Shown in pieces: positions 1-64,000 of a DNA stretch of 64,000 bases (positions are counted from its first letter, which is position 1; each line of letters opens with the position of its first letter). Where the stretch lies: positions 5,652 to 69,651 of the forward strand of contig JAWBPV010000005.1 in the NCBI GenBank assembly GCA_039000425.1, read 5' to 3'. The position numbers and the translations under genes were made by a program. The notes beneath the pieces were generated by a model. That model saw only the letters and a list, made by a program, of their open reading frames with translations. It had not been told where the DNA came from and did no database searches. Source of the DNA: Candidatus Aenigmatarchaeota archaeon (GTDB taxonomy: Archaea > Aenigmatarchaeota > Aenigmatarchaeia > CG10238-14 > SCSR01).

Positions 1-805
1 TCAAATGTTTTTGCGCCATCTCACAAATTTCAGCAGCATATTTTTCATTTCCAGGTGATGGATCAAATTCTGTAACGATCCTACTACGCAACTTTAATTT
101 CATACCTTCAAAATTGAAAAATTGGAATACTGCTGGATAAAATCCAAAAGCATCGGTCTCTAAAAGTTTTGTTAAATCGGAAGAATCGTTAACTAAAATT
201 TTTTCATACAATTTTTTAGTTAAGTTAACTCTCCATCTCAAGTGATCTTCTTTTCCGATTTCTTCCAACTTCTCGTAAGCCACATATCTCCCTTCACATG
301 CTTTTAAAAGAATTTGAAGAACGCTTTGGGAAAAATAGTCGTAAACAATCTTTTTAAGCAAATTTTTCTCTTTTTCTCCGGATATGGATGAAAATCTAAA
401 GGATGTTTTTGACGTGTATGGAATTTTTGGAACACCGAATTCTTCATCACTAGAAACAAAGACTTTTTCCCCCTTTTCTTCGATGAATAAAGATTTTGCG
501 AGATGGAATGGTTTTAAAGAATAAAGGTATTTTACAGCTTTCTTCAGATCTTCTGGGTCATCACCTTTATATCCCAAGTTCACCTCATTTTTTCCTGCTT
601 CAACCACGAAATTCCAGAATTCAATAAGATCTGGACAAAAATTCAAAAAATTGTGCAGATCTTCTTCATCTTTGAATTCCAACTTCAACTTAACATTCTC
701 CATCCCAATTTTATCCAAAACACTTTCGATCGAAGGAAAAACTTTATTCAATTCTTTCCTTTTCTTGGCCTGTAAGAACAACCTCTTTTTCTCAGCTTCT
801 CCCAT
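1..805 (-). CDS. hypothetical protein, 3'-partial in window (start codon at 805, runs off the window start)
   Basis: Minus-strand ORF starting ATGGGAGAAGCTGAG at 803-805 and open to position 1. It falls below the ORF track because it is truncated. I recognise no domain. Confidence 0.45.
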   Translation of the reverse strand, partial: MGEAEKKRLFLQAKKRKELNKVFPSIESVLDKIGMENVKLKLEFKDEEDLHNFLNFCPDLIEFWNFVVEAGKNEVNLGYKGDDPEDLKKAVKYLYSLKPFHLAKSLFIEEKGEKVFVSSDEEFGVPKIPYTSKTSFRFSSISGEKEKNLLKKIVYDYFSQSVLQILLKACEGRYVAYEKLEEIGKEDHLRWRVNLTKKLYEKILVNDSSDLTKLLETDAFGFYPAVFQFFNFEGMKLKLRSRIVTEFDPSPGNEKYAAEICEMAQKHL

Positions 806-822
806 ATTTTACAGTTTCACTC

Positions 823-1527
823 TTAAATAAGAAATGTGTGTAAGTTGAGTAAATCTAAGAGTTCTCTTAAATCTTCTATAACGTACCTGGCCACATTCTT
901 TACTTTTTCGCTTTCAGGCTTGAATGCGATGGGAACTCCAACTTCGCTCATAACGAAAATATCATTTTCTCCATCACCAACATAAGCGCATTCCATTAAA
1001 CTTATTTTCTCTTTTTTCGCTATCTTCTTAACACACTTCACTTTATCTTCATAATCCGTTGGGAATAAATTCCAATCTTTCAAGTTACCTTTCTTATCGA
1101 AATACAACTTGTAATGAGCAAAAGCATAATCCAAACCCAATTCTCTCTTAGCTCTAAGGGCAAGTTCTTCTGCACTACCCGTAACAGTAGCAATCTTATA
1201 ACCCATTCTCTTCAATTCTCCAACAATTTCCTTAGCCTCCTTCCTCAAAGGCATTTTTTTAACACTCTCTTTGAATTTATTCTTTTTCAACCCGTACTCC
1301 TTCCAAACTTTAAACGTTTCTTCATTCCAAGCGAAATAATCCTGCAATATCCCCTTTTTCCACAATTCGATCAAGGTTTGATTTTCTTCCCAAGCGCCCA
1401 ATTCATAAAATATCAAATCGTAAGAGTTCATCTCCACCATTTCCCCATTCACATAACTTACATACTTGTCAAAAAGCACACTCTCCAAATCAAAAACTAT
1501 GAGCTTTACGTCTTTAACAGAAACCAT
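823..1527 (-). CDS. HAD-superfamily hydrolase, phosphoserine-phosphatase-like
   Basis: 234 aa. N-terminal VFDLES (HAD motif I, DxE variant) and C-terminal GDGENDIFVMSEVGVPIAF (HAD motif IV, SerB-like). Confidence 0.65.
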   Translation of the reverse strand: MVSVKDVKLIVFDLESVLFDKYVSYVNGEMVEMNSYDLIFYELGAWEENQTLIELWKKGILQDYFAWNEETFKVWKEYGLKKNKFKESVKKMPLRKEAKEIVGELKRMGYKIATVTGSAEELALRAKRELGLDYAFAHYKLYFDKKGNLKDWNLFPTDYEDKVKCVKKIAKKEKISLMECAYVGDGENDIFVMSEVGVPIAFKPESEKVKNVARYVIEDLRELLDLLNLHTFLI

Positions 1528-1609
1528 ATCTTTAAGTTAATTTTAAAATTTTTAACTTTTGTGGAGGAGGGGAAAAACATAAATAATCACTGAAAACCAA
1601 AAACTAATC

Positions 1610-1783
1610 ATGCAAGAACTCAGGAAGAAAAAATGTGTTCTCATAGGTTGTAATAACTTTGCTGTTGGTAATTGTAACAATTGTGGCATTCCTATATGTG
1701 AAAAACATTCTAGAAAAATGGGTAAGTTTTACATCTGTGTGAATTGCTACGAATACATAAACAGGAAATTGAAAATTAGATGA
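1610..1783 (+). CDS. small Cys-rich zinc-ribbon protein (57 aa), not in ORF track
   Basis: ATG at 1610. Product MQELRKKKCVLIGCNNFAVGNCNNCGIPICEKHSRKMGKFYICVNCYEYINRKLKIR contains 8 Cys arranged as CxxxxC...CxxC...CxxC pairs. It sits in an intergenic gap. Confidence 0.4.
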   Translation: MQELRKKKCVLIGCNNFAVGNCNNCGIPICEKHSRKMGKFYICVNCYEYINRKLKIR

Positions 1784-1793
1784 GTAAATTCGA

Positions 1794-2327
1794 TTAAATT
1801 CGTGTGACAAGCTCGTCCAACTTTCTCCTAGGCGTTGGTTTTGGTTCTTCAGCAGGATATCCTATGGGAATTAAAGCTATTGGGATCAATCCTTCAGGGT
1901 TCCCCAATATTCTTAAAACTTCTCCATCATCGAAAGCACCAACCCAACAAGACGCTAAACCTAGATCAACAGCAGCTAACTGAGCGTAAGCTGCGGCTAT
2001 TGTTGCGTCTTGAATTGAATACAAGCTTCTCCCTCTTTTTCCGTATTTCCTACCAGATCTTTCTGGGTTGGCACAAAAAACTAAGACAACAGGAGCTTCT
2101 GCCACGAAGCTTTGAGCGAAAGACGCTAAAGCCAATTCCCTTTTCTTCTTTTCATCTTGAACTAAAAATATCTCATACGCCTGCAATTGGGAGAATAAAT
2201 TCAATTCCCTGCAGATGGAGCCGAGTTTGCGACTCCAAGTATCTCTTTTATTTTGTCTTCCTCAATTGGTCTACTAGTGAAAGCCCTAACAGAATGCCTT
2301 CTTTTAATTACTTCCTTGAATTCCATT
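1794..2327 (-). pseudogene. nitroreductase-family gene interrupted by TGA plus frameshift
   Basis: The N-terminal 41 codons (MEFKEVIKRRHSVRAF...SAPSAGN, ATG at 2327) end at an in-frame TGA. The remainder (LQAYEIFLVQ... 136-aa ORF 1794-2204) continues in another frame. Removing ~17 nt (2187-2203) restores the continuous motif SAGNLQ typical of nitroreductases. Confidence 0.6.
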
Positions 2328-3270
2328 TTTTCACACCTCCTAATCTTCTGATATGATTATCATTAATTATAGGAACTTTAGATAAAAATACTTTTGCATA
2401 TTTTAATGGTATACGAACTTTGAATTTTTCTCTCTTTGTGTAAGAACCGGGATAATTAGATATATTAATTTTTGGCTCAATTTTAATTTTTTTCAATAAC
2501 TCAGATAAATCAATGGCTAAAAATTTACTAGAGGTGCTGAACTCTATAATTGGGTACCCTTGCCTGGTTACTCCAACATACCCATCTGTAGCAAGAAGAC
2601 CAGAAAGAAAAGAGATGATAATTCTTTGGGAATTGGAGCATAAAATTTGTTTTGGAATTTTTACAGTTCTTGATTTTTTTCCAATCGGATAGCCATAAAA
2701 AGTAAGTGTGAGTGTAATCAATTTGTTATAGATATGTAGAATTATATGATTTTTCTTTTGAATTATCTTTGGTAAACAGTTGAATAACTCTTTAATAACT
2801 TCTTGAATTTTTTGAGCCAACCCAATTTCTTTTGGGCCCAAGTAACATTGCCATCTTGTTAAATTATTTTTTCCACCTCCAAGACTACCATCACCAGTAT
2901 GTATACCTAGAAACAATGCTAGCTTAGATGTAAGTGGTAACGGTCTTATATTTCTATATTCGCTTAGTTTTCTAGCTTCTTTTATACTTCTTATTAAATT
3001 GGCTTTTCTTACCCAATATCTAACACTTTCATGAGAAAAACCTATTACCTTTGCGATTTCTGGTAAAGAATAATGCTGTTCATATAATTCGATTATTTTT
3101 ATTCTTTCTTCATCACTTACTGTTCGAAAAGCTTTTTTATAAACGCCCCTTTTCTTTAACCATGTCACAACAGTCCATGGACTGCAATTATATTTTTTTG
3201 ATATTTTATAAGCACTTACTCCTTTTATATGTTCGTCCACCCATTTATCAACAATTTCCTTTTTGTGCAT
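2308..3270 (-). CDS. free-standing LAGLIDADG homing endonuclease with N-terminal tandem HTH domains
   Basis: 320 aa. Two LAGLIDADG-type motifs (LALFLGIHTGDGSL; ISFLSGLLATDGYVGV). The N-terminus has two HTH-like segments (ISKKYNCSPWTVVTWLKK; SLPEIAKVIGFSHESVRYWVRKA). Confidence 0.7.
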   Translation of the reverse strand: MHKKEIVDKWVDEHIKGVSAYKISKKYNCSPWTVVTWLKKRGVYKKAFRTVSDEERIKIIELYEQHYSLPEIAKVIGFSHESVRYWVRKANLIRSIKEARKLSEYRNIRPLPLTSKLALFLGIHTGDGSLGGGKNNLTRWQCYLGPKEIGLAQKIQEVIKELFNCLPKIIQKKNHIILHIYNKLITLTLTFYGYPIGKKSRTVKIPKQILCSNSQRIIISFLSGLLATDGYVGVTRQGYPIIEFSTSSKFLAIDLSELLKKIKIEPKINISNYPGSYTKREKFKVRIPLKYAKVFLSKVPIINDNHIRRLGGVKKWNSRK

Positions 3271-3352
3271 TGCTATTACTATAACACCATTTTACCATAT
3301 CTGACTTTCGGAACTTCATTTCCGAAATTTCCGATAAACGTTAAAAAACAGT

Positions 3353-4462
3353 CTAACTACTCCTTATTTTCTTAAGTAGCCTTTCTTTCGCAATTTCCAA
3401 TGCAGCATCTCTGGGCAAAATATTTTCTTTCTTTGCTTTCTTCAACACAAGCTTAGTATTCTTCTTTATCTTCTTTTCAACTAAAGCAAACATCTTATTT
3501 TCATCATATCCTCTGTATTCGCAGTAAGAAGAAATTAGGCCTCCAGCATTAGCAACAAAATCAGGAACAACCAAAATTCCTCTTTCATGCAAAATCTTTT
3601 CGATATCTGGCTTACAAGGTATGTTGGCAGCTTCTACTATTATCCTTGCTTTAATCTCGTTAACATTATTTTCATTTATAACGTCTGGCAAAGCAGCTGG
3701 AATTAAAACATCCACGGATAACTTAAAAATTTCTTGGTTTGATAAAACTTGACCTGGTTGATAATTTACTACTGAACCTGTCTGTTTCTTGATCTCAAGT
3801 AACTTCTCGATATCCAAACCTTCTGGATTGTATATCGTGCCTTTACTATCAGAAACTGCAACAATTCTAGCACCAGCTTGAGATAAAAATTTTGCAGCAA
3901 AAGAACCCACATTTCCAAATCCTTCTACAGCGACTGTAGCTTTGGTTATATCAATCTTAGAAAATTTTGCTGCCACTAACGTTGAATGGAAAACTCCGAA
4001 TCCTGTTGAACCAAGTTCATGTGGCAAACCCCCTAGCTCTTTAGGTTTTCCTGTTACCGACTTCAAAGAGCCATTTCCTTCAACAAACCACTTCATTTCT
4101 TGCTCACCTGTATTCACATCAGGTGCTCCAATGTAGTACTTCGGGGCTATACCGCGTAAAGCTCTACCGAAAGCTCTCATGAGTTCAGCTTTTTGTTCTA
4201 CGTTCATTTTCTTAGGGTCGGCAACTATACCAGATTTAGCGCCACCAAAAGGAAGTTTTGCTAGAGAGCATTTTAAAGTCATTATCCTGGCAAGCCTGAA
4301 GACTTCTTCAACAGTAACAGAAGGTGTCATCCTTATACCGCCTTTCCCTGGTCCTAGTGTAGTATTATCGATAACTAAAATTCCTTTCAATCCCACTTTA
4401 TGGTTGTAAACTTGAATTATCTTCTCAGGACCAAGTTCATCAGCAACCTTTTCCAACTCCAT
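3353..4462 (-). CDS. Glu/Leu/Phe/Val-family amino-acid dehydrogenase (NAD(P)+)
   Basis: 369 aa. GKGGIRM and FGGAKSG substrate-domain motifs, GFGNVG Rossmann motif. Its length is closer to Leu/Val dehydrogenases than to hexameric GDH. Confidence 0.8.
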   Translation of the reverse strand: MELEKVADELGPEKIIQVYNHKVGLKGILVIDNTTLGPGKGGIRMTPSVTVEEVFRLARIMTLKCSLAKLPFGGAKSGIVADPKKMNVEQKAELMRAFGRALRGIAPKYYIGAPDVNTGEQEMKWFVEGNGSLKSVTGKPKELGGLPHELGSTGFGVFHSTLVAAKFSKIDITKATVAVEGFGNVGSFAAKFLSQAGARIVAVSDSKGTIYNPEGLDIEKLLEIKKQTGSVVNYQPGQVLSNQEIFKLSVDVLIPAALPDVINENNVNEIKARIIVEAANIPCKPDIEKILHERGILVVPDFVANAGGLISSYCEYRGYDENKMFALVEKKIKKNTKLVLKKAKKENILPRDAALEIAKERLLKKIRSS

Positions 4463-4463
4463 G

Positions 4464-5438
4464 TTATTTCCTCCAATCGCCTATAATTTTATAATTTTCA
4501 ACTCCATGTAAATAATTATAAGCCGCTAGAGCAGCTTTTGCACCTTCACCCGCAGCAACAACTATTTGTTTGAAAGCGACATCGGTAACATCTCCTGCAG
4601 CAAAAATTCCTGGCCTTATTTCATCTTTATCAGGGTAAAAAGTTCTGCATTTTGAATCCACGATTATTTGATTTAACTCGTCCAATTTCACGATATCTTT
4701 TGCGATAGAAGGATCGACCTCATATCCAATTTCTATGAAAACACCATCTAACCTTATATCTTTAACTTCACCACTCTTCACATCTTTAACGCTTATCCAA
4801 CTCACTTTTCCCTCGCCCTTAATCTCTGTGACCACGCTGTTAAGAAGAATTTCAACATTTTTCTTTTTCTTCACTTCATCTACAAAACTTTCAAAACCTC
4901 TGAATTCTTCTCTTCTATGAATTAAGTAAACTTTCTCGGCTATCTTGCTCAGCAGTAAAGCAGCGTCCAAAGCTGAATTTCCTCCTCCCACTACAGCCAC
5001 AATTTTTCCTTTGAATAAAGGAGCATCACAGTTGGCACAATAAGAAACACCCTTTCCTATCAATTCTTCTTCACCCGGAACGTTCAATTTCCTCGGTTTT
5101 TTTCCATAAGCCAATATCAAAGCTTTAGCGATAAAGTCTTTGGTTTCTGTCTTAACCAAGAATTCATCACCTTGAGGTGAAATTTTTTTAACTTCGTCTA
5201 TTATTATTTCTGCTCCAGCTTTTTCAACTTGTTTTCTCAGTTTATTTATGAAATTGATACCACTAACGTTGAAAAATCCGGGATAATTACAAATTTTATT
5301 GGTAAGTAAAACTTGTCCACCGATGGTCATTGTTATTATCAAGGTCTTAAGTTTTCTCCTCGCAGCATAAATTCCGGCTGTAAGACCTGCAGGTCCTCCA
5401 CCGATGATTATCAGATCATACTTTTCCATCGATATCAC
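4464..5438 (-). CDS. trxB: thioredoxin-disulfide reductase
   Basis: 324 aa. IIGGGPAG FAD motif, CANCDA redox CxxC, GGGNSA NADPH motif. Confidence 0.85.
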   Translation of the reverse strand: MISMEKYDLIIIGGGPAGLTAGIYAARRKLKTLIITMTIGGQVLLTNKICNYPGFFNVSGINFINKLRKQVEKAGAEIIIDEVKKISPQGDEFLVKTETKDFIAKALILAYGKKPRKLNVPGEEELIGKGVSYCANCDAPLFKGKIVAVVGGGNSALDAALLLSKIAEKVYLIHRREEFRGFESFVDEVKKKKNVEILLNSVVTEIKGEGKVSWISVKDVKSGEVKDIRLDGVFIEIGYEVDPSIAKDIVKLDELNQIIVDSKCRTFYPDKDEIRPGIFAAGDVTDVAFKQIVVAAGEGAKAALAAYNYLHGVENYKIIGDWRK

Positions 5439-5466
5439 AGAATTTTTTTAATTTTTTGTTTAGACT

Positions 5467-5796
5467 TTATATATTTTTATCCAACCATTTTCTCACGAGC
5501 GGTTCAGGCATAGCTCCAACGAATTCGTCCACTATTTTCCCATTTTTGAACATCTTCACATTAGGTATGGACATTATCCCATATTTTTCGGCTAATCCAG
5601 GATTTTTATCCACATTGACCTTGATCAACAAAAACTTACCTTGATATTCATTCGCTAACTTACTGAGTATTGGCCCCAAGACCCTGCAAGGGCCGCACCA
5701 ATCTGCCCAAAAATCAACTACAACAGGAACTTTCTTCGAACTTTCCAAAACTTTTTCATCAAAATCTTCTTCGAAAGCTTCTATTTCGAATTCCAT
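5467..5796 (-). CDS. trxA: thioredoxin
   Basis: WCGPC active site. The likely true start is Met8 (ATG at 5794-5796), preceded by GGAGGA 4 nt upstream. It forms a trxB-trxA pair. Confidence 0.85.
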   Translation of the reverse strand: MEFEIEAFEEDFDEKVLESSKKVPVVVDFWADWCGPCRVLGPILSKLANEYQGKFLLIKVNVDKNPGLAEKYGIMSIPNVKMFKNGKIVDEFVGAMPEPLVRKWLDKNI

Positions 5797-5869
5797 TTTT
5801 CCTCCAATACAGAACATTATTTTTCATCTTATTTATTTTTTTATGAGCGAATTAAAAATTAAATGTTGC

Positions 5870-5941
5870 GCCCTGGTAGCTCAGTGGTAGAGCACCTCAC
5901 TGGTAATGAGGGGGTCACGGGTTCGAATCCCGTCCAGGGCT
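5870..5941 (+). tRNA. tRNA-Thr (anticodon GGT), no intron, CCA not encoded
   Basis: Cloverleaf by eye: acceptor GCCCTGG/CCAGGGC, D-stem GCTC/GAGC, anticodon arm CCTCA-CTGGTAA-TGAGG, T-arm ACGGG-TTCGAAT-CCCGT. Confidence 0.85.
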
Positions 5942-5996
5942 CTTCTCAACAATTCTTTACTTTCATAAATTTAACGAGTTCAAATTGAATCAATAT

Positions 5997-6533
5997 TCAA
6001 CATTTCAACTTGTAAGCTACGGCCGCAGAAAAAGCATGAATAGTTGAAGATAATATGAACAAGAATTCCAGACCAAAAATTGAGAATAGTAAACCGGCAA
6101 CTATTGAAGCTAAACCGTAAGTCATGTTTATGGAAGAATCGAACAAACCGAAAAATTTTCCTTTTTTGTTCTTTGGGAAAGTTTCAGATAACATGGAATA
6201 AAGAACTGGCGTCTGCATGGCTGTCGCAGCTCCGGCTAGAACTTCCAGAGCATAGAGTTGCATAGGAGAATTGATAAAAGTGTAAGATATGGAAACGATG
6301 GATGCTAGAATACCGCCTAAAATTATGAACTTTTTTCTCCCATATTTATCGGAGAGATGTCCTAACGGCGTTTCCAAGATGGCAAGGGTTAAAGAAAAGA
6401 TGCCAAAAGAAATTGAAGTTGTCGAAAAATCTCCAATTTTTTGATATAGTAAAGCGTAAACAGGTCCCAAGATTCCCGTAGCTAGTTGACTTAGCATGCC
6501 AACTACTAATAACCCTACCAAATTCTTGTTCAT
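5997..6533 (-). CDS. MFS transporter, N-terminal six-helix half only (possibly truncated)
   Basis: 178 aa with six hydrophobic helices and MFS motif A (LSDKYGRKK) between TM2 and TM3. No C-terminal half follows before the tRNA-Thr. Confidence 0.5.
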   Translation of the reverse strand: MNKNLVGLLVVGMLSQLATGILGPVYALLYQKIGDFSTTSISFGIFSLTLAILETPLGHLSDKYGRKKFIILGGILASIVSISYTFINSPMQLYALEVLAGAATAMQTPVLYSMLSETFPKNKKGKFFGLFDSSINMTYGLASIVAGLLFSIFGLEFLFILSSTIHAFSAAVAYKLKC

Positions 6534-6650
6534 ACTGATCCCATGACATCAACATTTTACCTCCTTCCCTTCTATTTTCATGTTCTTCATTATTTAAAAA
6601 AATTTCGCTCGAAGTAAAAAATAAATCTTTTACTTCATTACAATGTTGAT

Positions 6651-7247
6651 ATGAGAAAAATTTTTGAAAAGTCTGACGAGAATTTAAAAAAGGGATTTGA
6701 CTTAAAATGGGGTACTTCTTTGAACTTGTGGGATGAAGAAAGGATATGCTTCTTTATAAAAGAAGAGATAATACCGGATGGTATTCTGGAGAAAAATGAA
6801 GTTGTCTTGTTCTTGCCAAAGAACAAGGACTATTTTTATGTTCTGAGCGAGGAAAATTTTGCCAATGCTATTACCGATTTATTCGAAATACAATACCTAA
6901 AACTTCCAGAAGAAAATTTAGTCGTTTTCGTCGATAGACATGAAGAACATTTGATTTCGCTTAAATTTTTAGGAAAATGCATGCTAAACATAAACTTCGA
7001 GTATTTCGATGTATTGTTTGAAGGGATTCGTGTGAAAAGAAAAATGTACGTGATAGGCGAAAAAAACGAATATGTACAAGATATCTTTCCTTTCCTAAAA
7101 ACCCTCTATAAAAATGGGTGTGTAGTGAAAATTTATGAATTGTGTGAAAGATTGGCAAAAAGTGAAAAGCTAGTTGTAATAGAAGGGTGTGACTTCTCTT
7201 ATTCTCCAGAGTACTTAAACTATAAAACACTTTACAGAAACTTGTGA
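6651..7247 (+). CDS. hypothetical protein
   Basis: 198-aa ORF with coding-like composition. No recognisable motif. Confidence 0.45.
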   Translation: MRKIFEKSDENLKKGFDLKWGTSLNLWDEERICFFIKEEIIPDGILEKNEVVLFLPKNKDYFYVLSEENFANAITDLFEIQYLKLPEENLVVFVDRHEEHLISLKFLGKCMLNINFEYFDVLFEGIRVKRKMYVIGEKNEYVQDIFPFLKTLYKNGCVVKIYELCERLAKSEKLVVIEGCDFSYSPEYLNYKTLYRNL

Positions 7248-8180
7248 TCATTCGAATTCGATAGTTGCAGGTGGTTTATCGGTTATATCATACAAACATC
7301 TGCTGACTTGAGGTATTTCTCTTAAAATCTTGGATGAAATCCTCTTCAGTAAACTGAAAGGTATTTCCATAGCTTTTGCTTTCATAGCATCTTGGGAAGA
7401 AACTATTCTTATAACCATGACGTAACCGTAGTTCCTTTTTCCGTTTAGTATGCCTGTAGCCTTATCGCTCAGCAACGCAACAAAACTTTGAAAATGTTTG
7501 ATTCTTCTTGTTTCCCTTTCAACTATTTCCGTACCTTTCCTCACTATTTCAACTTTTTCTGGTGTCACTTCACCTAAAACCCTTATCAAAAGACCAGGGC
7601 CTGGGAAAGGCATTTTATTAACAATTTCATCTGGAAGCCCTAAAGATTTTGCGACCTTTCTCACATCATTTTTATACAATTCTTTCAACGGCTCGATTAT
7701 CTTGAATTTATACTTTTTCATATCTACACCAGCTTGTTGTAAAACGTTGTGTTGAGTCTTTATACCTTTCACCGTCTCTTTGATATCAGCTGCTATAGTG
7801 CCTTGGATTAAGAATTCGGCACCTTCTTTTTCAACAACATCGTTCAAAATATCGTAGAAAATTTCCCTGAAGACCTTCCTTTTCTCTTCAGCATCTTTTA
7901 TCCCTTTCAGCTTATCGAAAAATATTCTTTCAGCTTTAATCAACTTGTTCTTTACTCCCAGTTTCTTCAGTAAACTTAAAACTTTTTCTGGTTCTCCCAA
8001 CCTTCTGAATCCATCATCTATGTAAACAGCTAAAACTCTATTACCTATCGCTTTTTTAGCCAAAACAGCACATGTTGTGCTGTCAACTCCACCAGAACAA
8101 GCGACCACCGCTTTCCCTTCACCAACTTCTTTTTTTATTTCCAGGATTTTTTTCTCTATGAAATCTTGGGGTTTAAACAT
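7248..8180 (-). CDS. guaA: GMP synthase subunit B (ATP pyrophosphatase domain)
   Basis: 310 aa. SGGVDS PP-loop. The length matches the archaeal two-subunit GuaA B-chain. Confidence 0.8.
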   Translation of the reverse strand: MFKPQDFIEKKILEIKKEVGEGKAVVACSGGVDSTTCAVLAKKAIGNRVLAVYIDDGFRRLGEPEKVLSLLKKLGVKNKLIKAERIFFDKLKGIKDAEEKRKVFREIFYDILNDVVEKEGAEFLIQGTIAADIKETVKGIKTQHNVLQQAGVDMKKYKFKIIEPLKELYKNDVRKVAKSLGLPDEIVNKMPFPGPGLLIRVLGEVTPEKVEIVRKGTEIVERETRRIKHFQSFVALLSDKATGILNGKRNYGYVMVIRIVSSQDAMKAKAMEIPFSLLKRISSKILREIPQVSRCLYDITDKPPATIEFE

Positions 8181-8199
8181 ATAATTTTTTTAAGCTGAA

Positions 8200-9057
8200 T
8201 CATATATAAAATCTGCACATCTTGATAACATTTGGAATCTCTTGTATCAAGTCGCTTGCGATCACGCTTTCACCAAATTTTTTCGCTGCATTCTCGCCCG
8301 CTAATCCATTTACGAAAGCGGCAGCACATGCAGAAATGAAAGGATCCAATCCTCTGGCCAAATAACATCCACAAATTCCAGCCAGAGTATCACCCATTCC
8401 ACCTTTTGTCATGTACGGTGAGCCTGTTTTGTTTATCATGATATTCTCACCATCCGAAATAATATCGATATGACCTTTCAACAAAATCGTAGCTTTAATT
8501 TCTTGAGCAACTTTTTTAACCATTTCACTCCTCTGGATTAAATCTTCACCGACTTTCAACCCAGACAAAACAAAAAATTCATACGCGTGCGGTGTAATAA
8601 TAACTCTTTTACCTTTTATAACTCCTCTTTCCCTTGCTAAAGCATGAATAGCATCGGCATCTATGACAACGGGTAATTCATTTCTCTTCAAGAATTCGAT
8701 TATAAATTCTAAAACTTCTTCTCTTCTCGACATTCCACCACCGATCACCACAGCTGTTTTATTCTTAGCGATTTCCAAAACTTCTTCCAGATTTTCTTTA
8801 GTTAAGAAATCTCCATTTATGGGAAAAACTATCAAGTCTGGAGCAAAACTCCTGATCACTTGAGCCGTTTTCTCGGGTGAAACTATCGTAACTAAATCTA
8901 CCCCAGAGCGAAGAGCCGCTAAAGCGTTAAAAGCAGGTGAACCAGAATAGAACTTACTACCACCTATAACTAGAAGATGTCCAAAATCATATTTTTTTGA
9001 CCAAGCTTTCCTCTTCTTGTAGATTTGCGCTAGAATTTTCTTCGTCACAACTTGCAT
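8200..9057 (-). CDS. nnrD: ADP-dependent NAD(P)H-hydrate dehydratase (YjeF C-terminal domain)
   Basis: 285 aa. GHLLVIGGS...YSGSPA and GGMGD motifs of the carbohydrate-kinase-like YjeF-C fold. Confidence 0.75.
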   Translation of the reverse strand: MQVVTKKILAQIYKKRKAWSKKYDFGHLLVIGGSKFYSGSPAFNALAALRSGVDLVTIVSPEKTAQVIRSFAPDLIVFPINGDFLTKENLEEVLEIAKNKTAVVIGGGMSRREEVLEFIIEFLKRNELPVVIDADAIHALARERGVIKGKRVIITPHAYEFFVLSGLKVGEDLIQRSEMVKKVAQEIKATILLKGHIDIISDGENIMINKTGSPYMTKGGMGDTLAGICGCYLARGLDPFISACAAAFVNGLAGENAAKKFGESVIASDLIQEIPNVIKMCRFYI

Positions 9058-9127
9058 ATTTTCTTTTTTCTCTTTTTAACAGAAAAATTTTATCTAAACG
9101 AAATACTTAAATCTTTGAAGTTTAATC

Positions 9128-9496
9128 TTGAATTGTGGTAAAGTGAAGCTAGTAGATAAAGTTTATTTCACATCGCCACAACTTTCCCTTTCAGAAGAGG
9201 TAAAAATTTTTAGAATAAATGATTTAATTCCATGGAAAAACAAGCTTTACTACAAAAACCAAGCGATCGAAGAATATTCTCTAATCCTTTTTTACGATAA
9301 TGAACCACTAGGAGAATATTCAACCAGGAGAATAGCGAGAAAGTTTGAATATTTCAAGGGAAAATTGAATAAACTAGAGGAAGCGAACAAATTTTTTCCA
9401 TCCCCGGTGATTTTCTATTTGGGTAGTAAGGTTGTAACAAGGGATGAAATGATGAAAATAGAAATTAAGAAGTTGGCCAACGAGTTGTTCAAATAG
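9128..9496 (+). CDS. hypothetical protein
   Basis: 122-aa ORF (non-ATG start per track). No known motif. Confidence 0.35.
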   Translation: MNCGKVKLVDKVYFTSPQLSLSEEVKIFRINDLIPWKNKLYYKNQAIEEYSLILFYDNEPLGEYSTRRIARKFEYFKGKLNKLEEANKFFPSPVIFYLGSKVVTRDEMMKIEIKKLANELFK

Positions 9497-9527
9497 ATTT
9501 TTATCTTTAACCATTTTTATTCAGAAT

Positions 9528-9824
9528 ATGTATAAATTTAGGAAATTAACTGGAAATCTTAGATTGCTTAGCGTAATTTATGAAATCAAGTTTGACTCGG
9601 AAGAAGATTTGATTAACGTGTTGGAAAAACTGGATGAAGCGAAAGAAAAAATAGGTGAATTGATTTGTATGAAGCCAGAAAAATTGTCTTTATTCATCAT
9701 GAGGAAAGAATTTGAGCCGGAGTATTCAAAGGAGAAATTTGAAAAATATTTTAAAAATAAATTTAGAGTAAAAGAGATAAATCGCTACGTAAAAGAAGAA
9801 TTTCGTTACCAAGAATCAAACTGA
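9528..9824 (+). CDS. hypothetical protein
   Basis: 98-aa ORF, K/E-rich. No known motif. Confidence 0.35.
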   Translation: MYKFRKLTGNLRLLSVIYEIKFDSEEDLINVLEKLDEAKEKIGELICMKPEKLSLFIMRKEFEPEYSKEKFEKYFKNKFRVKEINRYVKEEFRYQESN

Positions 9825-9857
9825 ATAGATAGAACGTTTAAAAATCTCAAACTGTGA

Positions 9858-12800
9858 TCAGCTTTTACTCTTCCTCAAAGCTTCGAGTAAAAGTTTTCTT
9901 TCGATTTTAGCAACTTGTAATCTAACTTTATCTATAGCGTCAATGTTCACCGAAATGCTATCTATCCCTGCTTTAACCAAAAATTCAACGAATTCAGGCA
10001 AATTGCTCGGAGCTTCTCCACAAATCGAAGTTTCAACGTTATAACTTTTACAAACTTTTATCACATACTTTATCAACTTTTTAACACCAGAATGTGTTTC
10101 TGTGAAAATTTTTGCAAGTTTCTCGTTATTCCTATCTATCCCTAAAACAAGTTGACTCAAGTCGTTGGTACCGAAGCTTATGAAATCTATCCCTTCTTTG
10201 CAAAAATCTTCTATCGTTAGAGCAGCTGCCGGTGTTTCAACCATGATGCCGATTTCACAACTCGTTGGCAAACCAACCTCTTTCGCTATTTCTCTCGCTT
10301 TTCTCAATTCTTCGACAGAAATAACGAAGGGAAGCATAACATGGACGTTATTCAAACCTTCTGCGTGAAGCCTTTTTATAGCTTCGAACTCTGCTTTCAA
10401 TAGTTCTGGCTCATCTAAACTTCTCCTTATACCATGCCATCCAAGCATCGGGTTATCTTCTCTAGGTTCATTTTCCCCACCTTCTAAGTTTCTGAATTCA
10501 TCGCTTCTCGCATCTAAACTACGAACCCACACTGGCTTAGGATGAAAAGCTTTTGCTACCGGTCTTATACCATTCAATAAAATTTTTACGTATTCTTCAG
10601 TTTTTCCCTCCTTCACAAGCTTTGCCGGGTGAATTCCAGCTTTTGTTATCATATGTTCTATCCTTAGCAAACCAACACCATCTACTTTTCTTGCTATCTC
10701 TTCAACATTTTCAGGAAAAGCAAGATTAACTTTGATTTGTGTTACCGTAAGCTTATCCAAGGCAGGAAGTTCTTCTTCGAAAACTTTAACTTCCGGTCTT
10801 TTGATCTCAATCTTACCGGAATAAACTATTCCATTATAAGCATCAACAGTAACTTCTTGACCATCTTTCAAAACTTTTGTAGCAGTTTGTGTACCAACTA
10901 TGCATGGAATTCCCATTTCCCTACTAACTATTGCTGCATGACAATTTGAAATTAGCAAAGGGGTGTATCTTTTAGTGAACACAACATAATTTTTGTTAAT
11001 TTCTTCATCAGCTTCAACTTCAAAGTTAAATACTTCGGTTTCGAATGTTTCACCAGTTTCCTTAACTCTCAACATGGTTAAGTTTGAGTTCAATATACTT
11101 TTGAGTTCTTCTTTTTCTGTTTCTCCCAGCATAGGCAAGACTCTTTTTTCAACTTTATTTTTATCGATTAGAAGGTTCTTCCTTATGTAAGGCTTTATTC
11201 TCCCCTTCCAGTTTGCTACCTCTTCTAATCCTTCAAGAATTTGTTTAGCCGCAAAGAATTTAGTTCCAGTTTTCCTTTCTTTCAACTCTGTTTTAACTCT
11301 TTTACATCTTTGTAAAATTTCGTTTGTCCTTTCTACAATCTGAACATTCCAAATATCTCTATTTTTAGTTATTTGTGGGAGAATTCCCAGATTTAAACAA
11401 GTTATTACTATTCCTCTTAATATGTTTTCATCTGAAACGTATATTTGAATTCTATTACCAGAGGCTGTCCCATCTCCGTCGACAAGTCCTGCAAGAAAAG
11501 CTAGTGAGGTGCTCTCATTGAGGAATAAACACCAAGAACTTAAGTGTTGATAGATTTTTTCTAGCATCAAGGCGGGATAGAGTCTAGTTGATATGTAATC
11601 GCATGCCATCCCAATAACTTTTCTTCCCCTTATTTCTGTTCTGACTACTTTTTCTTTAGGTCCGCTAAACTCATAACCAAAAATTTCTTTAAAATAGTTT
11701 ATAACAGTGTTGATGTAATCAACTTTTGATTCTTCTTCTTTTTGAGTAAATATGACACAACCTCTTCTTAAATTTCCAGTTTTTCCTTTAAAAATTTTCC
11801 AATAGCCATCGGAAAGGATACTGCCAACTAAATATCCAAGTTTCTCGTTACAAATTTTACATTCAAACGGTAGAGTAAAAGGTACACAAACAGCTAAATT
11901 CTTGTTTAAAATTTCTTGGACCTCTTTTTTAACTAATTTTCTCTTTTCATAAGTGAAAATTTTATGATCAGGAGTTATTCTTATGGAGTTATCTTTGATC
12001 CTTCCAGTTTGTGAAACAGAAATTTCTATAGTTTTAGCAACTCTTCTAAAAGTTCTTTTAATTTTCTTCCAAACAGGTTTATTTTCAAAACAATCAAAAG
12101 ATAGGATATAAACTTTCTCTTTATTCATAACTTTTTCGTAAAGTTCTTTTGCGGTAACAAAACCTTTTGGTGTTAAAAGAAAAGTATCGCCAGATATACA
12201 TGTTCTACCACCAGCATCAGTTATTATCGCGGCACACTTGCTCATAGTTGGTACTAAATCAGGACTTGTCATTTCTGTAACGAGTATATCACCTTTCTCC
12301 ACTTTCGTTATATCTTGTAAACCGTGCACTATTTTCACTTTGCCAGAAGCTATTCCAGGAGAAACACCCAGACCTTTTATCAAGATCTCACCTTCAACTT
12401 TCATTTCTTCTTTCTTCCCAACAGCAGTTACTGCTCTCGCTTGAACTATGAAAATTCTACCTTTTTCCAGGGCAAATTCTATATCTTGCGGTTTACCGTA
12501 ATGCTTTTCTATAATTTTTCCATATTCAGCCAGCTGTAATATTTGATCATCAGTTAAAACTTGAACGTTAACTTTCTTTTCAGCAACCGGTAACACTATG
12601 GTTTTATCAGTTGCCAGATCTCTAACCCTCATCTTCTCTTTCCTACCTATCTTTTTCTCCAAAATTCTTCCGTCTTTTGAGACTCTGTAGAAATCTGGCT
12701 CGACTTCACCAGAAACTAAACTTTCTCCCAAACCCCAGGTTGCTTCTATAACAATTTCATCTTCACCTGTTGTTGGATTTACTGTGAACATGACACCAGA

Positions 12801-13409
12801 AGCATCAGCATTCACCATTTTTTGAACCACAACTGCAATACTAGCATGCTTTATGTTGTTTTTTTCCCTGTAGAAAATTGCTCTAGGTTCATACAAACTT
12901 GCCCAGCATTTCTTCACCGCTTCAAGATAATCCTTTACTCCTTTAACGTTCAAAAAACTTGCCTGCTGGCCTGCAAAGCTAGCTTGTGGCAAATCTTCGG
13001 CTGTAGCGGAACTTCTAACAGCAACTAAAGCGTAATCCCTACCAGCAGCTATTAGCTCCAAAGCTTTTGGTGTTATTATCTCTTCTGTGAAAGACAATTC
13101 ACGATAAGCATCTATCAATTCACTCCTCATACCAATCGGAAAATCTTGTGAAGAAATAAGCTCCTTGATTTTTTTAGAAGTTTCAAGTAGCTGTTGTGTG
13201 TTGTCTACATCGCAAGCATCTATTAATTCTTGAATTTTTTCTTTTATTCCACCCAATTCTATGAATTTTTCAAAGGCTTTTGTGGTTATCACGAAACCTG
13301 GGGGAACAGGCATTTTCATCCTAGTTAATTCACCAAGATTTGCCCCTTTTCCCCCAGCTATGTTTATAGAATCTTTGTTCAATTGTTCAAACCATGCTAC
13401 GAATTCCAT
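9858..13409 (-). CDS. ppsA: phosphoenolpyruvate synthase precursor containing one intein
   Basis: 1183 aa. N-terminal GGKGANLGEL...MPVPPGF ATP-grasp domain. The phosphohistidine loop GGRT/CHAAIVSREMGIP is split by a 419-aa insertion. Exteins total 764 aa. Confidence 0.9.
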   Translation of the reverse strand: MEFVAWFEQLNKDSINIAGGKGANLGELTRMKMPVPPGFVITTKAFEKFIELGGIKEKIQELIDACDVDNTQQLLETSKKIKELISSQDFPIGMRSELIDAYRELSFTEEIITPKALELIAAGRDYALVAVRSSATAEDLPQASFAGQQASFLNVKGVKDYLEAVKKCWASLYEPRAIFYREKNNIKHASIAVVVQKMVNADASGVMFTVNPTTGEDEIVIEATWGLGESLVSGEVEPDFYRVSKDGRILEKKIGRKEKMRVRDLATDKTIVLPVAEKKVNVQVLTDDQILQLAEYGKIIEKHYGKPQDIEFALEKGRIFIVQARAVTAVGKKEEMKVEGEILIKGLGVSPGIASGKVKIVHGLQDITKVEKGDILVTEMTSPDLVPTMSKCAAIITDAGGRTCISGDTFLLTPKGFVTAKELYEKVMNKEKVYILSFDCFENKPVWKKIKRTFRRVAKTIEISVSQTGRIKDNSIRITPDHKIFTYEKRKLVKKEVQEILNKNLAVCVPFTLPFECKICNEKLGYLVGSILSDGYWKIFKGKTGNLRRGCVIFTQKEEESKVDYINTVINYFKEIFGYEFSGPKEKVVRTEIRGRKVIGMACDYISTRLYPALMLEKIYQHLSSWCLFLNESTSLAFLAGLVDGDGTASGNRIQIYVSDENILRGIVITCLNLGILPQITKNRDIWNVQIVERTNEILQRCKRVKTELKERKTGTKFFAAKQILEGLEEVANWKGRIKPYIRKNLLIDKNKVEKRVLPMLGETEKEELKSILNSNLTMLRVKETGETFETEVFNFEVEADEEINKNYVVFTKRYTPLLISNCHAAIVSREMGIPCIVGTQTATKVLKDGQEVTVDAYNGIVYSGKIEIKRPEVKVFEEELPALDKLTVTQIKVNLAFPENVEEIARKVDGVGLLRIEHMITKAGIHPAKLVKEGKTEEYVKILLNGIRPVAKAFHPKPVWVRSLDARSDEFRNLEGGENEPREDNPMLGWHGIRRSLDEPELLKAEFEAIKRLHAEGLNNVHVMLPFVISVEELRKAREIAKEVGLPTSCEIGIMVETPAAALTIEDFCKEGIDFISFGTNDLSQLVLGIDRNNEKLAKIFTETHSGVKKLIKYVIKVCKSYNVETSICGEAPSNLPEFVEFLVKAGIDSISVNIDAIDKVRLQVAKIERKLLLEALRKSKS
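10944..12200 (-). mobile_element. intein (419 aa) with LAGLIDADG homing-endonuclease domain inside ppsA
   Basis: Starts with Cys (CISGDTF) directly after GGRT. Ends with ...LLISN followed by extein Cys (CHAAIV). Internal block-B-like TPDHK. Two LAGLIDADG motifs (LGYLVGSILSDGYW; LAFLAGLVDGDGTASG). Junction codons verified at 12198-12200 (TGT) and 10941-10946 (AAT|TGT). Confidence 0.85.
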
Positions 13410-13441
13410 GATTATAATTTCTCGCTTTTATTAAAAATCTT

Positions 13442-13960
13442 TCATCCCTCTACTTCAATTCTAACAGGAGTAGGTAATTTGAGACCTGCTTTCTTCAAAG
13501 CTTTTTTCCCCAAATCCAAATTTTCTTTCTTAACTTTCAATAAAAATAATCTTTGACCTTTCTTGGTTTGAACTGCCCTACAAGCTGGTTTACCGAAAGC
13601 TAGTCTCATGCCTTGTGAATACCTGTCAGCACCAGCACCTTGTGCTATTGGTTTTTCTCTTACCACATGATGTGGATAAACCAATATCTTCATGAAATAA
13701 TTGGAAGAACCAAGCTTTGATTCCAGGAATTTATGTGCGACAACTCTCGCAGCTTCCAAGGCATTATCTCTTATCTGCACAGCTCTTTTAGCAACAAGAT
13801 AAAGATTTAAATCGAATTCACCATTTTTATTTCCCATTTCAAACTGATGCGTTTTGGGGAAAGGTGCTCCCGCGACATAACTTTTCCTCGGAACTTTTCT
13901 AGAAATTCGAGTATACGGTCTTTCTATTCTCCTCATCGTTCTTCCTGGTCTTAGCGCCAT
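13442..13960 (-). CDS. rpl10e: 50S ribosomal protein L10e (uL16)
   Basis: 172 aa. MALRPGRTMRRIERPYTR N-terminus and overall uL16/L10e pattern. Confidence 0.9.
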   Translation of the reverse strand: MALRPGRTMRRIERPYTRISRKVPRKSYVAGAPFPKTHQFEMGNKNGEFDLNLYLVAKRAVQIRDNALEAARVVAHKFLESKLGSSNYFMKILVYPHHVVREKPIAQGAGADRYSQGMRLAFGKPACRAVQTKKGQRLFLLKVKKENLDLGKKALKKAGLKLPTPVRIEVEG

Positions 13961-14011
13961 TTTCTCAACCTAAAATATTTAAAAGATTTGATTTAAATAT
14001 TTTAGAAGAAA

Positions 14012-14521
14012 ATGGCAGAGAGAATATCGAAACAAGAATATTATTTGGAAATAGCAAGGGCCGTTGCTCAAAGATCTCCTTGTATTAGACGACAGTTCGG
14101 AGCTATAATAGTAAAGAATGATGCCATCATCTCTACAGGCTACAACGGCCCTGCTAGGGGTGTTGTTAATTGTTTAGAAGTGGGTTGTTTAAAAAACGAA
14201 CTCAACTTACCTCATTACTCTGGTTATGAATTTTGCACAGGAGTTCATGCTGAAGAGAATAGTATAATAAATGCAGCGAGGAATGGTTCTAGCACTATCG
14301 GCGGAACTCTTTACATATTCGGTCAAAATTTCGGAGATAAATCGATAGTAGAGGCTAAACCATGCGACAGGTGTAAGAGAGCTATAATAAACGCGGGTAT
14401 TGAAAAAGTGATCATAAAGAAATCGGATGGCTCTATACAAGTTTTTGAAGTTAAAGAATGGGTTTCAGAAGATACAGAAAATTATCTGAAAAAATTGAAA
14501 GAAGCGAGAATGAAGCTTTAA
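14012..14521 (+). CDS. dCMP / cytidine-deoxycytidylate deaminase
   Basis: 169 aa. HAEENS zinc-binding motif plus PCDRCKRAI. Confidence 0.8.
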   Translation: MAERISKQEYYLEIARAVAQRSPCIRRQFGAIIVKNDAIISTGYNGPARGVVNCLEVGCLKNELNLPHYSGYEFCTGVHAEENSIINAARNGSSTIGGTLYIFGQNFGDKSIVEAKPCDRCKRAIINAGIEKVIIKKSDGSIQVFEVKEWVSEDTENYLKKLKEARMKL

Positions 14522-14564
14522 ATACCCCTGAAACTCAATTCTTATTAGATTTGGAGGTGAAGTG

Positions 14565-14729
14565 ATGGCCCTGGTTGTAAAATCCGCTGTTAGGAATCTA
14601 CTCAAAGGGATGAGAGCTAGTGAAGATTTCTGGAAAGCAGTAGATGCTGAAGTTAGTGCTGCTGTTAAGAAAGCGATCGAGAGAGCAAAAGCGAATGGTA
14701 GGAAGACAGTAAGAGGATGTGATTTGTAA
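14565..14729 (+). CDS. small histone-fold-like protein (DUF1931-like), 54 aa, not in ORF track
   Basis: ATG at 14565 preceded by GGAGGTGA. Product MALVVKSAVRNLLKGMRASEDFWKAVDAEVSAAVKKAIERAKANGRKTVRGCDL matches my memory of the archaeal DUF1931 consensus (KAIERAKANGRKTV). Confidence 0.55.
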   Translation: MALVVKSAVRNLLKGMRASEDFWKAVDAEVSAAVKKAIERAKANGRKTVRGCDL

Positions 14730-14842
14730 ATTTTTTTGCCCTTCATCAGAAGGGTTTTTCCTTTTTTTAATTTAAGTAGCTCTAAGGATTATGAAAATCA
14801 TTTTTTGAAAATTTATTAACATGAACAACCAACTTTTTTAAA

Positions 14843-15412
14843 ATGGTGGATTTCGTAATAGGTATAACTGGCACGATAGGTTCTGGAAAAGAAGTGGTTA
14901 GAAAAATTTTAGAGAGTAAGTTCAGCTGCTACTCAGTTACTCTATCTTCGGTAATCTTAGCACATGTGAAAGTTAAACCTGATAGGTCAACGCTACAAGA
15001 CCTTGGAAATGAGCTGAGGAAAAAATACGGCAATTTCATTCTAGCAAAACTCGCCACGGATTACCTTCAAAGGGATAAAGAAATGATAATAGTGGATGGT
15101 ATAAGGAATCCTGGTGAAGTTGATTATCTGAAAAAAACTTTTGGTAATAAATTTTTCTTGATAGCTGTAGATGCACCTAGGGAATTGAGATGGGAAAGGA
15201 TAAAAGCCAGGGGGAAAGAAGGTGACCCGAAAAGTTGGGAAGAATTCATAAGTGTAGATGAGAGAGATCAAGGGGTTGGAGAACCTTTACACGGACAAAG
15301 AGTCAGGGATTGTATGAATATGGCAGATTTCCTAATAATTAACGATAGCACCATTGAAGATCTTGAAAGAAAAGTAAGCGAAGTGATAAAAAAGTTAAAA
15401 AGTGGTGTTTAA
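14843..15412 (+). CDS. P-loop nucleotide/nucleoside kinase (dephospho-CoA-kinase-like, UPF0200-like)
   Basis: 189 aa. GITGTIGSGK Walker A. Lid-like DGIRNPGEVDYLK. Confidence 0.55.
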   Translation: MVDFVIGITGTIGSGKEVVRKILESKFSCYSVTLSSVILAHVKVKPDRSTLQDLGNELRKKYGNFILAKLATDYLQRDKEMIIVDGIRNPGEVDYLKKTFGNKFFLIAVDAPRELRWERIKARGKEGDPKSWEEFISVDERDQGVGEPLHGQRVRDCMNMADFLIINDSTIEDLERKVSEVIKKLKSGV

Positions 15413-15414
15413 CT

Positions 15415-16590
15415 TTAAAACCAATCCCAACTTTTCTTCTCCTCCTCTTTTTTCTTCTTCAAAATCTTCAAATTCTTTTTAGCTAAAATCTCAGCTTCTC
15501 TGGCAGCTTTTTCATCGTTTCCAACACCACAAGTGTTACCTACACCGACCACTAAAATTCTTCCTTTAGAATTTTCAACATTTCTTTCAACAACTTCCAT
15601 AACTACAGGGATGGACTTTAAAATTTCCTCTGTCAATGGCTGAATTGCTTCTTCTTGAGACATCTTTATCACGATAGAATCTAAAGGTATTTTCTTCTTC
15701 GTTGCTATTTCCTCTATAAAAGCCCTATCCACACCTATACCTCCTATAGCAACACCAACACCTTCAGCAACTTTTCCAGTTTTCTCACCCTCAAGCTTTA
15801 GTGCGGCATCTATGGTTATTATCTTTTTTATCTTCTTCTCTTTCACCAACTTTTCGACCACTCTTCCAAGCTTTCCTAACCTACCACCTGGTCCTTTGGC
15901 TTTAATTATCCAAACTCTCTTACCTTTTATCTTTCTCTCAGCTATTACCACATCACCTCCGATTTCCTTGACTTTTCCACTACCTATCAACCTCGCAGCA
16001 ACCATCGGTCCTATCGAATCGCCTATCGGCCAACCATTAGTTAAGGCTTCAACCCCGTTGAGTAGGGCTTTTGACATTTTTTCTATAACCGGCATCTGCA
16101 TTTCCAACAACATACCAAGTTGTAAGTTTTTCGTTTTTCTAACCAACTCAACGTAATGCCTAACTAGTTTGGTAAGTTGGTGTAGTAATATAGTAGCGTT
16201 CAAGCCCATCACAAGGTTAGCTTGAGCCTCTTTATCAAATTTTGAAGCTATATTCTTCACGAACATCTTAAATTTCTCCTCAGAAAGATTCGAAATGTGT
16301 TCAAGTTTTTTAACTATACCGTATGGATCTAGATTAACAGGCTCTATAGCGAAAAATTCGAGGAAATTATCGACCCTTTCCCTCAAGTTCCTCTCAGGTT
16401 TTTTGGATATTTTCTTCAAAACTATTTTCTTTGCTTGACTCGTGAGATTTTCGAGCATGGATACGGATTTTTCAAGTCTCCAGAGTAGTTGAGATACCAT
16501 GATTTTCGGGTAGAAGTTGAAAAAGATGAGTAGGATTAATAACCATAACAAATTAGTCCATATGTCCCCGCCTATTTGAAAAAAATTCAA
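15415..16590 (-). CDS. membrane-anchored conserved archaeal protein (DUF1512-like)
   Basis: 391 aa. N-terminal TM helix, K/E-rich C-terminal tail. The family assignment is from memory only. Confidence 0.4.
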   Translation of the reverse strand: MNFFQIGGDIWTNLLWLLILLIFFNFYPKIMVSQLLWRLEKSVSMLENLTSQAKKIVLKKISKKPERNLRERVDNFLEFFAIEPVNLDPYGIVKKLEHISNLSEEKFKMFVKNIASKFDKEAQANLVMGLNATILLHQLTKLVRHYVELVRKTKNLQLGMLLEMQMPVIEKMSKALLNGVEALTNGWPIGDSIGPMVAARLIGSGKVKEIGGDVVIAERKIKGKRVWIIKAKGPGGRLGKLGRVVEKLVKEKKIKKIITIDAALKLEGEKTGKVAEGVGVAIGGIGVDRAFIEEIATKKKIPLDSIVIKMSQEEAIQPLTEEILKSIPVVMEVVERNVENSKGRILVVGVGNTCGVGNDEKAAREAEILAKKNLKILKKKKEEEKKSWDWF

Positions 16591-16611
16591 CTTTTTTCAC
16601 CCATAATTTAG

Positions 16612-17319
16612 ATGGTAAAAAGAATATTTATTTTTACTCGTATAAATAAATTAAGTGGGAGAGTGAAGTGGAAGCTTCTACTTGCCGTTGCCATAGCTCT
16701 AGCTTTCTTAGGTCTACTAATTTTCACGGAGCAAGGTAGGGAATATACTACACTCATAGGAAATAGTGTTAGAGGTGGGGTAGATACCCTGAGCAACCTT
16801 GTTGGAAATTTCATTAAAGTGGGGGGAGAAAATTTTGAATTACAACTTTCGTTAGACAGAAATGCTATTTATGGACAAACTTTTTCCCTTTCCAACACAA
16901 ACTTATTGGCTTCAGGCGATATCATATTTTTAAAGATAGATGACAAGATTTGGGAAGTTAGTAGAAGAGTGGAAATCGAGATGGTGTGTGATGGAAATAT
17001 AGTTATAGAGAAAAATGGGAAATTTAGCATAAAAGGAAAGGCTAAAAATTTCAGGATAGATGATTTTAAAGTTGATGATGTTAAATTTGAAGTTGAAATC
17101 TTTCCAGTAGAAATTTCTTTTGGTGGAAAGAGTAGATTGCTAAACATGACTTCAGTTTCAGGAACGTTGAGCAAAAAAGTTGGTAACGTTGAATTCACCG
17201 CAAACCTTTACCAAGATAACTTGAGAATAACTGATTTTTCTGGTACGATCGAAATAAGCGAAAAAACGAAAATGGGTGGGAATGCGAGTAGCTTGGAAAT
17301 AAATGGTAATAAAGTTTAG
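16612..17319 (+). CDS. secreted/membrane-anchored hypothetical protein
   Basis: 235 aa. N-terminal hydrophobic segment (KLLLAVAIALAFLGLLIF). An in-frame GTG at 16663 is an alternative start. Confidence 0.5.
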   Translation: MVKRIFIFTRINKLSGRVKWKLLLAVAIALAFLGLLIFTEQGREYTTLIGNSVRGGVDTLSNLVGNFIKVGGENFELQLSLDRNAIYGQTFSLSNTNLLASGDIIFLKIDDKIWEVSRRVEIEMVCDGNIVIEKNGKFSIKGKAKNFRIDDFKVDDVKFEVEIFPVEISFGGKSRLLNMTSVSGTLSKKVGNVEFTANLYQDNLRITDFSGTIEISEKTKMGGNASSLEINGNKV

Positions 17320-17328
17320 GGAGTTTGG

Positions 17329-17781
17329 ATGAGGGATAAAAAGTTGAGAAGGGAGAAACCAGTTGTGGCACTTTTTGTCGATGGTCCTAACATGCTAAGG
17401 AAAGAATTCATGATAGATTTGAGAGAGTTGAGGAGAAGGGCTGAGAAGTATGGTAGGGTTGCCATAGCAAAAGTTTTCTTGAATCAGTTTGCACCGGAAA
17501 AATTGATAGAAGCAGTTATAAACGAGGGTTTTGAAACAGTAATGGTTTTGGCTGAAAAGGAAGAAGGAGCAAGCGATGTTGATGTTGCTCTAGCTGTGAG
17601 TGCCATGGAAGCTTTGTTAACTAAGAATGTTGATGTTATAGCTATAGCAACAAGGGATGCAGATTTTTTACCGGTTGTTTTAAAAGCTAAGGAATATGGT
17701 AAGAAAGTGGTTGTTTTAGGTTTAGAACCAGGTTTTTCGGTTAGTATAAGAAATGCTGCAGATTTCGTTGAAAACTTGTAA
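17329..17781 (+). CDS. NYN-domain (LabA-like) protein
   Basis: 150 aa. VALFVDGPN ... ATRDADF ... VVVLG pattern of the NYN/LabA PIN-like fold. Confidence 0.7.
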   Translation: MRDKKLRREKPVVALFVDGPNMLRKEFMIDLRELRRRAEKYGRVAIAKVFLNQFAPEKLIEAVINEGFETVMVLAEKEEGASDVDVALAVSAMEALLTKNVDVIAIATRDADFLPVVLKAKEYGKKVVVLGLEPGFSVSIRNAADFVENL

Positions 17782-17820
17782 TGAATTTAAATTCGTGAAG
17801 ATAAATAATAAAAAGAGATT

Positions 17821-18135
17821 ATGGGCTGGTTGAAAAAACTTTTGGGAAAAGAAGAGGCGATTGAACTTCCAGAAGAAGAGGAGCCAACCAATCCTATTTA
17901 CGTAAGAGTCGAAAAATTGAAAGATTTCATGGATGTTGACAGAATAGCGAAGCTAGTAAGGGAAGGAAACATAGTTTTTGTGAAAACGAAAGAGTTGCAG
18001 AAAACTGACTTAGGAGAATTCCAAAACTGTGTTCACAAGCTCAAGAGGATATCTAATCAATACGGGTTTGATTTAGTTGGAACAGAAGACGGATACCTAG
18101 TGGTGACACCGAGTTTTGCAAAGATAGTGAGATGA
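17821..18135 (+). CDS. sepF: cell-division protein SepF homologue (DUF552)
   Basis: 104 aa. C-terminal YGFDLVGTEDGYLVVTP matches the SepF core. Confidence 0.65.
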   Translation: MGWLKKLLGKEEAIELPEEEEPTNPIYVRVEKLKDFMDVDRIAKLVREGNIVFVKTKELQKTDLGEFQNCVHKLKRISNQYGFDLVGTEDGYLVVTPSFAKIVR

Positions 18136-18137
18136 TT

Positions 18138-19466
18138 TTAAATTTTCAAATAGTCCAGTATCTTTCTTTGATAGAGTAATTTTCGTAAAATATCGCTGTT
18201 TTCAATCCAATCTTTAAGCTTTATTTCCAGTTTAGAAGAAACGTAAAGAAGTGCTTCTTCCAACGAATTGAAATTAACAGGTTTTTTCTTCAAAGCTATC
18301 CTAACATTTTCCCTAACATTCCAAACACCAACCGGTAAGATGTAGCCAGGATGGGCTTCCCTGAATATCACCACACCGGCTTGTCTTTTTTCCCTTTTAA
18401 GATATTCGCTAACAGCAAGCCTAGCAGCGTAATAACAACCACCTATTTCAGCGTAGTACTTTCTTCCTTCAAAACCTTCTGAGCTAGAATAAATTACAAC
18501 TTCCCTACCAGCAGGATTCCAAGTTGTTCTGGGATACCAAGCTTCTATGAGCTCGTACTGCCAATTAGAAGGGATCATCAAAATTACCCATCTGTTATCT
18601 AGAGCAAAATGCTCATAAACTCTGAACTCGTTTATGAGAGGAAATGTTTTAACTTCTTCCAGAAGTTTTTGTGAGATTATGCTGTCAACCGCTGTTATGC
18701 TCATCTTGGTTGGAACAAAACATCGATTCTTCTCTATTCCAAGCAATCCAGCAGAAAAAGCTGTTTGAATCTTAGATATCAACACGTGTTTGTTGTAAAG
18801 CATCATAACAGCGTCCGTAGCCTTCAAATCAATATCACTGAAAGCTTTTTCAATTCTTTGATCGGTCTTGACGTTCCCTATACGTAATTCCTTCAATGGG
18901 GCTGAAGGACCAAATGGTTGAACATCATCATCTAATATTAATTTTCCTGATGGTTTTTTCGTGAATTCTACTTCCGCATCTGTTGGAATTTTAGAGAGGG
19001 CTAATTCCCTCGTGAGCTCAACTATTTTTCCTTGCGTAACATTTTTAACATTAACTCTATATTTACCTCTCACCAATTGGGAACGAAAGTTGACGATCTC
19101 ATCGATAGATTTTCCAGGCCAAAATTCTGGTGTATCTAAAATCCTCGTATCACCATGGAAAGGTGGGACCAAAGGTCCTACAAAACAGTATGGATAACCA
19201 AACTTGCCAACAAATATGCTACCAGGTGCAGAACCTTCCAACCTAAGGCTGTCTGTTAAAGGTGCAGTTTTCATCTGAGCATAGAATCTAACCAAAATAG
19301 GACATCTCGTCTTTCCACATAGAAGTTTTCCACCCCTACATAAAACACAGCGAAAATTTCGGGTAATCTTTACGTTGATGTTGCTCAATTCTGAAAGAAC
19401 ATTGTTGTTATCGATAAAAGAAATCCAAGGGTTTCTTATTTTTTGAAAATTTAATTTTCTTTGCAT
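18138..19466 (-). CDS. nreA: DNA-repair protein NreA (Nre family)
   Basis: 442 aa. N-terminal Cys4 cluster (CVLCRGGKLLCGKTRCP) followed by DUF650/651-like regions with archaeal NreA length and layout. Confidence 0.7.
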   Translation of the reverse strand: MQRKLNFQKIRNPWISFIDNNNVLSELSNINVKITRNFRCVLCRGGKLLCGKTRCPILVRFYAQMKTAPLTDSLRLEGSAPGSIFVGKFGYPYCFVGPLVPPFHGDTRILDTPEFWPGKSIDEIVNFRSQLVRGKYRVNVKNVTQGKIVELTRELALSKIPTDAEVEFTKKPSGKLILDDDVQPFGPSAPLKELRIGNVKTDQRIEKAFSDIDLKATDAVMMLYNKHVLISKIQTAFSAGLLGIEKNRCFVPTKMSITAVDSIISQKLLEEVKTFPLINEFRVYEHFALDNRWVILMIPSNWQYELIEAWYPRTTWNPAGREVVIYSSSEGFEGRKYYAEIGGCYYAARLAVSEYLKREKRQAGVVIFREAHPGYILPVGVWNVRENVRIALKKKPVNFNSLEEALLYVSSKLEIKLKDWIENSDILRKLLYQRKILDYLKI

Positions 19467-19551
19467 GATTCATTTCGCCCTTCAGTTATTTGAACTCTTA
19501 ATTCCATGAAATTATATCGGGATTCAGTTTATAAACCTTTAGACCAAAGAA

Positions 19552-20364
19552 TTGTATAGCATGAAGATAAGAGAAATCAAGTGTAAGTCTCTGCTCAACA
19601 AGAGTCAGCTTGCAGATTATTGTATAAATTGTTATTTGGGTTGTGAGCATGCTTGCAAATATTGCTATGCCGATTACCTAACCAAAAAATTTGTTTTTCA
19701 CGAAGAAGATTGGGGGAGTTTTGTTGACGTTAAAATTAACGCACCAGAAATTTTAAGGAGAGAAGTTTTGAAAAAGAAAAAAGGGAAAGTTTTCTTGAGC
19801 AGCCTCACAGATCCTTACCAACCTTTGGAGAAAAAATACGAGCTTACGAGGAAGTGTTTAGAGATTTTGTTGAGACATCAATTTCCAATAATCATCCAAA
19901 CAAAATCAGCTTTGGTTTCCAGAGATGTCGATCTGTTGAAAAAATTCAAGAGATGTGAAGTTGGTTTTACCATAACAACTCTTGACGAAAACGTGAGAAA
20001 AATTTTTGAACCAAATTCTTCTCCCGTGGAAGAAAAACTTCAAGCCATAGAATTTTTGAAGAAAAATGGAATTTCGGTTTATGTTTTCCTAGGACCTATT
20101 TTACCCCATCTTTCCGATTTTGACTTGGAGAAATATTTTGAGAAAATGGCAGAGTTGAAGGTAGATGGGGTTTGGGTAGATAAGCTAAACTTGAAGCCAG
20201 GGATATGGAGGCGGCTTAATGAGGTATTGAAAAAGAGGTACCCGGAACTCTTGAGTGAATGGGAAAAAATATTGTTTTCAAGGTCAAGTTATTGGGATGA
20301 AGTCAGAAAAAAGATTAGAGAAATGAGTAAAATAAAAGGTGTGGAATGTGTGTTTTGCTATTGA
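19552..20364 (+). CDS. radical-SAM protein, spore-photoproduct-lyase-like (SplB/COG1533-like)
   Basis: 270 aa. CEHACKYC (Cx3Cx2C). Size and layout resemble the SPL-like DNA-repair radical-SAM family. It is divergently transcribed from nreA. Confidence 0.65.
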   Translation: MYSMKIREIKCKSLLNKSQLADYCINCYLGCEHACKYCYADYLTKKFVFHEEDWGSFVDVKINAPEILRREVLKKKKGKVFLSSLTDPYQPLEKKYELTRKCLEILLRHQFPIIIQTKSALVSRDVDLLKKFKRCEVGFTITTLDENVRKIFEPNSSPVEEKLQAIEFLKKNGISVYVFLGPILPHLSDFDLEKYFEKMAELKVDGVWVDKLNLKPGIWRRLNEVLKKRYPELLSEWEKILFSRSSYWDEVRKKIREMSKIKGVECVFCY

Positions 20365-20647
20365 TCGCTACTCCTTTTCTGCATAAATAGATCGAGAGTA
20401 TAAATTATCTGGCAGTTGTATATCTTCTACATCTTCCTCTCTTTCTTCAGAATACAATTTTAAAATTTTCCTAAGTGTTTTTTCTTCTTCTTCCTTTTCG
20501 AGGATTGAGATCAAATCCAGCTTATAATCTGAATCCTCGGACATCCCTTATAAACCTAATATATTTCTTTTTCAAACAGGTATTTATTCTTTTCCATTTG
20601 GACAAAAGTTTATATTTAACCAAAAGGAATTTTTATAAGTGGGTTGA

Positions 20648-20845
20648 ATGTTGTTCGGGTTTTTAGCTGGCATGGTGTTTATAGCTGCATTAGCACTCCT
20701 AATTTTCATATTCTGGTTATGGATGTTAATAGATTGTTTGAAAAGGAAGAAATTCGAAGATAAGCTTGTCTGGATTTTGGTTTTGATATTCTTGAACTTC
20801 ATAGGAGCTTTGCTCTATTTCTTCTTGGTCAAATCAAAGCGCTAA
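20648..20845 (+). CDS. PLDc_N-domain small membrane protein
   Basis: 65 aa, two TM helices, WLWMLIDCLKRKKFEDKLVWILVLIFLNFIGALLYFF signature. Confidence 0.6.
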   Translation: MLFGFLAGMVFIAALALLIFIFWLWMLIDCLKRKKFEDKLVWILVLIFLNFIGALLYFFLVKSKR

Positions 20846-21606
20846 ACTTTTTTCTTAAGCTGAAGGTAGAATCTGGCGAATGCGCTGAAGCTGAAAACAA
20901 AGATGAAACTAGAAGAAAGTGAGATTAAAGCTAGGAAAGGAAGGATTTGAATAGAGGAAAGTAGATTGATCAATGAATTTACCACGAAAAACATATCTTG
21001 GGTTTGTGTATAAACTTCATACAACTTACTTCCGATCCAAATTAAAATTGGGAGTGAAGAAACGAAAATAACTGATGCTGAAAACAAGCAAACAAAAATA
21101 AAAAATAACATGGTTTTCAAAGGAAATTTTTTGAAGAGTGAAAAGCTTTTCTTGAAAGAATCTAGGATTTTTTTGTTATCTATAATCGCTGCAGGATAAA
21201 CATAGATCGTGATAATGGAAAAAATTAAAATGAATATAATCCCAAGAAATGGGATTAGACCCAACAAAAAATTCACACAGCCAAATATGATGAAAATCAG
21301 AAAAGATTTTAAGAAAATGGAAAGAGAAAATTGAAAACTTTTTACGATAGGTATTTTTTTGTCAAAGTATCTGACTTGATGTAACAAAAAAGATATGAAA
21401 AAGGGTTGAAAGAGGAAGTAAAGGAAAAATATAAATAAGTAAAGGTTGAAGATGAAAGTTGGAGGTTCTCCAGCTAAAAAAGAATTCAAGCTCACCAACA
21501 TTTGGCAGGAAGTGTAGAGGAAAAGAAAGGTCATCAAGAAATAAGGTACATTTCTCTTCGCCGAGAAACTGAATTTGAGACTATCTACTATTACTTTAAG
21601 TATCAT
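20842..21606 (-). CDS. polytopic membrane protein, hypothetical
   Basis: 254 aa. Roughly 7 hydrophobic helices. No catalytic motif recognised. Confidence 0.45.
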   Translation of the reverse strand: MILKVIVDSLKFSFSAKRNVPYFLMTFLFLYTSCQMLVSLNSFLAGEPPTFIFNLYLFIFFLYFLFQPFFISFLLHQVRYFDKKIPIVKSFQFSLSIFLKSFLIFIIFGCVNFLLGLIPFLGIIFILIFSIITIYVYPAAIIDNKKILDSFKKSFSLFKKFPLKTMLFFIFVCLFSASVIFVSSLPILIWIGSKLYEVYTQTQDMFFVVNSLINLLSSIQILPFLALISLSSSFIFVFSFSAFARFYLQLKKKV

Positions 21607-21645
21607 TATTTATATTTAATTCATCGAAGAATAAAAATAATTACT

Positions 21646-22398
21646 ATGGACTTTTCGCGCTTCAAGAGTTTTGTGTTTGATCTAGACGGAACAATTTGGA
21701 ATTGGAAAGAATTGTTGCCCGGAGCAAAAGAATTGTTGGAAAATTTGAGGAAAAAGGGCAAGCAAGTTTTATTCATCACCAACAACACAATGTTGAGGAG
21801 AAAAGATCTTGTTAAGAAGTTAAAAGATTTTGGTGTTGAGTGTAAGGAAAATGAGTTGATAAGTTCGGCTATCGCGATATCAGAATACATAAAGTTCAAA
21901 GGTGGTAAGGTTTTTGTAATCGGAGAAAATTTGAAAGAAGATTTGAAAGAAGAAGGGATAGAAGTCGATGAAGAAAATCCAAGATATGTTGTGGTTGGAC
22001 ATGATGTCGATTTCAATTTCAACAAATTAACATCAGCTGTTAGATATGTGAAAAAAGGTGCCGAATTGATAGCTGCTGCTCAAGGCAGGTATTTCGTTTT
22101 TGGGGATGAATTCATTCCAGGAACAGGAACTATAGTTAAAGCGATAGAATACACTTGCAACAAAAGAGCTAAATTGTTGGGAAAACCTTCTGATTTCATG
22201 TGCCACATAGTGCAATTGTTCGTTCAGTCGTCGAGGAAAGAAACAGTGGTTTTTGGTGATGAGCTGAGAGCTGACATAGGTCTAGCTAAAAAATGTGGCT
22301 ACTTCAGCGTGCTTGTCAAGACAGGTGTGGATAAGGAAGTGAAAGGAGAAATAAGACCCGATTTAGCGATAGATTCTTTAATGAATGTAAAGATTTAA
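21646..22398 (+). CDS. HAD-IIA family hydrolase (NagD-like sugar-phosphatase)
   Basis: The likely real start is ATG at 21646 (MDFSRFKSFVFDLDGTIW). The upstream part of the track ORF overlaps the minus-strand membrane gene. FDLDGT motif I, FITNNT motif II. Confidence 0.75.
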   Translation: MDFSRFKSFVFDLDGTIWNWKELLPGAKELLENLRKKGKQVLFITNNTMLRRKDLVKKLKDFGVECKENELISSAIAISEYIKFKGGKVFVIGENLKEDLKEEGIEVDEENPRYVVVGHDVDFNFNKLTSAVRYVKKGAELIAAAQGRYFVFGDEFIPGTGTIVKAIEYTCNKRAKLLGKPSDFMCHIVQLFVQSSRKETVVFGDELRADIGLAKKCGYFSVLVKTGVDKEVKGEIRPDLAIDSLMNVKI

Positions 22399-22431
22399 TA
22401 AAAAATAAGGATTAAGTAGAAAGGTGTTAAA

Positions 22432-23949
22432 ATGGCTGGTAAATTTTATGTAACGACACCGATATATTACGTTAACGCTGACCCACATATAGGTCATGCT
22501 TACACCACGATAATAGCAGACATACTAGCTAGATTTCACAGACTTAAAGGAAAAGATGTTTTTTTCTTGACAGGAACTGATGAAAACAGTCAAAAGAACG
22601 TGGAAGCTGCATCTAAAGCTAATCAAGACGTTGCTCAATTTGTAGATAGAATGGCTGAAATCTGGAAAAGTAAGTTTAAGCAGTTAGGGTTATCTTTTGA
22701 TGATTTCATAAGGACAACCGAAGAAAGACATAAAAAAGGTGTGGAAGAGTTTTTCAGACGGGTGAACAAGAAAGGAGATATTTACAAGGGAAAGTATGTT
22801 GGTTATTATTGTATAGGTTGTGAGGCTTTCATCACAAAATCAGATTTGGTTGACGGTAAATGTCCGATCCACAAGAAAGAGCCTGAAGTGATAGAGGAAG
22901 AAAATTATTTCTTCAAGGCAAGTAAGTATAAAGAAAAGTTATTGGAATATATAGAAAAAAATCCTGATTTCATCCAACCAAAAGAGAGAAGGAATGAAGT
23001 TATAGAGTATGTGAAGAATTTTTTCACAGATGTCAGCATCTCGAGACAAAAGCAAAAGTGGGGGATACCAGTTCCGATAGACAAATCACAAGTTCTCTAC
23101 GTTTGGTTCGATGCTTTGATCAATTATTTGACTGGAATAGGTTTTGGTTGGGATTATAAAAAGTTTGAAAAATATTGGCCAGCTGATTTACATTTGATAG
23201 GTAAAGATATAACAAAATTCCATTGTGCTCTATGGCCTGCTATGCTATTTTCAGCTGAAATAGATCTTCCTAGAAAAATTTTCATCCACGGTTTTCTGAC
23301 AGTAAATGGAGAGAAAATAAGTAAGAGTTTGGGTAATGTGATCGATCCTATAGAGCTGAGTAAGAAATATTCTATAGATGCTTTGAGGTATTCTCTGATA
23401 AGAGAAATGCCTTTAGGGGAAGATGGAGATTTTTCTGAGAAGAGGTTAGTGGAGAGAAACAATAACGAGCTTGTTTCAAACGTAGGAAATTTCGTTCACA
23501 GGACTCTAACTTTTATTTGGTCGAATTTCGACGGTAAAGTTCCTAAGCCAGGAAAATACATGGAAGAAGATGAGAGATTTAAAAATGAGATCGAAAATAT
23601 TGCTGATTTAGTCGGAAATCAAATAGAAAAAATAGAGCTTGACAAAGCTTTGAAATCTATTCTGGATTTCTCTTCAACCTGCAATCAGTATTTCCAGAAG
23701 AAAGAGCCATGGGCTAAGAAAAGTGAAGCACCGACAACACTTTACTTATGTGCCAATGCTGTTAGATGCTTAGCTATATTGTTAACACCATTTTTACCAT
23801 TCTCAGCCGAAAAATTGTGGAAACTCTTAGGTTACGAAGATCCTGTACATAAACAAGATTGGAATTCGGCCTCTCAGTTGAAATTACAACCAGGGTGGCA
23901 GATAAATAAACCAGAAATATTGTTCAAGATAATTGAATATAAAGGATGA
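22432..23949 (+). CDS. metG: methionine--tRNA ligase, catalytic core plus anticodon-binding domain only
   Basis: 505 aa. PIYYVNADPHIGHAYT (HIGH). Zinc knuckles CIGCEAF...CPIHK. KISKSLGN (KMSKS). It ends at TGA 23947-23949. Confidence 0.9.
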   Translation: MAGKFYVTTPIYYVNADPHIGHAYTTIIADILARFHRLKGKDVFFLTGTDENSQKNVEAASKANQDVAQFVDRMAEIWKSKFKQLGLSFDDFIRTTEERHKKGVEEFFRRVNKKGDIYKGKYVGYYCIGCEAFITKSDLVDGKCPIHKKEPEVIEEENYFFKASKYKEKLLEYIEKNPDFIQPKERRNEVIEYVKNFFTDVSISRQKQKWGIPVPIDKSQVLYVWFDALINYLTGIGFGWDYKKFEKYWPADLHLIGKDITKFHCALWPAMLFSAEIDLPRKIFIHGFLTVNGEKISKSLGNVIDPIELSKKYSIDALRYSLIREMPLGEDGDFSEKRLVERNNNELVSNVGNFVHRTLTFIWSNFDGKVPKPGKYMEEDERFKNEIENIADLVGNQIEKIELDKALKSILDFSSTCNQYFQKKEPWAKKSEAPTTLYLCANAVRCLAILLTPFLPFSAEKLWKLLGYEDPVHKQDWNSASQLKLQPGWQINKPEILFKIIEYKG

Positions 23950-23976
23950 AATCGTAAAGATAAATTAAGTGGTTCG

Positions 23977-24306
23977 ATGGGTGAGATTTCCATATCTGAA
24001 TTTCAAAAAATAGAAATGAAAGTTGGGAAAGTTTTGGAAGCCGAAGTTGTGCCAAATTCAAAAAATTTGATAAAACTTCAAGTTGATTTCGGAAACGAGA
24101 AAAAACAAGCTGTCACTGGGCTCTTGAAATATTACAAACCTGAAGAGCTTATCGGAAAAGAGTTTGTTTTCGTCACAAATTTGAAGCCAGCAAAATTCAT
24201 GGGTGTGGAGAGTAATTGCATGATATTGGCAGCTGATAACAAAAAAGGAAAAATAGTGTTGATAAAGCCTGAAAAAGATATAGAACCTGGAAGTAGTATT
24301 ACTTAA
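23977..24306 (+). CDS. tRNA-binding domain protein (EMAP-II/Trbp111-like; MetRS C-terminal domain as separate ORF)
   Basis: 109 aa. KVGKVLEAEVVPNSKNLIKLQVDFG...VTNLKPAKFMGVESNCMILAA is an OB-fold tRNA-binding domain. It is in the same frame as metG, separated only by TGA plus 9 sense codons. Confidence 0.8.
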   Translation: MGEISISEFQKIEMKVGKVLEAEVVPNSKNLIKLQVDFGNEKKQAVTGLLKYYKPEELIGKEFVFVTNLKPAKFMGVESNCMILAADNKKGKIVLIKPEKDIEPGSSIT

Positions 24307-24332
24307 TTTAAATAAAAATTAAATTGTAGAAG

Positions 24333-24797
24333 ATGAAGAAAGTTAGAGATTTCATGACGAAAAAAGTGATTTACTTTCATCCAGACCAAAGTATATTTGA
24401 AGTTGCAAAAATTTTTTCCGAGAAAAACATTTCCGGTGGCCCTGTAGTTGAAAAAGGTAAAGTTGTTGGAATCATAAGCACTTCGGACATAGTGAAACAT
24501 TTAAGCCTAAAGTTAAGAATTCATACCCAAAGAATGCCTTCTTTAACCCTTTACTTGCTCGAACTCTTGAGAACGTGTAAAGATTATTTAGATTTGAGGA
24601 GGGAAATGAAAAAAATATCGAATTTGAAAGTGAGGAATGTGATGAAAAAGAAGGTTATATCAATTAATCCTAGTGCAAGTATTTTCGATGCAGCAGCTTT
24701 AATGAACAAACACGATGTCACAAGGTTGCCAGTGATAGAAAAAGGGAAGTTAGTTGGAATAATAGCAAGGGACGATATAATTAAAGCATTACTTTGA
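24333..24797 (+). CDS. CBS-domain pair protein
   Basis: 154 aa. Two CBS repeats (VRDFMTKKVIYF...GGPVVEKGKVVGIISTSDIV; VRNVMKKKVISI...LPVIEKGKLVGIIARDDII). Confidence 0.8.
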   Translation: MKKVRDFMTKKVIYFHPDQSIFEVAKIFSEKNISGGPVVEKGKVVGIISTSDIVKHLSLKLRIHTQRMPSLTLYLLELLRTCKDYLDLRREMKKISNLKVRNVMKKKVISINPSASIFDAAALMNKHDVTRLPVIEKGKLVGIIARDDIIKALL

Positions 24798-24853
24798 TTT
24801 AAAGAGATTTATGAGATCGTGTTTTATGGATACGATTTATAAAGATTTTACTA

Positions 24854-24950
24854 CGCCGAGGGTGGGATTCGAACCCACATGCCCACGAAGGGCCCCAGCT
24901 TTCAGTCAAAGACTCAAGGCTGGTGCACTACCAGGTTATGCGACCTCGGC
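24854..24950 (-). tRNA. tRNA-Ser (anticodon TGA), long variable arm, ~12-nt intron in anticodon loop
   Basis: Acceptor GCCGAGG/CCTCGGC. Discriminator G. Anticodon stem CCAGC/GCTGG encloses 19 nt (7 loop + 12 intron). Variable arm GCCC-TTCGT-GGGC. T-arm GTGGG-TTCGAAT-CCCAC. Confidence 0.7.
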
Positions 24951-25012
24951 CCATTTCATCATCTTTTATCAGATCTTGAGTCTCTTTAATAAATTTCTCT
25001 TATAAATTTTTC

Positions 25013-26131
25013 CTATTTTGGTTTGTAGCGATAGATTTGAGTGGAAGGTTTCAAGAAGAAAAAGTAAAAGATCAATAGGATAACAACAACGGCAAAACCT
25101 GCCAACGCTAAACCGATTATGAAATTTATCTTCTTCTCTTCTTCCTCTCTAGTTTGTGGAAGTGTAGTTGTGGTTTGTGGAAGTGTAGTTGTTGTGGTCG
25201 AAGTTGTGGTTGTTTGAGTTTCAATTCTCGAAACTACATTTTTCACAGCGGAATTTATAGGTAATCCGTTCAAAACTGCTTTCTTTTTTGAAATCACTCC
25301 TGATGCATCCACAAATCCTAACTCAAAACCGTAAGTTCCTTCAAAACTTGAACTTTTATTCATTACGTAGTAAAAAACAACGTAAAAACTTGAATTTGCA
25401 GGAATGTAAAAATTCTCTCCAGGAGAAATCACAACGATTCCATCATCTTTAGTGAATTTTCCAGAACCTATTATCTTTTCTCCAAATTCACATATTCCGC
25501 TACCGTCCTTATCTTCACAAGCTACCACATACTTAATCCCATTTTTATCATCACCTTCTCCTTTCCCAAACAGGACAAAACTCTTTATTTCCACATCTTC
25601 ATAACTTCCAGTTTCAATTTTTATCTGAAGCATTTCATTCTCTTGTTTCATGTCTTTGTGCCATTCATGATCTTCGGGTGAATTTTCTCCTTTTGAAATC
25701 GTCAAAACTGGTACGGGCTCTTCTAGAACAAAAAATCCTTCACCTTCTGCGTCGTAAATTAAATCTTCTGAATCGAAAGTTTGGTTATCGTTCATATCCA
25801 CAACTAAATCGTAATTTCCTTCTACCGGTTGACTCCAGAGCACGTTCAAAGTAACGAAACCTGAAGAGTTTGTCGTTACGTCTTTTAAGATTATCGCTTT
25901 AGAAGTTAAGTTAACCCCCAACTCCACTTCACCATGTCTAAGCACGTAAAATTTGAAAGTCTTGGATTCGTTGGTTATATTAGAACTACTCGCAACGTAA
26001 ACAGTTTCATTAGTGTAAAAATTGATTTTTTCCAAACCTTCTGAATCACATGTATAGATAAAAGCACCCACAACTCCACTTCCACATAAAAAGAAAATGA
26101 GTAAAGAAAACATGAAAATACTTTTCCCCAT
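25013..26131 (-). CDS. secreted surface protein with Thr-rich linker, LPQT repeats and C-terminal TM anchor
   Basis: 372 aa. N-terminal signal peptide. C-terminal ...TQTTTTSTTTTTLPQTTTTLPQTREEEEKKINF-[23-aa TM]-KPSTQIYRYKPK. Confidence 0.6.
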   Translation of the reverse strand: MGKSIFMFSLLIFFLCGSGVVGAFIYTCDSEGLEKINFYTNETVYVASSSNITNESKTFKFYVLRHGEVELGVNLTSKAIILKDVTTNSSGFVTLNVLWSQPVEGNYDLVVDMNDNQTFDSEDLIYDAEGEGFFVLEEPVPVLTISKGENSPEDHEWHKDMKQENEMLQIKIETGSYEDVEIKSFVLFGKGEGDDKNGIKYVVACEDKDGSGICEFGEKIIGSGKFTKDDGIVVISPGENFYIPANSSFYVVFYYVMNKSSSFEGTYGFELGFVDASGVISKKKAVLNGLPINSAVKNVVSRIETQTTTTSTTTTTLPQTTTTLPQTREEEEKKINFIIGLALAGFAVVVILLIFYFFFLKPSTQIYRYKPK

Positions 26132-26155
26132 AAAAATTATTTCCTGTTTTTAAAA

Positions 26156-26446
26156 TTAAACTTTTAAGATTTCTATTTTTCCTGATCTTGGTACGTTCAA
26201 TTGAATTTTGTTTTTAAATTCTGTAGCGTAAGCTCCTGAAATTAAAATCTCATCACCGATTGAGATAGAATCTATCTGTTTTTCCCATAATGTTAAGTTT
26301 ATCTTACCAGTTTCATCTTCAATCACAGCATCGGCTACGTTCCTTTTTCCATACTTAGTTTGAACTTCTCTTATCTCTGAAATATCCACAACTTTCCCCT
26401 TTACTTTTATGTTACTCATACCTTTTTTAATCTCGTTTATCTTCAT
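26156..26446 (-). CDS. OB-fold nucleic-acid-binding protein (SSB/RPA-like small OB)
   Basis: 96 aa. IKVKGKVVDISEIREV...GKINLTLWEKQ resembles an RPA/SSB OB-fold pattern. Confidence 0.55.
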   Translation of the reverse strand: MKINEIKKGMSNIKVKGKVVDISEIREVQTKYGKRNVADAVIEDETGKINLTLWEKQIDSISIGDEILISGAYATEFKNKIQLNVPRSGKIEILKV

Positions 26447-26540
26447 GAGCTCCCTTTATTCTTGGTGAAAACAAGATTTAAGTATTTCGCTTCGGTGAAT
26501 GACAATTTATTGAAAAAATAGAAGATTTATCAAAAATTTC

Positions 26541-27203
26541 TTGATGAAATTTCAAATCCTTATTATGGGAGAAGAAGAAAAACTCAAACATGCTTCGAGC
26601 AGAAGAGTTTTTTTAATCGATGGTAAAGTTGTTAAATTTTACCCACCTTTTTACGGTTACATCCTTCACGATATCTTTTTCATGTTTTTTTCCCTATTCT
26701 TTTTTCACACGATATTTCCAATTTCAGTTAAGAAAAAAATAAGGAATGAAGTTGAAGGTAGGAAATTTCTAAGGAAGTTAAAATTTAGGACAACAAAAAT
26801 CAAAAAAATTTCAAAAAACTTTATCGAAGAAAAGTTTGAAAAAAATGCTTTAAGTTTAAGTGAACTTGAAATTTTAAACCCGGGAGAAGCAATTGACGTA
26901 GCTGAAAGAATAGGTGAGATTACAAGAAAACTTCATGAGGAGAATTTGTATTTCATAGATAACAGAGCAAGTAATTGGTTGTTCGACGGAGATCTTATCA
27001 GAACTGATTTAGAGCTTTTTCGTCACACGAAAAAATCTAAAAAATTCTTCATCTTCTGCGATTTGCTATCTTTCCTATCTTCAGTTGAGAGTAAGAAGAT
27101 TAGGGAAAAATTCTTGGAAGGTTATGGGAAAAGCGTGAAAATCTCTGGAATATTACGAGCAGTGATCTCAATTTACATCAAACTCACCGACTTGATTTTT
27201 TAG
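26541..27203 (+). CDS. divergent Bud32/RIO-like atypical kinase homologue
   Basis: 220 aa. The C-terminal EKFLEGYGKSV resembles the Bud32 tail. YFIDNRASNW...FDGDL is a degenerate catalytic/DFG-like region. An unusual hydrophobic stretch lies near the N-terminus. Confidence 0.4.
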   Translation: MMKFQILIMGEEEKLKHASSRRVFLIDGKVVKFYPPFYGYILHDIFFMFFSLFFFHTIFPISVKKKIRNEVEGRKFLRKLKFRTTKIKKISKNFIEEKFEKNALSLSELEILNPGEAIDVAERIGEITRKLHEENLYFIDNRASNWLFDGDLIRTDLELFRHTKKSKKFFIFCDLLSFLSSVESKKIREKFLEGYGKSVKISGILRAVISIYIKLTDLIF

Positions 27204-28137
27204 GGTAAACACCTTTCTCCATTAAAACTCTATCAGTTCTTACGGCAAGGCCTTTATTTTTCTCATACATTTCTTCGCTCGTCATCTTCGCTATCCCTAA
27301 AGCAACGAGTTCTTCTTTCAAGCTGTATATCGCTACAGTTTCTCCTCTAGCTATACCTTCTTGAATCCTCGTGATTCCTGAAACGAAAAGAGGAGCACCA
27401 TGACAAATAGAATCGATAGCTGAATCTTTAACGAAAATTTTTTTCACGTGAAGTATAGCATGTTCTATCGGAATTAAAATTTCCCTTAACTTTTTTTCAT
27501 TTCCATTTTTCCAAAATTCGTAAGCATCTCTTATCTCAACCAATGAATGAGCTTGTTCTTCCTTAAAGTTACCAACTCTTATTCTTCGTAGTTCTGTCAT
27601 GTGAGCACCAACACCCAATCTTTCACCTATTTGATGAACAAGCTTTCTTATGTAAGTCCCAGCTTCACATCCAACATGGAACAAAACATCTTTACCTTCC
27701 CTTTCTACTATATCGAAGAATTTTATTTCCCTTTCCCTTGGTCTTCTCGCTACAGCAGACTTTACAGGCGGAACTTGCACTATTTTTCCAACGAAGCTAG
27801 ATGTAACTTCCCTCAACAAATCTTCAGGAACTTCTTTATGTAAGTGCATCACACCCACGTATTCTTTTTCCAATCCCATCAGAACTGGCATAGCTTTTGT
27901 TGCATTTCCCAGGGCTACCGGTAAAACTCCAGTGACAGCTGGATCTAAAGTACCGGCATGTCCTGCTTTCTTAACTCCAAAAATCTCTTTCGTCCATTGT
28001 GTTATTTGATGTGAAGTTGGGCCTGGGTGTTTGTCAACTATAACTACAGAAGATTTGATCAGTTCTTCCAAACTCCTCTCTTCAGGTCTTTTCCCGTATT
28101 CTGGATCTGTCTCTTCTTCACTCTTAATAAGCCACAT
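27184..28137 (-). CDS. cbf5: H/ACA RNP tRNA/rRNA pseudouridine synthase Cbf5 (TruB family) with PUA domain
   Basis: 317 aa. HAGTLDPAVTGVLPV catalytic-Asp motif. C-terminal PUA domain. Adjacent to rpl14e as in many archaea. Confidence 0.9.
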   Translation of the reverse strand: MWLIKSEEETDPEYGKRPEERSLEELIKSSVVIVDKHPGPTSHQITQWTKEIFGVKKAGHAGTLDPAVTGVLPVALGNATKAMPVLMGLEKEYVGVMHLHKEVPEDLLREVTSSFVGKIVQVPPVKSAVARRPREREIKFFDIVEREGKDVLFHVGCEAGTYIRKLVHQIGERLGVGAHMTELRRIRVGNFKEEQAHSLVEIRDAYEFWKNGNEKKLREILIPIEHAILHVKKIFVKDSAIDSICHGAPLFVSGITRIQEGIARGETVAIYSLKEELVALGIAKMTSEEMYEKNKGLAVRTDRVLMEKGVYPKKSSR

Positions 28138-28140
28138 AAT

Positions 28141-28521
28141 TTATTTTTCTTTTTTCTCTTTCTTACCTTTCTTTTCTACTTTTTCTCCTTCTTTTTTCTC
28201 GACTTTCGTCTTTTCCGCTTTCAACTGAGCAGCGGACGGTAATTTCAATCCAAGCTTTTCCACTAGGCCTGATTTCTTGAAAGCCTCTATCACTTCTTCA
28301 TCTGAAGCATCTTCTTTTATATCAAGGAGATAGGGTAATGGTTCTACGTGTTGAACGTTACATTTCCTTCTCTTAACACCTGTTAGTAATTTTGGGCCTG
28401 TTATGATCACAAAACTCTTTTCGCTCTTTTCTTTTCCAGGTCCTTTGACCACTACAGCATACCTTCCTGCTTCCCTTCCAGAAATCTTCATCACTACTCT
28501 TCCCACTTCTAAAGATCCCAT
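28141..28521 (-). CDS. rpl14e: 50S ribosomal protein L14e with long K/E-rich C-terminal tail
   Basis: 126 aa. LEVGRVVMKISGREAGRYAVVV KOW-like core. A ~45-aa KEKKE-repeat tail. Confidence 0.8.
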   Translation of the reverse strand: MGSLEVGRVVMKISGREAGRYAVVVKGPGKEKSEKSFVIITGPKLLTGVKRRKCNVQHVEPLPYLLDIKEDASDEEVIEAFKKSGLVEKLGLKLPSAAQLKAEKTKVEKKEGEKVEKKGKKEKKEK

Positions 28522-28577
28522 ATTCTTTAAAGTATATTGAGTTAAAGCTTATAAAGCTTGTCCACAAAAATATAAAA

Positions 28578-28919
28578 ATGCCTAGAAAAGAAGAAAAAAC
28601 GTCTTTAGGGTTGAAAGAGAACGTAGAAGCTCTATTGGCCTACTTGCTAACATGGCTAACAGGTATAATTTTCTACTTGATAGAAAAGAGAAGTAAGTTT
28701 GTGAAATTCCACGCATTGCAATCAGCAATAACTTTCCTAACTTTGCAAGTGGCTGGTATTGTGTTAGGGATGATACCGTTATTTGGGTTTGTTTTGTCAG
28801 GAATCATCGGCTTGGTAACGATAGTGCTTTGGATTGTTTGCATGATAAAAGCCTACAGAAATGAATGGTTTAAGTTGCCAGTATTCGGAGAAATAGCTGA
28901 GAAAAGAGTGAAAGCTTAG
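28578..28919 (+). CDS. DUF4870-family membrane protein
   Basis: 113 aa. ALLAYLLTWLTGIIFYLIEKRSKFVKFHALQS signature. Confidence 0.55.
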   Translation: MPRKEEKTSLGLKENVEALLAYLLTWLTGIIFYLIEKRSKFVKFHALQSAITFLTLQVAGIVLGMIPLFGFVLSGIIGLVTIVLWIVCMIKAYRNEWFKLPVFGEIAEKRVKA

Positions 28920-28925
28920 GTAAGT

Positions 28926-29759
28926 TTGATGGAGAAGGTTTTTTGGTCAGCCGTTAAAAGAGTGTTTATTTTCACACTCTTAGCCCAATTCCTAACTCTG
29001 TTGATAACACCAAAGTTCTACGTTTCACCCATAGCTGAAGAAGTTTATGAACCTTTCGGTAGAACGATCGAAGGGGCTGTGGCGAATTCTCTACCACTTC
29101 TCGCCGTAATATTCTTATTCAGCCTTTTCATCCTTTTTCTGGTTAAACTTAAGAAACTTAACTTGATAAAAGCTATCGTTGTTGGTTTTTTGCTTGGTTC
29201 GGTTTTTTCCATAAATTCTATCCTTTTATCCACAATTTTTCCAGATTCTACATTACCAATCCTTTTCTCCACTTCCTTATCGATCTTAATCCTGCTTTCA
29301 GCATATTCTAAAAAATTTCGATTCCTTTCCAAATTTTTCTCGTTGATTATAGCTTCGGAAGTTGCTGCCTATTTTTCAACCATTTTAAGACCACCAACAG
29401 TATTAATATTCCCAATTTTACTCGCTGTTTATGATATTTACGCAGTTTTTGCAGGCCCACTTAAAAAGATCATAGGAAAGCCGAAAAAGGTAGGGAAAGC
29501 TGTTAAAGTCAAGTTGGATTTCTTACCTTTTTTGATAGTTGATTTTGGTTTCATAAAAGTTGGCCTTGGTGATATAATTTTTTATTCGATGTTACCATCT
29601 GTTGCTTTCATGGTTTACGGTATTGAAAGGATGCTCGTAACGCTTTTAGCAACAAACCTAGGAGTATTGACAACACTTTTCATCCTTAGGAAGAAAAGAA
29701 TTCCTTTACCAGGACTTCCAATCCCAATGTTACTCGGTGTTATCAGTTTGATTTTGTGA
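28926..29759 (+). CDS. presenilin / signal-peptide-peptidase-like intramembrane aspartyl protease (A22-like, DUF1119-like)
   Basis: 277 aa. Roughly 8-9 TM helices. [10 protein letters not shown] (YD motif), VGLGDIIFY (GxGD motif), downstream PGLPIP (PAL-like). Confidence 0.6.
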
Positions 29760-30005
29760 AAGCTTTCTCGCTTTCTCTTTGAACACTTCCCTCATACATT
29801 CCGCACAAAGATAGCCACCATACGGCCTTTCAGGCCTTCTCTCACTTTTCGATAATTTTCTCAACTCACCTTTCCTCAATCGCGGAACACCCTGCAACGG
29901 CTTACCACAAACAGCACATTTAGCTGCCTTTGGCTTCTTCCATTCTTTCCTCAAAACAATCCTTCCAGAAGGTGTTCTGACTTTTTTTCTCACGACGTTA
30001 GCCAT
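29730..30005 (-). CDS. rpl34e: 50S ribosomal protein L34e
   Basis: VRTPSGR...[12 protein letters not shown]34e pattern. The likely start is MANVVRKK (ATG 30003-30005), with GGAG 4 nt upstream. Confidence 0.85.
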
Positions 30006-30483
30006 GATCTCCAACCAACCTAGTTATAATCCAACTTATAGCAAAAGAAACTATTAAGTACCAAAGGAACCAGTTCAACTTCGAGCCAACGTAAGGTAGA
30101 ACGAAAGGAAGCCTAGCAACTGTTACATCTTTGTAAGTGTGTTGAATCCAAGGAACTATAAGGCCTATGGCTACCATAGATACCAATATAGCTTTTAAGC
30201 TATGTTTCATGTAATTTAAATTTTGTTTCGTTATTTCATCCAAAACTTTCTTAGCTTTTTCCATATCCCCTTTTTTCTGCAACTCTAAAAATTCTTCCCT
30301 AAGTACGTTCATCTTTTCCCTCACTTCTTTAACTAAATTCTTGTTGATGAATATCCTATTTATCAAAACCACTAAAACAACTATTATCGAAGCCAAGAGA
30401 AAAATAGATACGATCGGCGGTAAAAGCGTTAACGGCCAGAAAATTAAATCTAAAATTTTCATCCAAATTTCCATTTCATTCAC
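29998..30483 (-). CDS. DUF106-family membrane protein (archaeal YidC/Oxa1/EMC3-like insertase)
   Basis: 161 aa. Three TM helices with a coiled-coil loop. Conserved position downstream of secY in archaeal r-protein clusters. Confidence 0.7.
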
Positions 30484-31924
30484 CCAATATCTTTCTCACT
30501 ATTGGATGTGCACTTTCAAGATTTTGTGAAGACAACAGTTCGTAATAATTATAAATTATCATAACAGTTAAAAGTATACCTGTACCGCTTCCTATAGCTC
30601 CCAAGAAGTCTGCTATAGCTGCAAGAGCACCTACTGTAATACCACCTAACACTGCTAAGTATGGTATGTACTTGTTCAACACGGCTTCCATACTCTTCTT
30701 ATCACTCCTATACCCAGGAATTTGCATTCCTATACTTTCCAATTGTTCAGCTACAGAAGCAGCATCCATGCCAGAAGTTGAGACCCAAAAAACTGAAAAT
30801 ATCATTGCAGTAATGCTCAAGAAAATCAAATAAGTTACAGCCCTTATTGCCTCGTTGATTTCCATTCTTCCCAAGACCAAATCACTTAAAAATTTTGTAG
30901 GAGAGGTTAAGTAATAAAGTACACCACCTACTATGTTATTCTCTTTATCATAACAAGCCAATAAACCACAACTCATCTCAGCACTCACAGGATGAATTCC
31001 GATTCTTCCCAAGAGTTGCAAATTAGCTATCAAAGCTGCGGCCAATATCACTGGAATGTTGCTAGTGTAAAGCAACTTTATCGTCCAAGTTCTTCCAAAA
31101 CCTCTCATCCTTGCGAATGTCAAAGGGATATCTATGCCTATATCTTGAACGAAGATCACTATTAGAAAAATTGCAGCAGTAGTTATCAAAGGTAAAGCCG
31201 CAAGTAGAGCTTCTGTAGTTTTATTCGAGAAAAGATTTATGAAAATTTGCCAAATGAGGCCTGATGGTGGTGAATCTGCAGAAGGTAAACAAGTTTCTAT
31301 TTTTGGTGGAATACAAGCTATGGACAAAGGTGAAAAAACTCTCACGAAAATTTGATTCGCGACGCCTGCAGCTATGAAAAGACTTATCCCTGAACCAAAG
31401 CCCCATTTGCTCACTATCTCGTCCAAGAAAAGAGCTATGAGACCTCCTGCCGCAAGCTGAATTATCACAAGGATAACCATAAACATATCTCCTCTTATAG
31501 GCAAAGCTCCTGCTACCACAAAACCGGCAGCTTCTATGAAACAAAACAATATCGCAAGGAATTTGTTCCAAGTTTGAAATTTCTTCCTATCTTCCTCTTT
31601 TTTCGTGTCCCAATTTATTATCTTAGATCCCACAAGAAGCTGAAGTATTATACCTGCTGTAACTATAGGCCCTATACCGAGCGTCATCACACTTCCAAAC
31701 TTTGACCCCAAAACTATCTCGAAGAACCTGAACTGTTCATAAGATGTCCTTTCGACACCATAAACAGTGATGTAAGATAAAGCCAAATAAAGGAAAAGTG
31801 CTATTCCTGTCCATTTGAGACGATCGTTAAAAGTTGGTTGGTAAGTTGGTCTTTTTATACTCGGTAAGAATCTTGCTATTTTCTTCTCTATACCTTCTTT
31901 CTTCTCTTCTTCCATTTCAATCAA
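30476..31924 (-). CDS. secY: preprotein translocase subunit SecY
   Basis: 482 aa, 10 TM helices, typical SecY plug/hinge pattern. Confidence 0.9.
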   Translation of the reverse strand: MIEMEEEKKEGIEKKIARFLPSIKRPTYQPTFNDRLKWTGIALFLYLALSYITVYGVERTSYEQFRFFEIVLGSKFGSVMTLGIGPIVTAGIILQLLVGSKIINWDTKKEEDRKKFQTWNKFLAILFCFIEAAGFVVAGALPIRGDMFMVILVIIQLAAGGLIALFLDEIVSKWGFGSGISLFIAAGVANQIFVRVFSPLSIACIPPKIETCLPSADSPPSGLIWQIFINLFSNKTTEALLAALPLITTAAIFLIVIFVQDIGIDIPLTFARMRGFGRTWTIKLLYTSNIPVILAAALIANLQLLGRIGIHPVSAEMSCGLLACYDKENNIVGGVLYYLTSPTKFLSDLVLGRMEINEAIRAVTYLIFLSITAMIFSVFWVSTSGMDAASVAEQLESIGMQIPGYRSDKKSMEAVLNKYIPYLAVLGGITVGALAAIADFLGAIGSGTGILLTVMIIYNYYELLSSQNLESAHPIVRKILGE

Positions 31925-32321
31925 CTTTCAAAACTTTTCCCCCAACTTTCTCTATTTTCTCGATAGCTTTTTTTGAAAAAAATCTAGCTTTAACTGTTAA
32001 AGGTCTGGAAATATTACCTTTACCCAAGAGTTTATCGAAACCCAGTTCTCTTAAATCTATTTCCTCTAAATTTCTCTCTTCAGCTATTCTTTCCAGTTCC
32101 TCTAGGTTTATCGATTTTATTCTTTTCTTCCTTATAGGGACAAAACCAGTTTTACCGAAATGATTCGGCTCGTATTTAACAACATAACTCCATTTATGTT
32201 TGTGATATCCAGCTTTTCCTCTCCCCCCTCTTGAACCACCTCCTCTAGCTTTTTTGTGACTTCCATGGTAAGTTCTCCTTCCTCTGAATTTCCTATGTTT
32301 TTTCTCTTTTCTAACCACCAT
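31917..32321 (-). CDS. rpl15: 50S ribosomal protein L15 (uL15)
   Basis: 134 aa. Gly/Arg-rich N-terminus (GGGSRGGRGKAG). Confidence 0.9.
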   Translation of the reverse strand: MVVRKEKKHRKFRGRRTYHGSHKKARGGGSRGGRGKAGYHKHKWSYVVKYEPNHFGKTGFVPIRKKRIKSINLEELERIAEERNLEEIDLRELGFDKLLGKGNISRPLTVKARFFSKKAIEKIEKVGGKVLKVD

Positions 32322-32351
32322 GCTTCCATCTCCTAAAAATTGAAGGAATAA

Positions 32352-32819
32352 TCATATCATCCTCTCCAACAATTCATTTATATTCTTTCCCCTATAACCC
32401 AAATCTCCTTCAGGCCAACTCTTTTTAACAGACTTGAACCCTTTGCTCGGTGGTGTTAACCTGAAAACTGGCTTAAGTTTCTTGAAATCCTTGAGTTGAA
32501 TTTTTCCTGAGAGTAGAGCATCGGCAAAATCTTCGAAAGAATTGAAGTTTGTTATTTCTTCGAGCAATCTTTCATCAACCCTTTTATCACCTTCACACCT
32601 TAACCTTTTCTTCAAAAGTTTAACTAGACAATCTTTATCTATTTCTCCCCAAGTACACACATCTTTACATTTTTCCAACATACCTTTAAAACTATCAGTT
32701 TCTGGAACTAAGACACAATTGTTCGGATTTTTCAATCTAAGCATTCTCAACGTATCTTTCACATCTTTCCTTAGACCAGCTTCCCCCCTTATCCTCACGA
32801 CTGCAAACACCTTCATCAC
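32352..32819 (-). CDS. rpl30: 50S ribosomal protein L30 (uL30)
   Basis: 155 aa. FAVVRIRG...TLRMLRL. Confidence 0.85.
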   Translation of the reverse strand: MMKVFAVVRIRGEAGLRKDVKDTLRMLRLKNPNNCVLVPETDSFKGMLEKCKDVCTWGEIDKDCLVKLLKKRLRCEGDKRVDERLLEEITNFNSFEDFADALLSGKIQLKDFKKLKPVFRLTPPSKGFKSVKKSWPEGDLGYRGKNINELLERMI

Positions 32820-33601
32820 CTTTCATAGATATATAACTTCTTCAAAGCATTGTATATGGCGGTTATCAAGTTTATCCTCATGGAAGTATTTCCAAAGGTC
32901 TTAACCCAAACATCTTTTATTCCGGCTAACCTCAATATTTTTTTCGATTCGTCGTCTGCAACCAAACCAACTCCCTTTGGAGCTGGAATTAGAATAACTC
33001 TAACAGATCCACACTTTCCTTCAGTCTTGAAAGGAATGGAATGTTCTTCTCCACAACCACATTCCCAACTACCACATCCCCTCTTTACTTTTATTATGTT
33101 CAATTTCGCTTTTTGAACTGATTTAGCTATAGCATCCCTTGGCTCTAAAGCACTCCCTTTACCTATACCTACTATTCCATCTTCATTCCCAACAACAGAA
33201 AAAGCAGATGCCCTGAATTTTCTACCAGATTTATGCATGGTTGCTGTTATCCTTATAGGAATCCTTTGTGCTCCACCACCTTTTCCAGTCCTTCTTCCTA
33301 TTAGTATTATTTCTGTCTTCAAGTTTGGTAGAAGTTTGTCCACGATTTCTGGTTCTTTTATTATTCTACCTGTTTTAAATATTTCTTCTATATCCTTTAT
33401 TTTTCCCTCAAAAACCTCTTTTCCCAAGCTAGTTCGCGGTTGCCATTTTTCTAGTGGTTGCGGAACTACACTCACTTCTTCAGTTATAGGAACTTCTTCC
33501 TCAGTAGGTAACTTCTCCATCTCTTTCACTTCTTCTATACCTACTTCAACCTTCTCCCCATTTTCCTCAACTTTTTCACCCTTTTTTTCCTCTTCTGCCA
33601 T
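32816..33601 (-). CDS. rps5: 30S ribosomal protein S5 (uS5) with ~55-aa acidic N-terminal extension
   Basis: 261 aa. RRTGKGGGAQRIPIRI ... S5 dsRBD and C-domain. Confidence 0.9.
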   Translation of the reverse strand: MAEEEKKGEKVEENGEKVEVGIEEVKEMEKLPTEEEVPITEEVSVVPQPLEKWQPRTSLGKEVFEGKIKDIEEIFKTGRIIKEPEIVDKLLPNLKTEIILIGRRTGKGGGAQRIPIRITATMHKSGRKFRASAFSVVGNEDGIVGIGKGSALEPRDAIAKSVQKAKLNIIKVKRGCGSWECGCGEEHSIPFKTEGKCGSVRVILIPAPKGVGLVADDESKKILRLAGIKDVWVKTFGNTSMRINLITAIYNALKKLYIYER

Positions 33602-34129
33602 TCACTCACCTATTATTTTCCTTTTAATTTCTTCAAATTTCTCAGGTAAAGACTTAAATTTTTGAAGGTAAGTGGCGATGTGAAGTCCTTTTATTCTATC
33701 TTCAGAAGGAAACATAGATTCATTAACAGGAACTTTAAGGCCTGCATCTAAAGCACCTTTCACGCACGCATAAATCCTGTTGCCTCTAGTTGAAGAGTAA
33801 AGACCGGAATCGAGTATCGCTTCATTTATCCCCTTTCTTAGAGCTTTTCTTCCTATAAGTAAACCTGTTAAGTAAGCTGCAGGAATATTATCACAAGCGA
33901 ATACCCAACCGTAATTCTTCAATTCTTTTGAAGTTGCAGAAACCAATGTTTTATCACCTTCTTCAGAGAAATTTATTATTTGTGCGATTATGTATTTCAA
34001 GCTCCTTCTCACGACAAGCCTAGGTTTTTTTGACATAAGCAACTTCAACCTCTTCTTGTAGTTTGTCTTCCCCAACCTTCTTCTCTTGAAAGGCATTTTG
34101 TAAAGTGGGTTTAATTTCATAAAACTCAC
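33602..34129 (-). CDS. rpl18: 50S ribosomal protein L18 (uL18)
   Basis: 175 aa. [16 protein letters not shown]... Confidence 0.9.
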
Positions 34130-34548
34130 TTCTTCAACAAATCATGTTGTTCTAAATAAATCTTCAAATGAGACCTGCTTGTGAACATTCCACCTTTCAC
34201 CAATTTATAAAGTCTTCTGTAGGTTGGTCTGTCTATTTTACCAGAATCCCTCAAATCTTTCAACATTTCCCTTAAAGCTCTCACAGTAGAAATCCACTTC
34301 CTTTTTTCTGGTAAAATCGCGCCTTTAGCGCCTTTCTTGCTTCCAGGTCCCCTTTTCTTCTTTCTTTTTTCTCTAGGCTTATGTATTTTTTCGGGTAAAA
34401 CTTTAATATATCCTTTCTGTATCAACTTTCTCACGTCAGCTTTCGTTATCGCTGCTTCTATATCTTTTTGCTTGCTCGGATCTAACCAAATTCTACTCTC
34501 CCCAACTTTTAACACCTGTGCCGCCAGTTTTTTCTGTAAGTTTGACAT
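34126..34548 (-). CDS. rpl19e: 50S ribosomal protein L19e
   Basis: 140 aa. [21 protein letters not shown]. Confidence 0.9.
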
Positions 34549-34627
34549 GATTTCACGTATGCTAATTATTTAGAACCATTTATTTTTAAGTTTTAAAAAA
34601 TTTGAAGGATTGTACTCTAAAACATGG

Positions 34628-35704
34628 CTAAAAATCGAAAAAAGCTTTCAACCTTTTTATCGCTTCTATTTTTTCCCTGTTGTTCAATTTTGCTTTTTGA
34701 ATAGCATCTTGAAGCAACATTATCGATTCGTCATAAGTTTTTCTATCAACAGGATAAGGATGGCCATCTTTGCCACCGTGTGCAAAAGAATATTTCACGG
34801 GATCACGCCAACTAACTTCTGCACCGAATACCAAATGACTTATCAAAGCTAAAGCTCTAACTGTTTTTGGTCCAACGCCTCTAATTTGTAAGAACTCTTC
34901 GTAATTCTTTGGTTGTTGCTCAAAAACTTTTTCTAAAACTTTGTAATTATCAAGCTCTATTTCATGTTTCGCAGGCATTTTCAAGTATTTTAGAATTGTT
35001 TTCTGTTCTTTGCTAGGCACAAGATATTTTTTCAAGTGTATTGGATTATCATTGATCAAATCAACAGAGCATTTCCTAGCTTCTTCACTTTCTTCAGCTA
35101 CCATGTTCAAACATTCGGTTTTTACATCGCAACAAACTGCTAAATGTGGCTCGTTAACAAAACACTTAACTTTTTCAGAAAGCCAATGGTAGCGCCTTGC
35201 ATATTTATTTTCCAGATTCATGCCTTGTTGAATCACAGCCCATTTCCCTTCTTCTGTAACTACGAAAGCATGATGGTAAAGTTGAAATCCATCTTGTAAA
35301 GCAGTATTATCAACCTTTGCCACAAGCCTGCTCGCTCTTTTCAATTCTTCAATTTTTTTACTCGTAAAAGAAAATTCTTCAGCCAAACCTTCTATTTCAT
35401 TTGGTGTTTTCCTACTAGCTTTTCCTTTTCCACCAAGAACAGCAATCCCAAATTCTTTCAAATTTGCCTCCTTCAACGCTCCTGTGAGAGTTGTGGTTGT
35501 GCCGCTCGAATGGAAATCAAAGCCCAACACACAAGCAAAAGATTGAAAGAAGAAGGGGTTTGAAATTCTCTTCAAGAACTCATTTCTTCCATATTCAAGA
35601 ACTATGATTTCGGCTACAGCTCTTCCAAGCTCCTTCATCCTTTGGAATAACCAAGAAGGACATCGACCATGGTGTAAAGGTAGATCTGTTATACCGATCT
35701 TCAC
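34628..35704 (-). CDS. DUF763-family protein inserted within the ribosomal-protein gene cluster
   Basis: 358 aa. GTG start. MKIGITDLPLHHGRCPSWLFQRM N-terminus typical of DUF763. Confidence 0.6.
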   Translation of the reverse strand: MKIGITDLPLHHGRCPSWLFQRMKELGRAVAEIIVLEYGRNEFLKRISNPFFFQSFACVLGFDFHSSGTTTTLTGALKEANLKEFGIAVLGGKGKASRKTPNEIEGLAEEFSFTSKKIEELKRASRLVAKVDNTALQDGFQLYHHAFVVTEEGKWAVIQQGMNLENKYARRYHWLSEKVKCFVNEPHLAVCCDVKTECLNMVAEESEEARKCSVDLINDNPIHLKKYLVPSKEQKTILKYLKMPAKHEIELDNYKVLEKVFEQQPKNYEEFLQIRGVGPKTVRALALISHLVFGAEVSWRDPVKYSFAHGGKDGHPYPVDRKTYDESIMLLQDAIQKAKLNNREKIEAIKRLKAFFDF

Positions 35705-35890
35705 AATTTAAAGTTGATTTGTATAAATAAGGTTTTTTCTAGAGGAAATTTCCCTTTTTTCCAGCTGGATAGAGCTTGTTGAATAAAAAACTCATAATCC
35801 ATATTCTTTCACTATCTTTTTCCCATCTTTAACAATTTTCTCAATATTCTCCTTTAATTCCAATCATCATAATGTTTAAAAGAGAAACGG

Positions 35891-36232
35891 TCAAGGATTT
35901 AAAACTTTTATCTTCATTTCTTCAGCTTTCTTCAAAATTTCTTGCCTCTTCTTTTTTCCAACAGTGTGAGCAATCTTTATAGCTTGCTTGCTAGGATCAA
36001 TTTTTTCCAAATCTTTCACATTATAAACTAAAACTTCCATTAATCCGGATGGATGTAAGTACCTCAGATTTTTAGGTGCACCGTAACCTATGTTTGGCAT
36101 TTTTATCTTTGATTTCTTCCTCTTCCTTATCTTTGAGTGCATACCTCTTGGACGCCTCCAGGATTCGTTCAATCTTTTATAAAATTGACTCAACCATCTC
36201 TTGAATTCCGGTTTTTTCCTCGGATTAACCAC
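35891..36232 (-). CDS. rpl32e: 50S ribosomal protein L32e
   Basis: 113 aa. WRRPRGMHSKIRKRKKSK...GYGAPKNLR. Confidence 0.85.
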   Translation of the reverse strand: MVNPRKKPEFKRWLSQFYKRLNESWRRPRGMHSKIRKRKKSKIKMPNIGYGAPKNLRYLHPSGLMEVLVYNVKDLEKIDPSKQAIKIAHTVGKKKRQEILKKAEEMKIKVLNP

Positions 36233-36240
36233 TTTACCAC

Positions 36241-36558
36241 CTAAACATCAAACAAACCTTCTAAAACCTTTTTTATTTCATTTTTCTCATACGATGCGAT
36301 TGGCCTTTCATAAGCAACATCACAATCCTCATAATAAAAACTTATCACACAATGAACTTTTGTGAAGAAATATGGAGTTTCAAAAGGAAAGGTGAATTCT
36401 AATATTTGACTACGTGGATCGTAAAGAGTTCTCACACCCATTTCCTCCAACTTCTTCACGAATCTTTGTGGATTTCTATAAACACCTTTAATTTCTAACA
36501 ATTCTTTCAAGATTTTTCCCAACTCATGATCATGAATCAATTCTTCTTCCATTTTCAC
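36241..36558 (-). CDS. hypothetical protein between rpl32e and rpl6
   Basis: 105-aa ORF with a 4-nt overlap to rpl6 and a 9-nt gap to rpl32e. No motif recognised. Confidence 0.45.
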
Positions 36559-37076
36559 TCCCTCTCAACGATGTATATTCCATCCATGAACCTTCTTCTG
36601 TCGTAACCAATAATTCTACAAGCTTGTTCTATGTTTGCCGCAGTTTGTCCTACTTCTTCCACGTTTATTCCAGAAACAGTTATTTCTTGTCCTTCAACTT
36701 TCACTTGAGTTTTACCAACTATCTTCGCAACTCTTGGAACCCTTTCCCCCAAAAAATTTTGGATCAAAACTTTATCACCCTCAACTTTAACGCTGACCGG
36801 AAAATGAGAATAAACCACTTTGAGTTTATAAGTGAATCCTTTACTCACACCCTTGAACATATTCTTTATATGAGCTGCTATAGTACCAACCAAAGCCCTG
36901 AACTTCTTCTTATCAGATTCTGCAGAAATCACAATCTTTTTATTTTCCATTATTATGGAAATTCCCTTTTCTTCAAAACTTCTTTCCAACTCTCCCTTTT
37001 CTCCACTAACTTTAACTTTTTTCCCATCAACTTCAACTTTAACATCTTCTGGGATTTTTATTTCGACACAATACAT
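36555..37076 (-). CDS. rpl6: 50S ribosomal protein L6 (uL6)
   Basis: [21 protein letters not shown] two-domain L6 pattern. The likely start is MYCVEIKIP, i.e. Met7 of the track ORF (ATG at 37074-37076). Confidence 0.9.
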
Positions 37077-37084
37077 AAGAACCA

Positions 37085-37471
37085 CTAGTAACAATAAGCT
37101 AAAAGTTTTCCCCCCAGCTTGAGTTCCCTTGCTTTTTTATGGTCCATTATTCCTTTTGAAGTTGAAATTATGAGTATTCCGAAATCTCTAGTTGGTAAAA
37201 ATCTTTTCTCAAATTTTTCAAATTCATCGACTTTTGTCGAAAACCTTGGTTTTATAGCTTTACACTCTATTATCCTTCCTTTCAACTCAACCCTGAATTT
37301 TCCACCTTTCCCATCGTCAATGAACTCGAAAGAATTTATGTAACCGTGAGAATGTAAAATTTTAAGTACAGCTTTAACGAGTTTAGAAGCTGGTATAACA
37401 CATTCTTTTTTTCCCACTTTTTCCGCGTTTTTAATCATTACGAGAGCATCTGCCAAAATGTCATGTCTCAT
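37085..37471 (-). CDS. rps8: 30S ribosomal protein S8 (uS8)
   Basis: 128 aa. [20 protein letters not shown]. Confidence 0.9.
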
Positions 37472-37528
37472 TCCCTCACCTATACATACTTTAATGAATG
37501 TTTGATTTAAAAAGGTTAAATTTCATAT

Positions 37529-38242
37529 ATGTACGACGCTTTACAACTTTCTGAAAAAATCAAGAGTTTAGTTACCAGAAAAATTGGTGGAGAAATTCAA
37601 AGAAAATACTACAGGTTCAGGCCCGCTGGATTTTATGGTGGTATAGCTTCTGCGGATTGTGTTGGTTGTAATTTACGTTGTGTTTACTGTTGGAGTAATG
37701 ACTTAGCCAGGGAAGGTAAAATCGGAGATTTTTTCTCGAGTAGAGAAGTAGTTTCTAGACTTTTAAACATAGCCGAAAAGTTTGGTTTTGAGTTGATGAG
37801 AATAACTGGAAACGAGCCAACGATATCCAAAGAACATCTGATTTCGGTCCTGGAAAAAATACCACCTAACTTCACTTTCATCCTTGAAACGAATGGTATT
37901 TTGCTGGATGAAGGTTTCGTGGAAAAACTGGAGAAATTTGATAACTTACACGTCAGGGTTTCTATCAAGGGTTGTGATGAAGGAGAATTTTCAAAAATAA
38001 CAGGAGCACAACCTTCGGGTTTTGAATTACAATTAAAAGCTTTGGAAAATTGTGTAGAGCATGATATTCCGTGCAATCCAGCAATTTTAATCGATGTAGT
38101 TGATAAGAGTAAAATAACAATTCTCAAGAGAAGGTTGGAAGAAATAGACAAAACTTTGGTTAAAAATATTGAATTCGAAACACTTATACCTTATCCACAT
38201 GTTTTGAAAAGACTCAAATATTTTGATCGAAGAGTTGGATAA
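37529..38242 (+). CDS. radical-SAM enzyme (small, QueE/activase-like)
   Basis: 237 aa. CNLRCVYC (Cx3Cx2C). ITGNEPT SAM-binding-like motif. No specific subfamily assignable. Confidence 0.65.
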   Translation: MYDALQLSEKIKSLVTRKIGGEIQRKYYRFRPAGFYGGIASADCVGCNLRCVYCWSNDLAREGKIGDFFSSREVVSRLLNIAEKFGFELMRITGNEPTISKEHLISVLEKIPPNFTFILETNGILLDEGFVEKLEKFDNLHVRVSIKGCDEGEFSKITGAQPSGFELQLKALENCVEHDIPCNPAILIDVVDKSKITILKRRLEEIDKTLVKNIEFETLIPYPHVLKRLKYFDRRVG

Positions 38243-38426
38243 AGCAAATACCTTTACCCTTTATCAAGTAAAAGTTGTGAAAATTTCTTACTAACATATC
38301 CCACTCATCCTCATTTTTCCAAACATCTACCAATTTACCTTCGTAACAACTTCCATCTTTCAAGTAAACTTTTATCTCTTTCCCAACTTGTTTCTTCAAT
38401 GCATCGTAAGGTTTAAAATTCCGCAT
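38214..38426 (-). CDS. possible Sm-like small protein
   Basis: 70 aa. IKVYLKDGSCYEGKLVDV resembles an Sm1-like segment. Weak. It overlaps the radical-SAM 3' end by 29 nt. Confidence 0.3.
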   Translation of the reverse strand: MRNFKPYDALKKQVGKEIKVYLKDGSCYEGKLVDVWKNEDEWDMLVRNFHNFYLIKGKGICFIQLFDQNI

Positions 38427-38626
38427 AACACCAAATTTATTTATTTTTTTATACTTTTAAAGGTGTGGATATGGTGAAACTGGGTATTCTTTAAAAAATT
38501 ATCCTTGAATTAACCATTTCCAAGTTGTATTTACTCCAAATAACTTTGCGAGCAAAGTTTGAATTTAAAGTCGAATCTCGTCCGTTGTTTTAAATATTTG
38601 AGTTCTCAAGGTTATTTTAGTAAAGA

Positions 38627-39334
38627 ATGGAAGTAGAAATAAAGGATGTCAACGAGGAAATAAGGAAAAGGGTGGATGAAGCATTATCAACGATAAAAAA
38701 CATAAAATTTTTCCAGCCACATAGAAGTTTGAAGAAAGCAAATTCTTTTGTTCCAAAAATCGATGAAATTATCGAAAATTACACCAACTCCTTAAGACGT
38801 TGGAAAAAAGATGATGGAACATATTTTTCAACATATTACGCAGCGCGGTACGTGGCGGCAAGTAGGGCAAGGAATTTGGCAAAGAATGTTGGGAGGGAAA
38901 ATTTATATGAGTCAGCATATTATGCAGGGTGGAATGTTGTAAAGGATGTGATCTTGAAAACGTTAATGAAAACTGTAAGTAAGGTAAAAGTAGCGGAAGA
39001 ATTGGCATGGAATGTATCGCATGATACAGCAAATTATGTCGGTTGGGAAGTAATAAAGGATTTACCCGGATTTGAAGAAAATCCATTCGGTTACATCGTA
39101 GAAGAGTATAAAATGGGATTTAAACCTGTGGGTTTCAGAAAAGTTAACGGTGAAGAAAAATACGTAGTAGATATTCCTGTAATTATAAAAGGGAGGAAGA
39201 TGTTAGGATGTTATGCTAGTGGAGATGGAGAAATACTATGGATGCATAAATGGGAAGATGATCATAAAAATTTAAAATATCTCAAAAAATCAAAATCTCC
39301 TAACTCAAGATTAAGGATTATTAAACCAGTATAG
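38627..39334 (+). CDS. hypothetical protein (possibly element-associated)
   Basis: 235-aa ORF upstream of integrase 1. No motif. Confidence 0.45.
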   Translation: MEVEIKDVNEEIRKRVDEALSTIKNIKFFQPHRSLKKANSFVPKIDEIIENYTNSLRRWKKDDGTYFSTYYAARYVAASRARNLAKNVGRENLYESAYYAGWNVVKDVILKTLMKTVSKVKVAEELAWNVSHDTANYVGWEVIKDLPGFEENPFGYIVEEYKMGFKPVGFRKVNGEEKYVVDIPVIIKGRKMLGCYASGDGEILWMHKWEDDHKNLKYLKKSKSPNSRLRIIKPV

Positions 39335-39470
39335 CCTAATTTTTTATCGTTCGCTCGTATCTTTTTCAAATTTGTAGCGATCTTGTTAACAAGTAAAATG
39401 TTAGGAATAAAACCTTGTGCGCCAGCCGAACAGGTAAAGAAGGGTTTAATTCTCGTAAATACAAAATTCA

Positions 39471-40709
39471 TTGCAAAAAATGGTCCACGAAATAGTCCCC
39501 TATCAAATAGTCCCCAAAATAGTCTTCAAATTTTCAACAAACAAAGTGAGAATTATGAGTGAACTTTCAGAAAGAGAAAAGCAACTGATCGATCAATTCC
39601 TCAGAGACATACAACTCGAAAACGGTAAAAAATTGAGCGATAGAAGAATTAAAAAGTATGTCATTTGCTTGAAAACTGTCAAGAGAAAGTTTCTTCAGAA
39701 TCTAATCAATCCAACTTTGGAAGATATCAAGAATGCCGTGATAAGCATTGAAAAAAGCAATTACAAACCAAAAACCATCAAAGATCTCAAAGTGATTTTG
39801 AGAAGATACTTGAAGTGGTTAAACCGAATTAATAGCGTTAATTTAGATCTTTCATGGTTTAAAGTAGGGAATGCTGAAGCATCTTTGCCTGAAGTTTTAA
39901 CTGAAGAAGAGGTAAAGAAGTTGATTGAAGTTACGGATAACTCAAGAGATAGAGCGCTTGTCTCTGTTTTGTATGAAGGAGGTTTGAGGGCAGGAGAATT
40001 GCTAAACATGAAACTTAAAGATGTGAAATTCGATTCTTTAGGATGTGTGATAAAAGTTAACGGAAAAACAGGAGAAAGAATAGTGAGGTTGGTTTTCAGC
40101 AGAAAAGCTTTATGTGAATGGATTGAAAAGCATCCTTTTAAGAATGATCCTGAATCACCACTTTGGGTAACAAAGTATGATTTCAAAAACGGTAGGGAAA
40201 CATTCAAGCAACTGAAATACGGAGGGCTTAAGCTATTGCTTAAAAAACTAGGAGAAAGGGCAGGGATCAAGAAGAGGATACATCCTCACTTGCTAAGACA
40301 TTCGAGGGCAACTCATGTCGCTCCTTTCCTTTCTGAAAGCGTCATGAAAGCATATTTCGGATGGGCTATGGATTCCAAAATGGTTAAGACTTATGTTCAC
40401 TTGAGCGGTAAGGATGTTGACAATGTAGTTTTGAAAATGTATGGAATAGAGAATAATGGAAAAAAATCAACTTTGTTTGATTTAATCGATTGTCCAAAGT
40501 GCCAGCAAAAAATTTCAAGGTTAGATGATTTTTGTCCATACTGCAATTATCCCATAAATCAAAGGTTCGCAATAAACACGGAAAATGATAAGAAAACAAT
40601 CGATATCGTGATCAAGTTCTTACAAATTTTGGCAGAAGAAAATCCAAAGATAAAGGAAAAGTTTTACGAGTTGGTGAAAAAAGAAAACGCATTCGACTTG
40701 TTTAGATAA
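39471..40709 (+). CDS. tyrosine recombinase / phage-type integrase with C-terminal zinc ribbon (paralogue 1)
   Basis: HPHLLRHSRATH (R-H-R-H box), downstream YVHLSGKDVD, CPKCQQ...CPYCNYP zinc ribbon. The real start is likely Met at MSELSEREKQ. Confidence 0.85.
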   Translation: MQKMVHEIVPYQIVPKIVFKFSTNKVRIMSELSEREKQLIDQFLRDIQLENGKKLSDRRIKKYVICLKTVKRKFLQNLINPTLEDIKNAVISIEKSNYKPKTIKDLKVILRRYLKWLNRINSVNLDLSWFKVGNAEASLPEVLTEEEVKKLIEVTDNSRDRALVSVLYEGGLRAGELLNMKLKDVKFDSLGCVIKVNGKTGERIVRLVFSRKALCEWIEKHPFKNDPESPLWVTKYDFKNGRETFKQLKYGGLKLLLKKLGERAGIKKRIHPHLLRHSRATHVAPFLSESVMKAYFGWAMDSKMVKTYVHLSGKDVDNVVLKMYGIENNGKKSTLFDLIDCPKCQQKISRLDDFCPYCNYPINQRFAINTENDKKTIDIVIKFLQILAEENPKIKEKFYELVKKENAFDLFR

Positions 40710-40902
40710 AAACCTTTGTTCATCAATTTTCCATCTTGAAAAGTTCTCAATCTTTTTATTCTTTCAACATTTCTTAACAATTGTGAAGAAGAAATCCGAA
40801 TGGCAAACAACTCCAATAAGAAGTTCTAAAGAAGTTGCAAAACAACATAGCTTTAGGGATTACTAGTTTGACAGGAATAAGAGTTGCTAATGAGATTGTT
40901 AG

Positions 40903-41094
40903 TTAGACTACTCCTAGTTTTTTAAGACATTCGTCACAAACCCAACCTCTTATTCTTTTCTCATTTGTTTTTAAATTCATCCATCCCCAATTCGTCATTG
41001 CCATAAATTCTTCGACATTAACGATAGAAGTATTAAAAATGTGTTTTAACTGCTTTTTACAAATCAAACACTCAATCATACCTTCATATTTCAT
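40903..41094 (-). CDS. small zinc-ribbon protein
   Basis: 63 aa. CLICKK...CDECLKK. Confidence 0.4.
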   Translation of the reverse strand: MKYEGMIECLICKKQLKHIFNTSIVNVEEFMAMTNWGWMNLKTNEKRIRGWVCDECLKKLGVV

Positions 41095-41116
41095 GTTTTC
41101 ATATTGAATTTAAATA

Positions 41117-42418
41117 CATTTAAATGGAACACTTACTTCTATTTGTGAAACTATGAAAAATTTTCGCAAAAACTGTTGTTATTATTATAATTGAAACTCA
41201 CAAAATCTTGGTTTCTTGTTTTTCATAGTTAGAATTTAAAATCAACAAATATTTGTCTGTTCTTTTGTCTAACCAACTCTCTGTTTGTTTCTTAAACTGT
41301 TTTAAAACTTTCTGTTTTTCCACTTCTCATACATTTCAAGCAAAAACTTAACAAAGTCTTCTTCCAAGTTAAAGCTTTCCTTTATGTCCAAAACCATACC
41401 GCAGTTCGAACAGTATTTTGAATTTACTGTGTTTATGTAACCGCACCTGAAACACTTGTTTAGCTTAGTTTCCTGTTTTTCCTCAACCTTCAAACCATTT
41501 ATTTCCAACAGTTTGTTTTCTATGTCTTTACCTGACAAATGAACATAAACACTAGCCATACTGCTACCCATGGACCAACCAGAAAAAACTTTCAGTTCTT
41601 GTTCTGTTAAATGTTTAGCTAATTCTGTAAGCCTTGAATGTCTGAACAAGTGTGGGTGTACTTTTTTCTTTATTCCAGTTTTATTGACAAGTTTTCTCAA
41701 CAGTTTTCTCACATACTGATAACTCATGTGCTGGTTTTCTTCTTTGTGCAACTTCAACCAAACATAACTTTCTGGTTCATTTCTTAACTTGTGATTTTCC
41801 AACCAGTTTCTGAAGTAAGGTACTGACTTTATCAACCTTATCCTTCTCTGTCCTGTCTTACCTTTCACTGTTATCACGCAACCATACTGGTCAAAACTCA
41901 CTTGTCTTATTTTCAAAGGAAGTAATTCACCTATCCTGCAACCACTTTCATACAGTACAGAAACAAAAGCTTTGTCCCTAGGGTTTTCACAGTTTTCAAC
42001 CATTTTCCATACTTCTTCTTCAGTCAAAAGTTCTTCTGGTAGTTTGTTATTCTTCGTGTCAAACCTCACTTTCAACTCAAAATTTTTCCCAACAAACTCA
42101 AGAAACTTCTTGACACAGTAATACCTTAACTTTTTCGTTTTAGGTTTGTATCCGTTCAAACTTAACAGAAAGGTTTCTACGTCTTCTTCTGTCACATCTT
42201 CGAAGTTTTTGTTTATTGTGCTAATAAACTGTTTTATTGAAATCAAGTACTTCAACCTTTGAACCAAACTTAAACCTTCTGCTTCTTTCTTTGTTAAGAA
42301 ACTCAAAACAAGTTTCTTGTTGTTTTCTGTTGTATTCCAGTTCTTAATGTTTTCTAGTTTTCTGTTGTATGTTTGCAAAGTGTTGTAGATATCGGAGAGA
42401 ATTGTACTTGAGTTAAGA
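41117..42418. repeat. inverted repeat copy A (~1.3 kb, contains integrase 2 and ~190 bp of 3' flank)
   Basis: Reverse complement aligns with 62715-63985 through the entire integrase ORF plus flanking non-coding DNA. The two copies diverge beyond ...ccatttaaatgt. Confidence 0.8.
41302..42378 (-). CDS. tyrosine recombinase / integrase with C-terminal zinc ribbon (paralogue 2, ~95% identical to paralogue 4)
   Basis: 358 aa. HPHLFRHSRLTE. YVHLSGKDIEN. CFRCGYINTVNSKYCSNCG. Confidence 0.9.
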   Translation of the reverse strand: MQTYNRKLENIKNWNTTENNKKLVLSFLTKKEAEGLSLVQRLKYLISIKQFISTINKNFEDVTEEDVETFLLSLNGYKPKTKKLRYYCVKKFLEFVGKNFELKVRFDTKNNKLPEELLTEEEVWKMVENCENPRDKAFVSVLYESGCRIGELLPLKIRQVSFDQYGCVITVKGKTGQRRIRLIKSVPYFRNWLENHKLRNEPESYVWLKLHKEENQHMSYQYVRKLLRKLVNKTGIKKKVHPHLFRHSRLTELAKHLTEQELKVFSGWSMGSSMASVYVHLSGKDIENKLLEINGLKVEEKQETKLNKCFRCGYINTVNSKYCSNCGMVLDIKESFNLEEDFVKFLLEMYEKWKNRKF

Positions 42419-42527
42419 TGGGCCTGCGGGGATTTGAACCCCGGACCAACGGGTTTCTTTCATCTTTTATCAAAGCTTTTAGCTTAAGCTAAAAGCCCGC
42501 TGCTCTACCATGCTGAGCTACAGGCCC
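42419..42527 (-). tRNA. intron-containing tRNA, most likely tRNA-Lys (anticodon TTT), ~35-nt intron
   Basis: Acceptor GGGCCTG/CAGGCCC. D-arm GCTC-AGCATGGTA-GAGC. Anticodon stem GCGGG/CCCGT encloses 42 nt beginning CTTTTA. T-arm CGGGG-TTCAAAT-CCCCG. Discriminator A. Confidence 0.6.
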
Positions 42528-42577
42528 ATAATAGACCTGTAATAAAAATAAGATTTGTGATATAAAAAATTTCAGAA

Positions 42578-42766
42578 TCATTTTAACCTGAACTTCTTCA
42601 AAGGATGCTTCCACTTCCAGCTGTACTTTTTTATCTTAGAACTCTTACCAAAACCACAGTGGGAGCAATACTTTTTATCAGGCCTGTAACTATGGTGTCC
42701 ACATCTCCTACATCTCACATGCTTAATCCCGATTTTTTTACCCATCGATGGCGTTCCTTTAACCAT
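42578..42766 (-). CDS. rpl37e: 50S ribosomal protein L37e
   Basis: [11 protein letters not shown]...CRRCGHHSY...CSHCGF C4 zinc ribbon. Confidence 0.85.
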
Positions 42767-42770
42767 ACTT

Positions 42771-43703
42771 TCACCACTCAAAATAAAAATTTCCTCCAGT
42801 TATAAATATTTCTCCTCCAGTTTTTTTAAATAAAATTTCTTGAGAAATTATAGATTTTTGGATGATTTTTTCCAATTGCTCTGGAGTTGCACTTAAATTT
42901 TCTTTCAAACTCTCATATCTCAAGATTTTTTCAAAATGTTGAAGACTCATCGGTAAATGTTTTTCATATTTTTTAATCACTTCTTGAATCTTATTCCGAA
43001 TTCTGTATTCATCGAATGTGCTATCAGGGAAGTAAATCGATATCAAAAGTTCATGTAAATCGAATTCACCCGGATTTTTCCTGTAAATTTCCGGGTTTAT
43101 CGAGTAAACTCCTTTCCAATCTTTTAAAATTAAATCCGTTTGTTGCATAACTTCAACAACACCACCCTTATGTCTCAACAAATGGTAGTACTTCGATCTT
43201 ATTTTTTCACTCGGTTTTAATTTGTTGTATTCGTCTTCATATTCTTCCACTTTTTTCAATTCCCTCAAACTTTTTTCATCACCATTTCTTCTCAAATGTT
43301 CTTTGTAACATTCCAACACGATTTTCCTCAATGTCGAGCAAGTATACTTTTCTACATTATTTCTACAGATAGTTAGGAATGTTTGGAAAAATAATTCATC
43401 ATTCAAAAACTGATCAGAGAACATGTATTTTTCAAGTTGCGTGAGTTCTTCAACTTTTGACTCTGAAAAATTTTGGAAGATTAGTCCGTCAAAAGATAGT
43501 TTATAACTTTTTCTATGAAATTCCACTAGATTACTCGACCTCATAAATTTCAAATGAATAAAAAGAAGTTTTGAGTCGATTTTATCATATCTCTCTTCAT
43601 ATCTTTCCTTCAACTCGCCAAATTTGGCTCGTGTAGCGTAATCTAATAAATGGATCAAACTCTTGATTTTTCTGAGATTTATTCCACCGTGCCACTCTAT
43701 CAT
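42771..43703 (-). CDS. hypothetical protein
   Basis: 310-aa ORF, charged, helical-looking. No motif. Confidence 0.45.
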
Positions 43704-43740
43704 GTAAACAAATATCGAATAAAATTTTTTAAATTTTATT

Positions 43741-43959
43741 TCAAACAGGACTAGCGTAAACTATCGTGTCCCCTCTTACTAGAATAGTACCAAGCCTAAC
43801 TTTTGTTTCATTCTTCGACACTTCAGCTTCATCCAACCATAAATTCAAGTGCAAATCTAAAGCTCTCAGTACTCCGGTTATCTCTTCACCGTTTTTCAAT
43901 TTTATCAAAACTTTTTTCCCCTTTGCTTTATCCAAAGCATCTATTGGCCTTTCTGTCAT
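43741..43959 (-). CDS. Sm-like archaeal protein (LSm/SmAP)
   Basis: 72 aa. PIDALDKAKGKKVLIKLKNGEEITGVLRALDLHLNLWLDEAEV is a classic Sm1/Sm2 pattern. Confidence 0.85.
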   Translation of the reverse strand: MTERPIDALDKAKGKKVLIKLKNGEEITGVLRALDLHLNLWLDEAEVSKNETKVRLGTILVRGDTIVYASPV

Positions 43960-44033
43960 ACTCTCCCTTTTTAAATTGGTTTAAATTAATATAAACGTTT
44001 AGATTTTTAAGCTTATTTTACCAATTTTTCTAA

Positions 44034-44480
44034 ATGGAACTTTTGGGCTACGCTTCGGCTTTCGTTGGAAATTTCATAGCCTCCTCCACAGTAGTCATAC
44101 CAATACCTTTCCTCCTAGTTTACGCTTACTTGGCAACTTTTCTTAACCCTTTCATCCTAGCCTTGATTTCAGCTTTTGGTTCTAGTCTTGGAGAACTAGT
44201 GAGCTATGCTTTAGGTTATGCTGGTAGTGATTTTTTGAATAAAAATAAGTTATTCAGGCTGGCTAAGAAATGGTTCAAGAAAAATGGAGCCTTGACCATT
44301 TTCATTTTTGCCGCAACTCCTCTTCCGGATGATGTTGTCGGTATTATAGCTGGAGCAACTAACTACAACAAATCTAAATTCTTCATATCTTGTTTGATGG
44401 GAAAGCTCGTTATGTTCCTAATGATCGCGATAATAGTTAGATATTCGAGTAATTTCATCAATTTAAATTGGATAGGCTGA
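44034..44480 (+). CDS. DedA/VTT-domain small membrane protein (YqaA-like)
   Basis: 148 aa. [14 protein letters not shown] motif. Confidence 0.55.
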
Positions 44481-44484
44481 GAAC

Positions 44485-44868
44485 ATGGCCATCTGGCATG
44501 GTGAAAAGGGAAGAAAAGAAACAGGAGGAAAGATAAGGTTGGCTAGGAAAAAGAAGAAAAGGGAGTTGGGAAATTTACCCGCTTTCACAAGAATAGGTGA
44601 AGAGAAGAGGGAAATATGTAGAACGAAAGGTGGTGGTATAAAGGTAAAGAGTCTAAGCGTAGAGTTTGCCAACGTTTTAGATCCGAAGACAAATCAATCC
44701 AAAAAAGTAAAGATTCTGGATATATTGGAAAATCCTGCTAATCCACACTTCGTTAGGAGAAAAATAATAACTAAAGGAGCTATAATAAAAACAGAAATCG
44801 GCAAAGCAAAAGTTACTTCAAGACCGAGTCAAGATGGTGTAGTTAACGCTGTTTTGATCGAATCTTAA
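44485..44868 (+). CDS. rps8e: 30S ribosomal protein S8e
   Basis: [29 protein letters not shown]. Confidence 0.9.
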
Positions 44869-44904
44869 AAAATAAAAGAAACAAAGCGCTATAATTTTTT
44901 TTAC

Positions 44905-46272
44905 ATGTCCGTGAAACATTTTTACGTATCACAATTGTTAAGATCGTTGGCAGAAGCTATGATTTCCCCATTCCTTTCAGTTTTCTTCCTATTCCTAGGT
45001 GCTACCAAGCCTTTGATAGGTTTAGCTTCAACTCTACCCAACATCTTTAATCTTTTTTCACAAGTTTTTTGGAGTATTTTGAGCGAGAAAAGTTATAGGA
45101 AAAAAATATTCGTAGTTTTCGGTGGAATAGCTTGGGCTGTTCTGTGGATTCCCATAGCTTTCGTTAAAGATGTGATGCTTTTAATATTGTTGTTGGTCAT
45201 TCAAGCAATACTCTCGGCTGCATCAGCTCCTACTTGGACTTCTTTACTCTTGAGGTTAATACCGAAGTACAAGGCAAGCGAAGTTGAGGGAAATTTCACC
45301 CTAGTTAGAAATTTTGCAAACCTTGTTGGAACTTTAATCGCAGGCCTCATACTGAACACACTCGGCTTCTTACCATTTTTCTTTTTCATCATAGCTTTAT
45401 TCGGTTTGTTGAGCAGGTTACCTTTTATTTGGGTGAGGGAAGTAAACTTTCTTAGAAGGAACGAAGATTTGAAAACGCTGATTAAAAGTATGTGGAATTT
45501 TTCCAGCTTGAAGAAAGAAACCAAGATGCTCAGACTTATGATCATGGTGACATTCTTGAATTTTTCTGTAACTTTTTCCTCACCATTCCTTTCAGTTTAT
45601 CTCGTAACAAACAAGGGAGGAAGTATAATAAACGTAGCTATAATATCTGTAATCTCAGCGATAACTTTCATAATATTCTCCAGGCCATGGGGAAGGACTT
45701 TAGATAAAATTGGGCCAAAAATCGTTTTTTACGTATGCATAATACCAATCTCTTTCCTTCCATCGATTTACGTGATTTCGCCGAAGATAGAGTGGATATA
45801 TGTCTATGAAGTTGTAGCATCTTTAGGATGGACAGGCTTCAACATAGCAACTTTTACCTATTTGGCGCATGCAGTGCCTAGGGAAAAACTTGATTCGTCG
45901 ATAGGCTTTTACAACTTGATAGTTGGTCTTGGATCTTCTTTTGGGCCTGTGGTAGGAGGAATAGTCTCTGAAAAAATAGGATTGAGTGCAGTTCTTCTGA
46001 TTTCCACGTTTCTCAGAATTCTGAGTTTAATATTCATAAATAAGTTGGAAGAAGAAGAGATGAAGTTTAAGTACAGGGGAGATTTTGATACTCGCGGCTT
46101 CATGTACAGAATTGAAAATTTGGTGAGTACTTACTCCATATTGATAAGGGAAACTTTAGGAGAAGGGTTGAAAGTTTTGGAATTTACGAACTCGCTTACC
46201 TCTTCTTTCCGAAAAGTCCCCAAACAACAAGCACAAAAATCAAGTAAGAGAAACCTGAAAGTAGGGAGATAA
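44905..46272 (+). CDS. MFS-type transporter
   Basis: 455 aa with ~12 TM helices. Confidence 0.65.
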   Translation: MSVKHFYVSQLLRSLAEAMISPFLSVFFLFLGATKPLIGLASTLPNIFNLFSQVFWSILSEKSYRKKIFVVFGGIAWAVLWIPIAFVKDVMLLILLLVIQAILSAASAPTWTSLLLRLIPKYKASEVEGNFTLVRNFANLVGTLIAGLILNTLGFLPFFFFIIALFGLLSRLPFIWVREVNFLRRNEDLKTLIKSMWNFSSLKKETKMLRLMIMVTFLNFSVTFSSPFLSVYLVTNKGGSIINVAIISVISAITFIIFSRPWGRTLDKIGPKIVFYVCIIPISFLPSIYVISPKIEWIYVYEVVASLGWTGFNIATFTYLAHAVPREKLDSSIGFYNLIVGLGSSFGPVVGGIVSEKIGLSAVLLISTFLRILSLIFINKLEEEEMKFKYRGDFDTRGFMYRIENLVSTYSILIRETLGEGLKVLEFTNSLTSSFRKVPKQQAQKSSKRNLKVGR

Positions 46273-46449
46273 CGTTAAGCTTGAATTCTATAGCTTCTCT
46301 TCCGGGAAATATGATGGAATAAATGCTTATCCCTATCAAACTCAAACCTATGAATGCTAGTATGAACAAGAAAGGCTTTATACTCTTGAACTTCATATTA
46401 TTATTTTGTTGCCACAAAGATTAATTTTTTTAATTGATAAGATATAAAG

Positions 46450-46731
46450 ATGAAAGAAGTGTTAACCTTAATAGGGTTGATGTTTTCCAACCCAATTTTT
46501 CCAGATTTTGGTATACAGTTTTTGGTTTCACTAGCAATAGGCATGATGCTCCCAGAGGTCATCATCAACCCTATAGATAGGCTTGTTAGGAAAATTCCAG
46601 GTGTTGATAAGTTCGTTAAACGTTTAGGTAAGAACAAGAGGTTAAGGACGATAATACCAAGAATACTAGCTGGTTACTTCTTCACTTATTTGATAGGGTT
46701 TTCTTTCCTTTTGTTAGCTAGATTTATGTAA
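46450..46731 (+). CDS. small membrane protein, hypothetical
   Basis: 93 aa, two hydrophobic helices. Confidence 0.35.
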   Translation: MKEVLTLIGLMFSNPIFPDFGIQFLVSLAIGMMLPEVIINPIDRLVRKIPGVDKFVKRLGKNKRLRTIIPRILAGYFFTYLIGFSFLLLARFM

Positions 46732-46741
46732 GAGGTGGAAA

Positions 46742-47494
46742 ATGATAGACGTACACTGTCATCTTGAGCAACCAGATTACGATCAAGATAGGGAAGAAGT
46801 TATAGAGAAATGCAGAAAAGAAATGAAAGCTGTTATAACTTCTTGCGTCCATCCAGCAGATTTCGAGCTAACTATGCGACTCGTTGAGAAATATAAGAAC
46901 TTTTTATTTACAACTGTCGGAATTCATCCGGAGTACGTGAAGGAAATCGGTGAAGCAGAAAGGATGGAATTCTTGGACATAGTGAGGAAAAATAGGGAAA
47001 AAATAGTTGGGATAGGGGAAGTTGGTTTAGATTTCTTGGTAGAAGAAGAGTGGAGGGGAAAACAAAAAGAGATGTTCAAAGATTTTATCCATATCGCGGA
47101 AGAGCTGGACAAGCCTTTGGTTGTTCATGCAAGGAAAGCTTTTGCTGAAGCTATCCAAATCCTAGAGGAAGAAAAAGTGAGAAAAGTTTTAATGCACTTT
47201 TTCACAGCAAACGATCTGGTCAAGAAAGTGAAGGAGAATGGTTGGTACGTTTCTGTTAACACAACTCTTCTAACCAGCAAGAAAGTGAAGAAAGTTGTGA
47301 GGGACATGCCTTTAGAGCAAATCTTGACAGAAACAGATGCTCCATGGTTAGGTCCGGGTGGAAAAAGGAATGATCCAAATTCTGTGAAATTTGTGATAGA
47401 GAAGATAAGCGAGATAAAGAAGATGAGTTTTGAAGAAGTGGACGAAATAACCACTAATAATGCGATAGAATTCTTCAATTTGAAGTTTGATTAA
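46742..47494 (+). CDS. tatD: TatD-family metal-dependent hydrolase
   Basis: MIDVHCHL start and overall TatD/TIM-barrel pattern. Confidence 0.8.
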   Translation: MIDVHCHLEQPDYDQDREEVIEKCRKEMKAVITSCVHPADFELTMRLVEKYKNFLFTTVGIHPEYVKEIGEAERMEFLDIVRKNREKIVGIGEVGLDFLVEEEWRGKQKEMFKDFIHIAEELDKPLVVHARKAFAEAIQILEEEKVRKVLMHFFTANDLVKKVKENGWYVSVNTTLLTSKKVKKVVRDMPLEQILTETDAPWLGPGGKRNDPNSVKFVIEKISEIKKMSFEEVDEITTNNAIEFFNLKFD

Positions 47495-47517
47495 AAAAAT
47501 AAAAACAGGGGAAAAGT

Positions 47518-47856
47518 TCATTTCTTCTTCGCTAAATCAAACACAGTTTTCAAAGCAACTATCGCTGCCGCTGGAGCCACGAAAACAACTATGTTACCCA
47601 CTATAGCTTCAAGGTATCTTCCCACTATAGGTAATTTTTCAAGACCAGCTGAACCAGCTAGCAATAAAGCTACGGAAGCGATTAAAAACGGTGTTGTTTC
47701 TTTTGCTGTTATGTTGAGTAGACCAACTATTAACCCAAGTATCACTAGAGCTATTGCCACCAACCCACCACTCTGTAGCAAAAGTCCTGCCAATACTGCT
47801 ATTACTATACCTACGAGGAAAGAATATTCCCCGATTTTTTGTTTCATCTTTTGCAC
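47518..47856 (-). CDS. small membrane protein, hypothetical
   Basis: 112 aa with 3-4 Gly/Ala/Leu-rich helices. Confidence 0.35.
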   Translation of the reverse strand: MQKMKQKIGEYSFLVGIVIAVLAGLLLQSGGLVAIALVILGLIVGLLNITAKETTPFLIASVALLLAGSAGLEKLPIVGRYLEAIVGNIVVFVAPAAAIVALKTVFDLAKKK

Positions 47857-47905
47857 CTAAAAGAAAATTTGTTTTTTAAATATAATATTTTATGTTCGTA
47901 TAACA

Positions 47906-49120
47906 TTAAACTCTATACCTCAAAATAGCACCTATTCCACTAAGCTCTTTGAATTGTATGCCTTCGCTTGTTTCGGTTGAAATATATTCGATTTTTGTTC
48001 CAAGCGAGGAAGCTTTTTCAACAAGTTGATCGAGCAATTCTTCACTTCCTTCAACTATCAATTTTTGTCCACATACAGGACACTTTTGTTTCTCCACCAA
48101 GAATTTTGGCAAAACTTTTTCTTCCTTATATCCACAAACACATCTGAACTTCACCCTTACCAAGTTGAATTCTTCAGAAATGAGAAGTGTGTCTACAGCA
48201 CCAGCTTCCAAAGCTTTTACAGTTTCTTCGAATCCGTAAACAACGTTACCCTCGTTCTTTAACTCAACGAAAAATTTGTTCAAAAGATCTCTTTCTTTAG
48301 TTATCAAGGCTTCTTTCAACAGATCTTGCGATTTATTCACCAGTTCTTCCAATCCATAATCATCTGTAGATCCTATATCTTTCACACCAAGGACTTTTTT
48401 CTGAAGCTGGTAGTGAAGGTAGCCTTTTTCGTAAAAAATTTCTTTGGTTGGACCAGGCCCACCTATGATTATCCCTTTGAGTTCGGGTTGCTGTAAGAAG
48501 AATTTTGAAGCTTCTTCCCCAACTTTTTTCAAGAACTCGTTCAAGGCATCGTCCCTTATCCTATCGTACCTTTTCTGCGACATACCACCTTTCACGGTTT
48601 TGCTCGGTACTGTTGATTCAAAACTCTTAATCTTCTCTATCCTTTTACCTTTCAGTAATCCTACAGTTGCTTCTCTTGCATCTAGTGTTATCAAGCCATA
48701 AACTTCTTTCTCCTCTATCAATTCTTTTAAAGGATCTAGAACAAAAGTTTGATCACACCAGTAAATTTTTTGGGAAATCGGAACAGGCGGCTCATAACTC
48801 CAAAGTTTTATATCAACTTTCCCTTCGACATCTGAAACATTTCCACAAAAAATCACCAACCCATTATCAGGAGTTTTCCTGAAAAGCTTAAGATGCTGGA
48901 TTATTTTCTCCAAAGCAGCCAGAACGTTCTTCCTAGTACTTTTACTTTTTATATTGTTTGCGGTTCCTTTTTCCTGGAATAGTTGGTTCATGGCTTCTGT
49001 TAAATTGTAGCCAGAAGGGATGTAAACGCTAACCAATTCAGTATGCCTCCCCCTTATTTTTTCAAGTTCCTTTATGAGTTTTTTCAAGGCAAGTTTTTCT
49101 TCTTCTTTCATTTCAACCAT
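47906..49120 (-). CDS. prf1: peptide-chain release factor aRF1 homologue (GGQ motif reads GGM)
   Basis: 404 aa. GTANNIKSKSTRKNV (NIKS codon-recognition motif) in domain 1. Domain 2 reads KGGMSQKRYDRIR where aRF1/eRF1 have GGQ. C-terminal CxxC...CxxC knuckle. Confidence 0.75.
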   Translation of the reverse strand: MVEMKEEEKLALKKLIKELEKIRGRHTELVSVYIPSGYNLTEAMNQLFQEKGTANNIKSKSTRKNVLAALEKIIQHLKLFRKTPDNGLVIFCGNVSDVEGKVDIKLWSYEPPVPISQKIYWCDQTFVLDPLKELIEEKEVYGLITLDAREATVGLLKGKRIEKIKSFESTVPSKTVKGGMSQKRYDRIRDDALNEFLKKVGEEASKFFLQQPELKGIIIGGPGPTKEIFYEKGYLHYQLQKKVLGVKDIGSTDDYGLEELVNKSQDLLKEALITKERDLLNKFFVELKNEGNVVYGFEETVKALEAGAVDTLLISEEFNLVRVKFRCVCGYKEEKVLPKFLVEKQKCPVCGQKLIVEGSEELLDQLVEKASSLGTKIEYISTETSEGIQFKELSGIGAILRYRV

Positions 49121-49140
49121 GCTTACACCTTTACAAATTT

Positions 49141-51468
49141 TTAACGTATGTTGTGCATCGCTCTTAAATCTTTCTCAAAAACTTTAAGCTCTTCAGGAAT
49201 TTTAATTTCTATCTCATCTTTAAGGGAAATCCCCTTCTCTTTCTTCAAATTCCAAACTTTGGAATTGAACTCAACTATTTTTTCAGTCAGTTTTGCGTGC
49301 TCAGTTTTCCATAAAGGTTTGGGGAAATTTTGCAGATGAATCGATTTTTTGCCGTATAGCTCTGACCATATCTTCTCAGTTATGAAAGGTACAATAGGTG
49401 CTAGTAATAATAAAATATTTTTCAAGCAAGTGTGTAAAGTGAACCAAGCTGATCGCTGCTCTTCTTTACTGAAATTTTCACCGTAAGCCCTTGGTTTAAC
49501 CATTTCTACGTAATGGCTAGCGAACAAATTCCAAGTGAATTCTCTCAATTTTGTAGCAGGTATGAAGAAGTTGAACTCTTCGTATCCTTTCAAGCATCCT
49601 TCTATCAGCTTGCTTAGCTCAGCCAAAATCCATTTATCCGTTTCTGTAAGCTTAGCTTTTTTAGGTTGTGGGAAAGAAGAAACGAACCTGGCTATGTTCC
49701 ACAATTTTGTCAAGAATTTACCAGCGTTTGCTATTCTTTGCTCAGAGCAACGGAAATCTTCACCAAGACTTGATTCTTGGGCGGACCAAAACCTGAAAGT
49801 ATCGGCACCGTATTTTTCCAAAATCGGCAAAGGATCTATAACGTTCCCTTTACTTTTACTCATCTTTTCTCCTTTTTCATCAACACCAAACCCCGTTATC
49901 CATGCGTGCTCCCACGGAATTTTTCTAGTTAACTGATAGCATCTTAGCAGAGTATAGTATAACCAAGTCCTCACTATATCTTTTCCTTGAGGTCTTAAGG
50001 AAGTTGGATAAGCTTTCTTGAAAAATTTATCGTCTCTCAAGAATTTTGTTATGAAGAGGGGAGAAATACTCGAGTCGAACCATGTATCAAAAGTCCTCGT
50101 TTCACCTTCGAATTCTTCTCCTTTGCAATGTTCACATTTCTTGAAAGGAGGTTTTTCTTTCCATGGTTGATAGTATTTTCCAGGTTTTGGTAAGTTAGGT
50201 TTTCCACATTTTTTACAGTACCAAACCGGAACTTCAGTTCCGTAAAACCTTCTCCTGGATATTGGCCAATCTATGGTTATCGATTTAATCCAATCATAAA
50301 GTAATTGCCTATGCCTTTCAGGATGAAATTTTATTCTTTCAGCTATTTTCTTCAAATTTTCTAGGAAAGGTAATTGTTTCAAGTAGAATTCGTCGAGGGA
50401 AATTATCTCTATAGGAGTTTTACTCCTCTCGCAAACTGGCGTGCGATGTTTTATAATTTCTTTTTTAACCACAAGCCCTTGAGCTTCTAGATCTTGAATT
50501 ATCTTCTCCCTTGCTTCTTTGACTTCAAGGCCAGCATACTTTCCAGCTTTTTCGTTCATTTTTCCGTCAAGGTCTATGGCTATTATTTCCTCGAGTTTAA
50601 GTTCCCTGAACAACCTTACATCTCTAGTATCCCCATAACTACAAACCATTTCAACTCCTGATCCAAAATCAGGAACTGCTGAAGGATGGGCCAGTATCGG
50701 AACTTCCCTTTCATAAATCGGTACCAAAGCTTTTTTTCCAACAAAATTCTTATACCTCTCATCTTCAGGATGAACCAAAACAGCTTTACAAGAACACAAA
50801 AGTTCCGGTCTTGTTGTTGCTATTGTTATGGAATCGTCTTCACCACATATCTTGAACTTGATGTAAACTAGTTGGGACGGCATTTCCTCGTAAATCACAT
50901 CAGCATCTGCTATAGTTGTTTTACAATCAGGACAGTAATTGTTCGGTCTTTTGTCCTTGTATATCAAGCCTTTTTTCCATAAAATCAGAAAAGTTTCCTG
51001 TGTAAGCTTTCTGTATTCTTCAGAATCAGTTCTGTAATAATTATCGAAATCCCCGCTCAGCCCCATCATCTTCATTATTCCTATCAACTCAGCCTCTAAA
51101 TCGTCCAAAGCAGTTCTTGCAAGGGCGATGAATTTTTCTCTGGGTGTTTCGTGCATTTTTATGTTGAATTTCTTTTCCACATATCTTTCAACGGGTACAC
51201 CATTCCTATCGATCCCTATTGGAAAGAAAACCTCGAAACCGAGCATCCTGGCAGTTCTTGCTATCATGTCTATTTGTGAGTAATGGGAGGCAGCTCCGAT
51301 ATGCCATGGCCTGCCGGAAGGATATGGTGGTGGGGTATCTATGGAAAAAATCTTTTTCTTACTCTTTGGGTTGAAGAGGAAAAGGTTCTCTTTCTCCCAC
51401 TTTTTAAGTATCTCTTTTTCAATTTTTGTGTTCCATCTATTTTCCTCGATTTTTGGTTTAAACTCCAT
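49141..51468 (-). CDS. valS: valine--tRNA ligase (compact, 775 aa)
   Basis: IDTPPPYPSG...WHIGAA (HIGH-variant). VHPEDERYK editing-domain motif. DTWFDSS. KMSKSKGNVIDP. Confidence 0.75.
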   Translation of the reverse strand: MEFKPKIEENRWNTKIEKEILKKWEKENLFLFNPKSKKKIFSIDTPPPYPSGRPWHIGAASHYSQIDMIARTARMLGFEVFFPIGIDRNGVPVERYVEKKFNIKMHETPREKFIALARTALDDLEAELIGIMKMMGLSGDFDNYYRTDSEEYRKLTQETFLILWKKGLIYKDKRPNNYCPDCKTTIADADVIYEEMPSQLVYIKFKICGEDDSITIATTRPELLCSCKAVLVHPEDERYKNFVGKKALVPIYEREVPILAHPSAVPDFGSGVEMVCSYGDTRDVRLFRELKLEEIIAIDLDGKMNEKAGKYAGLEVKEAREKIIQDLEAQGLVVKKEIIKHRTPVCERSKTPIEIISLDEFYLKQLPFLENLKKIAERIKFHPERHRQLLYDWIKSITIDWPISRRRFYGTEVPVWYCKKCGKPNLPKPGKYYQPWKEKPPFKKCEHCKGEEFEGETRTFDTWFDSSISPLFITKFLRDDKFFKKAYPTSLRPQGKDIVRTWLYYTLLRCYQLTRKIPWEHAWITGFGVDEKGEKMSKSKGNVIDPLPILEKYGADTFRFWSAQESSLGEDFRCSEQRIANAGKFLTKLWNIARFVSSFPQPKKAKLTETDKWILAELSKLIEGCLKGYEEFNFFIPATKLREFTWNLFASHYVEMVKPRAYGENFSKEEQRSAWFTLHTCLKNILLLLAPIVPFITEKIWSELYGKKSIHLQNFPKPLWKTEHAKLTEKIVEFNSKVWNLKKEKGISLKDEIEIKIPEELKVFEKDLRAMHNIR

Positions 51469-51696
51469 TTTCCCAAACCTCAGTTAAAATTAATTTTTGT
51501 AAGGAGAAGTAGATAAAAGTCAGAGTTGTACCCGAAGATCACCATCCATTTGCATCAAAAATAGTTTTGTATTTCTAATTTAAATCTTTTAGTCTTTTAA
51601 GAGGAGGAAAATCCTTATTCCAACTTTTTTCCCGCCGTTTGTTCCGCTCCATCGTAATTCGCGAATTCCAGCAATAGCGATAGCCGATGGTTTTAG

Positions 51697-53274
51697 TTAA
51701 ACTTGTATTCTTTTCTCATAAGTTATGACTGGGACATTTTTCATCAACACCATCGGTCCTACTTGAGAAGATGGCACCAAATCTTCTTCTCCTGTTGGTG
51801 TAGTTTTTGCACAATAACCAGGATCGTAGAAATAAAGATCGTAACTTGACAAAACTAATTGAGATGAAATTTGATATATAGGTAAAGTTAGATGGAGAGG
51901 AGTCCTTACAGGTAACAATTCACCATCTTTTAAAAAATAAACTTCTGTAGATAACTCCAATTCTTTTTCTTCTTCCTCTCCGATTTTTCCTATTCGTACG
52001 AAAGCATCTTCTCCCAAATGTTCACCAACACTTTTATACATAACCAACACATTTTCTTTCCTTGACGCAACCTCACCCATTTCTTCTATAGATTTTGGTC
52101 CATGTTTAGATGGTAAGGCGTAGAGGATGCTACTCCTTGGTTGAGGGATGAAAGAAAACTCAGAAGATATAGCATTCCCAGTTTCGTTAACGTCAGAAAA
52201 CATGGATCCCAATTTTCTTCCAGTTAATTTACCCTTACTTATCAACATTTTTTCCTCAGCCGGAAACATTTCAAAATCGTGATTAAAGCCACCGAACAAC
52301 CAGAAGTTCTGTAGAACGTCAAACCTGGAGGAAGTTTCGATCAAAGGGCTATCTATTAAAGAGAGAGATTTTGGTAGCTGAATTCCGTTCAAACCGTCGA
52401 ATATAGGTTTCATTTCATACTTCGATTCTTCCCAGTCTTTTCTACTCAGTTTTATGCTTCCTTCAAAAGAATGTCCAAAGATTTCGTGTAAAACTGTTGA
52501 AGAAGGTGTTATCACGTCGTACAAACCATTACCGATTCTTATCCCATTTTCCGATACATTCTTGGCAATTTTTGAAAGTTCATCGATAAGTTCGTGGTAA
52601 GAATTAGCATCACGAAGGGATTGTTCCAAGGTTATGTCCGGGATAGTTTTTATGAGACGATGTAAATTGGTGATGTCTGTTTGTGTAACAGGATTCATTC
52701 CGAGATTCCTCTGAATACTTTCTTCTGGTGAAATGTATATCATGAATTTCAAGAGAAAGTTGGGTATGACTTGAAAAACTTCGACATTGTTGGAATCTCT
52801 CTGGTAAATTGTTCTTTGGGTTAGATTGTACTTTGTGAAAACCCTTAAGCTAGGATCTTTGTTCTTCGACGCTTCTTTTATTTCCTTGATGAAATCATGC
52901 GGTATAACAAAATTTTTATCTTCTTCCACATAACTTTTTTCGGGAAATACCAATTCTTTTTTCGGAATGATAACATCAGTTTTTATAACATTTTCCCTAG
53001 CTTTCTTTATCAAGAACTCTACATCTTCCCTATCTATCCTTGCTGACGGTAAATCTTCTGTAGCTGAATATAGAAATAATTCATTCTCCTTGAGGAAAGT
53101 TATCCTCATCCCGAGCGTGTACTCAACACTCGGGTTATAAGCTTTCCCATCTCTAAATTTTCCCCCCTGTATTTTTCTATGCTCTATATAAACGTGGACG
53201 TAATCTGCAACGTCCCTCACTTCTCTTATAAACTTTCTGATCGGTGTTTTTGCATACTCAAAAAGCTTCACCAT
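51697..53274 (-). CDS. TldD/PmbA-family metallopeptidase
   Basis: 525 aa. VLHEIFGHSFEG metal-binding motif. Confidence 0.65.
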   Translation of the reverse strand: MVKLFEYAKTPIRKFIREVRDVADYVHVYIEHRKIQGGKFRDGKAYNPSVEYTLGMRITFLKENELFLYSATEDLPSARIDREDVEFLIKKARENVIKTDVIIPKKELVFPEKSYVEEDKNFVIPHDFIKEIKEASKNKDPSLRVFTKYNLTQRTIYQRDSNNVEVFQVIPNFLLKFMIYISPEESIQRNLGMNPVTQTDITNLHRLIKTIPDITLEQSLRDANSYHELIDELSKIAKNVSENGIRIGNGLYDVITPSSTVLHEIFGHSFEGSIKLSRKDWEESKYEMKPIFDGLNGIQLPKSLSLIDSPLIETSSRFDVLQNFWLFGGFNHDFEMFPAEEKMLISKGKLTGRKLGSMFSDVNETGNAISSEFSFIPQPRSSILYALPSKHGPKSIEEMGEVASRKENVLVMYKSVGEHLGEDAFVRIGKIGEEEEKELELSTEVYFLKDGELLPVRTPLHLTLPIYQISSQLVLSSYDLYFYDPGYCAKTTPTGEEDLVPSSQVGPMVLMKNVPVITYEKRIQV

Positions 53275-53405
53275 GTTATAAAAGAAAATCAGTTAAAGAT
53301 TTATTTCTATTCCAACTACCAATATAAATTTGCCTTGCCTGAAAAAGCCTCTGTGGAGCGATGAGTCGAGCAAGTAAGGAGACAGATGCACGAGGCAAGG
53401 CGACA

Positions 53406-55454
53406 TTAACAATCTTCTCCAAACCATTCAGGTTTCTTTCTCTTAAATTTAAAGTCTGTGAGAAACATAAATAGGAGAAAGCTACAAAGGAAAGCTAGCA
53501 AGATTATCAAAGCTACATGAGCATCTGAGAGCACAAACTTACCAGTTATTATTTCTTTCTCTTGAGGTAGGGTTATGCTGGTTGTGGTCGTGCTGGTTGT
53601 GGTGATCGTTGTGCTGGTTGTGGTGGTAATACATGCACCATCCTTACATCCAAAACCACAATACTCAACATGTACCCAACTCTTGCTACAATCAGAATAT
53701 TGGTAGAGTTGAAGTTTCCAATTACCTGAACACTTGAATTCGTCTAAGAACTTAGCAACACATCTTTCCGCTTTCTCTCTAACCGAAAATGTTTCTGAAT
53801 AAATTGTCGCACTTTTATCACAACCCGAATAATAAACTTTAACCCTATAATTTCCGGGCTCTCGAACAGTTGCCCAACAACTTAAACTACTTGTTGTCTT
53901 TCCAGGCACGTAAACAGAGTTTTCGCTACACTTCATGGGTATACAATACGGGTCTGTTTTGCAGAGATATGCATCAAGGTTCACGTAACCTCCAAGATCA
54001 CCATAGTTTGTTATTTCAACTGTAGCTTTTACAACATCGCCCACAATATAGTTAAATTGCGAACTAACACTTGCCCATATACTACAAGGCTTTCCGGTTG
54101 AACAACTACCATCTACACATCCATACTCACAGTATTTCCAATTAATCCACTCTACAGAACAATCAGAATATCTATATTCTCTTTGTAACCAGTTCCCGTA
54201 ACACCTGAAGTTGTTCAAATAACCTTCTTCACAACCTGGTAAGCATGCTCCATTGTAACATCCATACTCACAGTATTTCCAATTAACCCATTCGGTGGAA
54301 CAATCATTGTAAAGATACTTTCTCTGTAACCAGTTCCCGTAACATCTATAATCATCCAAGAATTGTGGAACACAAGTTGATATTTTTACACAAACACCAG
54401 AATCACAAGTATAACCTGGAGCACAGCCTTGGTAACAAGAGCCTATTGCGACCCATCTCCTATCTTTGACCACATAAGTACATGTGGCTCCAAAGCACGT
54501 ATAATCCCTATATTCTTGCTCTTTTTCTCTAGTTCCAATTCCACATTCATATCCGTTCATATTACACCTTTCCCTTCCAGTATCGTACCATCCATCTTTT
54601 TCCATGATGCAATAACCATTATTACAAACATAGCCTGGTGGACAATTCTCGATTATAAGCTCCCAACCAGAGCCATCCGTTCTACATTTCTCGTAAGCAA
54701 CTTGAGTTGAACAAGCACAATACCTATTCCTTATCTCACCAGGATTACAAACCTTTATCCTGGTTAAAACAAGTTCTACCCTCTTAACCTCAGAACAAGA
54801 GCAGGTTATGGTCCTTGTGTCTGTTGAATAACCTTCTTTGCTCGCAGAAACCACATGAGTTCCAACCGAAACTTGTTTAAGGACATGGGAAGAATAAGCT
54901 ACGTAATTACCATCCACGTAAATATTCGCTTCTAAAGGTATGCCACGGTCATCTTTTACGTAGATATCCAGATGACAATATTGTTCAACTTGTTCCAAGA
55001 CTTCAACTTTGGCTTTCCAGCAAAAGCAAGGATCTTGAACAATTTGATAGCAATCACTACTTACCCTGACTTCAACTATTCCTGTGTAACCATAAGGTGC
55101 ATAACTTGTGAGATCGTATTCGGCTGAAGCAGAATCACCTGAAACAACTCTATATCCCGAAGAAAAGCAATTAGGTGCAGTAGAAGACCATGCTTGGTAC
55201 CAATTGCTAGGAGAATAAGGAAGACCATCCAGGTTTTTATAAGTTGATCCAATTTTTATCCAGGCTGTGAAGCATCTTGGGTATAAATCCCCCATGGAAT
55301 TGTAAACAGTAACTTTAATCCTTCTGGCATTAGATACTTGAAAAATTGCAGATTTGTACTTATAAGTTTCATCTTGTCCATCGCAAATAGCTAGAGTTAT
55401 TCCTGGGAGTATCAAAAGGAAGGAGAAAATCATGGCCATGATTTTGAATTTCAT
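53406..55454 (-). CDS. large Cys-rich secreted surface protein with three ~40-aa Cys-rich repeats, Thr-rich linker, LPQ motif and C-terminal TM anchor
   Basis: The likely start is MKFKIMAMIFSFLLILPGITLA (signal peptide). Repeats FLDDYRCYGNW...CEYGCYNGAC, YLNNFRCYGNW...CEYGCVDGSC and FLDEFKCSGNW...CGFGCKDGAC. Tail TTTTSTTITTTSTTTTSITLPQEKE-[TM]-KFKRKK. Confidence 0.6.
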   Translation of the reverse strand: MKFKIMAMIFSFLLILPGITLAICDGQDETYKYKSAIFQVSNARRIKVTVYNSMGDLYPRCFTAWIKIGSTYKNLDGLPYSPSNWYQAWSSTAPNCFSSGYRVVSGDSASAEYDLTSYAPYGYTGIVEVRVSSDCYQIVQDPCFCWKAKVEVLEQVEQYCHLDIYVKDDRGIPLEANIYVDGNYVAYSSHVLKQVSVGTHVVSASKEGYSTDTRTITCSCSEVKRVELVLTRIKVCNPGEIRNRYCACSTQVAYEKCRTDGSGWELIIENCPPGYVCNNGYCIMEKDGWYDTGRERCNMNGYECGIGTREKEQEYRDYTCFGATCTYVVKDRRWVAIGSCYQGCAPGYTCDSGVCVKISTCVPQFLDDYRCYGNWLQRKYLYNDCSTEWVNWKYCEYGCYNGACLPGCEEGYLNNFRCYGNWLQREYRYSDCSVEWINWKYCEYGCVDGSCSTGKPCSIWASVSSQFNYIVGDVVKATVEITNYGDLGGYVNLDAYLCKTDPYCIPMKCSENSVYVPGKTTSSLSCWATVREPGNYRVKVYYSGCDKSATIYSETFSVREKAERCVAKFLDEFKCSGNWKLQLYQYSDCSKSWVHVEYCGFGCKDGACITTTTSTTITTTSTTTTSITLPQEKEIITGKFVLSDAHVALIILLAFLCSFLLFMFLTDFKFKRKKPEWFGEDC

Positions 55455-55528
55455 GAATAAGTTATCAAAGAAAAACTTTAAATACTTTTTTATAGGTAAA
55501 CTTTTTTCGTTCAAAAGTGTAATTTAAA

Positions 55529-56248
55529 ATGAGGAAAATGATAATAGCTGCTACAGGAGACGTTCATTCACCTAGATTCTTTGCAGATTTCGTTAAAGCT
55601 GTTGATGAGCTTATGGTTAGGCCAGACTTGATGTTTTTGCTTGGTGATATGATAGAGAGAGGACATTTAGAAGAATATGATAAGATTTACAACACGCTTT
55701 TTGGAAAAATAAATTGTCCGATAGTTGCATGTTTCGGTAACAATGAATACCAGGATATAAGGGAGGAAATAAAGCTTAGGTATAAGGAAATAAAATTTCT
55801 GGACGATGAAGCCACTATTTTACAAATAGGGAATTTAAAGGTTGGTGTAGTTGGTACAACAGGTAGCTTGGATGAACCTACTAGATGGCAAAAAGCAAAC
55901 GTTCCAAACATAGAGAATTTATTCAAAGCAAGGGTTACAATAGTTGATAACCTTCTTAACAGGATGAAGACCAACATTTCAATCTTACTGATCCATTACG
56001 CTCCAACTTACAAAATCCTGGAAGGAGAAAACCCGAACTTTTACAAGAATCTGGGGTCGATTGCTTACGAGCAAGTCTTGATAAACAGAAGGCCAACGCT
56101 TGTACTTACTGGCCATTCCCACAAAGGATCCAAGATGGTTTGGGTGGATACGGTACCGATCTACAACGTTGCCTTACCTTTAAACAAACAAATAGTGGTC
56201 ATAGATACGGAAAAAGACCTAAGACCAGGAATAACTAGGTTCATTTAG
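55529..56248 (+). CDS. calcineurin-like metallophosphoesterase
   Basis: 239 aa. GDVH, GDMIERG, GNNE, GHSH motifs. Confidence 0.7.
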   Translation: MRKMIIAATGDVHSPRFFADFVKAVDELMVRPDLMFLLGDMIERGHLEEYDKIYNTLFGKINCPIVACFGNNEYQDIREEIKLRYKEIKFLDDEATILQIGNLKVGVVGTTGSLDEPTRWQKANVPNIENLFKARVTIVDNLLNRMKTNISILLIHYAPTYKILEGENPNFYKNLGSIAYEQVLINRRPTLVLTGHSHKGSKMVWVDTVPIYNVALPLNKQIVVIDTEKDLRPGITRFI

Positions 56249-56525
56249 ATTTTTTCTTGAAAAAATTCTTTATTTTTTCTCTTAGATGGCATACAACATC
56301 GTTAACCGCTGTACCAAGGCTTAAGTTGAACAGTGTTATGTGACCAGTTAAAGCCGAGAAAAAAGCTACTATAGCACCAAGATATGCATGGTGTATCTTT
56401 ATTTTCTTCTTACCGTTGATTATAAAAAGCCTTAACCTTGGGAAATTCCTGGTAACAAGTTCGCTTATTATAAATCCTAGACCAAATACTATGAAGTCGA
56501 ACTGAAGGCTTTCTAGGCCTATCAT
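56241..56525 (-). CDS. small membrane protein, hypothetical
   Basis: 94 aa, two TM helices. Confidence 0.3.
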   Translation of the reverse strand: MIGLESLQFDFIVFGLGFIISELVTRNFPRLRLFIINGKKKIKIHHAYLGAIVAFFSALTGHITLFNLSLGTAVNDVVCHLREKIKNFFKKKSK

Positions 56526-56628
56526 TCAAATTAAATTGGTCGTAAAAGGTATTAAAAATTTTCTTTTTGGGAATTTTCTTACCTGAAAAGTAGTAAAAGA
56601 TTTAAATTTAACCTTACATTCAATAAGT

Positions 56629-56967
56629 ATGGCAAACGAAAAAGACTGGAAAGAATGTTTGAATCAAGAAGATAGGGAGATACTTGCTCAATTGATAGAA
56701 GCTACGAAGAAGCATAAATGTGCTTTCATGCAAGCCGAAGACGTAAAAGTTGCCCAACTTTGGTGTGCTTTGGTGGAAATGAGGAAGCAGATGGCTGAGA
56801 TGGAGAAAATAGTGGAAAAAGTTGCAGAACCCTTCAGGGCAATAGTGCAAATGGGAGAAATAGAGAAAAGGAAAACCATAGACAGGATGGTACGTGAGAT
56901 ATTAAGGCCAGAACCATACCAAGAAGAGGCTACCAAAAGGCTAGTAGATAGCTTGATGAAGTTTTGA
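56629..56967 (+). CDS. hypothetical protein
   Basis: 112 aa, helical, charged. Confidence 0.45.
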   Translation: MANEKDWKECLNQEDREILAQLIEATKKHKCAFMQAEDVKVAQLWCALVEMRKQMAEMEKIVEKVAEPFRAIVQMGEIEKRKTIDRMVREILRPEPYQEEATKRLVDSLMKF

Positions 56968-57006
56968 AGAAATAGGCTAGCAAGAGCTTTTTCAGTAAAG
57001 GTAAGA

Positions 57007-57153
57007 TTAACGTAAGCAAGCTGGTAAAGGCCACTGTTTACTTTTCATATGATACCTTATGCAAAGACAGCATATGCCATGTCTTTCACACCCTGTTTCA
57101 GGACATGGACAATCTTTTTCGTTAATTTCCTTGTTAGGACATTCTTTCCTCAT
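57007..57153 (-). CDS. candidate small Cys-rich protein (48 aa), not in ORF track
   Basis: MRKECPNKEINEKDCPCPETGCERHGICCLCIRYHMKSKQWPLPACLR. 10 Cys in 48 aa. It sits in the intergenic gap upstream of the DUF72 gene. Confidence 0.3.
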   Translation of the reverse strand: MRKECPNKEINEKDCPCPETGCERHGICCLCIRYHMKSKQWPLPACLR

Positions 57154-57191
57154 GTTATCAATTTATCCTTCTAAAAACCTAAATTTTTTTA

Positions 57192-57890
57192 GTGAAGGTC
57201 TTTGTGGGAACTTCTGGTTGGCTTTATGGATGGAACGAAGGAGGTACTCTTGATTGGTATCTCAAGAATTCGATGCTGAACTCTGTAGAGCTGAACATGT
57301 CTTTCTACCGTTTTCCTTTTCCGAATCAGGTTAAAGCTTGGGCTTCGAAAACTAGGGAAATTAACCCAGAGTTGAGGTGGAGTATAAAAGTTAGTAGGTT
57401 TATAACACACGTTTTCAAGTTTGGGGATAAAGCTTTAAAATTGTGGAAGGATTTCCAAAAACTTTTCAGGCCTTTGGAGAGGAACATAGACTTTTACCTT
57501 TTTCAGTTACCACCTTCGCTTTCCCCTAAAATTGGTCAAAAGCTCGAAGATTTCGTAAGAAGCACTAGACTTAAAGAAAAGTTCGCGCTGGAAGTTAGGA
57601 ACAAGGATTGGTTCAAGAAAGAATGTTTAGAATGGGCAGAAAAACTTGGAATAACTTGGGTAAGTGTTGATTCACCAGATTTTCCTTTAGAAGTTTATTG
57701 TACGAACGGGATAGTGTATGAAAGAATGCATGGGAGGACTTTTTGGTATTCTCATTATTACAGTGATAATGAACTGAAAGAAGTGAAGAAGAAGATTTTG
57801 AACCTAAAACCCGAAAAAGTTTACATCTTTTTCAACAATGACCATGCCATGTTGGATAACGCGAGGAAGATGTTGAAGTTGTTCTCATGA
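57192..57890 (+). CDS. DUF72-family protein
   Basis: 232 aa. VGTSGWLYGW...FYRFP signature. Confidence 0.75.
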   Translation: MKVFVGTSGWLYGWNEGGTLDWYLKNSMLNSVELNMSFYRFPFPNQVKAWASKTREINPELRWSIKVSRFITHVFKFGDKALKLWKDFQKLFRPLERNIDFYLFQLPPSLSPKIGQKLEDFVRSTRLKEKFALEVRNKDWFKKECLEWAEKLGITWVSVDSPDFPLEVYCTNGIVYERMHGRTFWYSHYYSDNELKEVKKKILNLKPEKVYIFFNNDHAMLDNARKMLKLFS

Positions 57891-57903
57891 TTTCTTCCAA
57901 AAA

Positions 57904-57975
57904 TGGACCGGCCGGGATTCGAACCCGGAGCCTTCTCCTTGCGAAGGAGACGATCTACCTTTGATCTACCGGCCC
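57904..57975 (-). tRNA. tRNA-Ala (anticodon CGC)
   Basis: Acceptor GGGCCGG/CCGGTCC with a G3:U70 pair. Anticodon arm TCTCC-TTCGCAA-GGAGA. T-arm CCGGG-TTCGAAT-CCCGG. Discriminator A. No intron. Confidence 0.85.
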
Positions 57976-58023
57976 TCAAATAAAACATAAGTAAAAATAA
58001 GATAATATTAAAATCTGTGAAAA

Positions 58024-58115
58024 GGGCACGTAGCTTAGCCTGGTTGGAGCAACCGAAGCTTTAGCTGTTGAAGCTGATAACCGGTAGGTCCCCGGTTCAA
58101 ATCCGGGCGTGCCCA
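58024..58115 (+). tRNA. intron-containing tRNA, probably tRNA-Ile (anticodon GAT) with a ~17-nt intron at a non-canonical position (30/31)
   Basis: Acceptor GGGCACG/CGTGCCC. D-arm GCTT-AGCCTGGTTG-GAGC. T-arm CCCGG-TTCAAAT-CCGGG. Removing AAGCTTTAGCTGTTGAA gives anticodon arm ACCGG-CTGATAA-CCGGT. A GAAGCT direct repeat sits at both junctions. Confidence 0.55.
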
Positions 58116-58178
58116 CTTTCCTTGGTTTAGAAGGATAGAAAAGTATTTAAGGGGATAGTTAGTATAAAAAATTAGTCT

Positions 58179-58802
58179 ATGAAAGGTATTTTCATAGCAT
58201 TCGAAGGTATAACAGGTTCTGGGAAAAAAACTCACATAAAACTCATAACGCAAGAGCTCTTGATGAGGAAAATCCCTTTCACAACTTTAAGCTTTCCAGA
58301 TTTTGAAAACGATATAGCAAGACTTACAAAAAGACTTCAACTAGATGCTTTCACTTTATCTTTACTATACGCTGCGGACAGAAGTTATTCTCAAGAAAGG
58401 ATAAAGAATTTACTCGAGGCTGGAAATGTTGTGATAACTGATAGGTATTGTTACAGTAATTTCGCTTATCAAGCAGCTAGGGGTTTACCTTTGGAATGGT
58501 TAATGGAAGTTGAAAAATTCTTCATAAAACCAGACATCGTTTTCTTGATAGATGTACCTGTTGAAGTTACGATGAGTAGGATCAAACAGTTGAGCTTAGA
58601 AGATTTCACGAAAAGGGAGATACTGGAAAGAATAGAGAAAGAGAGGGAAATTCTGGAGAAAACTAGGGAAATTTTCCTCAGACTTGCGAAGGAGAATAAA
58701 GAAGCGAAATGGTTCGTAATCGATGCCACAAAAAGTATAGAAGAAGTTCATCAAGAAATTTGGTCCATTCTTGAGCCTGAATTGGAAAAAATTAAAAGCT
58801 AA
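58179..58802 (+). CDS. tmk: thymidylate kinase
   Basis: 207 aa. FEGITGSGKKT P-loop. DRYCYSNFAYQ. Confidence 0.85.
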   Translation: MKGIFIAFEGITGSGKKTHIKLITQELLMRKIPFTTLSFPDFENDIARLTKRLQLDAFTLSLLYAADRSYSQERIKNLLEAGNVVITDRYCYSNFAYQAARGLPLEWLMEVEKFFIKPDIVFLIDVPVEVTMSRIKQLSLEDFTKREILERIEKEREILEKTREIFLRLAKENKEAKWFVIDATKSIEEVHQEIWSILEPELEKIKS

Positions 58803-58837
58803 AAATTTTTAACTTAATTTTCAAATATTTTTTATAC

Positions 58838-58944
58838 GCCCCGTTCGTCTAGTCCGGTCAAGGACGCGGCCCTTTCGATAAATCTCGAAAGGTTTGATGA
58901 AAAGATGATAGGCTGCAACCTGGGTTCAAATCCCAGACGGGGCA
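58838..58944 (+). tRNA. tRNA-Glu (anticodon TTC) with ~32-nt intron
   Basis: Acceptor GCCCCGT/ACGGGGC. D-loop TAGTCCGGTCAAG (Glu-like). Anticodon stem CGGCC/GGCTG encloses 39 nt starting CTTTCG. The intron 3' part TCGAAAGG pairs with exon CCTTTCGA. T-arm CTGGG-TTCAAAT-CCCAG. Confidence 0.7.
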
Positions 58945-58966
58945 TGCTTATTTCTTCAATTCCCAT

Positions 58967-60208
58967 TTGGCTTTTATAAGCAATCAAAACAAGGCTAAAA
59001 TCATGCCTGAACTTTATGGTTATGAGAAAGGAATAGAAAGGGGATTGTTGGCAATTAAACAAATAGATGAAAGAACTTATGAAAAAGTGAAGGAGTTTGT
59101 GAGGAAGTTGGAAACTAACAATTATTCGAAAGGAAGGATTTACAAGTACATTTATTTCTTGAAAACTCTCAGAGAGTTGCTTGGAAAAGATTTTAGTGAA
59201 GCTAAAAAACAAGATGTTGAAGAATTGGTGATAAAGCTTAACAACAATAACTATTCTGAAGCTTCAAAATCGGATTTCAAGAAAATTTTGAAATTTTACA
59301 TGAGGTGGCTTAAGTTTGGAAAGCTTGATGGGAAATATCCTGAAGAAGTAGAATGGATTAAAACAACGATCAAGAAAAACAACGAGAAAGTTCCTGAGCA
59401 AATTTTAACTCAGAAAGAAGTTGAATTGATTGCAAATCAAGCAGAAAATTCGATGGAAAGAGCCTTTGTTTTGTGCTTGTATGAAACAGGTTGCAGGATC
59501 GGAGAATTTTTGAACATGAGAATTAAAGATATAAGCTTTGATCAGTATGGATGCTACATTTTGGTTTCGGGAAAAACAGGATGGAGAAGAGTAAGGGTTT
59601 TAGATTACAGCAAGGATTTGATAAGTTGGTTGGATTCTCATCCTTTCAAATCAAATCCTGAAAGCTTTGTTTGGGTAAACCCAAAGAATCAAAAGAGATT
59701 GCTTCCCGATGATGCTAATCACATGTTAAAAAATTTGGCCAAGAAAGCAGGAATAGCAAAAGCATGCAATCCCCATGCTTTCAGGCATGCAAGGGCTACT
59801 CATTTGGCTAAAATACTAACTGAACAGCAATTGAAAGTTTACTTTGGATGGGCTAAAGATTCAGGAATGGCTTCTGTTTATGTTCATTTATCAGGAGAAG
59901 ATGTTGATGAATCTTTGTTGAAAGCAAAGGGAATAAAAGTAGAGAAAGAAAGGGAAGAAGTTAAGCCTCTTGTGAGAATATGCCAAAAATGCAATGAACC
60001 GAATTCTTCTTTATCCCATTTCTGTAAAAAATGTGGTTCTCCTTTGGATTTGAAGATAGTTCTTGAGTTGGATGAGCAGAGGAAAAGGTTTGAAGAATTG
60101 CTAAGGGATTTCTTGGTTTATTATGCTGAAAAAGATAAGAATTTCAAGAAAGTTCTTGTTCAGTTTATCAAGGAAAGGAAAGCGGAAAATTTATTCTTTA
60201 GTGGTTAA
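58967..60208 (+). CDS. tyrosine recombinase / integrase with C-terminal zinc ribbon (paralogue 3)
   Basis: 413 aa. NPHAFRHARATH. YVHLSGEDVDE. CQKCNEPNSSLSHFCKKCG. The likely start is MPELYGYEKG. Confidence 0.85.
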   Translation: MAFISNQNKAKIMPELYGYEKGIERGLLAIKQIDERTYEKVKEFVRKLETNNYSKGRIYKYIYFLKTLRELLGKDFSEAKKQDVEELVIKLNNNNYSEASKSDFKKILKFYMRWLKFGKLDGKYPEEVEWIKTTIKKNNEKVPEQILTQKEVELIANQAENSMERAFVLCLYETGCRIGEFLNMRIKDISFDQYGCYILVSGKTGWRRVRVLDYSKDLISWLDSHPFKSNPESFVWVNPKNQKRLLPDDANHMLKNLAKKAGIAKACNPHAFRHARATHLAKILTEQQLKVYFGWAKDSGMASVYVHLSGEDVDESLLKAKGIKVEKEREEVKPLVRICQKCNEPNSSLSHFCKKCGSPLDLKIVLELDEQRKRFEELLRDFLVYYAEKDKNFKKVLVQFIKERKAENLFFSG

Positions 60209-60276
60209 TAAGAAATTACAGCTTAATATTAAAGTATGAGAACTTCCAAAGTTTAAGAATTGATTTAAAATTCTTA

Positions 60277-61503
60277 CTAACAAGTGAAAAACTCAATGTC
60301 CCCATTATATTTCGGTGTATATAATGTTTTATCAAGTGGTATGCCGAATAGTTCATTTCCCCAATCTTCTATACACTCATCAAAATAGGGAGATTCGCAA
60401 AAATACAGCATTATTTGGTGGCCCCGCATGAATTTGTGGGGCAAGTGAATTTTTTCAAATTTTGGATATGGGTTAGGTATTACTATTTCGTCCATTATCC
60501 TCCAATCCTCTATCGGAAAATTAATTTCGATGATTTTTTCAACATTTTGCTCTACTATTGTGTTTGGAAGACCATGTAAGATAATATTAGGTCCGAATTC
60601 ATCGGAAATGTTTTTCTGTTCCAAATATGAAAGATAATAAGTTTTTTCTGGACTCCCCTTAATTTTAAGAAGTATTTTATTTTCGGTGCAAGCAATTTTT
60701 TCTACTTGAGGAGGGTTGTAAAATCTACCTTCACTTATATGGATAAATGAAGGTGGTTTTTCAGGGTAAAATGTAAAATTAGAGGGCGGTGAAATATCAA
60801 ATGGTACTATTTTAGAAAAGAAAATAGCTTCCATAGAAAATATTTCCTCACCGTTAACTCTGGCTTTAAATAACAATGGAATGCCTACTTCCTTATCATA
60901 ACAAATGTCAATAGTTGAGTTATCAGGTAAATTAAATTCAATCAGGTAACAATCTCTATCAACAATTTTTACTGTTTTTTTTAATTCAAGCTTAATTTTT
61001 TCACCCATTGCTTCAAGCAGACGATTTAAGTAATCTACGACCTCTTTAACACTCCGAAAATTTAATCTGGAATAGTTTATGTCTATCGGAGATGTTATAA
61101 AGTAAGGATAACCTATGCAATTCTCTTCGTTTTTTTCACATTCAATTACTAAGATTGTATTATCACTTTCATTAAATAATTCATAAACAACAGAAATTTT
61201 CTCTCGACTTTCGTTTTCATATAAAATATATATTTCTGATTTGGTGAAAGGAAACCTGTGAATTAAATTGTCTTTTCCAACTCTCTTCCCACCTAAGTAA
61301 AGGTCATAGATTGCTTGAAATTCTTTTAAAGATTCAAATTTGTTTGTGCTTTCTTTGATTATTTCTATTGCTGAGACGGGTTTAGAAAACAATAAGGCCC
61401 ATATTAATAGAATACCAAAGGCTGTAACAAGGCCAAAAATAAAATAAAATTTTGGTCCTAACACTATTGTAACAGTTTTATAAGCGTATTTTCTTTTTCT
61501 CAT
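60277..61503 (-). CDS. membrane-anchored hypothetical protein (element cargo)
   Basis: 408 aa. N-terminal TM helix (FYFIFGLVTAFGILLIWALLF). Large extracytoplasmic-looking domain. No motif. Confidence 0.5.
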   Translation of the reverse strand: MRKRKYAYKTVTIVLGPKFYFIFGLVTAFGILLIWALLFSKPVSAIEIIKESTNKFESLKEFQAIYDLYLGGKRVGKDNLIHRFPFTKSEIYILYENESREKISVVYELFNESDNTILVIECEKNEENCIGYPYFITSPIDINYSRLNFRSVKEVVDYLNRLLEAMGEKIKLELKKTVKIVDRDCYLIEFNLPDNSTIDICYDKEVGIPLLFKARVNGEEIFSMEAIFFSKIVPFDISPPSNFTFYPEKPPSFIHISEGRFYNPPQVEKIACTENKILLKIKGSPEKTYYLSYLEQKNISDEFGPNIILHGLPNTIVEQNVEKIIEINFPIEDWRIMDEIVIPNPYPKFEKIHLPHKFMRGHQIMLYFCESPYFDECIEDWGNELFGIPLDKTLYTPKYNGDIEFFTC

Positions 61504-61588
61504 AACTCTTTTTATTATTTAGTATGCTTTATTATAAATTTAAAGGTTAGTGAGGTTGTCTGGACAGATCAACATTGTTACAATAAGA

Positions 61589-61759
61589 TTATTTTTCCAG
61601 CTTGACATCTTTTAGTAAATTCGCAGTAACTTTCAAAGCAAACCTTATCGCTTTTGTTCTTGTTTTAATTTTTAAAGCTTTTTCTATAATTTCAAAATTC
61701 TTCAAATCCTCTTCCTTTTCCCTGAAAGTTATCGTCATGCTATCACTATCATTTAGCAT
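61589..61759 (-). CDS. candidate ribbon-helix-helix (CopG-like) small regulator (56 aa), not in ORF track
   Basis: MLNDSDSMTITFREKEEDLKNFEIIEKALKIKTRTKAIRFALKVTANLLKDVKLEK. The beta-strand TITF plus two helices with T-R-T-x-x-I-R-x-A-L match the RHH pattern. It lies upstream of the 408-aa ORF on the same strand. The plus-strand track ORF 61602-61901 is its antisense. Confidence 0.45.
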   Translation of the reverse strand: MLNDSDSMTITFREKEEDLKNFEIIEKALKIKTRTKAIRFALKVTANLLKDVKLEK

Positions 61760-62008
61760 GAATTCGATAGCTTATAAATTCCAAATTTTCAGTTTGCTAT
61801 CAAAAAAAGCTTATTTCAACATCAGCGAAAAACCAACTTTTCAAGCTTTGAAATACATGCTTATTCTGAAATCTTTTTTATTCAATTTTCTATCAAATTG
61901 AAAACTGCTTTTCAAATGATCAAGATTGCATGAGAAAGGTGATATGAAAGAAGCGTATTACATATATCTGATTCCCTACATAGTTAAAAAACTTTCAGGC
62001 ATGATAAT

Positions 62009-62545
62009 TTGGGAGTGATATTCACAGCTCCAGACTTAAACTTCATAGATGCTCAAACTAGGAAGCTCTTCCATGCTTACATCGAGTGTTTGATGATAGA
62101 TTATGAAAAGCAACAAGTTATCGCTAAGTACATGGAAATTCAGAACAATCCCAGGTTTGGTAAGGAATACTTTAAGTACCCAAGAATAAGAGTTGGCAAT
62201 GAGATCATTGTTGTGAACAGGATTTTGATTAACAAGCCAAGCGAAAAGTTGATAGAGGATTATGAAGTTAAAAAGAGGGAATTCACCAGAAACTTGAAGA
62301 TTGAAGTTGAAAAAAGCTTGAAAAAAGAGAGGGAAGTGAAGGAAATGTACACTTTTTCGCTTGATGAAGTTGTTGAAGATGCTTTAAAGAACTTGAATTC
62401 TTTAATTTCAAGATACAAGGGAAGAACATTCATCGATCCTGATTTGATAAGGGCTAAGTACAATGTTGGCATACACAGAGCTAAAATGATCAAGAAAGTT
62501 TTGGAAAAGAGGGTAAACTTGAGTGAAATAAAGCAAAATACTTAA
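62009..62545 (+). CDS. hypothetical protein (element cargo; start uncertain, TTG at 62009 or ATG at 62093)
   Basis: 178-aa ORF. No motif. Confidence 0.4.
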   Translation: MGVIFTAPDLNFIDAQTRKLFHAYIECLMIDYEKQQVIAKYMEIQNNPRFGKEYFKYPRIRVGNEIIVVNRILINKPSEKLIEDYEVKKREFTRNLKIEVEKSLKKEREVKEMYTFSLDEVVEDALKNLNSLISRYKGRTFIDPDLIRAKYNVGIHRAKMIKKVLEKRVNLSEIKQNT

Positions 62546-62579
62546 TTTTTTAACTAAATTATCAGAGAAAAATCAAAAA

Positions 62580-62624
62580 TTCAACATTTGTTGAATTATA
62601 GATAAATTATTTCAACATGTTGAA
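62580..62624. promoter_or_regulatory. pair of palindromic sites TTCAACA(N0-2)TGTTGAA spaced ~30 bp apart
   Basis: ttcaacatttgttgaa (62580-62595) and the perfect 14-bp palindrome ttcaacatgttgaa (62611-62624), about 85 bp upstream of the repeat/attR junction. Confidence 0.4.
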
Positions 62625-62714
62625 TTTTCAGGTTTTGTGAAAAGATAACCTTTTTATTTCTTAAAAACAATAGTAAATTAGCCTGTGGGAATTGAAGAAA
62701 AGCATGTTCTCAGG

Positions 62715-63985
62715 CGGGGCATACTAACTCAAGTACAGTTCTCTCCGATATATACAACACTTTGCAAACATACAACAGAAAACTAGAAAACATTAAGAAC
62801 TGGAATACAACAGAAAGCAACAAGAAACTTGTTCTGAGTTTCTTAACAAAGAAAGAAGCAGAAGGTTTAAGTTTGGTTCAAAGGTTGAAGTACTTGATTT
62901 CGCTAAAACAGTTTGTTAGCACAACAAACAAAAACTTTGAAGATATGACAGAAAAAGACATGGAAAAGTTTCTACTGAGTTTGAATGGTTACAAACCAAG
63001 CACAAAACACACAAGGTATTACTGTGTTAAGAAGTTTCTTGAGTTTGTTGGTAAGAAGTTTGAATTGAAAGTGAGGTTTGACACGAAGAACAACAAACTA
63101 CCAGAAGAACTTTTGACTGAAGAAGAAGTATGGAAAATGGTTGAAAACTGTGAAAACCCTAGGGATAAAGCTTTTATTTCAGTACTGTATGAAAGTGGTT
63201 GCAGGATAGGTGAACTACTTCCTTTGAAAATAAGACAAGTGAGTTTCGACCAGTATGGTTGTGTGATAACAGTAAAAGGTAAGACAGGACAGAGAAGGAT
63301 AAGGTTGATAAAGTCAGTACCTTACTTCAGAAACTGGTTGGAAAATCACAAGTTAAGAAATGAACCAGAAAGTTATGTTTGGTTGAAGTTGCACAAAGAA
63401 GAAAACCAGCACATGAGTTATCAGTATGTGAGAAAACTGTTAAAAAAACTTGTTGAGAAAACTGGAATAAAGAAAAAAGTACACCCACACTTGTTCAGAC
63501 ATTCAAGGCTTACAGAGTTAGCTAAACACTTGACAGAACAAGAACTGAAAGTTTTTTCTGGTTGGTCCATGGGTAGTAAAATGGCTAGTGTTTACGTACA
63601 TTTGTCAGGTAAAGACATAGAAAACAAACTGTTGGAAATAAATGGTTTAAAAGTTGAGGAAAAACAGGAAACTAAGCTAAACAAGTGTTTCAGGTGCGGT
63701 TACATAAACACAGTAAATTCAAAATACTGTTCGAACTGTGGCATGGTTTTGGACATAAAGGAAAGCTTGAACTTGGAAGAAGACTTTGTTAAGTTTTTGC
63801 TTGAAATGTATGAGAAGTGGAAAAACAGAAAGTTTTAAAACAGTTTAAGAAACAAAAAAAAGACTTGGTTAGACAAAAGAACAAACAAATGAAGTTTGTG
63901 AGTTTAAGTTTACAATATAAACAACAGTTTTTTGCGAAAATTTTTCCTAGTTTCACAAATAGTAGTAAGTGTTCCATTTAAATGT
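62715..63985. repeat. inverted repeat copy B (contains integrase 4 and 3' flank)
   Basis: See copy A. Homology starts at cat|actaactcaagtaca (62720) and is still present ~150 bp past the stop codon. Confidence 0.8.
62762..63838 (+). CDS. tyrosine recombinase / integrase with C-terminal zinc ribbon (paralogue 4)
   Basis: 358 aa. ~95% identical to the minus-strand copy at 41302-42378. Confidence 0.9.
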   Translation: MQTYNRKLENIKNWNTTESNKKLVLSFLTKKEAEGLSLVQRLKYLISLKQFVSTTNKNFEDMTEKDMEKFLLSLNGYKPSTKHTRYYCVKKFLEFVGKKFELKVRFDTKNNKLPEELLTEEEVWKMVENCENPRDKAFISVLYESGCRIGELLPLKIRQVSFDQYGCVITVKGKTGQRRIRLIKSVPYFRNWLENHKLRNEPESYVWLKLHKEENQHMSYQYVRKLLKKLVEKTGIKKKVHPHLFRHSRLTELAKHLTEQELKVFSGWSMGSKMASVYVHLSGKDIENKLLEINGLKVEEKQETKLNKCFRCGYINTVNSKYCSNCGMVLDIKESLNLEEDFVKFLLEMYEKWKNRKF

Positions 63986-64000
63986 GGTTAGATTGAGTTA

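Follow-up and report, generated by a model that had tools for sequence, protein, structure and literature searches.

Zinc-ribbon integrase genes form an inverted repeat around a housekeeping block at a tRNA integration hotspot of an Aenigmatarchaeota archaeon

Archaeal integrases favor the 3' ends of tRNA genes, some with cores of no more than 14 bp, and both tandem integration and switching between targets are known (PMC8371274, PMC5861418). Neither DPANN archaea nor zinc-ribbon integrases appear in a 2021 review of archaeal tyrosine recombinases (PMC8371274), and the integrated mobile elements of DPANN archaea have barely been described so far. We examined a 64,000-nt stretch of DNA (the window) from an Aenigmatarchaeota archaeon, part of a 79-kb contig in a metagenome-assembled genome (MAG) in which chimerism at repeats is possible. 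The first-pass annotation of this DNA had reported an inverted repeat of about 1.3 kb, each arm containing a gene for a 358-residue tyrosine recombinase, and had put forward as its headline that the repeat is a substrate for inversion of the genes between the arms. We found that the repeat is real, and we conclude that this is an integration hotspot of the ordinary archaeal type, where four paralogous integrases and three tRNA attachment sites fall within 25 kb, and not a built-in device for flipping essential genes.

The repeat and its integrases

The features on which the argument depends are listed here by window coordinates; loci from other assemblies carry L numbers.

39418-39428, minus strand: 11-nt 3' remnant resembling tRNA-Gly(CCC) (CGGCTGGCGCA), attR-type, the left edge of the left island
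39471-40709, plus strand: int412, a paralogous tyrosine recombinase with a C-terminal zinc ribbon (Pfam Phage_integrase, 5e-23; exact match to MEM5853291.1; annotated NCBI start at 39555, giving 384 aa)
40903-41094, minus strand: zn63, a 63-aa CxxC...CxxC ORF in the unique flank of the left copy (exact match to MEM5853292.1)
41107-42418, minus strand: left arm, consisting of 40 att-proximal bp, the int358 gene and ~195 bp downstream (repeat search, gapped alignment)
41302-42378, minus strand: int358L, a tyrosine recombinase with a C4 zinc ribbon (matches MEM5853293.1 exactly from residue 25)
42419-42527, minus strand: tRNA-Lys(UUU) with an intron (Rfam tRNA, 61.3 bits), its 3' end abutting the left arm
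42528-58837: conserved housekeeping block (Pfam), colinear in L014, L018 and L019
58838-58944, plus strand: tRNA-Glu(UUC) with an intron (Rfam, 45.6 bits), target of int413-type and int358-type elements
58945-62707, plus strand: int413 element (3.8 kb), with int413, a 408-aa membrane ORF (60277-61503, minus strand) and ORFs of 99 and 178 aa
58967-60208, plus strand: int413, the third integrase paralog (annotated start at 59003)
62708-62722, plus strand: imperfect 15-nt direct repeat of the tRNA-Glu 3' end (TTCTCAGGCGGGGCA), attR of the int413 element and junction to int358R
62723-63994, plus strand: right arm; an int358-type element has its left end here and runs past the window
62762-63838, plus strand: int358R, the same protein as MEM5853317.1

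We determined the nucleotide identity of the arms and the edges of the repeat, both of which had been left to be computed, by a repeat search and gapped alignment within the window. The arms (41107-42418 and 63994-62723) share an ungapped core of 1136 nt (41280-42415 and 63860-62725) that is 94.6% identical, and their outer ~175 nt range from ~87 to 100% identity with indels. The similarity continues for 40 bp on the 5' side of the int358 ORFs and for ~195 bp on the 3' side, where ~45 bp and ~150-190 bp had been estimated. The two proteins are identical at 341 of 358 residues; the early figure of ~95% identity thus holds, and the count of about 15 substitutions rises to 17. Their genes differ at 57 of 1077 nt (94.7% identity), with a pN/pS of 0.16 overall and a pS of 0.39 in codons 41-100, compared with 0.04-0.14 elsewhere. 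A repeat of this length cannot have arisen by chance.

Both int358 copies consist of a SAM-like N domain, a Phage_integrase domain and a C-terminal zinc ribbon (Pfam), and a PF00589 match at 1.7e-24 places them in the tyrosine recombinase superfamily. The catalytic residues R148, K174, H243, R246, W268 and Y278 are conserved without exception across the four paralogs and two outgroups, and the four cysteines of the C4 zinc ribbon are invariant across the four paralogs; judged by these residues, both int358 integrases look intact. The two remaining paralogs, along with the tandem element that one of them belongs to, had been overlooked in the first pass. Int412 is 35% identical to int413, which is itself 39% identical to int358, and the zinc-ribbon integrase family as a whole is widespread, with over 1000 homologs at E<=1e-10. 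All four ORFs are full length while integrated, with att junctions 22-130 bp upstream of their start codons. In the int358 family the gene lies just past a tRNA 3' end, and its transcription runs away from the tRNA. Int358 is a classical, nonsuicidal tyrosine recombinase of the Xer-like kind that ends in a C4 zinc ribbon. We rejected a suicidal integrase of the SSV, pTN3 or pT26-2 type, in which att lies inside int and integration splits the gene, because all four ORFs are whole when integrated. A housekeeping archaeal XerA was likewise rejected, as NF040815 gave 131, 114 and 128 bits where the cut-off is 220; it is also contradicted by the presence of four copies in 25 kb, the tRNA att sites, the extra zinc ribbon and the absence of these genes from conspecific MAGs. 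A 358-aa ORF at 34628-35704 that we considered as a third int358 copy proved to be DUF763.

Elements at outward-facing tRNA genes

The conserved block and the tRNA-Lys and tRNA-Glu genes that flank it together span 42419-58944 (16.5 kb). The block carries rpl37e, LSm, VTT, rps8e, MFS, TatD, aRF1, ValRS, TldD-like, PEGA-protein, metallophosphoesterase and DUF72 genes, tRNA-Ala, an intron-containing tRNA and tmk. The entire 20.3-kb interior had initially been taken for housekeeping sequence with no cargo-like bias, yet 58945-62722 is a 3.8-kb element with an integrase, ORFan genes and a GC content that falls to 0.30. The two flanking tRNAs stand at opposite ends of the block and both face outward.

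On the left, the junction is attL-type: tRNA-Lys ends in CAGGCCCA and continues as TCTTAACTCAAGTACA. On the right, the int413 element comes first, with terminal inverted arms at 58945-58971 and 62680-62707 that share a 15-nt perfect match, and with a direct repeat of the tRNA 3' end (15 of 18 nt) of the kind that marks att sites. The tRNA-Glu remnant at its far end is followed by TACTAACTCAAGTACA. The earlier placement of the two arms at tRNA 3' ends thus stands on the left, where the arm abuts an intact tRNA, but not on the right, where it abuts a 15-nt tRNA-Glu remnant 3.8 kb from the tRNA itself.

Other assemblies contain these parts in different combinations. In L001-L003, an intact tRNA-Glu runs directly into TACTAACTCAAGTACA, so that int358 occupies tRNA-Glu without int413, and the tandem junction between the tRNA-Glu remnant and int358 recurs in the independent contig L004. 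The int358 copies in L001-L004, which come from other species and metagenomes, differ from int358R at only 3-7 nt (99.4-99.7% identity), while the genes flanking the near-identical copy in L002 are only 66-85% identical to those of the window. The int413 element of L018 is 97.4% identical over its first ~1 kb and the tRNA-Glu region, compared with 76% for the adjoining tmk, and L014 retains a 115-bp remnant of this element. L003 and L004 also extend the right int358 element by 1.5 kb past the window, adding small HTH genes and a 188-aa ORF (MEM5853318.1, on the same 79-kb contig); we found no attR in this extension. Scans of the cargo ORFs against PHROG and Pfam returned weak HTH matches only.

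Members of the family also lie at tRNAs elsewhere. An int358-type junction in L006, the one useful locus from a genome-collection scan with int358, joins a third tRNA to CAGTAACTCAAGTACA, and in L098 a 58%-identical int358 homolog lies 40 bp past a tRNA, although a search for its attR found none. Int358L at tRNA-Lys, int413 at tRNA-Glu and int358 in L001-L003 likewise lie beside tRNAs, and the tRNAs score 45-61 bits. Scans of viral contigs with int358, int412, int413 and the 188-aa cargo ORF gave no matches. We also found empty sites: tRNA-Lys is unoccupied in L014 and L019, and tRNA-Gly in L099-L101. A synteny comparison of the kind first suggested showed that the housekeeping block is colinear in element-free relatives, and no assembly contained it in flipped orientation.

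We think it likely that each arm is the att-proximal integrase module of an element of its own, the two elements being related but distinct and inserted separately at oppositely facing tRNA genes. Each module would comprise an element end, the integrase gene and the ~195 bp downstream of it, one copy having entered at tRNA-Lys(UUU) and the other at tRNA-Glu(UUC), in tandem behind the int413 element. Integration would use a short core, some 11-14 nt long, at the very 3' end of the tRNA. Since tRNA-Lys and tRNA-Glu face apart, the int358 copies read outward in opposite orientations, and two independent integrations would automatically place an inverted repeat around the block. This is close to the fallback offered in the first-pass annotation, that elements of the same kind had inserted, oppositely oriented, at the 3' ends of two tRNAs, which is supported by the junctions, by the near-identical right-type copies at tRNA-Glu elsewhere and by the empty tRNA-Lys sites. 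Its further suggestion of recent insertions of the same element does not survive, since the two lineages are 5% diverged.

The left island and competing explanations

The ends of the left island (39429-42418) do not match: its left end adjoins a tRNA-Gly 3' remnant, its right end tRNA-Lys. Five conspecific contigs (L099-L103) are 99.7-100% identical to the window up to exactly 39428; L099, L100 and L101 continue into an intact minus-strand tRNA-Gly (L099:3117-3202, 49 bits), L102 and L103 stop at that position, and the tRNA-Gly site is empty in all five. A search for an inverted partner of the int412 att arm was negative, the left-type int358 variant did not turn up in any other assembly searched, and zn63 occurs in no other MAG and matches no Pfam or PHROG family. 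Because searches for an attR derived from the tRNA-Lys 3' end also found none, the left copy may be a recombinant or decayed remnant and not a simple insertion. Conspecific assemblies differ at just these ends of the island, which points either to recombination between elements at different tRNAs or to a repeat-induced mis-join during assembly.

A partial assembly artefact, in which the left island (tRNA-Gly remnant, int412, zn63, int358L and tRNA-Lys) joins nonadjacent loci through collapsed repeats or a graph cycle, deserves serious thought even though we lean against it. Besides the empty tRNA-Gly site in five of five independent conspecific contigs and the unmatched att ends of the island, two Logan contigs end exactly at 39428, suggesting a graph branch, and the genes found after tRNA-Gly elsewhere (HTH, IscS, NifU and FtsX) lie on another contig of the same MAG. 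The gene order of the window is also a circular permutation of that in two conspecific MAGs, as would result from a path around a graph cycle. However, we found no second copy of any island sequence in this MAG, the junctions at 39428/39429 and 42418/42419 each resemble bona fide att junctions, and assemblers can separate int358 copies that are 5% diverged. Moreover, such an artefact would touch the left junction only and would leave the existence of the two int358 copies and of their tRNA junctions unaffected.

Alternatively, the island could be a genuine recombinant, which we consider unlikely. Here, elements at tRNA-Gly and tRNA-Lys that share one orientation would have recombined, by integrase catalysis or homologous recombination, joining the right end of the 39-kb flank to the tRNA-Lys end of the block. 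Part of the population would then carry a translocated, tandem or ~79-kb circular arrangement that includes essential genes (aRF1, ValRS and ribosomal proteins). If true, this would show directly, at the level of the population, that elements with zinc-ribbon integrases reshape DPANN chromosomes at tRNA genes.

Inversion of the 20 kb between the arms, by homologous recombination or by the integrases, with both orientations present in the population, is mechanistically possible but not evidenced, and we consider it improbable. The 1.14-kb core at 94.6% identity includes a perfectly identical tract of 167 bp and several others of 64-87 bp; both integrases look intact; and there are precedents in TKV2/TKV3 of T. 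kodakarensis and in the pTN3 integrase, which acts on identical segments of at least 104 bp (PMC8371274). Yet no contig joins tRNA-Lys to right-type cargo, or tRNA-Glu/orf178 to a left-type flank, and all four right-type contexts are linked to tRNA-Glu. In the two conspecific MAGs with reconstructable linkage, the block faces the same way with respect to the 39-kb left flank; tmk/tRNA-Glu is linked via five proteins to the first ORF of the window, so that gene order is permuted, not inverted. The outer flanks of L014 and L019 match neither the window nor each other and are silent on inversion. In addition, the att-side sequences (Lys and Glu 3' ends) are unlike each other and are not matched inversion sites, 5% divergence suppresses homologous recombination, and evident regulatory logic is lacking. 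The headline of the first-pass annotation is thereby weakened on its own terms, since it had set against inversion a single orientation in all available assemblies and reads and unique element-like flanks on both copies, and we found no flipped assembly and such outer flanks on each side. A programmed invertible segment of the shufflon, Hin or Fim kind was rejected, as the att sides differ and no assembly has the alternate orientation.

Finally, intragenomic duplication of one integrase gene, by replicative transposition or segmental duplication with later divergence, would account for the equal ORF lengths, the shared noncoding sequence upstream and downstream and the presence of both copies on one contig, but we reject it as very improbable on the divergence pattern: int358R is far closer to the copies in other species and metagenomes than to int358L, which points to independent acquisition and to a common ancestor that predates the spread of the right type across hosts, and the copies differ in tRNA targets and cargo flanks and are both absent from conspecific MAGs.

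Relation to known integration systems

With separate insertion as the preferred reading, the locus is a clean sequence-level example of a zinc-ribbon integrase family with probable short cores at tRNA 3' ends and tandem occupancy of one tRNA. Near-identical elements are common to species ~80% identical in housekeeping genes, and occupied and empty sites coexist within one species. The locus also illustrates how elements of this sort can fragment or wrongly join metagenome assemblies, a point to bear in mind when reading synteny from MAGs.

Among the closest described systems are classical integrases of the SNJ2 and pNOB8 types (PMC5861418, PMC8371274), which share the R...HxxR...Y residues, the extreme tRNA 3' end as target, a short core (14 bp in SNJ2, probably ~11-14 nt here), an int gene that stays intact after integration, related integrases at different tRNAs and tandem integration. 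In contrast to these, the hosts here are Aenigmatarchaeota (DPANN), a C4 zinc ribbon lies beyond the catalytic Tyr, and att is upstream of the 5' end of int, not downstream of its 3' end. Homologs of the Orf2/Orf3-like accessory operon of SNJ2 were not recognized, and SNJ2 was not among the tblastn matches to phage records at E<=1e-8. By sequence, the nearest curated family, and the nearest solved structure, is archaeal XerA (PDB 4a8e, 5hxy).

The tblastn search against phage records instead returned pleolipovirus integrases of Geoglobus/Archaeoglobus (37% identity), and the best annotated-virus matches were nonhalophilic pleolipovirus integrases (Geoglobus acetivorans pleomorphic virus 1, BK065156; ThalV2, BK065158) at 36-37% identity over 93% of the protein. 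These also have the four zinc-ribbon cysteines, and their int is likewise the first gene beside the genome or att end, although the cargo recovered here consists of ORFans and small HTH proteins, with no VP3/VP4-like structural genes. The overall arrangement, in which opposed elements at different tRNAs share kilobase-scale inverted homology, resembles TKV2/TKV3 in T. kodakarensis and the pTN3-integrase inversions in T. nautili (PMC8371274); in those cases, however, both orientations were shown experimentally, whereas here we found one, and the integrases here are classical, not suicidal. The locus reveals no new mechanism and belongs to a known kind of system.

The inverted repeat and its recombinases

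We found that the inverted repeat claimed in the first-pass annotation exists. The repeat search returned arms at 41284-42420 and 62720-63856 (1137 nt, 95% complementary), with three shorter outer pieces, and gapped alignment paired 41107-42418 with 63994-62723 as the full extent of homology. The core aligns without gaps over 1136 nt at 94.6% identity, indels are needed to align the outer ~175 nt, and the right arm ends only 6 nt short of the window's end. The annotation had counted two recombinases, one in each arm; Pfam gives four tyrosine recombinases of this type in the window:

39471-40709, plus strand: int412, tyrosine recombinase (Pfam)
41302-42378, minus strand: int358L, 358-aa tyrosine recombinase of the left arm
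58967-60208, plus strand: int413, tyrosine recombinase (Pfam)
62762-63838, plus strand: int358R, 358-aa tyrosine recombinase of the right arm

The contig that encodes both int358 proteins (NCBI MEM5853293.1 for int358L and MEM5853317.1 for int358R) is 79,289 bp long and belongs to a Candidatus Aenigmatarchaeota MAG. Each protein has a Phage_integrase match (1.7e-24) and an N-terminal SAM-like domain in Pfam, and a C-terminal zinc ribbon whose weak Pfam match, below cut-off, is confirmed by four invariant cysteines. Pairwise identity among the paralogs int412, int413 and int358 is 35-39%, and R148, K174, H243, R246, W268, Y278 and the four Cys are invariant across all four proteins.

The int358 pair had been described as ~95% identical, with about 15 scattered substitutions. 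Both 358-aa reading frames stand, and the count is corrected to 17 residue differences (57/1077 nucleotides). Overall pS is 0.169 and pN 0.026, and the resulting pN/pS of 0.16 points to purifying selection on both genes. Stretches of full identity between the two reach 167 bp, and the next longest measure 87, 86 and 74 bp. At codons 41-100 pS rises to 0.39, where the rest of the gene has 0.04-0.14; this divergence is a mosaic patch, not uniform drift, and we infer that it may be related to the differing tRNA targets of the two genes.

Elements at the tRNA-Lys and tRNA-Glu genes

The annotation had described the interior of the repeat as entirely housekeeping, with no cargo-like bias. This account proved incomplete, as housekeeping genes are confined to 42419-58944 (the block), where the description holds. 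It fails for 58945-62722, which carries int413 and three ORFans at a GC as low as 0.30.

42419-58944, block: tRNA-Lys, rpl37e, LSm, VTT, rps8e, MFS, TatD, aRF1, ValRS, TldD-like, PEGA protein, metallophosphoesterase, DUF72, two tRNAs, tmk, tRNA-Glu

Four of the six tRNA genes in the window contain introns (42419-42527, 58024-58115, 58838-58944 and 24854-24950), because of which ARAGORN miscalled two ("tRNA-Phe aaa" and "tRNA-Stop tta") and missed two; Rfam detected all six. The PEGA-domain surface protein gene (53406-55514) has two 90-nt direct repeats (54117-54347, 82% identical, 141 nt apart). In several relatives tblastn matches to aRF1 are split by ~480 nt (L019:12414-14108, L020:11154-12848), and some aRF1 homologs (P0134, P0164, P0205) are 535-566 aa long with Hint/intein Pfam domains, which suggests an intein in the relatives' aRF1 that is absent from the window's. 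A free-standing LAGLIDADG homing-endonuclease gene lies at 2308-3270 on the minus strand (MEM5853241.1, so named by NCBI), with a 278-aa version in one conspecific MAG.

At the left arm, the intron-containing tRNA-Lys(UUU) abuts the repeat at its 3' end without a gap (...CCCCGCAGGCCCA, then directly TCTTAACTCAAGTACA). The right arm is preceded by a degenerate duplicate of the 3' end of tRNA-Glu (TTCTCAGGCGGGGCA, then TACTAACTCAAGTACA), and downstream of the intact tRNA-Glu(UUC) gene (58838-58944) come TGCTTATTTCTTCAATTCCCA and int413, in that order. The 15 nt after the intact gene have a perfect inverted copy at 62686-62700, and an 18-nt direct repeat (15/18) pairs 58931-58948 with 62708-62725. 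These repeats thus delimit 58945-62707 as a 3.8-kb element whose inverted arms enclose a tRNA-derived core, with the int358 element in tandem behind it. The tRNA-Glu acceptor pair is U7-A66 in the window and C7-G66 in relatives (L001, L014, L018). Since the remnant beside int358R (62708-62722) carries G66 and the window's tRNA-Glu A66, the remnant was probably carried in with the element or is older than a compensatory change in the host tRNA.

Contigs from other assemblies show the elements in other settings. Three from other metagenomes (L001, L002, L003) have the order tmk, tRNA-Glu and then int358 directly, without the int413 element; their element matches the right arm at 99.1-99.7% identity, versus 66-85% for the housekeeping flanks of L002. 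The int358R gene differs by 3-7 nt from copies in other metagenomes (L001-L004) versus 57 nt from int358L, and the genes of L002, L003 and L004 are mutually identical. The same tandem junction, with the end of the int413 element, the remnant and int358 in succession, occurs in the independent sample L004. In a different species (L018, ValRS 84% identical), int413 matches the window's at the protein (99.7%) and DNA (97.4%) levels, and the tmk beside it is 76% identical. The contig of another Aenigmatarchaeota MAG (L006) breaks off after the first 38 codons of an int358 homolog, which share 89-95% identity; this homolog lies directly against a third tRNA and has the same element end (...GAGCCCA, then CAGTAACTCAAGTACAG), and in L098 a 58%-identical homolog starts 40 bp past yet another tRNA.

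In L014 (140-kb contig, aRF1 81% identical), the whole block is colinear and integrase-free with an empty tRNA-Lys site, which is also empty in L019. L014 retains a 115-bp int413-element remnant after tRNA-Glu; L014:2065-2175 on the minus strand holds the element's left end with the integrase's initial 13 codons, directly after the tRNA, which is evidence that the element was once present and was later deleted. In all these relatives tRNA-Lys and tRNA-Glu point outward from the block, so integration at both sites yields inverted integrase modules with no duplication of the block's borders. We conclude that the repeat represents the integrase module common to two related, independently acquired tRNA-integrating elements at an Aenigmatarchaeota integration hotspot. 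The junctions, the near-identical copies elsewhere and the empty tRNA-Lys sites bear out the annotation's fallback of two insertions at two tRNA 3' ends in opposite orientation.

The conspecific MAG GCA_039000415.1 has two int413-type genes (MEM5855317 and MEM5855758-759), one beside tmk on an 8.4-kb contig and the other with orf408, a 408-aa membrane ORF of the int413 element, on another contig of 3.3 kb. This second copy may be an unintegrated or unplaced 3.8-kb element.

The left island and conspecific gene order

Five independent conspecific contigs (L099-L103; two NCBI MAGs, three Logan assemblies) encode a 100%-identical radical-SAM protein, match the window at 99.7-100% identity and all stop matching exactly at 39428. 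There L102 and L103 terminate, and L099, L100 and L101 enter an intact minus-strand tRNA (49 bits) whose anticodon loop reads Gly-CCC. L099 continues into HTH (as does L100), IscS, NifU and FtsX genes, none of them in the window. Of this tRNA-Gly, the window has only the last 11 nt (39418-39428), followed by int412. The ends of the left island (39429-42418) are therefore an attR-type tRNA-Gly remnant on one side versus tRNA-Lys on the other; searches for an attR derived from tRNA-Lys for the left copy were negative, and a simple insertion does not account for the island.

Three close-set copies of AAATAGTC(CCC) at 39490-39527, past the tRNA-Gly remnant and ahead of the annotated start of int412 (39555), may be candidate binding sites for an integrase or regulator. 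The last gene ahead of the remnant, orf235 (38627-39334), has a 31%-identical homolog at L019:4708-5334, rich in "AAWDAARHA"-like repeats and located elsewhere, inside that relative's block; orf235 may itself be variable or mobile.

We read conspecific gene orders from accession order, using exact-protein look-ups.

Gene order in the window's MAG (last three accession digits)
Left part: first ORF 239, radical SAM 288, orf235 290, int412 291, zn63 (63-aa CxxC ORF) 292, int358L 293
Right part: aRF1 303, tmk 312, int413 313, orf408 314, int358R 317, 188-aa cargo ORF 318

In the same MAG, HTH (102), IscS (101), NifU (100) and FtsX (097) are numbered such that they must lie on a different contig from the window. 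In GCA_044343505.1 the window's first ORF, present at a contig end as a C-terminal fragment, is followed by five proteins, tmk, DUF72, orf112b and metallophosphoesterase, and GCA_038999945.1 shows this order mirrored; int413, orf408, int358 and the 188-aa ORF are absent from both. In these two MAGs the block's tRNA-Glu end therefore joins the left end of the 39-kb flank via about five genes, and block and flank are each oriented as in the window. Relative to this arrangement, the window (flank, island, block) is circularly permuted, not inverted. Recombination between same-orientation elements at tRNA-Gly and tRNA-Lys would yield the permuted junction. An assembler walk around a cycle from a collapsed repeat is also expected to yield it, and the junction may thus be an artefact. 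The visible structural variation among conspecific assemblies is occupied versus empty att sites plus this permuted junction. The repeat had also been proposed as an inversion substrate; it could act as one, as in Thermococcus, where inversions between related elements are known, although nothing shows an actual inversion here.

Relation to known archaeal integrases

The nearest solved structures for the integrase are archaeal XerA proteins (4a8e, 2.4e-19). A housekeeping XerA identity was rejected, as the NCBIfam XerA model gives 114-131 bits versus a cut-off of 220. The best annotated relatives are Geoglobus and Archaeoglobus pleomorphic virus integrases (36-37% identity over 93% of the protein, including the zinc ribbon). 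A protein search with a threshold of E<=1e-10 returned 1016 homologs, of which those named are archaeal (Aenigmatarchaeota, Bathyarchaeota, Thermoplasmatales, Thermoproteota); the zinc ribbon explains why several carry the annotation "XerD/ribosomal protein L40E". Homologs of int412 at least 90% identical occur in other MAGs, including MEM4500486.1 (labelled Woesearchaeota) and MEM5766199.1 (on an 86.6-kb Aenigmatarchaeota contig), so this element type may also be moving between lineages.

The integrase genes are intact when integrated, and these are therefore classical rather than suicidal integrases; ORFans and small HTH proteins make up the cargo that was recovered. Targeting of tRNA 3' ends, tandem integration and target switching among related integrases are all described, inversions between related, oppositely oriented elements are on record, and the SNJ2 core is 14 bp (PMC8371274, PMC5861418). 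The window's elements have this same architecture of tRNA 3'-end targets, tandem integration and opposed related elements of the kind between which inversions are known.

What the first reader, a model, noticed from the sequence alone, without database searches (positions are those of the whole stretch)
48575..48589. aRF1 homologue with catalytic GGQ replaced by GGM
The 404-aa protein has the eRF1/aRF1 NIKS codon-recognition motif (GTANNIKSKSTRKNV) and aRF1 length. The universally conserved peptidyl-tRNA hydrolysis motif reads KGGMSQKRYDRIR. This aligns position-for-position with GGQSQRRFERLR-type aRF1 loops as I recall them, with Met in place of the catalytic Gln. The codons are GGT GGT ATG (48581-48589), so two substitutions from CAG or CAA are needed. 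That makes a trivial base-call error unlikely. This is the only release-factor-like gene in the window. If it is the sole aRF1, termination chemistry would be unusual. The other readings are a non-hydrolysing aRF1 paralogue, such as a decoding-factor-like or Pelota-like role, or a pseudogene.
Basis: partly seen in the sequence, partly recalled or inferred. Interest (0 to 1): 0.65.

Follow-up and report, generated by a model that had tools for sequence, protein, structure and literature searches.

The report
Archaeal release factor without catalytic glutamine
[quoted passage not shown] This makes it a natural test of what that glutamine is needed for.

Summary
The minus-strand gene at 47906-49120 encodes a 404-aa aRF1 that scores 476 bits on TIGR03676 (cutoff 235). 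Met180 (ATG, 48583-48581) aligns with the catalytic Gln of solved aRF1 and eRF1 structures.

It is not a sequencing error, a pseudogene or a side paralogue:
- The gene DNA is identical in four independent assemblies.
- Purifying selection is strong: pN 0.12 against saturated pS.
- All 120 closest homologues (58-100% identity, Aenigmatarchaeota MAGs) lack the Gln.
- A neighbour-joining tree gives one clade of 132 sequences with Met (114), Trp (9), Tyr (6) or Phe (3) and no Gln. Its stem branch is short.
- The block Metallophos–ValRS–aRF1–TatD is shared with sister lineages whose aRF1 is canonical GGQ. The GGM gene is therefore the positional orthologue of the normal aRF1.

Loss of the Gln goes with a Gln two residues downstream: 137 of 149 non-Gln sequences have it, against 24 of 251 GGQ sequences. 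This pairing arose repeatedly. The result, GGxSQ, is the catalytic motif reported for aVLRF-1 and acVLRF-1.

My best reading is a working release factor. It would keep the Gly-Gly geometry and main-chain NH, use a hydrophobic packing residue, and probably use a relocated Gln.

I could not exclude a second GGQ factor elsewhere in the genome. I found no prior description.

The parts
47906..49120 (-). aRF1 gene, 404 aa, stop TAA. It has the full three-domain eRF1_1/eRF1_2/eRF1_3 architecture.
   Evidence: ORF. Pfam eRF1_1 59.8, eRF1_2 140 and eRF1_3 93.7 bits. TIGR03676 476.1 bits against a cutoff of 234.7. AF2 model with pLDDT 90.4; best PDB folds are aRF1 4af1 and eRF1 5lzt (TM 0.84).
48575..48589 (-). 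Catalytic loop tip G178-G179-M180-S181-Q182 (GGT GGT ATG TCG CAG). M180 (48581-48583) sits at the position of the GGQ glutamine. Q182 (48575-48577) is the candidate relocated glutamine.
   Evidence: G178, G179, S181 and R184 are invariant in 79 sequences. Gln at +2 in 137/149 non-Gln against 24/251 GGQ sequences.
48944..48955 (-). NIKS stop-codon recognition motif (N56-S59), intact.
   Evidence: K58 invariant; N56, I57 and S59 at least 90% conserved.
48743..48763 (-). YxCxxxF motif (Y120 W C122 D Q T F126), intact.
   Evidence: Y120, C122 and F126 invariant.
47915..47938 (-). C-terminal GIGAILRY (GILRY-type motif, the eRF3/aEF1-alpha interaction region in eRF1).
   Evidence: Sequence. The motif's role is described in PMC2613156.
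49141..51468 (-). Valine--tRNA ligase immediately upstream. It is part of the conserved Metallophos–ValRS–aRF1–TatD block.
   Evidence: NF009687 959 bits against a cutoff of 738. (synteny).
46742..47494 (+). TatD-family hydrolase, the downstream member of the conserved block.
   Evidence: PF01026 238 bits; 61% and 44% identity to the TatD next to the GGM (L010) and GGQ (L009) aRF1 genes.
55529..56248 (+). Metallophos phosphoesterase, the upstream member of the conserved block. Here it is separated from ValRS by two extra genes (51697-53274 and 53406-55514).

Best explanation
This is the orthologous, working class-I release factor (aRF1) of a large Aenigmatarchaeota clade. In that clade the GGQ glutamine has been replaced for good by a bulky hydrophobic residue: Met here, Trp, Phe or Tyr in relatives. 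Shown here: it is an aRF1 by sequence, fold and genomic position. It keeps the stop-codon reading motifs, the two glycines and the Ser-x-x-Arg of the catalytic loop. It is under strong purifying selection, and the trait is clade-wide. Inferred from published mechanism: the two glycines still place the main-chain NH of residue 180 in the peptidyl-transferase centre, and that NH together with the A76 2'-OH is the catalytic element. The hydrophobic side chain takes over the 'packing / water-selecting' role normally played by the N5-methylated Gln side chain. Gln182, two residues downstream (GGxSQ, as in aVLRF-1/acVLRF-1), probably supplies the polar group, because it appears almost every time the first Gln is lost. 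One predicted consequence is that Mtq2-dependent methylation of the GGQ Gln is no longer needed in these reduced genomes.
For: Identity as aRF1.

Real sequence: the gene DNA is identical in four independent assemblies.

Clade-wide trait: 0 of 120 nearest homologues have Gln. The NJ tree has one 132-member clade with 114 Met, 9 Trp, 6 Tyr, 3 Phe and no Gln. Its stem branch is 0.013, and root-to-tip distance is 0.309 inside against 0.331 outside.

No decay: TIGR03676 scores are 443-507 bits for non-Gln proteins against 425-467 for their GGQ sister lineages. pN is 0.116 against saturated pS of 0.81 versus an 83%-identical orthologue.

Positional orthology: Metallophos–ValRS–aRF1–TatD is found around GGM genes (the window and L010) and around GGQ genes of sister lineages (L009, L008). 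aRF1 identity (46%) is similar to that of its neighbours (40-44%).

Single copy, indirect evidence: there is only one eRF1-family ORF in the window. 120 motif hits in GTDB representatives come from 120 different assemblies, 18 of them non-Gln. Contigs of near-genome size (938, 840, 783, 757 and 690 kb) that carry GGM proteins do not reappear among the GGQ sister hits.

Loop still constrained: G178, G179, S181 and R184 are invariant. Mini-inteins home exactly between Met and Ser (KGGM|C…HN|SQ) just as they do at GGQ|S in canonical aRF1.

Gln relocation: Gln at +2 occurs in 137/149 non-Gln against 24/251 GGQ sequences. In at least six separate lineages the non-Gln form has S-Q while its nearest GGQ relatives have S-A, S-S or S-H.

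Literature: the main-chain amide is critical and the side chain has a packing role (PMC4691834; PMC5799190). GGxSQ is the catalytic motif of aVLRF-1/acVLRF-1 (PMC6514570).
Against: No biochemical data exist for any of these proteins. In yeast and E. coli, mutations of the GGQ Gln are not tolerated in vivo; this is cited in PMC12440015 and otherwise rests on my own knowledge. I could not search any whole genome of the clade, so a second GGQ-bearing hydrolase is not excluded. About 8% of the clade (GGMSA, GGMSS, GGWSA) has no Gln anywhere in the loop, so Gln182 cannot be strictly required. In the AF2 model the helix starts at M180, which puts Q182 in the first helical turn. Whether its side chain can reach the ester bond is unknown. 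The +2 Gln statistics are not corrected for shared ancestry; the independent lineages number about ten.
Confidence: 0.68

Rival explanations
1. Stop-codon reader without hydrolase activity. The protein still recognises stop codons and recruits ABCE1 to split the ribosome, but it does not cut the peptidyl-tRNA. Release would be done afterwards, or in parallel, by another hydrolase encoded elsewhere, such as a second aRF1, aVLRF-1, or a bacterial-type RF or ArfB-like protein.
For: The residue considered catalytic is absent. In vivo intolerance of Gln mutants in model organisms is cited. Whole genomes could not be searched. A few clade members have no Gln in the loop at all.
Against: The Gly-Gly, Ser and Arg of the loop are invariant in 79 sequences. 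That is hard to explain if the loop no longer works in the peptidyl-transferase centre; Pelota, which does not hydrolyse, has lost the whole loop (PMC2613156). The gene is the positional orthologue of the canonical aRF1. No assembly gave two aRF1 hits. A stop-codon binder that cannot release would compete with any true release factor.
Confidence: 0.17
2. Catalysis without any Gln. The side chain is dispensable in this lineage's ribosome. Only the Gly-Gly-positioned backbone NH and a hydrophobic plug are used, and Gln182 is incidental.
For: GGMSA, GGMSS and GGWSA variants persist in several sublineages and in a GTDB representative genome (L126). Literature says the side chain plays a packing role while the main chain is critical. 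The titles of Seit-Nebi et al. 2000, cited, state that Gln substitutions in human eRF1 do not abolish activity.
Against: The recurrent gain of Gln at +2 whenever Gln at position 3 is lost is difficult to explain if Gln182 has no role.
Confidence: 0.1
3. Artefact, pseudogene or decaying paralogue.
For: None beyond the unusual motif itself.
Against: The DNA is identical in four assemblies. The 404-codon ORF is intact. pN/pS is about 0.14 with synonymous sites saturated. Bit scores equal those of GGQ sisters. The trait is conserved across 132 sequence clusters.
Confidence: 0.02

Closest known systems
Canonical archaeal aRF1 / eukaryotic eRF1 (TIGR03676; e.g. Halobacterium aRF1 PDB 4af1, Aeropyrum aRF1 3agk, human eRF1 1dt9/5lzu)
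   Same: Same three domains, same length, NIKS, YxCxxxF, Gly-Gly-x-Ser-x-x-Arg-[FY] loop and GILRY-type C-terminus. It has the same fold (TM 0.84 to 5lzt) and occupies the same genomic slot as GGQ aRF1 in sister lineages.
   Different: The third residue of GGQ is Met (Trp, Phe or Tyr in relatives) instead of the supposedly invariant, N5-methylated Gln. Gln is at +2, where sister lineages have Ala or Ser. R-Y-D replaces R-F-E further along the loop.
aVLRF-1 / acVLRF-1 (Vms1-like release factors of archaea and of Actinobacteria/Chloroflexi; Burroughs & Aravind 2019, PMC6514570)
   Same: The catalytic motif is reported as GGxSQ, which is literally the GGMSQ found here. It belongs to the same aeRF1 superfamily. 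The Pfam acVLRF1 model hits residues 149-222 (44 bits).
   Different: Those are ribosome-rescue factors without a NIKS codon-reading domain. The NCBIfam acVLRF1 model scores only 33 bits against a cutoff of 125. Here the motif appears to have arisen secondarily inside a true aRF1.
Pelota / Dom34
   Same: A paralogue of aRF1 that lacks GGQ and does not hydrolyse peptidyl-tRNA.
   Different: Pelota lacks NIKS, YxCxxxF and the whole loop tip. This protein keeps all three, and it scores 92 bits on the pelota model (cutoff 178) against 476 on aRF1.
Laboratory Gln mutants of RF1/RF2/eRF1 (Shaw & Green 2007; Seit-Nebi et al. 2000/2001; Santos et al. 2013, as summarised in PMC4691834 and PMC5799190)
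   Same: These show that the Gln side chain has a packing / nucleophile-selecting role, while the main-chain NH and the glycines are indispensable. That makes a natural non-Gln factor chemically plausible.
   Different: Those are engineered variants, generally unfit in vivo. Here the substitution is fixed and conserved in a natural lineage, and it comes with co-substitutions.

Membership tests
aRF1/eRF1 class-I release factor (TIGR03676) | Three-domain architecture eRF1_1 + eRF1_2 + eRF1_3, with the equivalog HMM above its cutoff | tested here: met
   all three Pfam domains are above gathering scores; 476.1 bits against a cutoff of 234.7, covering model positions 2-403 of 403.
aRF1/eRF1 class-I release factor (TIGR03676) | Stop-codon recognition motifs NIKS and YxCxxxF | tested here: met
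   N56-I-K-S59 and Y120-W-C-D-Q-T-F126 are present and invariant or near-invariant in relatives.
aRF1/eRF1 class-I release factor (TIGR03676) | [quoted passage not shown] | tested here: not met
   Gly-Gly is present but the third residue is Met180. I therefore file this as a variant of aRF1, not a canonical member.
aRF1/eRF1 class-I release factor (TIGR03676) | Orthology to the aRF1 of related organisms (phylogeny and gene neighbourhood) | tested here: met
   The gene nests among Aenigmatarchaeota/DPANN GGQ aRF1s on a short stem. It shares the Metallophos–ValRS–aRF1–TatD neighbourhood with GGQ lineages.
aRF1/eRF1 class-I release factor (TIGR03676) | Stop-codon-dependent peptidyl-tRNA hydrolysis on the ribosome | not testable with these tools
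   This needs an in vitro release assay or genetic complementation.
aRF1/eRF1 class-I release factor (TIGR03676) | Being the only aRF1 of the genome | tested here: inconclusive
   It is the only eRF1-family ORF in the 64-kb window. No assembly was hit twice among 120. No near-genome-size contigs are shared between the GGM and GGQ hit lists. No whole genome could be scanned.
Pelota/Dom34 (TIGR00111) | Equivalog HMM above cutoff; absence of NIKS, YxCxxxF and the GGQ loop | tested here: not met
   92.4 bits against a cutoff of 177.65. NIKS, YxCxxxF and the full loop are present.
aVLRF-1 / acVLRF-1 | GGxSQ catalytic motif | tested here: met
   The sequence reads GGMSQ. The motif definition comes from PMC6514570.
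aVLRF-1 / acVLRF-1 | Family HMM above curated cutoff, and an architecture without a codon-reading N domain | tested here: not met
   NF041024 scores 33.2 bits against a cutoff of 125. Pfam acVLRF1 at 44 bits is far below eRF1_2 at 140 bits on the same stretch. The N domain with NIKS is present.
Balon / MSMEG_1130-type hibernation factors | Family HMM above cutoff | tested here: not met
   38.3, 30 and 24.4 bits against cutoffs of 480, 320 and 330.

The most novel reading that the evidence does not exclude
In a whole archaeal clade, normal translation termination runs without the 'universal' GGQ glutamine, and in some members (GGMSA, GGMSS, GGWSA) without any glutamine in the catalytic loop. 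A hydrophobic residue does the job of methyl-glutamine, and the Mtq2 methylation system would be unnecessary. GGQ would then not be a chemical necessity of peptide release, and the loss would have been reached through a GGQSQ-type double-Gln intermediate. A more radical variant is that hydrolysis is handed to a different enzyme after aRF1/ABCE1-driven ribosome splitting.
Probability: 0.3. Interest if true: 0.9.

Novelty: new variant of a known kind. Interest (0 to 1): 0.8.

Why it matters
GGQ is described as universally conserved in class-I release factors of all three domains (PMC2613156, PMC6144793, PMC5799190). Its Gln is methylated by dedicated enzymes in bacteria, eukaryotes and archaea. 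The exact contribution of the Gln side chain and of its methylation to peptide release is not settled.

This clade offers a natural, strongly selected set of replacements: Met, Trp, Phe and Tyr, mostly with a compensating Gln at +2 and sometimes without. The variants can be put directly into release assays, structures and genetic swaps.

There are two practical consequences. Annotation pipelines and alignments that use GGQ as a hallmark will mislabel or distrust these genes. The variants may also be useful as attenuated or altered release factors in genetic-code engineering.

Tried and rejected
1. Sequencing or assembly error. Rejected: the gene DNA is identical in two Logan assemblies and two NCBI MAGs.

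2. Pseudogene. Rejected: the ORF is intact and pN 0.116 stands against saturated pS.

3. Pelota-like or hibernation-factor paralogue. Rejected on HMM scores.

4. Suppressor tRNA in the window. ARAGORN calls a 'tRNA-Stop (tta)' at 58024-58116. Removing a 17-nt non-canonical intron (58056-58072) gives a perfect tRNA-Ile(GAU). It is not a suppressor.

5. Altered genetic code. A crude set of 72 ORFs ends in TAA (30), TGA (30) and TAG (12), so there is no sign of reassignment.

6. Direct test for a second GGQ aRF1 in the same genome. This is not possible with the tools. The single genome-contig scan used a motif shared by GGM and GGQ forms (N[IV]KxKxxRKNVxxAL). It is therefore only a sample, though no assembly appeared twice.

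7. Comparing longest-contig lengths between the GGM and GGQ hit lists. No shared near-genome-size contig was found, but each list shows only the best 120.

8. Mtq2 methyltransferase. No NPPY-motif ORF occurs in the window. That says little for a 64-kb window.

9. Shaw & Green 2007 and Seit-Nebi 2001 could not be read. Their content is cited second-hand from PMC4691834, PMC5799190 and reference lists.

10. The AF2 model confirms the fold but cannot say where Q182 points inside a ribosome.

Full report
**What is in the sequence**

The flagged bases lie in a 404-codon ORF on the minus strand, 47906-49120. On the plus strand, 48581-48589 reads cat acc acc. On the coding strand this is GGT GGT ATG, encoding G178 G179 M180, followed by S181 and Q182 (48580-48575). 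The protein has all three eRF1 domains. It scores 476 bits on the NCBIfam aRF1 equivalog model against a cutoff of 235, but only 92 bits on pelota against a cutoff of 178.

phmmer against PDB sequences aligns KGGMSQKRYDRIR without gaps to KGGQSAQRFARLR of Halobacterium aRF1 (4af1, E 2.4e-82) and to RGGQSALRFARLR of human eRF1. Met180 therefore occupies the position of the GGQ glutamine. NIKS (N56-S59), YxCxxxF (Y120-F126) and the C-terminal GILRY-type motif are intact.

An AlphaFold2 model built on 79 relatives has mean pLDDT 90.4. Residues 169-179 form a coil, and a long helix starts at residue 180. Its best structural matches are aRF1 and eRF1, with TM 0.84 to eRF1 in the 5lzt termination complex.

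**Not an error, not a pseudogene**

The same protein is encoded by byte-identical gene DNA in four independent assemblies: Logan assemblies of SRR21619492 and SRR21619498, and NCBI MAGs GCA_044343505.1 and GCA_038999945.1. Against an orthologue with 83% amino-acid identity (L122), non-synonymous divergence is 0.116 while synonymous sites are saturated at pS 0.81. Purifying selection is therefore strong. An HMM built from aRF1 relatives finds no other eRF1-family ORF in the window.

**A clade-wide trait**

The organism is a Candidatus Aenigmatarchaeota (DPANN) archaeon, according to the names NCBI gives to identical and related proteins.

None of the 120 best homologues (58-100% identity) has GGQ. 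About 100 have GGM and the others have GGF, GGW or GGY. Among 150 representatives of 50%-identity clusters, 122 have GGQ and 27 do not.

I excised inteins and built a neighbour-joining tree of 243 sequences. It has one clade of 132 sequences with 114 Met, 9 Trp, 6 Tyr, 3 Phe and no Gln. The deepest branches are Trp, then a Trp/Phe/Tyr group, then Met. The stem of this clade is short (0.013). Its root-to-tip distance (0.309) is no longer than elsewhere in the tree (0.331).

TIGR03676 scores for non-Gln members are 443-507 bits, at least as high as those of the GGQ sister lineages at 425-467. Nothing suggests a fast-evolving, neofunctionalised copy.

**Orthologue of the normal aRF1**

The nearest GGQ proteins are themselves labelled Aenigmarchaeota, Aenigmatarchaeota or DPANN. 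I looked at the gene neighbourhoods.
- In the window the order is Metallophos (55529-56248), two extra genes, ValRS (49141-51468; NF009687 959 bits), aRF1, a small membrane protein, and TatD (46742-47494).
- A GGM relative (L010, GCA_038998295.1) has Metallophos–ValRS–aRF1–…–TatD.
- A GGQ sister lineage (L009) has Metallophos–…–ValRS–aRF1(GGQ)–…–TatD.
- Another GGQ locus (L008) has aaRS–aRF1(GGQ)–NYN–TatD.

Identities between the window and L009 are 40% for ValRS, 46% for aRF1, 44% for TatD and 41% for Metallophos. The GGM gene is thus the positional orthologue of a canonical aRF1, and it has diverged no faster than its neighbours.

**Is there a second, GGQ-bearing factor?**

I could not scan a whole genome. 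Three indirect results argue against a second copy.
- The window holds only one eRF1-family ORF.
- A scan of GTDB species representatives used an N-domain motif shared by GGM and GGQ forms. The 120 loci came from 120 different assemblies. Eighteen of them were non-Gln (11 GGW, 7 GGM), and all eighteen were titled Aenigmatarchaeota or unclassified archaeon. Every locus from another named phylum was GGQ.
- The contigs of near-genome size that carry GGM proteins (938,630; 840,504; 783,396; 757,503; 690,605 bp) do not recur among the best 120 GGQ sister hits, whose large contigs are 832,879 and 740,627 bp.

This is suggestive, not proof.

**The loop is still under functional constraint**

G178, G179, S181 and R184 are invariant across 79 aligned sequences that span GGM, GGW, GGF, GGY and GGQ forms.

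Inteins give independent support. In 65 of 269 sequences an intein is inserted exactly after the third residue: GGQ|C…HN|S in canonical proteins and KGGM|C…HN|SQ in this clade.

**A glutamine two residues downstream**

Across 400 sequences, 137 of 149 non-Gln proteins have Gln at +2 (GGxSQ). Only 24 of 251 GGQ proteins do; the rest are mostly GGQSA or GGQSS. These raw counts share ancestry, but the pattern recurs in separate lineages.

P0153, P0191, P0171, P0248, P0239/P0260 and the large clade all have S-Q, while their nearest GGQ relatives have S-A, S-S or S-H. P0152 and P0154 have GGQSQ neighbours, a plausible double-Gln intermediate.

Set against this, GGMSA, GGMSS and GGWSA members exist. 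The second Gln is therefore favoured but not obligatory.

**Mechanism**

This part is inference from published work. The two glycines adopt a backbone geometry that only glycine allows. The main-chain amide of the third residue is critical, since Gln-to-Pro abolishes release. The Gln side chain, and its N5-methyl group, has a packing and water-selecting role (PMC4691834; PMC5799190).

The elements described as critical are retained here. A Met, Trp, Phe or Tyr side chain could provide packing without methylation, and Gln182 could provide the polar contact.

I put 0.68 on a hydrolysis-competent release factor of this kind and 0.17 on a stop-codon reader that leaves hydrolysis to another enzyme. 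I put 0.02 on artefact or pseudogene.

**Stop codons and tRNAs**

TAA, TGA and TAG all terminate ORFs in the window: 30, 30 and 12 of 72. The 'tRNA-Stop(tta)' called by ARAGORN at 58024-58116 becomes a perfect tRNA-Ile(GAU) once a 17-nt non-canonical intron is removed.

The metG observation is real. The MetRS core (22432-23946) ends at TGA, and a tRNA_bind domain follows in the same frame with its own ATG at 23977. Relatives are either about 500 aa or fused at about 620 aa. The closest, at 87% identity, is 509 aa. A conserved split gene is as likely as read-through.

**Novelty**

Papers in the library call GGQ universally conserved in a/eRF1 and propose that aRF1 is methylated on it in archaea in general (PMC2613156; PMC6144793). 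Searches combining GGQ, aRF1 or release factor with Aenigmarchaeota, Aenigmatarchaeota or DPANN found no description of this variant.

I rate it a new variant of a known kind, of high interest to people working on translation termination.

Noticed in passing
not in the window; homologues P0008, P0038, P0079, P0084, P0092, P0111, P0121-P0125 and many others; loci L013, L042, L044, L054, L065, L074, L077, L092, L111, L125, L128: Inteins of about 130-580 aa are inserted exactly after the third residue of the GGQ/GGM motif of aRF1 (GGQ|C…HN|S, KGGM|C…HN|SQ). They occur in 65 of 269 sequences, across many archaeal lineages. I found no paper on aRF1 inteins in one search.
   Followed up: partly
homologues P0042-P0044, P0047, P0049-P0051, P0053, P0058, P0064, P0065, P0069, P0105; loci L010, L123: A GGM subclade has NVKD in place of NIKS (SLAQNVKDKTVRKN). 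Some GGQ sister lineages have NVKS or NVKN. This may mean altered stop-codon recognition; the window protein itself has canonical NIKS.
   Followed up: no
representatives P0153, P0394, P0152, P0154, P0191, P0171, P0248, P0209 (Trp/Phe), P0239, P0260 (GGA), P0188 (GGS), P0270 (GGE): Outside the main clade there are scattered aRF1-like proteins that also lack the Gln. Most have Gln at +2. Their taxonomy is unknown, as is whether they are sole copies.
   Followed up: partly
window 22432-24306 (+): metG is arranged as a 505-aa MetRS core ending at TGA (23947-23949). Nine codons later, in the same frame, an ATG (23977) starts a 109-aa tRNA_bind domain. Relatives are either about 500 aa or fused at about 620 aa. 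This is a split gene or UGA read-through; I could not decide which.
   Followed up: partly
window 58024-58116 (+): ARAGORN calls this a 'tRNA-Stop(tta)'. It is tRNA-Ile(GAU) with a 17-nt intron at a non-canonical position inside the anticodon stem (58056-58072).
   Followed up: yes
window 42419-42527 (-), 24854-24950 (-), 58838-58944 (+): Three more intron-containing tRNA genes (Rfam tRNA 61, 48 and 46 bits). ARAGORN missed two of them and called the first tRNA-Phe(aaa). Its anticodon loop reads CUUUUA, which suggests tRNA-Lys(UUU).
   Followed up: partly
window 58967-60208 (+): A phage-integrase-family gene lies directly downstream of the tRNA at 58838-58944. This could mark an integrated element.
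   Followed up: no
window 51697-55514 (-): Two genes sit between Metallophos and ValRS: a 525-aa protein with no Pfam hit and a 702-aa protein with a PEGA domain. Both are absent from the otherwise syntenic loci L010 and L009, so they look like a lineage-specific insertion.
   Followed up: no
window 31917-34129 (-): Ribosomal protein cluster (uL18, uS5, uL30, uL15) with short overlaps or abutting stop and start codons. Ordinary.
   Followed up: no

Follow-up and report, generated by a model that had tools for sequence, protein, structure and literature searches.

The window (the whole stretch of DNA analysed here, 64,000 nt) is chromosomal DNA from a MAG of Candidatus Aenigmatarchaeota (DPANN), a tiny hot-spring archaeon. 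Towards its right end a tRNA gene cluster is followed by two integrase genes, with the following features:

57904-57975, minus strand: tRNA-Ala(CGC) (Rfam, ARAGORN), in the tRNA cluster and unused for integration
58024-58116, plus strand: intron-containing tRNA (Rfam, 48.5 bits; miscalled by ARAGORN)
58179-58802, plus strand: tmk (thymidylate kinase), a host gene (Pfam PF02223, 3e-37)
58838-58944, plus strand: tRNA-Glu(UUC) with a 32-nt intron, which constitutes attL (Rfam, ARAGORN)
58943-58965, unstranded: left inverted-repeat arm of the Int3 element, CATGCTTATTTCTTCAATTCCCA, also present in contigs L003 and L018
59003-60208, plus strand: Int3, intact, a Xer-like tyrosine integrase whose C-terminus carries a zinc ribbon (Pfam PF00589, 4e-22; XerA-like, 4a8e, 1e-22)
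60277-61503, minus strand: predicted membrane protein of 408 aa, an ORFan cargo gene with weak matches to DUF7329 and phrog_2721
61589-61759, minus strand: 56-aa ORF, in a stretch (61606-61964) with 92% nucleotide identity to the L003 element
61988-62545, plus strand: 3' remnant (residues 101-285) of the gene for a 285-aa DnaA-like P-loop NTPase
62578-62624, unstranded: two palindromes (62578-62597 and 62611-62624) with the half-site TTCAACA
62686-62706, unstranded: right inverted-repeat arm of the Int3 element, TGGGAATTGAAGAAAAGCATG
62711-62722, plus strand: attR of the Int3 element and also attL core of the Int4 element, a copy of the tRNA-Glu 3' core CAGGCGGGGCA followed by T
62723-62763, plus strand: arm upstream of int4 (about 41-42 nt with the T at 62722), common to copy A at tRNA-Lys (42377-42418)
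62762-63838, plus strand: Int4 (358 aa), integrase of the second element (copy B), a protein identical in contig L008
63839-63994, plus strand: tail of copy B, common to copy A (41107-41301); the window ends just beyond

The first-pass annotation had described tRNA-Ala, an intron-containing tRNA, tmk and tRNA-Glu within 1.1 kb. This was borne out by Rfam, ARAGORN and Pfam, the cluster measuring 1,041 nt. From a manual reading of its sequence, the second tRNA is probably tRNA-Ile(GAU), its anticodon stem interrupted by a non-canonical intron at position 30/31. Four intact Phage_integrase ORFs were detected in the window by Pfam, at 39471-40709 (+), 41302-42378 (-), 58967/59003-60208 (+) and 62762-63838 (+). 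In the integrase alignment no variation is seen at the catalytic residues R, K, HxxR, W and Y, the box being H258-x-x-R261, and both Int3 and Int4 are full-length with all of these residues, as in type II integration. Int3 comprises 401 aa from the ATG at 59003, or 413 aa from a TTG at 58967. Its proposed start 22 nt past tRNA-Glu holds only with the TTG; the ATG, at 58 nt, is favoured, since it is the start chosen by gene callers in sister contigs (401 aa) and homologues align to it. The att core lies 58 nt upstream of this start and int3 is unsplit, which differs from the SSV type, where attP is inside the integrase ORF.

The Int3 element occupies positions 58946-62722 (3,777 bp), directly after tRNA-Glu, and has kept both ends. 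The attL core CAGACGGGGCA forms the end of tRNA-Glu at 58934-58944 and is followed by T at 58945. Core plus T is duplicated as a direct repeat (58934-58945 and 62711-62722), which is the flanking repeat of type II integration, and the duplicated core corresponds to tRNA positions 63-73, the 11 nt at the 3' end. A longer repeat of 14 nt had been proposed; CTCAGGCGGGGCAT at 62709-62722 does match the tRNA end CCCAGACGGGGCAT at 12 of 14 positions, but the truly duplicated part is the 11-nt core plus T. The downstream core has G at tRNA position 66, as in the sister species, so that the single core mismatch in this short repeat may be explained by a species polymorphism at that position. The 12/14 repeat is the sole other match with two or fewer mismatches on both strands of the 64 kb, against a chance expectation of 0.04. 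Alternatively, the repeat could be fortuitous and the segment a strain-specific island acquired from the sister species by homologous recombination, not by site-specific integration. The G66 of the fragment and the other rearrangements at tRNA genes in this genome would agree with such an origin. We regard it as very unlikely in view of the 0.04 chance matches expected, the intact integrases and a boundary that agrees to the base with the 11-nt rule observed in an unrelated complete element and in a tRNA-Gly remnant (see below).

Comparison with relatives revealed different occupancies of the same site. In two sister MAG contigs (L001 and L002) tRNA-Glu is empty and is followed directly by the sequence equivalent to 62723-62763; the check for an empty site in related genomes, which the first-pass annotation had called for, was therefore successful. 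These strains share 99.9% identity with the window as far as position ~58952, the tRNA-Glu attL region included, after which a 56-nt stretch is 91% identical to 62708-62763 (93% for the 62723-62763 arm). With this arm present downstream of the core, the empty site may be either truly naive or the bearer of an old scar. A third sister contig (L003) is 99% identical through int3 and then carries other cargo, including MCM. In the sister species, its own tRNA-Glu is followed directly by Int3 (97%) in L018, and a complete tRNA-Glu directly by Int4 (99.7%), without Int3, in L008, a contig that ends at the equivalent of 63999. The elements are thus 97-99.7% identical across hosts, and the host flanks about 75% (66-79%). 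The empty site in L001 and L002, together with the separate occurrence of Int3 or Int4 in other relatives, indicates that an arrangement with intact integrase between attL and attR was used twice in tandem. In the window the Int4 element is seen from 62711 onward and its right end falls outside, the two integrase modules are adjacent and co-oriented, and the island at tRNA-Lys likewise holds two integrases. These observations would also suit a single composite element with two integrases and one integration, in which the internal tRNA-like 14-mer is merely part of its sequence. This is improbable, because Int4 adjoins a complete tRNA-Glu without Int3 in L008, Int3 stands at tRNA-Glu with other cargo in L003 and L018, and the internal tRNA fragment lies exactly where the empty-site sequence resumes. 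We conclude that tRNA-Glu is a real integration hotspot of the ordinary kind, empty or holding other elements in sister strains, and that two or more distinct, small integrative elements of Aenigmatarchaeota, resembling plasmids or proviruses, most probably attach at tRNA-Glu(UUC), two of them lying here in tandem. As to the order of insertion, either the Int3 element came first and Int4 entered its attR, or Int3 arrived later between tRNA-Glu and Int4.

The two arms of the Int3 element form a terminal inverted repeat whose score was reached by none of 5000 random pairs, and Int3 has weak NCBIfam matches to tyrosine invertases. Both facts could point to the 3.8-kb segment being an invertible cassette, with Int3 acting as invertase on the 21-23-nt terminal inverted repeats. 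However, the whole segment is missing from sister strains and is flanked on both sides by the tRNA-core direct repeat, the arms are placed around the core as in an attP, and the segment has the same orientation, with inverted repeats present, in all three contigs that contain the left end (the window, L003 and L018). We hold a cassette of this kind to be very unlikely. A search of the viral collection with the arm and inverted-repeat patterns gave no match, and no circular or excised junction was observed; in the genome collection, the known empty-site contig was the only match of the arm pattern.

Both elements code for a Xer-like tyrosine integrase that ends in a C-terminal zinc ribbon, and the gene lies just downstream of attL, co-oriented with the tRNA. 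Under the preferred reading of two integrations in the lambda-like ('type II' archaeal) mode, the circular element would bear a copy of tRNA positions 63-73, the 11 terminal nt. Strand exchange would take place within the 11-nt core, the tRNA being rebuilt at attL and the integrase gene left unbroken, with an 11-nt tRNA fragment remaining as attR. If the Int3 element were circularised, its ends would set the 21-23-nt inverted arms around the core. The Int4 element would use the 62711 tRNA fragment, with the G66 variant typical of the sister species, as its attL. The integrases may be active at present, and the Int3 element may still be excisable.

In the Int3 element the 178-aa ORF is present, as previously reported, but it is not a whole gene: aligned to the 285-aa protein P0124, it corresponds to residues 101-285 of a P-loop NTPase truncated at the 5' end, and P0124 matches phrog_5484 (DnaA-like) at 7e-11. 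Walker A and Walker B are deleted, the deletion breakpoint lying at about 61965-61988. Because of this truncated gene, the Int3 element is a deletion derivative and, with the Walker A/B half of the NTPase lost and MCM lacking, it is probably replication-defective. A full-length homologue of the NTPase (P0122) gave a predicted structure with pLDDT 45, too low for fold search, and nothing significant was obtained when its sequence was searched against the PDB. Inovirus-like proviruses have been reported in Aenigmarchaeota (PMC6813254). An inovirus pI-like NTPase was considered, on a weak Zot match, and not adopted here, since a C-terminal membrane segment is lacking and the best match is the DnaA-like phrog_5484. 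No match to the 408-aa membrane protein, except itself, was found among 5.8 billion proteins, and L003 has a 97-aa ORF in its place. The 56-aa ORF had been taken for an RHH regulator; that fold was not confirmed, with no Pfam, NCBIfam or PHROG match, and AlphaFold, given the single sequence, predicts just a long helix (pLDDT 85). For RHH proteins, which fold as dimers, such a model speaks neither for nor against the fold. The palindrome pair that had been noted is present, as AATTCAACA-TT-TGTTGAATT at 62578-62597 and TTCAACATGTTGAA at 62611-62624, and may serve as an operator or as a site of origin type.

Two further regions of the window carry integrases of the same family:

39418-40709, plus strand: 11-nt remnant of a tRNA-Gly 3' end (39418-39428, minus-strand sense), then Int412 (39471-40709)
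41107-42527, minus strand: copy A, with tRNA-Lys(UUU) (42419-42527), arm, IntA (41302-42378) and tail

Copy A (41284-42420) and copy B (62720-63856) are inverted repeats of each other at 95%, and the likeness continues more weakly to 41107 and 63994. The coordinates agree with the first reading of both junctions, copy B (Int4) lying directly after the tRNA-Glu-like repeat and copy A directly after the 3' end of tRNA-Lys(UUU) at 42419-42527 (-). No second tRNA-Lys 3' fragment that could serve as attR for copy A was found across the window. IntA and Int4 are identical at 341 of 358 residues, with 17 substitutions.

The integrase family has more than 1,100 archaeal homologues, Xer-like with a zinc ribbon. 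A tRNA T-arm was located 66-130 nt upstream of the integrase gene in about 20 of 74 homologues; in metagenome loci it is co-oriented with that gene and belongs to many different tRNAs. At tRNA-Gly, the locus L020 holds an element of 4.04 kb that is complete and whose 11-nt repeat reproduces tRNA positions 63-73 exactly, and three other loci (L029, L052 and L080) have similar repeats. The 11-nt boundary at tRNA position 63 recurs in the tRNA-Gly remnant of the window and in the unrelated complete 4-kb element. Little is known of the mobile elements of DPANN archaea. This locus is a natural experiment with five occupancy states of one tRNA-Glu site in two species, which define a widespread integrase family, its attachment rule (the 11 terminal nt of a tRNA) and complete elements as small as about 4 kb.

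In type II integration (lambda, pNOB8) the integrase gene stays intact, att overlaps the tRNA 3' end, the tRNA is regenerated and a direct repeat flanks the element (PMC8371274). All four features are shared by the elements described here, and the locus does not overturn the current understanding of tRNA-targeted integration. The pNOB8-type integrase signature is R...YxxR...Y (She et al., summarised in PMC8371274), whereas the integrases of the window have HxxR, a Phage_int_SAM N-terminal domain (Xer-like), a C-terminal zinc ribbon and a core of only 11 nt. Because of this catalytic motif, the 'pNOB8-like mode, used twice' of the first-pass annotation is true of the mode (intact integrase, tandem use) and not of the protein family, which is Xer-like. 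The best structural and sequence relative is XerA of Pyrococcus abyssi (PDB 4a8e; NCBIfam XerA; 1e-22), with the same catalytic residues; however, the window integrases score 114-129 bits, far under the NCBIfam cut-off of 220, and are about 100 aa longer. Neither their scores, nor their absence from the L001/L002 site, nor the presence of four paralogues in 64 kb fits a XerA/XerC/XerD resolvase. As the genes are strain-variable, lie beside tRNAs and move with cargo, they are integrases and not chromosome dimer resolvases. The closest annotated mobile-element integrases are those of ThalV2, Geoglobus acetivorans pleomorphic virus 1 and haloarchaeal plasmids (29-33% identity over 81-95%). Pleomorphic-virus proviruses have hosts in other phyla, whereas here no pleolipovirus structural genes were seen and the cargo is MCM plus a DnaA-like NTPase.

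From Sulfolobales and Thermococcales, elements integrated in tandem and chromosome rearrangements mediated by elements (TKV2/TKV3 inversion, pTN3 integrase) are known (PMC8371274). The likeness extends to several related elements at tRNAs, a single site occupied in tandem, 95% copies in inverted orientation that could recombine and strain-level breakpoints at these sites. In those systems the integrases are of the self-splitting SSV type or of the pTN3 type, whereas here the rearrangement deduced from contig comparisons is a block interchange and not a simple inversion. In such comparisons this genome and its sister strains differ by the interchange of two blocks, one with ValRS, eRF1 and tmk and the other with SecY, ribosomal proteins and MetRS, and the breakpoints observed lie at tRNA-Gly, tRNA-Lys and tRNA-Glu.

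L001 and L002 join tRNA-Glu to window position 1. A stand-alone replicon, in the form of a ~70-kb circle, was considered from this join and rejected, since the window bears SecY, ribosomal proteins, aminoacyl-tRNA synthetases and eRF1. A single inversion between copies A and B was likewise discarded as the cause of the rearrangement, since the blocks have kept their orientation to one another. As a tentative reading, which we hold to be possible and no stronger, the elements at tRNA-Gly, tRNA-Lys and tRNA-Glu may have recombined (homologously or by integrase catalysis), possibly via a circular intermediate, and so moved tens of kb of essential chromosome relative to co-existing sister strains, and a switch of target, from tRNA-Glu to tRNA-Lys, may have occurred between the two 95%-identical integrases, whose differences lie mostly in residues 48-99 of the N-terminal domain. 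This would hint at a reshuffling of these very small genomes by such elements. With 17 substitutions between an integrase at tRNA-Glu and one at tRNA-Lys, Int4 and IntA are a candidate pair for mapping target specificity.

The tRNA gene cluster at the insertion site, described earlier as tRNA-Ala, an intron-containing tRNA (perhaps Ile), tmk and an intron-containing tRNA-Glu, was confirmed, the tRNAs by both Rfam and ARAGORN.

57904-57975, minus strand: tRNA-Ala (Rfam and ARAGORN)
58024-58116, plus strand: tRNA with a non-canonical intron, read as Ile(GAU) (Rfam and ARAGORN)
58179-58802, plus strand: tmk
58838-58944, plus strand: tRNA-Glu(UUC) with intron (Rfam and ARAGORN)

Occupancy of the tRNA-Glu site was compared using sister contigs that encode a tmk protein identical to that of the window. 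An empty site, which the first-pass annotation had proposed to look for in related genomes, was found in contigs L001 and L002 (two sister MAGs), which match the window at 99.9% identity as far as ~58952. There, TCTAATTCAAGTACAGTTCTCTCTGATATATACAACACTTT lies directly 3' of tRNA-Glu and is followed by host genes, a molybdopterin oxidoreductase first; no integrase is present at this site. The tRNA end plus TCTAATTCAAGTACAGTTCTCTCTGATATATACAACACTTT aligns to window positions 62708-62763 (91% over 56 nt), and relative to these contigs the window carries a 3,777-bp insertion at 58946-62722, 3777 being also the start-to-start distance of the repeat. A contig of the third sister MAG (L003) has the integrase Int3 at the equivalent place (99% nucleotide identity), with cargo behind it unlike that of the window: here the conserved small ORF is accompanied by ORFs of 97 and 241 aa and by an MCM helicase. 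The flanks of a sister species are syntenic with the window at just 66-79% identity, and its own tRNA-Glu has C7 and G66, with the 3' end ...CCCAGGCGGGGCA; one contig of this species (L018) shows the left end of Int3 directly after tRNA-Glu (97% identity) and another (L008) shows Int4 in that position (99.7%, Int4 protein identical). The two integrated elements proposed at tRNA-Glu were each recovered directly at this gene. One tRNA-Glu site thus appears in five occupancy states over two species, with elements far more alike between species than their host flanks, which supports a genuine hotspot of integration used by two independent elements. The 408-aa cargo protein of the window recurs, identical, under a second accession (MEM5855758) in MAG QW472, the source of L003 and L009, on a contig other than that of the MCM variant; hence QW472 is probably a strain mixture holding both variants of the Int3 element.

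The repeat of the tRNA-Glu end at 62709-62722 (12/14) is the sole second match in the window, with a chance expectation of 0.04. The duplicate is thus real, but its core amounts to 11 nt, since identity between tRNA-Glu and the downstream fragment begins exactly at tRNA position 63. Position 66 is the only difference between CAGACGGGGCA-T at the tRNA end and CAGGCGGGGCA-T in the fragment, which has G there, as in the sister species. The same 11-nt boundary is found at 39418-39428: these positions are the 3'-terminal 11 nt of a tRNA-Gly, which two sister contigs, L009 and L010, have intact at the equivalent place. A further, unrelated element, complete in 4.04 kb, occupies a tRNA-Gly in L020 (JGI Ga0105156_1001399, 1-4193); it shows an exact direct repeat of 11 nt, CGGCTGGCGCA, and carries an integrase resembling Int3 (51% identity) together with a ParB-like zinc-ribbon protein and an RHH-like ORF. 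Upstream sequence was sufficient for 74 metagenomic homologues, and in ~20 of them a tRNA T-arm lies 66-130 nt ahead of int. Within the metagenome loci these T-arms are co-oriented with int, and they come from many different tRNAs; L029, L052 and L080 have tRNA-end repeats downstream too. From these boundaries we infer that strand exchange would occur in the 11 nt at the 3' end of the tRNA gene. In L052 (~127-1650) and L080 (~2229-3900) the int gene stands alone between the tRNA and a downstream copy of its 3' part; these loci may be mini-elements with int only, or tandem arrays at their beginning.

Four intact tyrosine-recombinase ORFs were identified in the window.

39471-40709, plus strand: Int412
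41302-42378, minus strand: IntA, at tRNA-Lys
59003-60208, plus strand: Int3
62762-63838, plus strand: Int4, at tRNA-Glu

The Int3 start previously placed 22 nt past the tRNA (TTG 58967) is probably incorrect, and the ORF was taken as 59003-60208. The canonical residues R, K, HxxR, W and Y are found in all four proteins, each of which also combines a SAM-like N-domain with a zinc ribbon of four cysteines at the C-terminus. Their nearest solved structure is P. abyssi XerA, although they score 114-129 bits with NCBIfam XerA, far under its cut-off of 220; the nearest annotated mobile-element integrases, those of archaeal pleomorphic-virus proviruses and haloarchaeal plasmids, are ~30% identical. 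According to published criteria (PMC8371274), int stays intact in the type II mode, pNOB8-type integrases have YxxR and SSV-type int is split. Integration here is of type II, since int is whole, unlike in the SSV type. The earlier description as pNOB8-like consequently holds for the mode but not for the family, which is Xer-like with HxxR. This family comprises 1,114 homologues at E <= 1e-20, spread over DPANN, Bathyarchaeota, Thermoplasmatales and others.

Two inverted arms sit just inside the two core copies of the Int3 element, with a score reached by 0 of 5,000 random pairs within the window.

58943-58965: left inverted arm, CATGCTTATTTCTTCAATTCCCA
62686-62706: right inverted arm, TGGGAATTGAAGAAAAGCATG

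The joined ends would read arm-core-arm, the expected attP layout. The outer arm part TCTTCAATTCCCA (58953-58965 and 62686-62698) shows 10/13 raw matches to the tRNA-Glu T-arm GGTTCAAATCCCA. The cargo includes a 408-aa predicted membrane protein, for which a search of 5.8 billion proteins returned nothing but the protein itself. The putative RHH regulator is a 56-aa ORF kept with its upstream region in L003 (92%), but its RHH fold could not be confirmed. The 178-aa ORF is present as part of a truncated gene and corresponds to residues 101-285 of a P-loop protein that is 285 aa long when complete. This complete protein, P0124, contains GETGAGKS as its Walker A motif and hits the DnaA-like initiator phrog_5484 at 7e-11. 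No match to the first 100 residues of P0124 was found upstream of 61988. Behind this NTPase remnant gene lie the two palindromes noted before, both based on TTCAACA. The Int3 element therefore derives by deletion from an MCM/NTPase element like that of L003. It retains int and both ends, and has probably lost autonomous replication.

Copies A and B form a 95% inverted repeat and begin, as had been described, directly after tRNA-Lys(UUU) and the tRNA-Glu-like fragment, respectively. Their integrases, IntA and Int4, are identical at 341 of 358 residues, and 11 of the 17 differences fall in residues 48-99, in the N-terminal domain. The two sit at different tRNAs (Lys and Glu), and the pair is a candidate natural specificity switch. 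A stretch of ~42 nt from the core to the int start is common to copy B, copy A and L008, and a 93% version is present at the empty site of L001/L002. Because the window copy is that of the sister species and not that of L001, this stretch travels with the Int4 element; the L001 copy may be a native attB arm or an old scar. Either order of insertion of the Int3 and Int4 elements yields the observed structure. The far end of the Int4 element lies beyond the window, which probably stops at the contig end, since L008 ends at the equivalent of 63999, the point where the A/B similarity stops. Just past the end of this similarity, between the convergent IntA and Int412, there is a 63-aa CxxC...CxxC zinc-finger ORF (40903-41094, minus strand). 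Overall, the original observation was confirmed and its interpretation is supported with the corrections indicated.

Rearrangements were analysed by comparing window positions 1-2677, 39428 and 58952 with L001, L002, L009 and L010. In the sister contigs, 5.2 kb of host genes connect tRNA-Glu with window position 1, the orientation being unchanged, and an intact tRNA-Gly followed by HTH, NifS and NifU lies past window position 39428; in the window's own MAG, HTH, NifS and NifU are on a different contig. As read from these joins, a block interchange separates the window's genome from three sister MAGs. The observed breakpoints (tRNA-Gly remnant/Int412, tRNA-Lys/IntA and tRNA-Glu/Int3 plus Int4) are each a tRNA 3' end adjoining an integrase. 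Recombination between same-orientation elements at tRNA-Lys and tRNA-Gly would create the junction seen, and the interchange would be completed by re-insertion via the tRNA-Glu element; this two-step scheme is one possible model that fits. Comparable rearrangements by elements are known in Thermococcales (TKV2/TKV3, pTN3; PMC8371274). Tandem tRNA-targeted integrative elements are a well-known phenomenon; what is new here is the lineage of the host, a family rule that is well defined, and a possible tie to chromosome reshuffling. The tRNA-Gly remnant (39418-39428) is joined to the Int412 upstream region in the "wrong" orientation, with Int412 reading away from the fragment, which is unusual, since tRNA-adjacent family members in metagenome loci are co-oriented with the tRNA.

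With a G+C content of 35%, the window has intron-bearing tRNAs and carries core genes for SecY, ribosomal protein S5, MetRS, ValRS, eRF1 and PEP synthase with an intein; contigs nearly identical to it come from Candidatus Aenigmatarchaeota MAGs of hot spring origin. Introns are present in tRNA-Lys (42419-42527), the putative tRNA-Ile (58024-58116), where the intron seems to lie inside the anticodon stem (30/31), and tRNA-Ser (24854-24950); two of these three were called "Stop" by ARAGORN. An intein containing a LAGLIDADG domain splits the PEP synthase/PPDK-like gene (9858-13409, 1183 aa). LAGLIDADG also occurs, together with HTH, in a free-standing gene at 2308-3270, and L001 stops within this region, which suggests strain variability there. 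A cysteine-rich protein of 702 aa, either secreted or in the membrane, is encoded at 53406-55514 and has internal tandem repeats (54117-54347) whose copies are 82% identical.
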